A stretch of DNA of 47,785 nt, filler included, from Catajapyx aquilonaris (taxonomy: Eukaryota), in assembly GCA_000934665.2 (NCBI GenBank). It is 2 parts of 2 records of this genome, joined end to end, with 100 filler letters (N's around TTAATTAATTAA, not from the genome) between each part and the next. Parts side by side here need not be neighbours in the genome. Positions count along the whole stretch, not along the records: positions 22,431 to 47,785 come from JYFJ02005912.1; 1 more part is not named here. The stretch is one strand, 5' to 3'. Position numbers and translations under genes: made by a program. The notes under the pieces are model-generated. The model was not told the DNA's origin. It worked only from the letters and a program-made list of their open reading frames with translations, and searched no databases. Shown here piece by piece: positions 1 to 47,785 of this stretch. Every line of letters begins with the position of its first letter. Position 1 is the stretch's first letter.

Positions 1-663
1 AAGGGGGGAAATAAATTGCGGGGCGGGGGATTTTTTTTTTCCCCCTTTTCACGAATTACCAGACATATACAGGTCCATTGTCCCATTTCACACTAAAAAG
101 TCCACTTCAAACATTTTTTTCCCCGCAGGAATCAAGAGCCTGATGAAAAGGGAAGGTGCGGGGGGATTTAAATATGTACAAATAGGATACACACTGAAGG
201 AGGAAGAATTGCAGGGGAAACACACGGCTCACGTACTCTCATACGCTTTAAAAAAAAAAACAAATCCCACGCATACGGAAAATGAAATCGCAACGGAAAT
301 ATCAACCCGCATCGTAATTTGTCACGCGGGTTACGGTAACAGGATTCACACACCGCAAGTCGCACCGTCGGCTTTCCCGCAAAAGATTCAATGGCCTTTT
401 TAAAAATTACATTGCTGGATCATAAGCTGAATTAACGGTGAGGAGACGTACCTATCTACATAGTTTTGTATTTTTTTTACCTTTCCAGCAATGGAAAAAA
501 AAAAGTGCCAAAAACTGCATAAGCGTCCCTATTACATTCAACTATACATAAAAATCTTTGGCATGTAGTTAAAAAAAAAACAGGTCCAATAGGCATCCGT
601 AGTAATAATAATAATAATAATGGACAGCAATAAAATTAATAGACGAGGAGCACGCGGAAAAAA

Positions 664-698
664 NNNNNNNNNNNNNNNNNNNNNNNNNNNNNNNNNNN
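664..698. other. Assembly gap (N run) in the TAO 3' region
   Basis: Run of N between poly-A and poly-G tracts. Confidence 0.99.
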
Positions 699-867
699 GG
701 GGGGAGGGGGGGGGAGGGGGGGGGAGAAGGAGGGGGAGAAAAAAAATAGGCTCATTATGCTGCAGGGTAATTAATTAATAGTGTATATGTATAATAATGA
801 TGCGTTTTAAAAATTGGTTATAGAAGTCGTGGGGGGAGGAGAAGGGAAAAAGGGAGGGGAGGAAACG

Positions 868-7334
<6,467 letters not shown>

Positions 7335-8184
7335 CTTCTCACGCCTTTGGCAGAATTGGTGCCAGAAACAACATTTTTCTGAAACGGATATTGACAACAA
7401 TTCTACGGCTGACGGCAGAAACACTCAGCAAACAACACAGGGAATAATATACTCAACGGAATGCGGTGGGATATTTTTTAAATTAAAAAAAGCAATTATC
7501 CAATTACCTTAGACGCCACCAATTGTAGCAAACATGTAAGTACGTAGTGTCCGACGTACGATAATCGCTGCCACTGAATCGCAAGATCCAGCGTAACATT
7601 TTCTGGATTTTCTTTTCAAGTGCGGATTGTGTCCTGATTGTGACACCATAATATCAATAGGAAACTGTTGCTAGGATGCCAATTTGTCAGTCGCACAAAA
7701 TTTTCCTACGGATTCTGAAGCTCACGAGAACATTTTCGAGCAAACTATTCTCGCAAGCTTAGAGCGACAAGCAACTGTCCCATTTCAGAATATTAAAAAA
7801 TTATAATAATTCAATGTCTTGTTATGCATAAGGCGGCCAGACTTTACCTGGGCACTGCAGGCATAGTCCGCTGGCTGCTCCCCTCTGGAAGTCACTTCCA
7901 CTTCGCTTTGCTTCTTTTTCCCCGGGAAAAAAAAATGTGTCGTGCGCACAGCTGGCGAACAAGCGGATTCAAACACAGTTCACTCCACGTTGGAGGTGGG
8001 GGGTCCTTCACTTCCAAGGTGTGTTCCTCGACAGACGGTGGTCGACTATCACAGTCTCGCTTCACATGGCACACCCCACTGATTTCATATCAACACTGGA
8101 ATTTAAATAAAAAAAAACATATTGAATGAAAAAAGTGTGACGCTTACGAGGGCAGTCGAATTGGTTAGAATATGTACACAGAGG

Positions 8185-8600
8185 AATGGGAAGGATGGGC
8201 CTGCCAATTTAATTGCTAATTATTCATCACTAAATTGACATTTAACCACTGAAATTGATAGCCAATCACTGAATTGTTATTTACATACTGAAATTAATGG
8301 CTAATTATTTAGCCACTTAAATAATTAGCGAATTATATCAATACTAAAATTAACTGATCATTCAACTACTGAAATTAACATATTATTTAGCAATTCAAAA
8401 TAACAACTGATCATTAAACTATTAAAATTAATAACCCGTCATTGAACTATTAAAATTAACCACTCGTCATTGAACTGCTGGAATTAAAAACTAATTATTT
8501 AACAACTATTGAAATTAATAGCTGGCTGTGTAGCTATTGAAATTAATAACTGGATATTTAATAATTTAATAAAATTAATAATTATCTTACTAAAGTAGCA
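8185..8600. repeat. Degenerate AT-rich tandem/low-complexity repeat with core (C/T)A(C/T)TGAAATTAA
   Basis: Recurrent cactgaaatt / tactgaaattaa / tattaaaattaa / tattgaaattaa about every 30-35 nt. Confidence 0.65.
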
Positions 8601-9239
8601 AATCATTAATAATTAGTGAAATGAATCTGGCTGAATATAAGCGCAACAAGCTGGATTTTCACTTATTCTGTGGCGGATGAGCGTGTATGATTTGATGTGT
8701 TTAGGGCGCCATGACATGGCCAGGTTCATGACCTACGAGTACGCTGAGACATGGTACGTATTATGCATGTGGGGGAATGTGGTGGGCCTGGCAATATTTA
8801 CTGTCTAATTGCTAATTAGATGACAAATGACTCTGGCCTGCCAATTTCACTAATTTTTGTGTTGGATGAGTGCGTATGACTCCACGACCTGTCCGGTGTT
8901 CACGACCTTTTTTGGCAAGCGGTGAGTACGTGGTACGTGTGCCCTCCCCATGGGTGCAAAGCCTTGTTCCGCAACCCCCTCCCTTTCCAAGAAGTGTTGA
9001 CCCCAGGTCACAAACCCCCGTGACCTCCCTTGGCAGCTGATGAGGAGGGAGGGGGGTGGTGGTCAACTCCGACCCCCCCTTGGCCCAGCTAGGCACACAG
9101 GCCCCCCCCCTCAAGGGATCAGCACTTTAGGGTTGGGGTTGGACGTGGGGCAGGCCCTTATCGGGTGGGTCGGACGGAGGAGGGGAACACTCTCTGGACT
9201 GCTCTTCTTCTACTAGCTAAAAATGATGGTCTTCCTAAA

Positions 9240-9460
9240 GAGAGAGAGAGAGAGAGAGAGGCCCACTTGTCAAAAAAGATTCCTTCCGAATATCCGACTG
9301 AAATGGCCGTTCCACAAAAAGAGGGGGGGAGGGAGGGGGGGCATGCGCGAAGGATGGTGATCACACAGAGGGAGGGGAGAGAGGGAGGGTTTGTTGCAAA
9401 GAGAGAGGGGAAGAGAGAGAGAGAGAGAGTGACGAGCAGGGGAGGGGAAGGGAGGAAGAT
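9240..9460. repeat. (GA)n microsatellites and purine-rich low-complexity tract
   Basis: agagagagag runs at about 9240-9260 and 9412-9429, with gggaggg repeats. Confidence 0.85.
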
Positions 9461-9559
9461 GGCCATCATTGTCGACCAAAAAAATCACTGGGACTGCCGG
9501 TCCAACGGCCATCTTGGGTCCCACAATCCGTGCTGCCCTCCCGACCAACAGCAGCATCG

Positions 9560-9925
9560 CTCCTAGTCACGTGACCGGACACAGCCAATCACTCACCAGG
9601 GTTGACCCAACATGGCGTCTCAACTTCCCGTATGGACTTGGATCCCCCGACCAGTTCGGTGGCCATGTTGGTGCAGGCAGTCCGTAACAGCTACATCCCC
9701 AATATTAGTGACAACCAGCCGCTATTTCAACACTGAGAGTAGGTGCTGGAAGTAGCAGCGTTGCTATTATCAGACACAATAATTAATGGCTAGCTTAATA
9801 CGAAATCTATGGTCGTTGGCGACCATTATGGAGCCCGAATGCGGGTATGCGGCCAATCAGAGCGGCGGACTGGAAGTCACGTGACGCACGTGGGAACCAA
9901 TATGGATGATGCGCATGCGCCTAGG
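9560..9925 (+). promoter_or_regulatory. Putative promoter of the ZnF-MULE gene: two GTCACGTGAC E-boxes, CCAAT boxes and an NRF1/EWG-like TGCGCATGCGC palindrome
   Basis: gtcacgtgac at about 9566 and 9877; ccaat at about 9585, 9853 and 9897; gcgcatgcgc at 9911-9920; all upstream of ATG 10082. Confidence 0.45.
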
Positions 9926-10081
9926 GCATAATTTCCAAATACACATAAGTTTCGTCCTGGACGTGCCGATGGACCGTCCCTGCCGCACTAGTACGGAAGA
10001 CCGGTCTCTCTCGCAAAGTGTGACCCTTCCGGGCTTCCGTACACTAGGAGCACTTGTCAAGTCGGATCGGAAGTGAACAGC

Positions 10082-11914
10082 ATGATGAAAGGAGGCGACG
10101 AAGCAAATAATAAGGCGCGGGTGGAATGTAAAAACTGCGGCAACAGTTTCAGCACGCATGGGAATCTGCTCAGGCACCAGAGGATTGCTCACGGAGGCCC
10201 TTTGCCTCCTGCACGTGCAGCCCCAGCCTGTGCGTGCTCCGTATGCGGGAAGACATTCACCCAGGTGAGCGGCTTAAAGAAACATTGCCGCAACTTCCAT
10301 CCTACTGAGCCATCAGCACCAGCAGGGGGAGTACGAAATAAGGAACATGCTGGTGTGACACCCCAAGAAATGGCCCAAGGAAATGCAGGTGGGTGAACTA
10401 CTACCTGCAGGCCAAAGAGGTTTGCCTGCCATCATATTCTAATGGTGCGTTGGTGTTTCCACTTGCAGACCTGCAGATTGATCAGCGATGCAAGATGCGG
10501 CTGCAGGACATGTTGCCTGAGCCGTACCGGTACCGTTTTGAAGCCATTGAAGCCGTGCAAAATGAACATGACGGTTTCCATGCTAGATTCCGAGTTGGGG
10601 GTGTGACGTCAGAGGAAGATGCCAAGGTAATGCAGGCCCCTTATTCATGATATTTATTCTACGCAATCTGTCAACTGATCTGTGCAAAATTGAGATACGA
10701 CTGTTGCACATATTTTGCAAGTTTCATTGAGTCTCGCACCCTTCATTGCTGCACTTTTTTATTACTCAACCGCATCGATTTCTTTGCAGATGTGGTTGAA
10801 GGCCTTCATGGCAATGTCGCTAACAACTTTCCGAGTTGACAGGACAACACCTCACTCTGGAAAAGTCAATTTGTACAAAACATATTTTCGATGCCAACAC
10901 AATACGAGGACTCGCAACCACCAAATGAGGTCATCAAAAAAAAACACCGATTGTGAAGGAAGGCTCACCATCACAGTCAAAAGGTAAACATCAAGCATGA
11001 AAATGATACTACTTTACAGTATGTGCAACTACGTAGTACATTCATCGTATACTGACTCAGACAATAATTTATATAATTATACACATCTCCCCATATCCCA
11101 GTTTGGAATGAGTACCTAAAACTTTTCTTTGCTGCCATGTAGCTTACATGTAGAGACCATAATTATATCGGCCGAAGTGTAATGCGAAATCACTGGGTTT
11201 TACAGATACCTTCCTAAAAGCAAGGCAAAGCACATGGACCCACTTCTCAGGGATTGGCCTTGCGTTGTGGACCTTCACCAGGTCCACAATCATGAGACTG
11301 ACATCCCATGGGCCTTGAAGTACAGACCCATGGGTTCAGAAGTGAGAGACAGGTTGCTCGAGTTGTTTGAGAGTCGCCATTCTCCAGCTGCAGCTAGAGA
11401 CGTCGTTAGGACTGAACTACAGTCGCAGCATGTGAATGACTATCCCAGGTACTCGGCTGACAATTATCATCTTCCTTCGGTGGCGCAAACATTTCACCTG
11501 TACTACAGGGAATTCAAGAAAGTACATGGAGGTGGAGTGACAACAGCTGAATCAGTAGCTGTAGAAGGGGGAGCATTTGAAAGAGAGGCACATGCAATAT
11601 CACATGAAGCACAATGCATTCGTGACCAATTCATTGACAAGTTGGATGCCTTGATGAAGGATGATCCAAAAACCTATGAAGAGGCAATGTTGAAACTCGG
11701 TAAAAACATGTCATTATATTGCCGAACCCAGTCAGGGTTTGTGTCCGGCTTGCACACATTTGCCAACATGCCAGGACAATCAGCAAAAGGACGATGCAAG
11801 CGAGGAAAGATCCAACCCCAACCAACAGCAGACGCTAGACGAAAGAGAAATCCCCTAACTGGCCGCCAGGGTGTGAGGATAGGGCGGCCCAAAGGCCACC
11901 CGCAATCATCATGA
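10082..11914 (+). CDS. C2H2 zinc-finger plus Mutator (MULE) transposase-derived protein, catalytic core absent. Exons 10082-10388, 10469-10626, 10790-10983, 11206-11914
   Basis: Two C2H2 fingers (CKNC...HQRIAH; CSVC...HCRNFH), a WRKY/GCM1-like motif (CQHN...C...HQVHNH), an LFESRHSPAAA helix region and a C-terminal IQPQPTADARRK...GRP motif. Three GT-AG introns join the ORF pieces in frame. Confidence 0.7.
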
Positions 11915-13299
11915 AAAGAGCATGGCTACACCGGTCAGGAACCTCAAAGTCAGGCCGCACTCCTTATCTACATGCATTGATTCAAATGTTTCGGTGGGGC
12001 GTTGAGAGTAAGAAAATAAAAATATTATTGGAAAAATGTTGCAAATCATGTGTTAAAGTTCCTAGCTGCTACTTACAACAATATAAAGTGAGTCTGCCTG
12101 CGATGGTGCGCTGCAAACACGACCTCGCGGGGTTCTGAGATTTTGGTAAGGGCATGTTTTTTATTTTCCATTTATTATTATTATTTATTATTATTTATTT
12201 TATTATTAACATGGCATCACCTGGACATCACGTGGGCATGGCATCACCTTGGGTCACCAATGACGTGCCCGTTTGTCGCATCGGAACCCGCATTGCAGGT
12301 GGAGTAAGAAGGAAATCAGTCTTGGCGCGCTCAAATCTGCCACGCAAAGACATAATAATAATTATGTCTTATATATAATGGTCAATATGTTGCCCATAAT
12401 AGCAGGCAACGCGCGACATCGCAAAACCCACATTTTGTCCTTTTTTATTTGCAGCCACCTGGCGCCATTAGCCGAAGCTCTTGGGAGGATTTATTATCTA
12501 TTTTATCTAGTATTCCCCATTTCATCAATTATTTTACCTATTACTTCTCTATTATTTTACAGATTAGGACTACCCAGGCCTACCTATTACTTAATCATTA
12601 TTTTATTGACCATTTCTCATATTTATTTGACATTACTTATCCATTACCTATTACTCGTACTCCATTATTATTTTATGGATTATTTTTATGTACTATTCAT
12701 TATCTTGCCAGGACCAGTCATTGAGATATAATACAGATTATAACAAATAAAAATTATGGGCCTGTTGGATTACGCTGAGAATGGGCCGCTTGCACCTGCT
12801 GTATACAAATAAGTAATAAATAATGAATAATATAAAGCCCATTAGATCGGATGTCAACGAAATACTTTTTTATTATTTACATGTCAAGTCACAATCACAA
12901 GAAACAAAAAAAACTTGCGTCCTACTTTTCCTTTCTAACGAGTCCAACATTTCGTTTCTGTCCAATACCTTCATTAAATACAGGAGGGGTCAAAACTCAA
13001 CGCAACATGCAATTAAAACCATCGGCAAATTACTCTCGGGGAGTTTTCAACAATACAACATACTATAAAATATGGTACGTACACGAAAAAAAAAAAAAAT
13101 ATTTAGTTCAATAAATTCAGCTCTTTAAGTCGGCCCACATTGTGCTTTGCATATATAGTCCTAGTTGTACGATGATTTATAGTGTTTTGTTTCGCTAGAA
13201 TAAAAATGACTACTTTTCCAGCTCAAGTCAGAGAGCGTTAATTATTATTTTTCCCTTCCCCCACCGTCGTCTCACCGATTTTTAAAAATTAGAAATGTC

Positions 13300-14687
13300 T
13301 TATTTGGAAGGCGAGAATTCTGTGGGGACGAGGATTCGAGAGTCCATCTCTCGTATGAGAGGTACGGTGTATGCGACGCACTCGTCCCATCCAGGCTTGC
13401 TCCAGGCTTCCTCACGCGTCTCCTTTCTCTTCTGCAAGTTGTCGTAACCTGCGAATAGACAGGAACAACAATATTGAAGTGTTCTCAACATGGACTCTGC
13501 TGAAACGCATTAAAATTACGGCGAACGCTACTTACACCAGAGATGGTGCACATTGTAGAGTCGTCCTATCTGCGAGAAGTATCCTCCGTACGCCTCGCTG
13601 TTATGCTTCCTGTAATTAATGGCTCTGGCCCAATTGTTTCCCCACTCGATCATGGTCCCTGGCTTCAGTGTGTAGCTGCGGATCTCATAAATGTGATCTC
13701 CCTCTCTCTCCAGGACCGGTGGCCAGTAGCTGAACGCCAGCAGGTACTGGCTGTATCGCGAGCGCAGAAACTTGAGGCGCTCAGTCGCCAGCTTCTGGAA
13801 ATCCTGGAAAAGGCAACAATGTTTACAATGGCGAATCCATTACTGCGAATTCCTGGCAGGTACTTGATCTGTATTGATGATTCTCCTAGCAGTGTCGATG
13901 CTGGCGTATCCGCCAGTGTAGCGCCACAAGTGAAGCACCTGATCTTGCTCTCCGGCAACGACCTTCCAGCTTCCGACTAGATGGCAGTGAAGCTCCTCCT
14001 TACGCTCCTGAACTAACTTGACATGTTCATGGCTGCCAAAAAATAAATTTCACCATCAAAATTCTGATCTCATTTGCAATTACCAAAAAAACATTGCTCA
14101 CTAGTTCTTCAGGTAGTCGTCAATTGCAGGTGGCTTGATATGATGAGTGTTCATCTCGAAGACTATCTCTTTATCTGAGAGCATCCGTGAGTGCGACTCC
14201 TTCGTAGGCTCGATCCGTCTTACTAGAAGCTTGCTGAACCATTTCCCCGAGTCTTGATCTTTGCAAGCCCCGCTCGTGCTCAGAGACCTGAAGTAACGCA
14301 GAAATTGACACATTTTAATTTTTATCTGACAGGTGTAAATAAGCATGCTATTTTTGTTCAGACATATGATTATCAACTAATTTATATATGAAATGTTAAT
14401 TAATTTTTTTTTTTCATTGCTGTCATTGAATGTCCTTTCAGCACTGCACAATTTGACAACACCGCATCTTTCCCCTCTTCATGCAACAAAAAAAAATGGG
14501 TTCATTAACTCTTGCTCTTAATCGGGGCATCTGGACCGTTTCTGTGCAGGATCCAAGCCGGATCCGGCTCGTAAGGTGCCAATGATAATTTTCGGCGCAA
14601 TTACGGCCCTAATTAAGCTCACCTTGCCAGGTAAAAGGTCATTTTCGGGAGGCTGAGTGACCTCATATTTACAATGGTGGTCGCCAT
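13300..14687 (-). CDS. Nipsnap: Protein NipSnap (mitochondrial), 5 exons
   Basis: Exons encode [22 protein letters not shown] (presequence-like), [30 protein letters not shown]...[54 protein letters not shown] and [29 protein letters not shown]. Confidence 0.95.
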
Positions 14688-14689
14688 CT

Positions 14690-15090
14690 TTGATATAGGC
14701 AATGGGATAAAAGGGGAGGGGTTTCCAGGGTTGCCAGCTGCACATGTTCTAATCATTCGAATGTAAAATGTATGTACTGTTAAATCGTTAATTGAAATTA
14801 AAATAATTAAAAAAATACATTCAATAAGCATTACTGTGACGTCATCATGGCCACGTTGGCCACGCCCCTATTGTACACTACCGGATCAAATATGGCCGTC
14901 ATATTCGACCAACTATGCTGCATATATAATCACTGGATGTCAGATTTAAATGGCCAGAATTATTAACCAAAAAAATAAATTGTGGACAAATTGGAACACT
15001 TTTAATTTGATTCGAAATGTGACTAATTAAATGCGGGTTCACGCGCTCATTTGTCACCGAGTTATTTTCCAAGATGGCGTCAGGTGGGTT
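14690..15090. promoter_or_regulatory. Candidate bidirectional promoter between NIPSNAP (-) and Merlin (+)
   Basis: Head-to-head genes. YY1-like AAGATGGCG on the minus strand at the NIPSNAP start and on the plus strand at about 15071. CRE palindrome TGACGTCA at about 14837 and GC-box-like ccacgcccc at about 14860. Confidence 0.45.
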
Positions 15091-15577
15091 GTGTTTTGAT
15101 CCGTGTCAAAATTTTTGACAATTTTTCAATATGTTTTTTGGGCTTCGAATTGGCCTGTTTTTTAAATAATCGGTACGGGTTATTAGCGTCCTGAGGGATA
15201 GACTGGGACGTCCCACGCTCAGGTGTTCAGGACGAGATTGAAACGGAGAGTTTAAAAAAAGAAGAAAAAAAAAAAGTTTCTTCGGTGCAAAACTTTTTTG
15301 AAATGCGGCCAATTTTTTTTTTTTTGGGGTAGTACCGAGGGCGTATTGTGTAATTAGAAGTTAATTTTGGGGACTATTTATTGCGCGCTTAGTAAAGAGG
15401 CTCGAAGGGTTGGCACGGAACAACGTCATGCAGGGTACGTGCAAAAGGAGCAATCGTCTGTCGTGAAGTGACTATAATTATATCAACATTAAATATAAAT
15501 ATAAGGGGGAAGAATAGAAGCATAACTTTAAAGTTAACCGACTTGCAGAACAATAAAATTACATCGTTAGCAGAGGA

Positions 15578-16250
15578 TCCTGTTCATCACAGGGCCTGTT
15601 TCCCATGACGACTCGTTGCCACGGCAAACTTCGACTGACATACCAACGAACTTTGCCTTTTCATATAATGTAGAGGATTATATCATTTAACGTGCTGTTA
15701 TAATATATTATGGCAATACATTCGAATTGTATTACTAGCAGCGGCGCCCGTTCTTCACACGGCCTGTTTTCATGACAACTCGTTGCCATGTCAAACAAAC
15801 CAGCAAACCTTGCCTTTTATATGTGTAGATTATATAATTCACTATGCTATTATAATATATTATTATGCTGTTACGTGCCAATTATTACATTACAAATAAT
15901 ATGCCGTTGCATGCTAATTATTATGATGTAATTAATATGCTATTGCGACAGTATATTAAATTGGCTACATATATTATAAAAGGCGCAGTTTGTTGCTTTG
16001 TTTGTCCGAGTTCGCCTAGGCTGTCATGGAAACGGGCCGTTGTGAAGAACAGGCTCCGGTGCTGGCGATGTGAAGTCCTGCGAGGCTGATCGCAACTTCT
16101 TGATATACATAATTTTCTTCTCTCTTATAATTAATGTCAATTAATACCAGCCTCGCAGGACATTATATCGCCATCAGCAGAACCTGTTCGTCACACGGCC
16201 ACTGGTTGCCATGGCGAACTTGGACAAACAAACCAGCAAACTTTGCTTTC
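15578..16250. repeat. Four related copies (three direct, one inverted) of a ~70-90 bp element upstream of the Merlin CDS
   Basis: cctgttc.tcaca.ggcc...gttgcca.gg.aaac...aaaccagcaaac.ttgc.ttt at about 15579, 15747 and 16183; inverted copy at about 15978-16054. Confidence 0.7.
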
Positions 16251-16597
16251 TATGAGCTATATGTAGCTTATTGAAGGTGATGTTTACCTTATTTGACATA
16301 CGTATTTGCCGTAATTATTATACTATTATATTAGAGCAGTACTGACAAATGTGGAGCAAAGTAATATTTCGCCGTGTTCAAATAAAGTGCGTTGCTAACG
16401 TTACAGAGTGTCGTTTTGCAGATTCGTTTGCGTCTCGCTCCCAGACCCTCCCGAAGGCCCGCCACGCCCAGGACCCCACCTTATGACATGAGCCGTGCAG
16501 CATCACCCGCAGCACGTCCCGCAGCTTAGTCGGATGGAACGGGTTCCTTTCCCATCACTCGCCCCTCCTCCCCCACTTCCACCACCACTCGGTCACC

Positions 16598-18985
16598 ATG
16601 CCTTTCAAGCGGAAGAAGCCTGGGAAGTCCTTCCCTGTGAAGGTCAGCACCATGGACGCGGAGCTGGAGTTCAACCTGGAGGTCAAGGCGACGGGGAGGG
16701 AGCTCTTTGACCTCGTCTGCAGGACCATCGGCCTCAGGGAGACCTGGTACTTTGGGCTGCAGTACCACGGATCCAAGGACTTCATCGCATGGCTCAAGCT
16801 GGATAAGAAAGGTACGGCTGTTGCTTCGTAGGTTGCGGTACGTTGTCTAATTGCTGGTACTTACAGTGCTGGACCAAGACGTGGGGAAGGCCATGCCGGT
16901 GTCCTTTGTGTTCCTGGCCAAGTTCTACCCCGAGGACGTAGCGGAAGAGCTGGTGCAGGAGGTGACCCAGCATCTCTTCCTCCTCCAGGTCAAGCAGGCC
17001 ATACTCAGCATGGACATCTACTGTCCGCCCGAAGCTTCCGTACTACTTGCATCGTACGCTGTGCAGGCCAAGGTACGGCCAGGTTCTTCGTACAAACACT
17101 TGAAGTCTAATCATCACGTGCTTGCAGTTTGGCGATTACGACGAATCCATCTACAAGCCTGGGATGCTAGCGACGGAGGATCTTCTTCCCCAGCGTGTGA
17201 TCGACCAGTACCAAATGACGCCCGAGATGTGGGAAGACAGGATTAAGATCTGGTATGCGGATCATCGGGGGATGTCCAGAGACGAGGCGGAGATGGAGTA
17301 TCTCAAGATTGCTCAGGACCTTGACATGTACGGGATCAACTACTTCCCAATCAGCGTAAGTACTCAGAAAGCGCAGCTGTGAGCAGCCGTTAACGATGCA
17401 TGTTCCGCAGAACAAGAAAGACAGCGAGCTGTGGCTGGGTGTGTCCGCACTGGGACTGAACATTTACGAGAAGGAAAACAAGCTGACTCCAAAGATATCC
17501 TTCCCATGGTCGGAAATACGCAACATCAGCTTCGACGACAAGAAGTTCGTGATCAAACCGGTGGACAAAGCGGCTCCGAACTTCGTCTTCCTCTCGCAAA
17601 AGACGCGCATGAACAAGCTTGCAAGTCGCATTTCATTAAATATTTGTTACTAATTGTCCGAGTGTGTGTGACGATTGTTTCTTTTGAAGATCCTAGATCT
17701 GTGCATAGGCAACCATGACCTGTTCATGCGTCGGAGGAAGCCCGACCCGATGGAAGTACAGCAGATGAAAGCTCAAGCCAAAGAGGAGAAGTTACGGTAA
17801 TGCGTACTTACATCTTACGTTTTACGATGAATTTTTATAAAATGTTTTAATTAGACGGCAGATAGAACGAAGTAAGCTGGCTCGTGAGAAGCAACTACGA
17901 GAGGCAGCCGAGCGAGAAAAGGCAGCGCTTGAACACCGTCTTCTTCAATACCAAGAGGAGGTTCAGTTAGCCAACGAGGCTCTGCGGAGATCGGAAGAAA
18001 CAGCCGAGCTGCTTGGAGAGAAGTCGAGGGTTGCGGAGGAAGAGGCGATGCTTCTCACGCAAAAGGCGAGCGAGGCGGAGCAGGAGGTTCAGCGGCTGCG
18101 AGTATCGGCCATCAAGTCAGAGGAGGAGAAACTTCAGCTGGAACGCAAGATGCGGGATGCTGAATCCATAGCGGCGAGGATGGTAGAGGAGTCCGAGAGG
18201 AGGGCGGCGGAAGCAGAGAGGCTGCGAGAGGAGCTGCTCCGAGCCAGGCTTGCGGAAAAGCAGGCGAAGGAGAAGCTGCTGGAGTTTTTCTCCCGAGGCG
18301 GAACATCCGCTGGAGGAGGCGGAGGAGTGGCGCAGTCGCACAACGCCAACGCAGCAGTCTCGGTTAACCACGTATCGGGAGGGAACCAGGTTCAGCATGC
18401 ACCTCCTGTTACGTACAGTCATGTCACAGTCGTGCCAGGTACGATCCAATCATTTCTGTAGCGATCGAGATTAGTAATCGCAATTTGTAACGCAGGTTTG
18501 TACCAGAGCGACCGGCAGTCATCAGTCGTTTCCAGCGAGCTTCAGCAGGCCTTATCGATGGTGGACGGGACTGAATCGCTCCCAGGCGACCTCTCCACGT
18601 ACGACCTCATAACCGGAGGCGACATGGAGCAGCTCTCTCTGGAAATTGAGAAGGAAAGGTCGGTACCATACAGTTGCACACATTTGAACAAATCTCAACG
18701 CCTTTCACGCCTACAGAGTGGAGTACCTGGAAAAGAGCAAGCATCTCCAGGAGCAGTTGCGTGAACTCAAGTCGGAGATCGAGGTGCTTAAAGTGGAAGA
18801 GAAGCAGACCAGGCTTGATCAGCTGCATGACGAGCAAGTCAGGCTTGGAGAGAACAAGTACTCGACGCTTAGGAAGGTACGTTGCACTGGCACATTGCCC
18901 ATTCTGTTAACCACATTTGCGTACTTATTTTCAGACCAAATCTGGATCAACCAAAGCGAGGGTCGCCTTCTTCGAGGAGCTTTGA
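16598..18985 (+). CDS. Mer: Merlin / neurofibromin-2 (FERM-domain tumour suppressor), multi-exon
   Basis: TMDAELEF...[99 protein letters not shown] and the Merlin-type end [14 protein letters not shown]. Confidence 0.96.
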
Positions 18986-20464
18986 ACACTGCATTTTTTT
19001 AAACGAACAAAGTGTGCCTTGGACTCGTTACATATTTTTCTCCCCCGTCCTTACCAAAAAGTGACTCGTTAAGGACAAGTCGCTCTTTCTCATTGAACCG
19101 CCAACAAATGGCGGAGATCTGCATAGTGATTAAAAACCGGCACATTAAAACGCTTCTTATAGCTGCTCTCCATGCTACAAATAATTAGCTGCTGATTTTT
19201 ATACTGGAGCATGTAACGACAGCGATTGCATACGAATATGCATGTTTTTGTGTAAAATGTTATCGCCTCTATTGGGCGATGTTTTTAACGGATTTATAAA
19301 GTTTGTGACAATCATGGTACGATTCAACGTTTTGATCAATCTAGCGATCGGCAGATATCAATACATTTATTACATATAGGAAATGAGCTTCACGCTAATG
19401 TTTTACAATAACTGAAGAAGCTGGTTTTTGTATATCCAGTATTTTCATATACGTTTTTGTATGGCGTCGCACTGGACGGCAGCTATAAAAACCAAACAAT
19501 TTTCTCCCTCCCAACAATTCCACGTATTACGAGACGTCACGTGCGTCTCTGCATGTTTGAAGTGCCAAACCGATTTTTTTTTAACGGACTCGTGCAGCTT
19601 CCATAATTTTTTTTTTTAAAAAAAAGAAAGTATGAAATTATTGGTATATTATTCTCAAAAGGCATGGTACGCTTAGAAACAGGTTACGTTGTAAATAAAA
19701 CCGCATGTTGCATCAAGTTTATGGTTTCATTTTTTTTTTTAATTCTTTTTATTTTTATGTTATTGTTACTCCGTGCTTGTGGATTACAACAATAAAAAAA
19801 AACAAAAAAAAAATCCACTCCCTGTAGGACATGTAACCTAAAAAAAAAAGGAACCACGAAAGTTGCTGTTCTGGGAAACTTATTATTTTTTTCCACTTCC
19901 AAATAAAAGAAAAGCAAGTGCCGCCTGTTTGAAAAGCCTGCCCAAAAAAAAAAAAAGCGTTCGAGTGAAGAAGTGTCATCCCATAATTGCTCGGTGCGCT
20001 TTATTTTTTTAAATCTGCGTTCGATCACGTCTCCAACAAATAAATGGTCGGTGATGGACAATTTGCCAGAACAGCACCGGGATTTTTAAATCGAAGAGTG
20101 GAAACTCCCCCCCCCAACTTTTTAAATAAATCCCCCCCTGTTTTAATTTAAACACCAGAAAACAAACAATGTATGGAACACAAGAAAAAGTGGAACAATT
20201 TTTTCCAATCGCCGTGAGTCTTAGGGAACAGTGTTTTCATCTTTTTTTTTAAACTTTTTTTCTTTTTTTAAACCTGTTATCACAGCTAAGCCCTCCTTCT
20301 TTGGTGACTGGGCCATCCCAAATATCTTAATCATTTTTTAATCATAATTGGACTGGGTGTGAAGGGTCGAGGGGAAAGGTTAAGAGAATAGGATGGCTAG
20401 CCTGTGTTCCCTTTTTTTCTTCTCCTTCTTCTTCTTCTCGAATTCTTTGTTTTAATCTTCGGTG

Positions 20465-21614
20465 TTAATCCGAGGGCCTCTTTTCACTGTATTTCTTGGT
20501 GAACTCCTCCGCATTCTTAATGAATCGCCGCCGATCCTTCAGGAACTCTTCGGCCAGGTCGGCCCTCAGCGGATGCTCTGGCTCAGGGTCGTTAACCAGC
20601 GCGATCAATGCTTGGATCACTGCAGAAACAGAAGGATCTATACAACATGTACAGTCACTTTCCGGGATCGCCTTCAGGAGTAACGTAGCCAAGACATGAA
20701 GCTCAAATTAGCCTCCAAGTAAGGCGCACCTCAGTAGTCAGGAAGTTGCCTCTGTTGGAGGCTAGTTTGAGCTTCAGGTCCGCTACTTTGCTCACGTCTG
20801 CAACTGTATAGTCACTTAAAGGAGTAAGTAGCCGACTTGAAGCTCAAACTAGCCTCCAACAGAGGCACTTCCTGACTACTGAGGTGCGCCTTACTTGGAG
20901 GCTAATTTGAGCTTCAGGCTACTTCACTCCTGCAAATTAACCTCCATGAAAGATGCTCCTCTCTCTACTGGACGACTTGTCAGGAAGGGCCTCTGTTGGA
21001 GGCTAATTTGCAGGAGTCATGTAGTGGACCTGAAGCTCAAAATAGCCTCAAGCGGAAGGGCTTCCTGACAAGTCGTGAGAAAGCGAGCGGCACCATTTTT
21101 GGAGGCTATTTTCAGGTCCGCTACCTTACAGGAGTAATGTAGTGAACCTGAAGCTTGAAATAGCCTCCCAACACACAGGCCCTTTTCAATAAGTCGTGAG
21201 CACCTCTTCTTGGGAGGCTATTTTGAGCTTCAGCTACAAACTGAAGGAGCGTAACCCCCCCCATACCCTGGTCAGTCTTGGTCGCAGGCTTCCAGTTCTC
21301 CGCGCTGATAATGGGCAAGCAAACCTGTCCCTTCTCATCTATATTCGGATGATATATCTTGGTCTTGAAGTTGATCTTGGGCGGCTTGAAGGGATATTCC
21401 GCCGGGAAATTGATCTCGATTCTGAAGGCCCCTTTGTTGTACGGCGGGTTGTCCTGCTGGGATCAAAACCGGATTAATCCCTGGTGAAGAGCTGGCTTCA
21501 ATACATTAAAAGACTCACCGGAACTATAAGTCCCTGCCACGTGAGGATGTTCGACTCGTCCACTTGGATGTCACGGAATGATTTCATCGCTGAGTTCCTG
21601 ATGTCCTGCAGCTC
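20465..21614 (-). CDS. UBE2L3: Ubiquitin-conjugating enzyme E2 L3 (UbcH7), 5'-partial: three exons seen, first short exon not found before the contig end
   Basis: ELQDIR...[14 protein letters not shown] | [61 protein letters not shown] | [25 protein letters not shown]; catalytic Cys present. Confidence 0.95.
20697..21235. repeat. Cluster of about five ~80-100 bp miniature inverted-repeat units in the last UBE2L3 intron
   Basis: Each unit is bounded by TGAAGCTCAAA.TAGCCTCC ... GGAGGCTA.TTTGAGCTTCA or a degenerate version. Units 20697-20777 and 20838-20916 are reverse complements of each other. Confidence 0.85.
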
Positions 21615-21624
21615 CTGGAAGGTC

Positions 21625-22235
21625 AGTCAATTGTTCAGTACACAATTGTTCAGTGCGAAATGCCAATGGTTCAGTGCGTAACGTAAATTGTTCGGTATGA
21701 AATGGCAACGGTTCAGTATGCAACGTCAATTATTGTCCTACACGCAATGTGCACAGTGCCAATTGTTCAGTACACCACATCAATATTGTTCAGTGCGAAA
21801 TGCCAATTGTGCAGTAAACATTGTCAATAATTAGTGTTCATTACAATATGACAATTGTACAGTATGTAACATCAATTGTTCAGTACACAATGCCTACCGT
21901 TCAGTGCGTAACATCAAGGTTTGACATACAACGTTGTTGGAGGCAACCCTTCAGTTGTTCAGTACAAAATGGCAACTGTTCAGTACGCAACATCAATTGT
22001 TCGATATGCAATGCCAATTATTACGTGCGCAATGTTAATTATTACGTGCCCAGTGCCAATTGTTCTTTGCGCAAAGTCAATAGTTCAGTGCAAAATGCCA
22101 ATTGTTCAGTACGCATTGCCACGCTGCCAACAGGTTCAGTGCAGAATGCTAATTGTTCAGTACGGAATGCCAATGGTTCAGTGCATAACGTCAGTTGTTC
22201 GGTACGAAATGGCAATTGTTCGGTACGCAACGACA
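21625..22235. repeat. Degenerate ~21-bp minisatellite (tgccaattgttcagtacgcaa-like) in the upstream intron of UBE2L3
   Basis: Many recurrences of caattgttcagt(a/g)c with ~21-nt period; it translates to spurious NCSVRNA repeats. Confidence 0.9.
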
Positions 22236-22330
22236 ATGGGGAACTAGCCTTGGTCTGGGATTTGGGATTTTTGTTCATAACTAGCTAGCCCATGCCTGTA
22301 AACATACATTCCATCACTCTGTTGCATCAA

Positions 22331-22430
22331 NNNNNNNNNNNNNNNNNNNNNNNNNNNNNNNNNNNNNNNNNNNNTTAATTAATTAANNNNNNNNNNNNNN
22401 NNNNNNNNNNNNNNNNNNNNNNNNNNNNNN
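22331..22430. other. Artificial contig linker N44-TTAATTAATTAA-N44
   Basis: Exactly 100 bp and symmetric; the central 12-mer gives stop codons in all six frames. Confidence 0.9.
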
Positions 22431-22445
22431 TCCACATGCACTCAC

Positions 22446-25272
22446 TGAATTAGCACTCCTGGTGCTGCATATTCCTGATATGATATGTCGTTTCTTCCAT
22501 ATATTGGCTCTCCAAATTTTACTGGTACAGAAATCAATGCGCTCAAATTCTTGCATGGTGATGGGATGCTCTTCACTGTCATATTCATTACCAGCAGGGA
22601 GATTGGTATATCTGTTGCGAGAGTAGGAGATACCGTTACAATACTTCACTTTTGCTTTTCTGATAATAAAGGATAATAGAGAGAGCATATAGCGAAGGTA
22701 AATTATGTTAAATATTCAGGCACACATTGTTATAATGTAATAGTGAGATAATGAATATTTCATAGTACCCGTATGAAATGTTGTCATACTTTGTACCATA
22801 CTTTCAAAATCATCGTAGGCAATTCGTAGGGCTACATTGTAAAGTGTGTTTCAGTGAATAATATACTGAACGGTACTCACTGGTCATATCCATATTTATT
22901 TTGATTATTGAGTTGACCAGAGATCCATTATCTGCATCTAATCCGAGGTGGAATCGGGACTGGACACTTGAAGAATAGTTGGCTGGAAATGAAAGGAGTC
23001 CCCAAGCATTCCCATTCCTGATTGCTTCGATGGCTTTTCCCTCATCATCATATGGGGCCTGCATCATGACAAGGAAATAATGCTACTGACATATCAAATA
23101 TGACCTTTGCAGATTGTGTAGTTATTAATATCAGACTGACCAGCCGAAGCATACTGTGATCCAGGTTATCTATGAAGATGCAGCTCAAATTCTGAAAGCT
23201 GCATCCTAGTTGAGGTTGGCATATTGGCTCAGTGGGCCACTCATGGTTGACCAATGCAAAAGGAAGCTCTCTCGGGTTACCCCCAAGGGATATGCAGAGC
23301 ATCAGCAGTACAATTGAAGGTTGTGCGCATATGACTAGAAAAGGCCTGCGGACGAAAAATTACAATGAAAACAGGACGACTGGAAATAGTAAAGTTTGAT
23401 ACAAGCTTGCCAGTGTATGTTGGAAGGAGAGATTGAGCTTACTGGATGTTTCTTCGCAGCCATTTCCTTTCCATGTACAGTGTAGCACGAAAACTGCTCA
23501 TTGGATGTTTGTTATCTTCATACTTCTTTGCGTTGGGTACTGGTGTTGTGCTTGTGCCTCCGTATAGAGACAACAGTTTTGTCTGGTCCCTACCAGATGC
23601 GATGGACATTTTGTCAACCCCACTCCTGTCATCCTCCAGACAGATGCTCAGAAACACCCCCTCCAGAGTCTGAGAATGGTACATCCTCATGAGGGACGTG
23701 GGTGAATCCTCAGCCAGGAGACGACCACTCCTCATCATGCCAACCACCTGGGCATGACGGGCCTCCTCCATGTAATGGGTGGTCAGGATTATCGTGGTCT
23801 TGCTCACAGAGGCCAGCTCACGCATGTAGAGCCAGAGCCTGAAAAGTATGTCCTCAAAAATTTTACCCCATTGAGAGATCAACGCTCTATTAGGGGGGTG
23901 GAACACCACCATACTTTCAATTTTATTGGTTTTTTTTCTTCATACTCTGGTGCAGGGAAATCATGGAAATATGGTAAGGATAGGATTTTTGGGGAGGGGA
24001 CACGGGTGCAAGTGCAATGTCTCAAACTGGGCCATGTGCCGTCCTGGACATGGGATTTACGCGAAGTGTAGCACCTATGTTGCTCAAGGCTTGCCTGGTC
24101 GGTGTTGGTCGCATTATCTCAAATAAAAATTTATGTAAAGAGTGAGCAACACTTACGCTTGTCTAAAAAGAGGATCCACGCCCACAGTTGGTTCGTCCAG
24201 AAGTAGTATTTCGGGTTGGTGTAGCAATGCCAAACACAAGGAGACACGCTTTTGTTGACCGCCACTTGATAGAGTTTTAAAAATATCCAATTAGTCAAGG
24301 GCAGCTTTTTAGAAGAAAAGAGTATGTCTTCATCAGCGAACATGCGTAATAAGCACGCAGTATTCTAGTGTAATTATACCACAATAATTGCTTCAGTGCT
24401 GTACTAACACGTGTTAACCTTGATAAAATAATTTCGTCACCTGAGGGTGTGAATGAGCCTGTCCTTGTGTGGCAATTGGAGGAATTTGATGAGAAAGGCC
24501 ATCCTGGAGTGGATGTGTTCCTGTGACATTCCATGGACCATCCCGAAGTAAGTGACCATCTCCCGAATGGAGCACTCCAGATAGAGCCCCTTGTCCTGGG
24601 GCATGTAGCCCAGCCTGGACCCGGGCACACCAGACTCCTTGCTCCCAGGAGGGTGGCCAAATATGCGGATTGTCCCGTGGTCCAACTCTTGCTGACCAAC
24701 AATGCAGGTCAGAAGGGTCGTCTTCCCGCATCCACTTGCTCCCAGCAAGGCGTATCTGAGACAATTGAGAAAGTAACAGAAATTCATGTCTATATTAATC
24801 TCACTGAGCAAAATAGGAAGATGTCTTGACTTACATAGTTCCCTCTTGAACAGTCATGTCTAGTTTCATGAGGACGGGATTTTTCTTAATTCCGCTTTCG
24901 TAAGTCTTCCAGGCATTTCTCACTCTCAGGGCTGGTGCATCAGGCACTGGTTTATTTTCATTCGCCTGTAAAACAGAACTGTGTTCACTGGACATTTGTT
25001 CACTATCTGCTGTGTCAAAAAGGAAGTTTTTCAGACAAACTTGTTCTGGTGCTATACAATAATCACAAGGAGGAAGGTTGGGTTAAAGTTGATAATGAGC
25101 TGACGGTTGTATACTGTATAGCTCAGCACCTGCTTTTAAAGCCAGTACTTGTGAAACTCAGCCGACGGAATATTGCATTCTAGTTATACCCACTACTGCA
25201 GAATGAAGCCTTTGATCAAAACCGATTTCTACTTCGTACTATTACAAATGGATCGCGTACTCTACTCACCAT
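22446..25272 (-). CDS. ABCH-family half transporter, copy A (3'-truncated by the contig end)
   Basis: Walker [11 protein letters not shown]-loop GYMPQ, signature LSGGQ, Walker [14 protein letters not shown]-loop TTHYMEEA, then ABC-2-type membrane exons; NBD-TMD order. Confidence 0.9.
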
Positions 25273-25789
25273 GATGTTTCGTCCACTTCTTTAAAAACAC
25301 AAGTGAATACTGCTGCTCCTTGATGCAAACGATCAGCCAATAATTTGCACCCATCATAAAAAGTAATAAGGTACAAATTGCTGCAATACATTTTTACATA
25401 CTGTACGTCAAGATTTTTATCTGCTGTAATGTGCAATAATATTTCCTCATGCTTACCTATTTGGGGTCTGTAGCAAAAATAATATAAAAAAATTGACAGA
25501 TGCTGACTTCCAAGCCATGGGAATCAAACTTGGGCACAAAAAAGCTATTGATGCGTTCTATCACTGAATCGGTAAGGCTTGAAAATAGGAGTCTCCATTA
25601 TTATGTTAATAACTGTACAAGAGTGTAGGCCTAAAAATATAGTGCCTCTATATAAATAGTGTCTTTATTTTCATTCATATTTCATACTAGAAACAGATTT
25701 GTGCCCTTAAGTACAGAGCATACTGGGGCCTTAGTGATTACCTATAACTGCAGAGAATAGCTTATTAAGATTTTTCTCTCAATTTTTAA

Positions 25790-26283
25790 AAGGCAATGAG
25801 CTTTGGCATCAATGGTACCAGGATTCAACAAAATCCCTCAGAAGCACAGGGGTCAGAAGGCTTTGAAGCAGGTACGTCACTCCAGGGCTCTATGAACTCT
25901 ACGTACTTAATCTCGGAGGTACTCTCCCAGACGATACATGCGCAATTTTCCTTGACTGCAAAATGTTGCGTGTCAACAACAGATTGAAAGCAACAGTGAT
26001 GGTCCTTACGTCAGTGAGTGCTCCAAAGCCACCTGGCCAATTAGAGGCATTCTCGTATGGATCAAGAGGTCCTAAATTTATACGAGGATTTCGGTCACCA
26101 TGCCGGAACATCTGAAAAGGAACGATTTCTATTAGTCATGCCATTACACACTAAAAGTAATACATAAGTATGCTTACTACGTGAAACAAGACTAATCGAT
26201 GTGTTTTGTGAAGATATGTCGCTTTTGGCATATTTGCAGCAAAGCAGCAAGCAAAATCCTACTAAGTTGGCTATATATAACGT
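25790..26283 (-). pseudogene. Histidine acid phosphatase (lysosomal/prostatic type) pseudogene fragment
   Basis: RHGDRNP catalytic motif, DPY...WPGGFGALT, then GKLRMYRLGEYLR. The signal-peptide-like exon starts with ACG and is out of frame; further frameshift/stop; most of the domain is missing. Confidence 0.8.
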
Positions 26284-26527
26284 TTTGATTATAGTACGTC
26301 GTATTTTAGGAACTCGGCTGTTTTACCGAGAAGCTGGCCAGAAAGATCCGGTTTATTATACATTTGCTTCAATGTCAAGCAAGGACAACCACCATCCATG
26401 CTGTATCCTACATTAGCTAGCATTGTTTTTATTTTTACCTTGTTTTTTTTTTGCAACTTTTTCACACATTGGTTCGCAAGGATGTTTACCTTGCCTTCAG
26501 CAGGATCAGTATGCTTCGTTCTTACTG

Positions 26528-26747
26528 AAGGGACAGTTCCCGGGTGCACAATTCAATCTCACTATATGATGGTCGCTAATGTAATCCCATTGTGTATGAA
26601 AAATGTATTATTTTTGGCACTTTAAGACGTCATAACTTTTGAAAATATGGGCCCGAAATATTTCATTTTTGGTCATCAAATATTGTCCTTATTATAGCAT
26701 GTTAAGTTTCATCAAGATCCGTCAGTATCACCCGGGAACTGTCCCTT
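26528..26747. mobile_element. MITE of about 220 bp with perfect 19-bp terminal inverted repeats, Kolobok-like ends
   Basis: AAGGGACAGTTCCCGGGTG (26528-26546) and CACCCGGGAACTGTCCCTT (26729-26747); the ends overlap degenerate TTAA-like sites (tgaa / ttga); AT-rich non-coding interior. Confidence 0.8.
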
Positions 26748-26939
26748 GAGAACCAAATAATATTATTCATTGATTTTTTCGGAGTGCTGGTCTTTTTTGC
26801 TCATGCTTAATTAGTGACGATCTTGTCCTTGTTCACTGACTCCTCTGCGAAGAATCCTTGACCGACTCCTTATTAGGAGGTGTACCTGTGAGACACGTTC
26901 CACTTTCACCATTTTGAACTTCTCACTCAGCTGTGAAAG

Positions 26940-28037
26940 ATGGCACCCCAGTCACCTGCGGTTGAAGTGACCCAAGACGACCTCTAGGATTGGGCGTTGG
27001 CAACAACGACCCCAGCTTTGGAAACCCCTTCCCTCGACGACCCTCCTCCAACATGGGTGGACAAGGAGAAGTTCAAAAGAGGGCAAGATTTTGCCATCAG
27101 ATACCTGGGAATCGTCACCATGACTTGGCTCTTTGGCTCGGCCGTTTCCTTCACCGTGGCCACCATCGAAAAAGTGCTCGGCTACAACGGATCTTTCAAG
27201 TCTGTTCCAAACTGCTATCGACGCATCCGAGTCACCAAAGACCACGTATGTGCCTGGTTGATGGGAGACCTGTGGGATCCATCTGACAAGTCCTACAAGA
27301 TGATGGCCAGTCTCCAGAAGCTGCACAAAAGAGTGGGCATTGTGGCCAACCAGAGGAAAGAGGAATTGGACAGATTCACTGTGGACACCACCACTGAACC
27401 CCAGGTCAGCAAACAATGCGTCGCATGGCCTCTTCTGCAGAAGGACTGGCAGTCACTCAAATCCAAGGGATGGAACCAGCCAGCCTTCCAGTATCCAGAT
27501 GCCACCATGTACATGACCCAGTTCGACTCTGCTGCTGTCATCTTTGGTTTGGCAGCACCGACCGTGGGATATCCGGAGAAGCTTGGTCTCCACAACGCCA
27601 CCAGAGAAGACCTGGAGGGTTACCTGCACTGGCTTCGAGTCGTAGCCTACTATCTAGGGGTGGAGGATCGGTTCAACCCGTGCTCCGGAACCATCGAGGA
27701 ATTCAGGGATTATGTGCGGAAGTATTTCAGCAGCATAGTTCTCCCCTCATTCCAAAGCATGTCCAAGGAGAACGAATTCTTCTTCAGAATCCACATGGAG
27801 GCCCTGGGGACGAGAAGCAGATTGATAAAACTATTGTCTCCGCCTCCAGAAACAATGTTTCTTCTGCTTGGCTGGCCTTTTGATGTGGAAATGCCTTTTT
27901 TATACAGCTCGGTCAGCTGGTATGCTAAATTTTACTATTGGATTTTCAAATTTCTTACCTCTGTGCTTATGCGAATCTCTTTTGTCCGGACGATTGTTAA
28001 CCACTTTGCGGAAGTAATGTTTGTGAAGAATTTCTGA
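26940..28037 (+). CDS. Intronless ER-bound oxygenase MpaB / rubber oxygenase (Lcp)-like protein, with an in-frame TAG at codon 16 (possible pseudogene)
   Basis: Family-like motifs PTWVDKEKFKRGQDF, YRRIRVTKDHV..W, LHKRV, TQFD, LGL..ATREDLEGYLHW.RVVAYYLGVEDRFNPC and a hydrophobic C-terminus. ATG 26940 is in frame, with TAG at 26985-26987. Confidence 0.7.
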
Positions 28038-28292
28038 TTATGAAATTTATGTTTCCATAAGCTAGCGTGACATTCAATGTAGTGTAACTTAATCTATTGT
28101 ATTATGGTGTGCTACTAATTTGGTAATAAAGGAATCACTACAATGTTATGAAGGGAAAGACTGAGTAAGCATTTAATTTCCACCCACTGTCATCTGCAAT
28201 TCTATGTAATATAACAATATTCCGTCAGTAATCGGAGTGAGTCAAAATGGTGCAGCAGAGAAAAGTCCTGAAGTGCGGAACGATCACTAATA

Positions 28293-28450
28293 CCGTAGAA
28301 GAACCTGGGCTCGAAAAAATTAGAACCAGTTCGATTACATAAAACAGTTTATTTGCAAAGCTGTGATGAGTAAAAAAAATGGAAGCCCAACTGCAAGGCG
28401 TGCATCCGTCTTCTTCAGGACAACAGATCATCAAAATAATTTAAAAGGGC
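28293..28450. repeat. Dispersed non-coding duplicate, copy 1 (copy 2 at about 44474-44640)
   Basis: ccgtagaagaacctg.gctc.aaaaaat.agaaccagttcgattacataaaacagtttatttgcaaagctgtgatgagtaaaaaaaat is near-identical at both sites. Confidence 0.9.
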
Positions 28451-28578
28451 ATAGGCGAACTGATGTTCACCGTTACTATTTCATCTCTTTTTTCCAGACA
28501 TTGTCCAGTTTAGTAGGCAAGATGGTGTATGCGGTATTGGCAAGTGTCCCACTGTAGAGGATATATCTTTTTTCCTTT

Positions 28579-31500
28579 TCATTTCAGTTTGGCCACAGAT
28601 GGCACGAGCCCTTTTGAAACTTGTGGGTATATGAAAATACCCAGTGTGAACACACCTGACCACACAGTGATTGCCACAAAACCAGGCCACACCCCTGAAT
28701 GCAGTATCCCCCACCCTCGACTGATTATGCTCCTGGATGCATCGTATGCCAAGGTGCTGACCATACCCTTGCACAACCATCTCAACCAGGGCCGACTGAT
28801 GCCTTCCAGGGGCCACAACAGACCGCTTAAGAACATGTTGGGCAAGGTGAGAGCAAAAAACACCACAACTAAAGCTCCGATATTCTGGGTCCTCTGCGCT
28901 GCCAAGCAACCCAGAATGAATCCACATAATCCTTGCAAGAACAATATACAAAACAACCACACCCAATTAGCCGTTACACTCACTCCAAGATACAACCACA
29001 TAACTCCCAGGGCACTTAGAGTATGGGCCATCATCATACTTGTGCCAAATGTTACAAATGCACAGAACTCCTGCTTGGTGCTGACTCCTGCAATGAGAAT
29101 GGAGATTACCAAAGAATTATCCAAAGTTTCCACAATTTTTGCGCATAGTGTCATACCTGATGTTCTAGCCCGTTGGGGAACACCAGACATTCGTGCCATT
29201 ATTAGCTTGCCAGCTGCAAACCCGAGTGATCCTGAAAATATCGTCCTGCAAACAAGTGACAAAAGTAAGGATCAAGTGCGTCATGAAGGATATGTCAGGG
29301 TGATTATCAGCCTGAAAGGAGAACGACTATTCAAAATAATGTAAGCACCCCAATATGATAAAACACGATTTTCCACTGGTGATGAAGGTGTTGATTTAGC
29401 ATTGGAAGAAAGTGATGAACTAAAACTTGAATCGCCAAATAGTGATGTCATGAAGTAATATTGTGTTATTATGGAGTGTTGACAGAGCAATATAAAAATT
29501 GCAGAGTACGTACAGTGTTGCAATTCCTGGTGCTACATACTCTTGAACCGATATGTCGTTGCTTCCGTAGATTGGCTGGCCAAAGTCGATTGGCGCAGAT
29601 GTCAGTGCTGTAAAGTCTTTGCAGGAAGATGCCACTTGATTCAAGGCTATCATGCGCATTACCACCAATGACATCTGCGCATCTGTCGAGAATAGGATAT
29701 TCTTTTTTTCTGTGAGGATGTGTAGGCCTACATCGTAATTTAGGCCTCTAAAGACAAAATTCTGCGCTTCATGAACAAAATAATATATGTTGTTGAAAAG
29801 CCACATAAAATTACACTGAATTATAAATTTTATGCATGCAACCGAGCATGCAACATGATAAATATGACGAAGTCATAAAGCGTAATGAAATCAAGTCACT
29901 CACTAGTCATGTCCATATTTATTTTGACTCTTGAATTGACTAGGGATCCATTATCTGCATCTAACCCGAGGGAGAATCGGGACTGAACACTTGAAGAATA
30001 GTTGGATGGAAATGAAATTAGTCCCCAAGCATTCCCTTTCCTGATTGATTCTATTGCTGTTACTTCGTCATCATAAGGGACCTGCGTTGTGACAAGAAAA
30101 TAATTGTACATGACATATCGATACTAACATTGGCAAATTCTTATGTTATTATGTTCACAAACTGACCAGTCGAAGCATGTTGTGATCCAAGTTCTTTATG
30201 AATGTGCAACTCAAATTCTGATAACTGCATCCACGTTGAGGTTGGCATATTGGCTCAGTGGGCCACTCATTGTTGACCACTGCGAAGGGCAGATCTTTCG
30301 GGTCGCCACCCACATACATGCAGTACATCAGCGTCAAAATTGGAGGCGTTAAGCATACGAGTAGAAAAACACTGAGGAAAAAATTACAACATTACTTGTT
30401 CAATGTAGCACTTGATGTAGCACGCAATTTAACCTACTAGATATTTCCTCGCACCCATTTCATGTCCATGTACAGCGTAGCACGATAACTGCTCAATGGA
30501 GATTTGTTATCTTCATATTTCCTTGCTTTGGGAACTGGAGCTGTGCTTGCATTGTCAAACAATGAGACCTGTTTATTCTGATCCCTACCAGCTGCGATGG
30601 ACATTTTGTTAGCCCCACTCCTGTCATCCTCCAGACAGAGGCTCAGAAACACCCCCTCCAGAGTCTGAGAGTGGTACATCCTCATGAGGGACGTGGGTGA
30701 ATCCTCTTCCAGGAGACGACCACTCCTCATCATGCCAACCACCTGGGCATGACGGGCCTCCTCCATGTAATGGGTGGTCAGGATTATTGTGGTCTTGCTC
30801 ACCGAGGCCAGCTCACGCAGGTGAGACCAAATGCTGAAAGTATTGTTCATATGAATGTATATCTACAAAAAGGAGGATAATTTATTATGATCGGATTATA
30901 CCAGTACATAGATTGTTGTATAGGGATGTTTATCAGTGAAAATAATACGAAATGTTACAGTACAGTACTGGTAAATCTCACGGGTTTGCTTTACATTTCA
31001 TGTCTTCTAGCCCTAGTGCTGGAAACCTGAGTTAAACATAATTTGAGAAGGGTTTAAACAACTCTAAATCATGCCATGATTTTAATGACGTCACTATTTC
31101 TTAGAAACTAATAACAATGAAATATATTTTGCACACTATCCGAATGCTTTCCTGCAATATTGCACAACCAGTAAAAATCGAAATATTGAACCGTAAAACA
31201 AAAACTGTTTACGAGTATGTCACCTAATGAGTTTTTGTGCCAATATCCACATGCTGGTGTGCATCGTTTGATGTCAAGATCATTGATGATAAGATTTATT
31301 ATTTTGCATACAAACTATGGTGATAATTGTATTCAGTGTAGACTGTAGAGATATTGACAATAATAATTCTGAAAAGAGTGAAATGGTATGGAATTCTGAC
31401 AGAAGGTGGTAAGTTTCATTTTTGAATGCAGTATGGTACATTGAAGCCAATAATCTGGATTAGAAAATTATTGCATAACTCTTAGATTTGAATCCCACAG

Positions 31501-32652
31501 TAGATTCATTATTACCCCCCTGAAGATGTACAGTACAACATAAGTGCAATAATTATACTCGTATGTTAGTTGTTTAAGAAGGAAATGTGAAACCCTTCTA
31601 AAATTGATTTCAGTTACCAAGATTTCACCCTTAAATTTCAGTTCTTTAGGTTAACAGTCCATGTGTATAAAGTAGGCAACTAGAAAATCATCGATGTCTT
31701 GCATGGTGCCGGCCCGAATGGGTCGGTGCCCCCCAGCCTCATTGTTGCAGTCCAATATCGCTCGCATATAATTCATGTTAACTGTAAAGAGCTCGTGGAA
31801 CTTACGCTTGTCTAACAAGAGGATCCACGCCCACAGTTGGTTCGTCCAGAATTAGTATTTCCGGCTCGTTTAACAATGCCAAACACAAGGAGACACGCTT
31901 TTGTTGTCCGCCACTGCATGGAGATTTAAAATATTTGAATAGTCTTACGATGTGTAAAAATAAAAGGGCCTATTTCCATCTTGAAACATAGATAATGACC
32001 ATGCAGTAGGCCTGATCTTGTGTAATGTTTTCACAATAATTCCTTCAGTACATCTTTACCTTGAGAGAATAATTTTGTCACCTGAGTGTGTGAATGAGCC
32101 TGTCCTTGTGCGGCAATTGGAGGAATTTGATGAGAAAGGCCATCCTGGAGTGGATGTCTTCCTGTGACATTCCGTGGACCATCCCGAAGTAAGTGACCAT
32201 CTCCCGAATGGAGCACTCCAGATAGAGCCCCTTGTCCTGGGGCATGTAGCCCAGCCTGGACCCGGGCACACCAGACTCCTTGCTCCCAGGAGGGTGGCCA
32301 AATATGCGGATTGTCCCGTGGTCCAACTCTTGCTGACCAACAATGCAGGTCAGAAGGGTCGTCTTCCCGCATCCACTGGCTCCAAGCAAGGCGTATCTGA
32401 GACCATTGAACATGTAGTTTAAAGTTATGCACAGAACTACACACTTTTGACGTTAAGGAGATATAGGGTGGCAATATTCATCTTATATTGAGCAAAATTA
32501 AAGAATGTCATGACTTACATGGTTCCCTCTTGAACAGTCATGTCTAGTTTCATGAGCACAGGACTTTTCTTATTTCCAATTTTGTAAGACTTCCAGGCAT
32601 TTTTCACTATCAGAGCTTCTGATACGTCCGCACTTTGTGAGCTGCCTTCCAT
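28579..32652 (-). CDS. ABCH-family half transporter, copy B (start codon tentative)
   Basis: Same exon structure with all NBD motifs; terminal exon with SGLLWPLEG...PWLR...[10 protein letters not shown]...VWPGF. Confidence 0.9.
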
Positions 32653-32880
32653 CGTCTGTAAAAAAATGTACCATCATAGTGTTCATACACTGCACACTGG
32701 GCATAGAGTGTACTGTATGTCATGTCTAAAAAGTTTCGGACTAATGTCCACCTTGACCGTGATGCTAGAATATTGACGGTTACTGTAAGGTGTAGGCTAC
32801 TGTATAGCACCATTCAACGTGTGCCCATAACTTTTACAGATACCCATGCAGAAAACCAGACTCATTGTAGGTTTTGTTCA

Positions 32881-32971
32881 GAAGGTGAAGGTGTCTTTCA
32901 GTAGAATATTTTTGAACACAATACGCCGTATAGTGTTCAAAAATATCCTACTGAAAGACACCTTCACCTTC
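32881..32971. repeat. 39-bp inverted repeat hairpin (1 mismatch, 13-nt spacer)
   Basis: gaaggtgaaggtgtctttcagtagaatatttttgaacac / gtgttcaaaaatatcctactgaaagacaccttcaccttc. Confidence 0.95.
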
Positions 32972-34210
32972 GTCACAATAAAAAGTTATACCGTATACTG
33001 ACGATAATGGTGGATTATACGTACTATTAAAATACAGTTTGTTCACTCTATGAGATTAGCTTTGACTGGGGTTATGTACGGATATTTTTGGTTGTCTGAC
33101 AGTCTTGCAAGAAACTTTGGAATAAAGAGCCTCCCCATTGTAAGTAACTGAGTTGGTTCCACCAGGTTTACTTTTTTTAACCTACGTTATGTAACTTTTT
33201 GTTGCATCGCATCTCTCAGGCACAAACTGGTTTTGTTATGGTAACTTTCTCTGTAATAAACCCTAGATGTTCTCTTAGAAAACACATTGTCGTGACCTTG
33301 GGATGAGTGGGAATGACCATAATGTGAAGAATGCTCCCCATTCTATGACTATGACAAAGCTTGGCTTCTGTGTATCCCAATGTGTTAAAACCCCTAACTT
33401 TTAAGAAATAAATAAGGTTCGTACTTCAAAGGGTTCAAATGTGTCATAAGTTAATAACATGTTGAGAAGGAAAATATCACGTCAAGGACAGCAACTATTA
33501 TACAGTTGCAATGACATTAATGGCAATTTACGATAAGCTTAAACGCCCATATTACATACGTACAAGGTCAACTCAATACCAATCACACTTGTATTTTTAT
33601 TTTTATTGAACTTGTCGAGAGGATACAGCCAACTAAAGAAGACATTTTTGTTCCTCTGGGAATAATTAGAAGCAATAAATTTTTCTACTGTAAAATGGCC
33701 AATGCACAGTTTAGATTAAAATTGCATGGTAACTCCTCATTGTTGTAATTGAATAAGTTATGTGATTCACGTCTGCCAGTATATTATTTTACCTGTTCGA
33801 AGTCCATTATCTCGGTAATGAGGTTGTGGAGATCACTCTACGAATGTTGTTGGTGCCAGCTAGTGCCCAATAACAATACAGTAGTACCATCCAGAATTAC
33901 ACTATTTATTGGTGCTTACTTGGTCATAGCCAACTAACGACTGTAACTTTTCCACGCCAATCCTACAGTCTACTAGCAAGGTCTCAGCCTTGAGTCGCTA
34001 GCCGTTTGGGGGGGGGGGGGGGGTTTTAAATTAANTTGAAATTGAAAGTGCATAGCTTTGGCTGTTGTCTCTATGCCCCATTTGAAGTGATTTTATTCAG
34101 ACTTCACCAGGTGTACAAAGTATTGCTCGTAACGATGCGATGGAAGCATTTTATTTATTCACTTACGGACTTGGTGAAGTGGCATGGCCATGTTTTACAC
34201 TTTAAGATTT

Positions 34211-36306
34211 TCATTTAAAAAAATTTCTCCTTCTCAGTAATCGCATTTTGGATACTTTGGGATACATGAAAATACCAAGTGTGAACACTCCCATCCACAC
34301 AATAGAGGCGACAAACCCAGGCCAGACTCCTGGATGCAATAACCCCCACCCTCGACTGATTATGCTTCTGGATGCATCATAAGCCAAGGTGCTAAACATA
34401 CACTTGCAGATCCATCTCAACCAGGGCTGACTGATGCCTTCCAGAGGCCACAACACACCGCTCATGTAAAAATTCAAAATTGCAAGGGTAAATACTAGCA
34501 AAATAAAAGACCCTATGCTGTGGATCATTAGAGATGTGCAATATCCCATGGTAAATCCAAGCAATCCTTGAAAAAGCAAAATGCAAAACATCAACACCCA
34601 ATTGTATGATATCTTCAGTCCCAGGTATAATCTGATAGTTTCCAGACCAATCACTAGCTGCATCAGCGTTAAAACCAAGCCGAAGGAAAAATATCCGAAG
34701 AAATCCTGCCGAGTATTCATTCCTGAAAGGAAGCAACGTAAATATGCGACTTCCAAGAACAAAAGGGAACAAATGTTCCGTATTAAGGGATGGTCGTGTG
34801 CTTTGACCATTGCAGTATATTTCATGGTATGGTGATAATGCTTCCACTATACCTGCTATTGCGGCACGTTTCGGCACACCCGACGAGTGTGTCAGTATTA
34901 ATTTTCCACCTGATCCCGCCATTGCTATTCCAATCACTATGCTGCAAGAGAAAGAAAATGCCTGACACAACCAGAATATCCTAATTTATGGGATTATTTT
35001 AAGCCAGAGAGAGAAACCGGTATACTGTAGGTCATTTCAGTCATTCACCGTGGGGAATGAACGGGATAATGTCTGGATGTACTTAATATTCTTACAGAAT
35101 TAGAATTCCTGGTGCTACATATTCCTGATATGATATATCATTGCTTCCATATATTGGCTTTCCAAAATTTACTGGCAATAAAGTCAATGCACTGACATTC
35201 TTGCATGATGTTGGCATTTGCTTCAATATTGTCATGCGCATTACTAGCAGGGAGATGGGTATATCTGTTGAGAAAAAAGGAGATGCATTTTACAATATTA
35301 ATTTTCACAAGGTTCTGCTTTTGCGAAAAAGAAAGTGTTTCTTGATTGAGTTGATCTCTGTCTGTTAAAAATTTCTCTTGAAATTACTAGTCGCAGCAAG
35401 AGCTAATAAGTTATTAGCTCTTGGTCGCAGTTATCGCTAATAAAATTATATTTGAAAGTCGCGTGTGACTAACTTATTCTTGGAGTTGCGAAAACCTGGG
35501 AATGAAGGTGGAAAATCTTCAATTTTCTGTTTCACAAAATGTTGGTATGGCAATGGAAACATTCCTGAATTGAAATTTTAATGTAAGAAACTAAGGAAGA
35601 TTATTATGCCTGATCTTCAAACAATCTAGCTAAAATGTGCGAATGAATTTTTCCCATGGAAATCCCCATTTGATATTTTGTCACAGGTGCAACTAAACAT
35701 TCAAAATAACTACATTTTGTGAAATCTCTCTTAGTGTACAAGTTACTGATCAGCACTCACTGGTCATGTCCATATTAATTTTGATTCTTGAGTTGACCAG
35801 AGATCCATTGTCTGCATCTGATCCAAGCAAGAATCGAGACTTAATACTTGAAGAGTAGTTGGCTGGAAATGAAATGAGTCCCCAAGCATCCCCTTTCCTG
35901 ATGGATTCAATTGCCTTTTCCTCATCATCATATGGGACCTGCATTGTGACATAAGGAAGAAAAAATAATGATGGAGGGCATATTGATAATAACATTGTCA
36001 AATTCAGACTGACCAGGCGAAGCATGTTGTGATCTAGGTTATCTATGTAGGTGCAACTCAAATTCTGGTAGCTGCATGTGAGTTGAGGTTGGCATATGGG
36101 TTCAGTGGGCCATTCATTGTTGACCACTGCGAAGGGCAGATCTTTTGGATCACCCCCAACAAACATGCAGAACATCAGCGTTATAATTGAAGGTTGTAAG
36201 CTAATGACTAGAAAAGAACTGAGGATGACATTAAAATTAAAACAGAAGGACCGGACGTATTGTTAGTTAGGTCTAATACGCTTAGCAGTACATTTCAGAG
36301 ATGAAA

Positions 36307-36386
<80 letters not shown>

Positions 36387-39300
36387 GCACACTTGCACGG
36401 ATATAAGAAGCACTGAAGGAAAGTCCTCCAGTCTTCTAAAACCAGAGTAGTGATCACTACAGTTAAATGTAGCAAGCAATCAATTTAACTTACAAGATGT
36501 TTCTTCTCAGCCATTTCCCTTCCATGTACAGTGAAGCAAGAAAACTGCTCAATGGAGGGATGTTGTCTTCATATTTCCTTGCTTTGGGAACTGGAGTCGT
36601 GCTTGTATTGCCATACAATGAGACCAGTTTATTCTGATCCCTACCAGTTGTGACATACATTTGGTGATTTTGGTCAACCCCACTCCTGTCATCCTCCAGG
36701 CAGAGGCTCAGAAACACCCCCTCCAGAGTCTGAGAGTGGTACATCCTCATGAGGGACGTGGGTGAATCCTCGGCCAGGAGACGACCACTCCTCATCATGC
36801 CAACCACCTGGGCATGACGGGCCTCCTCCATGTAATGGGTGGTCAGGATTATCGTGGTCTTGCTCACCGAGGCCAGTTCACGTAGGTGGAACCAGATACT
36901 GAAAAGTATGCCTTCAAAGGTACAGTAGGGTAAAGTAAGGTTGGATGGCAAATTTTCCAAGCAATTTTTTTACGAGGTTAGGTTCACCATTTTAACCAAA
37001 GTTTTGGGCCAATATCATTTTTCAAATATCCTTCACCATAAGTAAATAATTACAGAAAGCAAATAAGCAATACATTATATGTTAATTAACTTCTAAATTT
37101 CAGCTGCAAATAGTACGATTTTTCAAAACAGTAGGTTGAATGGCAAGCCCATCAGGTTGAATGGCAAAGTGTAAGGTTACATGTCAATTTATTAGGTCTA
37201 TCAGAAATAATAATCACTATTAATTATTAATTTCTTCGTTTTATTTATTGTCACATATGCACATAGCACATAATCCTACCTATGGACTTGTTTCTTACCT
37301 TTAATCTCACCCAGAGGAAGAATAGTTTTCTGCAGTTTTACTGCCTATTTTTATTTAATTCTTTTCATCATCAGAATAAAGTGAAAACCTGCTGATGCCC
37401 CCCCTTTCGTCCCAAAATGTTTCCCCCCTTCAACCTCCTGTGGGGGAAGTGGGCTCCAGACTGGGACCCCCCCTCCCAAGTATATCCGGTCTCGGTACAG
37501 AAAGGGAGCGAGAGCCACAAAACTGACACTTTCGAAATCGCCTTGTAGCTCAAAAAGTAAAGGTTTTTCTCAAAAAAGGTAGGCAGGAGGGCACCCCTTG
37601 GGAACATTGCGGTTCGAATAACACATTGGATGACCCTCTACGACGCACCGTTTAGGCTGTACCCTGGTGCGACTAGCGACACTTTTTTGAACTTTGACCC
37701 CGGCTAATGACCCCGGTAATGGCCCTAGTTGTTGTTTATCTATCTAAAGTTTGAAACAGTAGTGAGCGGAGTGTAAATCTTGTTTCAGATTTGAAATCGA
37801 TTAACCCGATCACGAGTTATGAAGTCGGGAAAATAGCATTGGGATCGTAGCGATTCCATACTATTCGTTTTTGGCGGGCGCCGCTTCGCGGCGCAACCGG
37901 CAGGTGCAGTTGCCGGGCCCGGGAATAGAAAAATGAGTGCCTCCATGACAGGTGCAACCTTAAAAATTTGCCAACTTTGTTAAGGCCTGTACGAGCGCTA
38001 TTGTGAATTTTTCAAAACTATGTTTAGTCACAATTGTTCTTTAAGCTTTCTAAATTGGATTCATATGCATTAAATGATGAAATACTGACTTTGTAACTCA
38101 TTATTAATCTGTTTTTGACAGTGAGGTCCGGCCGCTCTCCAGCAGACGCCAACCAATTTCCAATATGGCTTCTTCTTCGGATAATTAGGTTGTCACACAA
38201 TATATGGCAGTGAAGTATTTTTTGTAACACAGCTGGAAGGTGGCTCCACAGTATGAATAAACGGCAACTTTAGAAAGGCGCGATTTCCTAACTATTTTAA
38301 TTTAACAAAAATCTTTGCCATACAACCTGACTTGCCATCCAACATAATTTTACCCTACATGCTGAACAGTATATAATTATATAAGTCAATATTAAATAAG
38401 ATTTTTTTTCCTGTACCCCGTTATCTGGCCGATAGGCCATTTCTAGGGGGGTGGGTTACCACCATTTGTGGTTTGGAGCGATACATATACGTATTTCTAA
38501 TTGCTCCAAGGGTAATTAGGAGGGGATGTGCGAAGTGAAAGTGCAATGTCGTTATATGGTCATTTTGTGAACTCCCCCGGGTGGGTTAGTCTAGCGGATA
38601 TTCCCACCCGAAACGAAGCCAAAGATGGCCCAACTCTGCACGAAAGAAGGTGGGAATCCCGGGTGGGGATTGAACCCGGGACCTTAAATAAGAATATTTT
38701 CAAACTCTGAATTGCAAAAAAACTATTGTGAATTGCTTATTGAAAAGTCTTATTGAAGTCTCATTGCTTATTTCAAGCCATCCAAAGTCAAAGCAAAATT
38801 GATTTGTTGGAGGCTAATTGCCTTGATGTGTTAATTCCTGCTCAAATACTTGGGATTACTCCGCTGTACATTTTTTAAAGAAATTGTTTGCTGGTTAGAT
38901 TCGTGAAATTATAATAATAATCGGTGCTGGTGGCATATTTATTATTTCTCAAATAATAATACGGGTACTTTATGTAAAGCATCCAGAGCACTTACGCTTG
39001 TCTAAAAAGAGGATCCACTCCCACAGTTGGTTCGTCCAGAATCAGTATTTCTGGTTGGTGCAACAATGCCAGACACAAAGAGACACGCTTTTGTTGACCG
39101 CCGCTGTTTGGACAGATAAAATGTTATTTAATAGTCTTGCCAATTTTAGACAATAAAATGGCTTGTTACCATCATCTTGCCATCATTCAAACATACGTAA
39201 GAGCATGTGGTATATTCGTGTTCAAGGTTGTAAAGTAATTTGCCCATGGTTTCTTCAGACCTGTACACATCTTAACCTTGAGTAAATAATTTCGTCACCT

Positions 39301-40242
39301 GAGCGTGTGGATGAGCCTGTCCTTGTGCGGCAATTGGAGGAATTTGATGAGAAAGGCCATCCTGGAGTGGATGTGTTCCTGTGACATTCCGTGGACCATC
39401 CCGAAGTAAGTGACCATCTCCCGAATGGAGCACTCCAGATAGAGCCCCTTGTCCTGGGGCATGTAGCCCAGCCTGGACCCGGGCACACCAGACTCCTTGC
39501 TCCCAGGAGGGTGGCCAAATATGCGGATTGTCCCGTGGTCCAACTCTTGCTGACCAACAATGCAGGTCAGAAGGGTCGTCTTCCCGCATCCACTGGCTCC
39601 AAGCAAGGCGTATCTGAAACAATTGAGAAAGTGACAGAAATTTATGTCTATATTTATCTCACTGAGCAACCTAGGAAGATGTTTTGACTTACATGGTTCC
39701 CTCTTGAACAGTCATGTCTAGTTTCATGAGGACGGGATTTTTCTTAATTCCGCTTTCGTAAGACTTCCATGCATTTTTCACTCTCAGGGCTTCTGGCACC
39801 TCAGAAACGGCTGGTCTTGTATCAGTCCCCTATAAAAGATGACCGTTCACCGGACATTATTGTTCAATATCCTCTGCGACAAAAGGGAAGATTAGGATAG
39901 ACTTCCGGATCTGCCTACATAAGGTCTTTATATTGTAAAGTCGTCAAGAGGAAGGTACGGTTCAAGTTGATAGTGAGATGACTGTCAACCATACTACTGC
40001 AGTGTTTAAAAATCAATTTTTGGTATTTATTCAGATTGCATTGCTACTTAACGACTTGTGTAACTTTCTTTGTCCATGCCATATTAATGATGAGGTGACA
40101 AGAATGGAAATGAGCAACCGAGCCACTACAGTATTTTACAGGTAGAAAATAATTACAGCTCAATATTATGAAATACGTGGTCAAACCCGATTTCTATAAT
40201 AATTTGTAATATTACGAAGCAATGGCTTACTATACTCACCAT
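34211..40242 (-). CDS. ABCH-family half transporter, copy C
   Basis: Full exon set from an ATG-only first coding exon (40240-40242) through the NBD motifs to the terminal membrane exon ending RRRNFFK*. Confidence 0.92.
36308..36382. repeat. (AT)n microsatellite in an ABCH copy C intron
   Basis: Uninterrupted atatat tract of about 75 bp. Confidence 0.99.
36923..38358. mobile_element. Non-autonomous TIR DNA transposon remnant (pogo/Tc1-mariner-like left end TA|CAGTAGGG) in an ABCH copy C intron
   Basis: Left gtagggtaaagtaaggttggatggcaa versus reverse complement of right end gtagggtaaaattatgttggatggcaa; internal aggttgaatggcaa repeats at about 37133 and 37154, inverted at about 38314. Confidence 0.7.
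37390..37930. mobile_element. GC-richer insert nested in the above element, ending in GC hairpins (Helitron/Helentron-derivative-like)
   Basis: Abrupt GC rise; terminal palindromes gcgccgcttcgcggcgc and ccggca...tgccgg at about 37878-37915. Confidence 0.45.
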
Positions 40243-40488
40243 GATGTTTCGTCCTCTTGTGTAAAATCACAAGTAAATACTGCTCCTTGAGGCATACGCT
40301 CAGTCAATAATTTAGAGCTATCGCAAAAAACGTAATAAAGCACAAATTGCAAGCAATGCGTCTCTACCTTACGTCACGTTTTTTTATGTGCAGGGGAGGG
40401 ATAAAAAACCCCAATTGCTCGTAAAATGAGAAAAAATTTATTCTAACCCACAAAATAAACTGACAAGCTGCTAAATAACTTGCACAGC

Positions 40489-43400
40489 TCAATCAGCTTT
40501 TCTCTTCGGAAAATGCATCTTGGAAATTTTAGGATAAACAAAAACACCCAGTGCGAGCACTCCTACCCATGCAATGGAGGAAACAAAACCAGGCCAGACC
40601 CCAGGATGCAGTAACCCCCACCCACGACTGATTATTCCTCTGGATGACCTATAGGGCAAGGTGGTGATCATACCATCGCACAACCATCGTAACTGGGCCC
40701 AGCTAACCCCTTCCAAAGGCCATATCATACCGCACATAAAAATATTGGGATTGGTAATGGCATACATTGCCATCACTACAACCACCAAACTGTTGGTCGT
40801 TAGAGAGGTTAAATATCCCATGACCAATCCGATGCACCCTTGAAGATACAATATGCAGACCACCCACATCCAGCTGTAAGATATCTTCAGGCCCACGTAC
40901 AACCAGATAACTGCCAGGCTACTCACTATCTGAGTGAACAATAAAATCGCAAACATGGCAACGAGTCCCAAGAATTCCTGTTCACCATTTGTTCCTGCAA
41001 TGAGACAAAGAAAATAGAGTACAGTACTTTAGTTTACGGTATGCTTTTTTTCACTGTTAATTATTATGTTCCTAGTTGGATACGGGAATTCGTAACCATT
41101 TCTAAACGTTGGGGACGTTATTTAATAATTATCGATATATTTACTCCTACTAGGCTACTACTACTATAAAATATTAAAATCGTAGTGGTTACCTGATATT
41201 AAAGCACGTTGTGGAACACCGGACGCACGTGCAATTATTAATTTTGCAGACGATGCTGCCAATGATGCACCAAATATCGTGCTGCAATGAAAAAATAATT
41301 GGGTGTGACACTCACTAAATTAAGTAACGCATAATAACATTTTCACTTACATTGCTACTATTCCTGGAGCTATGTATTCGTGTACTGATATATCATTGCT
41401 TCCGTATATTGGGGTGCCAAATTTGATTGGTGAATAATTAAAAGCACTCGAGTTTCTACATGAAGATGACATTTGGTTCAATGCTACCATGCGCATTACT
41501 ATCACGGAGATTTGCACATCTGTTGAGACAAAAGGGATACACTTCAAGTGGTATCTTGCAATCCCATTCGTGGCTAGAAATGTACCGTGGAAAGTTACAG
41601 CATTTAAATATCACGTGTATTTGTTTAATTGAATGTTAATAGTGCATTTTTTCAATACTTCCATCCATCCATCCATTTTACTGCATTAATTCCATGCAAT
41701 ACAATTTTGCCATAGTTGTATTAAAAAGTCGTCATCATTTATAGTTTCTGTCAAAAATTGCTAATCATTAAAGACATAACAATATGAACATCCTGCACAC
41801 TCACTAGTCATGTCCATGTTTACTTTGACAATGGAATTGACGAGGGATCCATTGTCTGCATCTGATCCTAGCAGTAATCGTGACTGGACACTTGAAGAAT
41901 AGTTGGCTGGAAATGAAATTAGGCCCCAAGCTTCTCCTCTCCTAATTGCTTCAACTGCCTTTGCCTCATCATCATATGGGACCTGCATTGTTACAAGAAC
42001 AACAATAATGTCGAATGGTTCCTATGATATCAGTGTTCATATTGAATACAAACCAGTCGAAGCATGTGGTGATCCAGGTTGTCCATAAACTTGCAGCTTA
42101 AATTCTGATAGTTGCATCCGAGGTCAGGTTGGCATATGGGTTCAGTGGGCCACTCATGGTTGACCACTGCGAAGTTCAAATCTCTAGGGTCAGCCCCAAC
42201 ATACATGCAATACATCAGCGTTATCATCGCAGGGTGTAAGATAATGACTAGAAGGGAACTGAGGAAGACATATTACAATACCAACAGTAGGAATATCCAC
42301 CGACAATCTTATTTACTCATGAAAGCAGCATGAAAGCGTACTTGGTATGACAGAGGAACATCTGTTGGAAAAACAGCATTGCTTAACTTACGGGATATTT
42401 CTTCTCAGCCATTTCCTTTCCATGAACATCGAAGCACGAAAGCTGCTCCCTGGAGGTTTTCGATCTTCATACTTCCTTGCTTTGGGCACTGGTGTTGTGC
42501 TGGTGCCTCCGTATAACGACAACAGTTTTGTCTGGTCCCTACCAGGTGCGATGGACATTTTGTCAACCCCACTCCTGTCATCCTCCAGACATAGGCCCAG
42601 AAACACCCCCTCCAGAGTCTGAGAATGGTACATCCTCATCAGGGACGTGGGTGAATCCTCTTCCAGAAGACGACCACTCCTCATCATGCCAACCACCTGG
42701 GCATGACGGGCCTCCTCCATGTAATGGGTGGTCAGGATTATCGTGGTCTTGCTCACAGAGGCCAGCTCACGCAGGTGGAACCAGATACTGTTGAATATAA
42801 TGTTGAAAAGGACATTCTACAAAGCATAGATAGTCCATTGCATCTAATGGAGATGGGAATTTCAATTAGAAAATAATACAGTGATAATATTTTCAGTATA
42901 AAAAGTGGTAAAGAACCAGAAAATTAATATTCCAATTTTCATTGTCTCAAGGACTAATTTGTCGATGATCTGCATCATTTTTATTGGAAATGGTTGCTTA
43001 TGGTGTATTTAACAAGCGACTCTATTGGTATTGTACTTTATTTAAAATGTTAAGAGATCTAAGTACTTACGCTTGTCTAAAAATAGGATCTACGCCCACT
43101 GTTGGTTCGTCCAGAATTAGTATTTCTGGTTGGTGCAACAATGCCACACACAGAGACACACGCTTTTGTTGACCGCCACTGCATCAGGTTATGAATAGAT
43201 CAAATAAGTCTGAGACAACATATTAGAAGAAAATATTTTTTAAGAATCATTGATGGGGTAATGTCGATATAATGCTATACAGTAGGCTACTTGCAGTCTA
43301 TTTCCATCTTGAAACACATACGTAATGAACATGCAATAGGCATGTGTAATTTTCCCACGATAATTGCTTCAGTAAAGCCCCTACTATACATCTTTACCTT

Positions 43401-44302
43401 GAGTAAATAATTTCGTCACCTGAGCGTGTGGATGAGCCTGTCCTTGTGTGGCAATTGGAGGAATTTGATGAGAAGGGCCATCCTGGAGTGGATGTCTTCC
43501 TGTGACATTCCGTGGACCATCCCGAAGTAAGTGACCATCTCCCGAATGGAGCACTCCAGATAAAGCCCCTTGTCCTGGGGCATGTAGCCCAGCCTGGACC
43601 CGGGCACACCAGACTCCTTGCTCCCAGGAGGGTGGCCAAATATGCGGATTGTCCCGTGGTCCAACTCTTGCTGACCAACAATGCAGGTCAGAAGGGTCGT
43701 CTTCCCGCATCCACTGGCTCCCAGCAAGGCGTATCTGTAACAATGGAGAAAGTAACAGAAATTCATGTCTATATTAATCTCACTGAGCAAAATAGGAAGA
43801 TGTCTTGACTTACATAGTTCCCTCTTGAACAGTCATGTCTAGTTTCATTAGGACGTGATTTTTCTTACTTCCACTTTCGTAGGTCTTCCAGGCATTTCTC
43901 ACTCTCAGGGCTTCTGGGTCCTCAGAGCCTTTTGGACCTTTTTCAATCGACTGTAAAAGAAGACCATTTGCATTGGACATCGAAATCTCATTTGATGAAT
44001 AGTAGCCTATCTGCGAAACGACTCATTGTAAGTTTCGCTTACATCTTGCAAGCTGCTGCATGGACTTACTTTTGCTATTTATTATATTTCATAACTTTCT
44101 AAAGATGTGTGAAAACTTTAATTTTCAATGCCATAGATACATTTATCAAGATAATTATTAGAAGGTTAAGGAATGAGCTTCCGAGAGCTCTGTATGAATA
44201 AAACAGAGCAACAGACTAATCTTGTTATTTACTTGCAGCAGGTGGCAATTTTGTTATTGGCAAATGTATTGTTATATACAAATTGTGTGGTCTACTCACC
44301 AT
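40489..44302 (-). CDS. ABCH-family half transporter, copy D
   Basis: Full exon set; ATG-only first coding exon at 44300-44302; intact Walker A, LSGGQ, Walker B and H-loop; ends FPKRKAD*. Confidence 0.92.
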
Positions 44303-44473
44303 GGTGATGTTTCTTCCACTTGCTTCAAGGTACAAGTGTAAATTACTCGACGATTGATATTCAGAACCATTTCTTTTAGACCATATTAAGAAAGCGATGG
44401 ATTGCTGCAATTTATTTAATGTCTTTTTCAATACCATCATTATGATGAAACAGCATTATTTCCCCGCACATTA

Positions 44474-44640
44474 CCGTAGAAGAACCTGAGCTCAAAAAAA
44501 TGAGAACCAGTTCGATTACATAAAACAGTTTATTTGCAAAGCTGTGATGAGTAAAAAAAATTGGAAGCTCAACTGCAAGGAGTGCATTTGCCACTTTTTC
44601 AGGACAACAGAATGATCCTCAAAATAATAATTTAAAATGG
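44474..44640. repeat. Dispersed non-coding duplicate, copy 2
   Basis: Matches 28293-28450. Confidence 0.9.
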
Positions 44641-45036
44641 CATTTTACAAGGCGAACAAGGCATTACCACCAATGATATCTGCTTTTCAAAGTTATACCA
44701 GTCAAAGTCTGTCAGTGAGCACTTTGGGTTGTGGAAAATTGTTAATGACAGCAACTAAAGTTCCAAGGTCATTATTTATGGCTACCTGCTATTCAAGACT
44801 ATAATCCGTGAAAGAAAAACCGCCTATTGCATGCGCACAAGGTCAAATCAGTACGAATCACACACTTGTATTTTTATAGCAATTAATATGTTCGAGGGGA
44901 TAGAGTCTCCCTGCTGATAATTTGCCTCGCCACGTATATATGGTATAGACTTAGTGAGTAATACGAGTATGTTGTATGTTATACAGCTTAATATTTTCTT
45001 TCAAAATTATGCCTCTCTCCCAGTTTAAGACTATCT

Positions 45037-47785
45037 TCAATCAGCTTTTCTCTTCGGAAATTGCATCTTGGAAATTTTAGGATACACAAAAACACCCAGT
45101 GCGAACACTCCTACCCACGCAATGGCGGAAACAAAACCAGGCCAGACCCCAGGATGCAGTAACCCCCACCCACGACTGATTATTCCTCTGGATGACTTGT
45201 AGGGCAATGTGGCGATCATACCCTGGCACAACCATCGCAATTGGACCGAATTAATGCCTTCCAAAGGCCATATCATACCGCACATAAAAATGTTGGGATT
45301 GGTAACGGCGAATATTGACATCACTACAATCACCAAACTGTCTGTCATTAGGGAGGTTAAATATCCTGCGACAAATCCAGCGCACCCTTGAAGATACAAT
45401 ATGCAGACCACCCACATCCAGCTGTAAGATATCTTCAGGCCCACGTACAACCAGATAACTGCCAGGCTACTCACTATCTGAGTGAACAATGAAATCGCAG
45501 AGATGGCAACAAGTCCATAGAATTCCTGATGAGGATTTGTTCCTGCAATGAGACATGTCCAAAACAGATCATGAAACATTGCATCCTTCAATCATAAGAT
45601 TACCTGATATTAATGCACGTTGTGGAACACCGGAGGCATGTGAGATTATTAATTTTGCAGACGATGCTGCCAATGCTGCACCAAACATAGTGCTGCAAGG
45701 GAAAATGCAGTAATTGGGTATGGTAGTCAGTAAGGAAAATTATATGAATATGATAATAATATAAGGATAAAATAACAATCATTGTACTTACAGTGTTACG
45801 ATTCCTGGAGCTATATATTCCTGTACTGATACATCGTTGCTTCCGTATATTGGCGTGCCAAATTTGATTGGCGAATAATTAAAAGCACTCGAGTTTCCAC
45901 ATGAAGATGACATTTGGTTCAATGCTACCATGCGCATTACCATCAGGGAGATTTGCAGATCTGTTGATAAAAAAGGGACATACTTCAAGTGGTATCTTGC
46001 AATCGCATTCGTGGCTAGATTTGTACCATGGAAAATTACAGCATTTAAATATCACGTGTATTTGTTTAATGTACGAGCAGCAGTATACACTTTTTCAATT
46101 CATCCATCTATTTTTCCGGCAATAATCCCATGCAATAGTTTCTGCCAAAAATATGTTTCTAATCATTAAAGACATGAACATCCTGCAGACTCACTAGTCA
46201 TGTCCATGTTTACTTTGACAATGGAATTGACGAGGGATCCATTGTCTGCATCTGGTCCTAGCAGTAATCGTGACTGGACACTTGAAGAATAGTTGGCTGG
46301 AAATGAAATTAGTCCCCATGCATCTCCTCTCCTGATTGCTTCAACTGCCTTTGCCTCATCATCATATGGGACCTGCATTGTTACAAGAACGACAATAATG
46401 TCGAATGGTTCATATGATATCAGTGGTCATATTGTATACAAACCAGTCGAAGCATGTGGTGATCCAGGTTGTCCATAAACTTGCAGCTTAAATTCTGATA
46501 GTTGCATCCGAGGTCAGGTTGGCATATGGGTTGCGAGGGCCACTCATGGTTGACCACTGCGAAGTTCAAATCTCTAGGGTCAGCCCCAACATACATGCAA
46601 TACATCAGCGTTATCATTGCAGGATGTAAGATTATGACGAAAACAGAACTGAGGAAGAAATATTACAATATCAACGGGAGGAATATCCACCGACAACTTT
46701 TTCATTCTAATCTTATGACAAAGAGACACTTGCTGGAAAAACAGCAGTGCTTAACTTACGGGATATTTCTTCTCAGCCATTTCTTTTCCATGTATAGCGA
46801 AGCACGAAAACTGCTCAATGGAGGTTTGTTATCTTCATACTTCCTTGCTTTGGGCACTGGTGTTGTGCTGGTGCCTCCGTATAACGACAACAGTTTTGTC
46901 TGGTCCCTACCAGGTGCGATGGACATTTTGTCAACCCCACTCCTGTCATCCTCCAGACAGAGGCTCAGAAACACCCCCTCCAGAGTCTGAGAGTGGTACA
47001 TCCTCATGAGGGACGTGGGTGAATCCTCTTCCAGGAGACGACCACTCCTCATCATGCCAACCACCTGGGCATGACGGGCCTCCTCCATGTAATGGGTGGT
47101 CAGGATTATCGTGGTCTTGCTCACCGAAGCCAGTTCACGTAAGTGGAGCCAGATACTGAAAAATGTTGAAAAGTGCATGCTACCTAACATTGATAATAAT
47201 TAATCCTTAGTATCTATGTACACTGTACAGTAATCAAGGTGGGGCAATCAAAGAGAAGTGAAATGTCATTAGAGGAAGTTGTAAGGGAACCATAATGAGT
47301 TCAAGCACTATTTATCAATAAGGATCTGCGTTCATTTTTGATTACAATACCGTATCTACTATTGGTATGGTATTTAAATGGTAAAACATGTAGAGAAATC
47401 TAAGTACTCAGTGTACTCACGCTTGTCTGAAAATTGGATCCACGCCCACAGTTGGTTCGTCCAGAATTAGTATTTCTGGCTTGTGTAACAATGCCAGGCA
47501 CAGAGACACGCGCTTTTGTTGACCGCCACTGCATCAATAGATATGAAAAAATAAATAAGACAGGGACAACTTATTGTGAGAAAATATTGTGTTGGAGTCG
47601 TTGATTGCTTATGTCGACATAACGCTCTGCTTTTATCCCTTCAGCGCTACAAATTTTATAATGAAAGATACTGCACCTGAGCGTGTGGATGAGCCTGTCC
47701 TTGTGCGGCAATTGGAGGAATTTGATGAGAAAGGCCATCCTGGAGTGGATGTCTTCCTGTGACATTCCGTGGACCATCCCGAAGT
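45037..47785 (-). CDS. ABCH-family half transporter, copy E (5'-partial, runs off the window)
   Basis: NBD exon cut by the window end; signature/Walker B, H-loop and all membrane exons present; closest to copy D, including introns. Confidence 0.92.

What the first reader, a model, noticed from the sequence alone, without database searches (positions are those of the whole stretch)
23439..47785. Constant ATPase exons with variable membrane exons: mosaic gene conversion across the ABCH array
Seen: the ~315-bp Walker A/Q-loop exon (about 24441-24755, 32082-32396, 39299-39613, 43420-43734, and partly from 47677) differs at only about 6 sites between copies A and C by eye, silent sites included. 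The TTHYMEEA...QTLEGVFL stretch is similarly near-identical. The intervening signature exon is more diverged (about 9 differences in 108 bp), and the membrane exons of B, C and D/E differ heavily even at protein level. Relationships switch along the gene: the intron before the Walker A exon groups A, C and D; the tail of the H-loop exon groups A, D and E against B and C; the membrane exons group D with E. The homogenised exons look GC-richer. Inference: ongoing, possibly GC-biased, interlocus conversion keeps the ATPase/dimer interface compatible while substrate domains diversify.
Basis: partly seen in the sequence, partly recalled or inferred. Interest (0 to 1): 0.72.

Follow-up and report, generated by a model that had tools for sequence, protein, structure and literature searches.

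The report
Gene-conversion islands in ABCH transporter array
Neighbouring copies of an arthropod lipid-exporter gene keep two stretches of their ATP-binding part almost letter-for-letter alike, most likely by copying them from one another, while the rest has drifted apart; this is a clean example of a known process, repeated in several branches of the same gene family.

Summary
Five intact-looking ABCH half-transporter genes (A-E, minus strand) plus neighbours G and F on other contigs share the same exon layout. The 315-bp Walker A exon differs at 1-7 of 312 sites between paralogues (silent divergence 0.054), and a ~150-bp H-loop stretch is nearly as alike. Other exons are 0.22-0.46 apart at silent sites (p 7e-21). 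GC3 is 0.70-0.73 in these stretches against 0.23-0.52 elsewhere. Read contigs hold the exon at 4.3-4.6 times flank depth, so the identity is not an assembly artefact. The same exon is homogenised and GC3-rich in three further ABCH clades of this genome. Best reading: interlocus gene conversion persists where purifying selection keeps a long unbroken stretch alike. The 'dimer-interface' and 'substrate diversification' parts are not supported: the signature/D-loop exon escapes homogenisation, and site tests found no positive selection in membrane exons. GC-biased conversion is possible, but the co-homogenised intron 2 is not GC-rich. The scan noted similar islands in other families of this genome (unchecked). 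Known process, new example.

The parts
22446..25272 (-). ABCH gene A, exon 1 (ATG) to exon 8; runs off the contig at 22431. Its last exons probably lie at the end of contig C3659 (inferred from similarity, not joined).
24441..24755 (-). A, Walker A/Q-loop exon (E3), homogenised tract 1; in A, C, D, G, E' the tract extends through intron 2 to about 24910 (A coordinates)
24157..24264 (-). A, signature/Walker B/D-loop exon (E4), not homogenised
23643..23792 (-). A, H-loop core of exon 5, homogenised tract 2
28579..32655 (-). ABCH gene B, 9 coding exons, open 700-aa frame
32082..32396 (-). B, Walker A exon (tract 1); intron 2 of B is 122 bp and has escaped the tract
30638..30787 (-). B, H-loop core (tract 2)
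34211..40242 (-). ABCH gene C, open frame over exons 3-10
39299..39613 (-). C, Walker A exon (tract 1)
36703..36852 (-). C, H-loop core (tract 2); differs from the distant paralogue F at only 4 of 150 sites
40489..44302 (-). ABCH gene D, open frame over exons 3-10; five predicted introns (exons 5-10) appear as spliced joints in run X5
43420..43734 (-). D, Walker A exon (tract 1); a single high-depth read contig in each of 3 DNA runs
42592..42741 (-). D, H-loop core (tract 2)
45037..47785 (-). ABCH gene E, cut by the contig end inside the Walker A exon; the 5' part continues, as a probable other allele, on contig C7920
47677..47785 (-). E, last 109 nt of the Walker A exon (tract 1)
46960..47109 (-). 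E, H-loop core (tract 2)
28579..29087 (-). B, last membrane exon (PF01061); diverged between paralogues, groups B with G
34211..34722 (-). C, last membrane exon (PF01061); groups C with A
40489..40994 (-). D, last membrane exon (PF01061); groups D with E

Best explanation
A tandem array of ABCH half-transporter genes (order probably G, A, B, C, D, E, F) undergoes recurrent non-allelic gene conversion. SHOWN: two tracts in the ATPase domain (the Walker A exon with part of its upstream flank, and the H-loop core) are about as alike between paralogues as probable alleles are, while the rest is 5-8 times further apart at silent sites; the tracts are GC3-rich; the same exon behaves so in three other ABCH clades. 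INFERRED: strong purifying selection on the ATPase keeps these long, indel-free stretches similar enough to pair and convert, and conversion then erases silent differences, a self-sustaining loop. Short conserved exons between diverged introns (the 108-bp signature exon), and membrane exons under weaker constraint, fell below the similarity needed and escaped. Occasional longer tracts or crossovers starting at these islands explain the switching relationships of the exon-5 tail. The GC3 rise comes either from GC-biased repair or from codon selection made more effective by conversion. No selection for heterodimer compatibility is needed.
For: Silent variation 15/153 in tracts vs 110/195 elsewhere, chi2 across exons p 1e-16; the longest silent-identity run falls in the Walker A exon for 14 of 15 core pairs (permutation p 0.0005-0.013, uncorrected; D-E, recent duplicates, not significant). 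Paralogues differ at 1-7 of 312, probable alleles B/B' at 2 of 312; allelic non-coding divergence about 3%. F is saturated with the core everywhere (143/291 silent codons differ from C) except the H-loop core (1/42; p 4e-10). Segment trees differ: the exon 9-10 data reject all 7 other segment trees (AU p <= 0.031); the exon-5 tail rejects the exon 4, 8 and 9-10 trees (p 0.009-0.034). 4 of 5 allele differences in the exon (B/B' 1 of 2, E/E' 3 of 3) have both states in other paralogues. Recurrence: clade C6082/C9031/C1157/C13562 has 1-5 of ~99 silent differences in this exon vs 6-7 of ~29 in exon 6; clade C1618a/b/C2276 4-7 of ~95; pair C3865/C3497 4/94 vs 4/18-7/33 downstream. Where intron 3 is absent (C1618a/b/C2276) the signature region joins the tract (0-1 of 35 silent differences, GC3 0.71-0.74), while the unconverted copy C1618c has 10/29 and GC3 0.47. 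Simulations and data for Arabidopsis halleri HMA4 describe this same loop (10.1101/2025.10.29.685298).
Against: No sister species was available, so the classic test (paralogues closer than orthologues) was not run. The Walker A exon has too few sites to reject the membrane tree (AU p 0.11); its evidence is shrunken branch length, not topology. The intron-loss contrast is mixed: C3865/C3497 also lack intron 3 yet show 4/33 silent differences in the signature region. Shared-state counts rest on B' and E' being alleles and on correct phasing by a short-read assembly, and E ends at a contig break inside the repeat. C2185a/b are partly homogenised in this exon with low GC3 (0.42). Why this exon rather than another of similar constraint is inferred, not tested.
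Confidence: 0.82

Rival explanations
1. Conversion is real, but selection favours it because the paralogues heterodimerise and need identical ATPase surfaces while membrane domains diversify adaptively.
For: The ATPase is almost invariant in protein (pN 0.005 in exon 3, 0.04 in exon 4) while membrane exons are at pN 0.09-0.27. ABCH are half transporters that must dimerise; TcABCH-9C homodimerises (PMC12578276).
Against: The signature/Walker B/D-loop exon is not homogenised. Compatibility needs amino-acid, not silent, identity. No positive selection in exons 6-7 or 8-10: M1a/M2a p 1.0, M7/M8 p 1.0 and 0.75, M8a/M8 p 0.5 and 0.28 (own implementation, 7 sequences, low power). Heterodimers and co-expression were not tested.
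Confidence: 0.08
2. The islands are mainly exchange points for repeated unequal crossing-over that builds chimeric genes, with conversion as a by-product.
For: Trees change across the islands: exon 4, the exon-5 tail and exons 8-10 give different groupings. The membrane tree ((G,B),(A,C),(D,E)) fits a two-gene block duplication.
Against: Both flanks of each island stay diverged in all six core genes, and F shares only a 150-bp patch with both flanks saturated, which needs double exchanges, i.e. conversion. The two processes are not exclusive.
Confidence: 0.05
3. Silent sites are held by selection (codon usage, splicing signals, RNA structure or an overlapping element), not copied.
For: GC3 is high in the tracts, and two other genes in the window are also GC3-rich (0.62-0.90).
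Against: Constraint would conserve silent sites across clades; instead F is saturated in the Walker A exon (dS about 2), and the four homogenised clades are each uniform within; three of them differ from one another at 94-120 of 312 sites. Intron 2 is co-homogenised (3-10% divergence).
Confidence: 0.03
4. Assembly or polishing collapse made the exons look identical.
For: The assembly is fragmented (20,583 contigs) and contig C3561 breaks inside the exon. Variants may be scrambled between copies.
Against: Independent contigs of three DNA runs each merge the exon into one 219-295 bp piece at 4.3-4.6 times flank depth, close to the 4.8-5.6 expected for six genes. That needs real shared 31-mers; no diverged version joined to D's flanks was listed. 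The three runs are one sample and may be the source of the assembly.
Confidence: 0.02

Closest known systems
Regional gene conversion in fugu clustered protocadherins (PMC1852091; passages read)
   Same: Tandem paralogues with one region over 99% identical, the rest diverged, and GC3 raised in the converted region (e.g. 41% to 61%); different subclusters homogenised to different sequences.
   Different: There the tract is the 3' half of one large variable exon spliced to truly shared constant exons. Here each gene is complete, the tracts are two short islands in the ATPase domain, and introns bound them.
Tandem HMA4 metal transporters of Arabidopsis halleri (bioRxiv 10.1101/2025.10.29.685298; abstract, one results section and first part of discussion read)
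   Same: A transporter array with mosaic divergence; purifying selection prolongs conversion in conserved parts while unconstrained parts escape; shared polymorphisms.
   Different: HMA4 copies are young and converted over nearly all exons and short introns. Here the copies are old (membrane dS 0.14-1.3) and only small islands remain.
Insect ABCH transporters: Drosophila Snu and Osy, Tribolium TcABCH-9C (PMC12578276, whole text read); lineage expansions in Tetranychus urticae (22) and Daphnia pulex (15) (PMC3724490, passages read)
   Same: Half transporter with the ATPase before the membrane domain; the best solved relative of the Walker A exon is 8z01/8yzp/9ju6 (E 2.8e-33, next family 1e-11), which I take from recall to be TcABCH-9C; lineage-specific expansion.
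   Different: About 40 ABCH-type Walker A exons in this genome (42 matches at E <= 1e-15, alleles and fragments included). The Tetranychus paper has 0 occurrences of 'gene conversion'. Substrates here are unknown.
Primate red/green opsin conversion as reviewed in PMC3924837 (passages read)
   Same: Interlocus conversion acting unevenly along a gene; it needs pairing over a few hundred similar bases and is broken by indels.
   Different: Opsins are converted by default, with a selected peak of divergence. Here divergence is the default, with valleys of identity.

Membership tests
ABCH half transporters | One ATPase domain N-terminal to one ABC-2-type membrane domain | tested here: met
   PF00005 in exons 3 and 4 and PF01061 in exon 10; open 700-aa frame in B
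ABCH half transporters | Intact Walker A, signature, Walker B and H-loop motifs | tested here: met
   Present in the translations of G, A, B, C, D, F; E lacks Walker A only because of the contig end, and E' has it; motif names are recalled
ABCH half transporters | ATPase closer to ABCH than to ABCA/ABCG | tested here: inconclusive
   Best PDB hit 117.6 bits vs 48 for ABCA3; the entry is named 'ABC transporter G family member 23-like' and its identity with TcABCH-9C is recalled; no tree with reference ABCH proteins was built
ABCH half transporters | Dimerisation and lipid or xenobiotic export | not testable with these tools
   No assay; no structure job was run
Interlocus gene conversion (regional concerted evolution) | Local collapse of silent divergence between paralogues | tested here: met
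Interlocus gene conversion (regional concerted evolution) | Incongruent relationships along the gene | tested here: met
   AU tests (uncorrected, short segments); F patch
Interlocus gene conversion (regional concerted evolution) | Polymorphisms shared between paralogues | tested here: inconclusive
   4 of 5 allele differences in the exon have both states in other copies, but only two probable allele pairs, unphased short-read assembly
Interlocus gene conversion (regional concerted evolution) | Paralogues closer than orthologues of a sister species in the tract | not testable with these tools
   The genome has no relatives here; the protein search gave one hit at 42% identity
GC-biased gene conversion | Raised GC at silent sites in converted tracts | tested here: met
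   GC3s 0.70-0.73 vs 0.23-0.52; 4 homogenised clades 0.67-0.74 vs 17 exons without a close partner, mean 0.52, one-sided p 0.004 (0.025 with C2185 and C859 added)
GC-biased gene conversion | Raised GC also in converted non-coding DNA | tested here: not met
   Intron 2 GC 0.32-0.33 vs 0.28-0.40 in other introns; only 66-79 bp, splice-constrained and perhaps recently homogenised, so a weak test
Constant/variable exon cluster (protocadherin or UGT1 type) | Variable exons spliced to one shared set of constant exons | tested here: not met
   Each copy has its own ATPase and membrane exons; D exons 5-10 are spliced to each other in run X5

The most novel reading that the evidence does not exclude
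The same Walker A exon has become a GC3-rich conversion island independently in at least four ABCH clades of one genome, with intron presence setting the tract edge. The GC rise is confined to synonymous sites and spares the co-homogenised intron, so it may reflect codon selection amplified by conversion rather than biased repair. If so, and if the islands also serve as exchange points that reshuffle linker and membrane modules between transporters, this family is a replicated natural experiment on what sustains conversion islands and drives their GC.
Probability: 0.15. Interest if true: 0.62.

Novelty: new member of a known kind. Interest (0 to 1): 0.36.

Why it matters
Practically, ABC families are classified by their ATPase domain, so trees, duplication dates, qPCR primers, RNAi triggers and read mapping based on this exon would merge or mis-relate these genes; membrane exons must be used. 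Conceptually, it offers four independent replicates of the same island, plus an intron-loss contrast, for testing how purifying selection, tract length and GC bias sustain conversion. The process itself is established, and no new transporter mechanism follows.

Tried and rejected
Shared constant exons with alternative variable exons: rejected, each copy is complete. Assembly collapse: rejected by read-contig depth. Ancient silent-site constraint: rejected, F and other clades are saturated. Positive selection on membrane exons: not detected. The homologue search with the last exon of B found 1 protein among 854 candidates, at 42% identity, useless for an orthologue test. The run search said 'no RNA holder listed'; X5 is of unknown kind but shows spliced joints. 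X5 has no cover over D's exons 1-2 and part of exon 3, which shows nothing. One search's first query was out of frame (no hit); it was repeated in frame. One search stopped with an error before the C859 clade, and its H-loop comparisons involving C1618c or C2276 against C1618a/b are shifted by an indel and not used. In one search the signature-exon pattern missed the window and C859 clades, so the 'E4' and 'delta' columns are not used; only Walker A GC3 and the listed silent counts are. Of 40 rows there, 16 fell in homogenised clades, 17 had no close partner, and 7 (C2185a/b, C859a,b,c,e,f) were left out of the first test and partly added in a second. C859a-c are 90-100% alike throughout (recent whole-gene copies) and are not counted as islands. 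The simple run test missed the F patch; the targeted test found it (region chosen after seeing the data). Two other tandem pairs on C3659 gave no clear island. Literature: 'ABCH' + 'gene conversion' gave 3 unrelated papers; two ABC-transporter conversion searches gave 2 and 4 unrelated papers; a GC-biased/ectopic/arthropod search gave 3. All four were seen as listings only; subscription journals are not covered. No earlier scan note on ABCH conversion.
Full report
Setting. The window joins two contigs at an N-and-linker gap (22331-22430); positions 22431-47785 are contig C3561 of a 286-Mb, 20,583-contig genome. That contig holds five minus-strand genes, A to E, of one exon layout. Exon models with AG/GT ends and open frames were built for them and for neighbours G (contig C3659) and F (contig C7920). 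Exons 3-4 match PF00005 and exon 10 matches PF01061. The best solved relative of exon 3 is 8z01/8yzp/9ju6 at E 2.8e-33, which I take from recall to be the beetle ABCH-9C. Contig C9842 matches the B-C region at 93-96% including intergenic DNA, and the start of C7920 matches the end of E. I treat these as alleles B', C', E' (non-coding divergence 29/1048 and 14/460); very recent duplicates cannot be excluded. Run X5, of unknown kind, shows joints at five predicted introns of D, so D appears to be transcribed and spliced.

The observation. The Walker A exon differs at 1-7 of 312 in-frame sites among G, A, B, C, D and E', and A vs C at exactly 6. Mean silent difference is 0.054 there and 0.115 in the first 70 codons of exon 5, against 0.22-0.46 in every other segment. 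Counting only codons with the same amino acid in all core copies, 8 of 97 vary silently in exon 3 and 7 of 56 in the exon-5 head, against 16 of 28 in the signature exon between them and 110 of 195 outside the tracts overall (p 7e-21; exon 3 vs 4, p 1.5e-7). Paralogue differences in exon 3 are of the size of allele differences (B/B' 2 of 312). GC3s is 0.73 and 0.70 in the tracts and 0.23-0.52 elsewhere. One refinement: in A, C, D, G and E' tract 1 also spans the end of exon 2 and intron 2 (3-10% divergence), while B has escaped there through a longer intron; downstream the tract fades within about 30 nt of intron 3.

Artefact check. Contigs built separately from three DNA runs of one sample each merge exon 3 into a single 219-295 bp piece at 4.3-4.6 times flank depth. 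Six genes with the assembled variants predict 4.8-5.6. The near-identity is therefore in the reads, and there is no sign of further hidden copies. Which variant sits in which copy is not verified, and these runs may be the assembly's own source.

Evidence for conversion. F is saturated with the core genes (143 of 291 silent codons differ from C) yet shares a 150-bp H-loop patch with 1 of 42 silent differences (p 4e-10; region picked after inspection). Segment trees disagree: exons 9-10 give ((G,B),(A,C),(D,E)) with support 98-100 and reject all seven other segment trees, while the exon-5 tail groups A, D, E and B, C and rejects the membrane trees (AU p 0.009-0.034, uncorrected). Exon 3 itself is too uniform to reject the membrane tree (p 0.11). 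Four of five allele differences in exon 3 have both states in other paralogues, a hallmark of ongoing conversion according to PMC3924837 (passages), but this depends on phasing.

Recurrence. A protein search found 42 matches to exon 3 in the genome among 61 candidates. Of 40 exon-3 rows examined, 16 fall in four clades whose exon 3 is near-identical while downstream exons are diverged: the window clade, C6082/C9031/C1157/C13562, C1618a/b/c with C2276, and C3865/C3497. Three of these clades, compared directly, differ from one another at 94-120 of 312 sites, and all four sit on separate branches of the exon-3 tree, so each was homogenised separately. Their GC3s is 0.67-0.74 against a mean of 0.52 (range 0.33-0.81) for 17 exons without a close partner (clade-level one-sided p 0.004; 0.025 when C2185 and C859 are added). 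C2185a/b are a counter-example, partly homogenised at GC3 0.42. In C1618a/b/C2276, intron 3 is absent and the signature region joins the tract (0-1 of 35 silent differences, GC3 0.71-0.74); the unconverted copy C1618c has 10 of 29 and GC3 0.47. With intron 3 present, the region is less homogenised (3-7 of 33 in the C6082 clade). C3865/C3497 lack the intron but show 4 of 33, so the contrast is suggestive only.

Mechanism. The simplest account is a loop: purifying selection on the ATPase keeps long, indel-free stretches similar enough to pair, conversion erases their silent differences, and short exons between diverged introns and less constrained membrane exons escape. The HMA4 preprint reports this loop from simulation and data (10.1101/2025.10.29.685298; sections read). 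Fugu protocadherins show the same regional identity with raised GC3 (PMC1852091, passages). The cause of the GC3 rise is open: exon 3 has 23 silent sites with GC in B and AT in F against 6 the other way (p 0.002), but the co-homogenised intron 2 has GC 0.33, within the range of the other introns (0.28-0.40).

By established ABC structure (my knowledge), the ATPase dimer pairs Walker A, Q-loop and H-loop of one subunit with the signature motif and D-loop of the other. The exon carrying the latter is the one not homogenised, and compatibility needs no silent identity. The known ABCH structure is a homodimer (PMC12578276, whole text); heterodimers were not tested. Membrane exons have omega 0.34 (exons 6-7) and 0.51 (exons 8-10) with no support for a class above 1 in M1a/M2a, M7/M8 or M8a/M8 (own code, seven sequences, low power). 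Functional divergence of substrates is possible but not shown.

Novelty. Four literature searches found no report of conversion in ABCH genes (listings only, open-access library). The process is well known. Of 8 earlier scan notes listed for this genome, 5 describe comparable islands in receptor and ABCC genes (not checked by me), which suggests a genome-wide habit rather than something special to ABCH. Verdict: real, well-supported regional gene conversion; a new member of a known kind; interest 0.36.

Noticed in passing
window 26988-28037 (+): Intronless 349-aa frame between ABCH A and B on the opposite strand; weak match to PF09995 (mpaB/rubber-oxygenase-like, E 0.0064, below the cut-off).
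   Followed up: partly
window 26010-26117 (-): Lone exon-like piece with AG/GT ends and an RHGDR motif that recalls histidine acid phosphatases (recalled); no Pfam hit. Possibly a stray gene fragment.
   Followed up: partly
window 28291-28452, 44472-44643; L002 1115-1191: Shared non-coding element (about 88% alike). It lies shortly upstream of exon 1 in D and upstream of E', but 3 kb upstream in A, with the two items above in between, as if they were inserted into A's upstream region.
   Followed up: no
L004 7804-7835 and 7980-8011 (gene G, contig C3659): A 32-nt inverted copy (94%) of the start of intron 2 lies just upstream of exon 2, so the arms flank that exon; matching loose ends occur in read contigs. 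It could loop out exon 2 in the pre-mRNA.
   Followed up: partly
window 30834-31805 vs L001 362-536: Intron 4 of B is 972 bp but 175 bp in the probable allele B', a possible polymorphic insertion; non-coding divergence of about 3% points to a highly heterozygous animal.
   Followed up: no
G/A (C3659, window 22446-25272) vs B/C (window 28579-40242): Membrane exons pair G with B and A with C at similar silent distance (exon 10 dS 0.27 and 0.34), suggesting a two-gene block duplication.
   Followed up: partly
L020 (C463b) and L021 (C980): Two distant ABCH genes share 88% identity in the H-loop stretch but about 62% in the Walker A exon, possibly another old H-loop conversion patch.
   Followed up: no
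genome G000: About 40 ABCH-type Walker A exons (42 matches), more than the 22 reported for Tetranychus and 15 for Daphnia; alleles and fragments are included in the count.
   Followed up: partly
window 22331-22430: N runs around a ttaattaattaa linker join two contigs; the left part holds ordinary genes judged by eye to be TAO-kinase-, NIPSNAP-, merlin- and ubiquitin-conjugating-enzyme-like (names recalled).
   Followed up: no
window 21625-22239: Degenerate short-period tandem repeat near the end of the left contig (self-matches at 65-87%).
   Followed up: no
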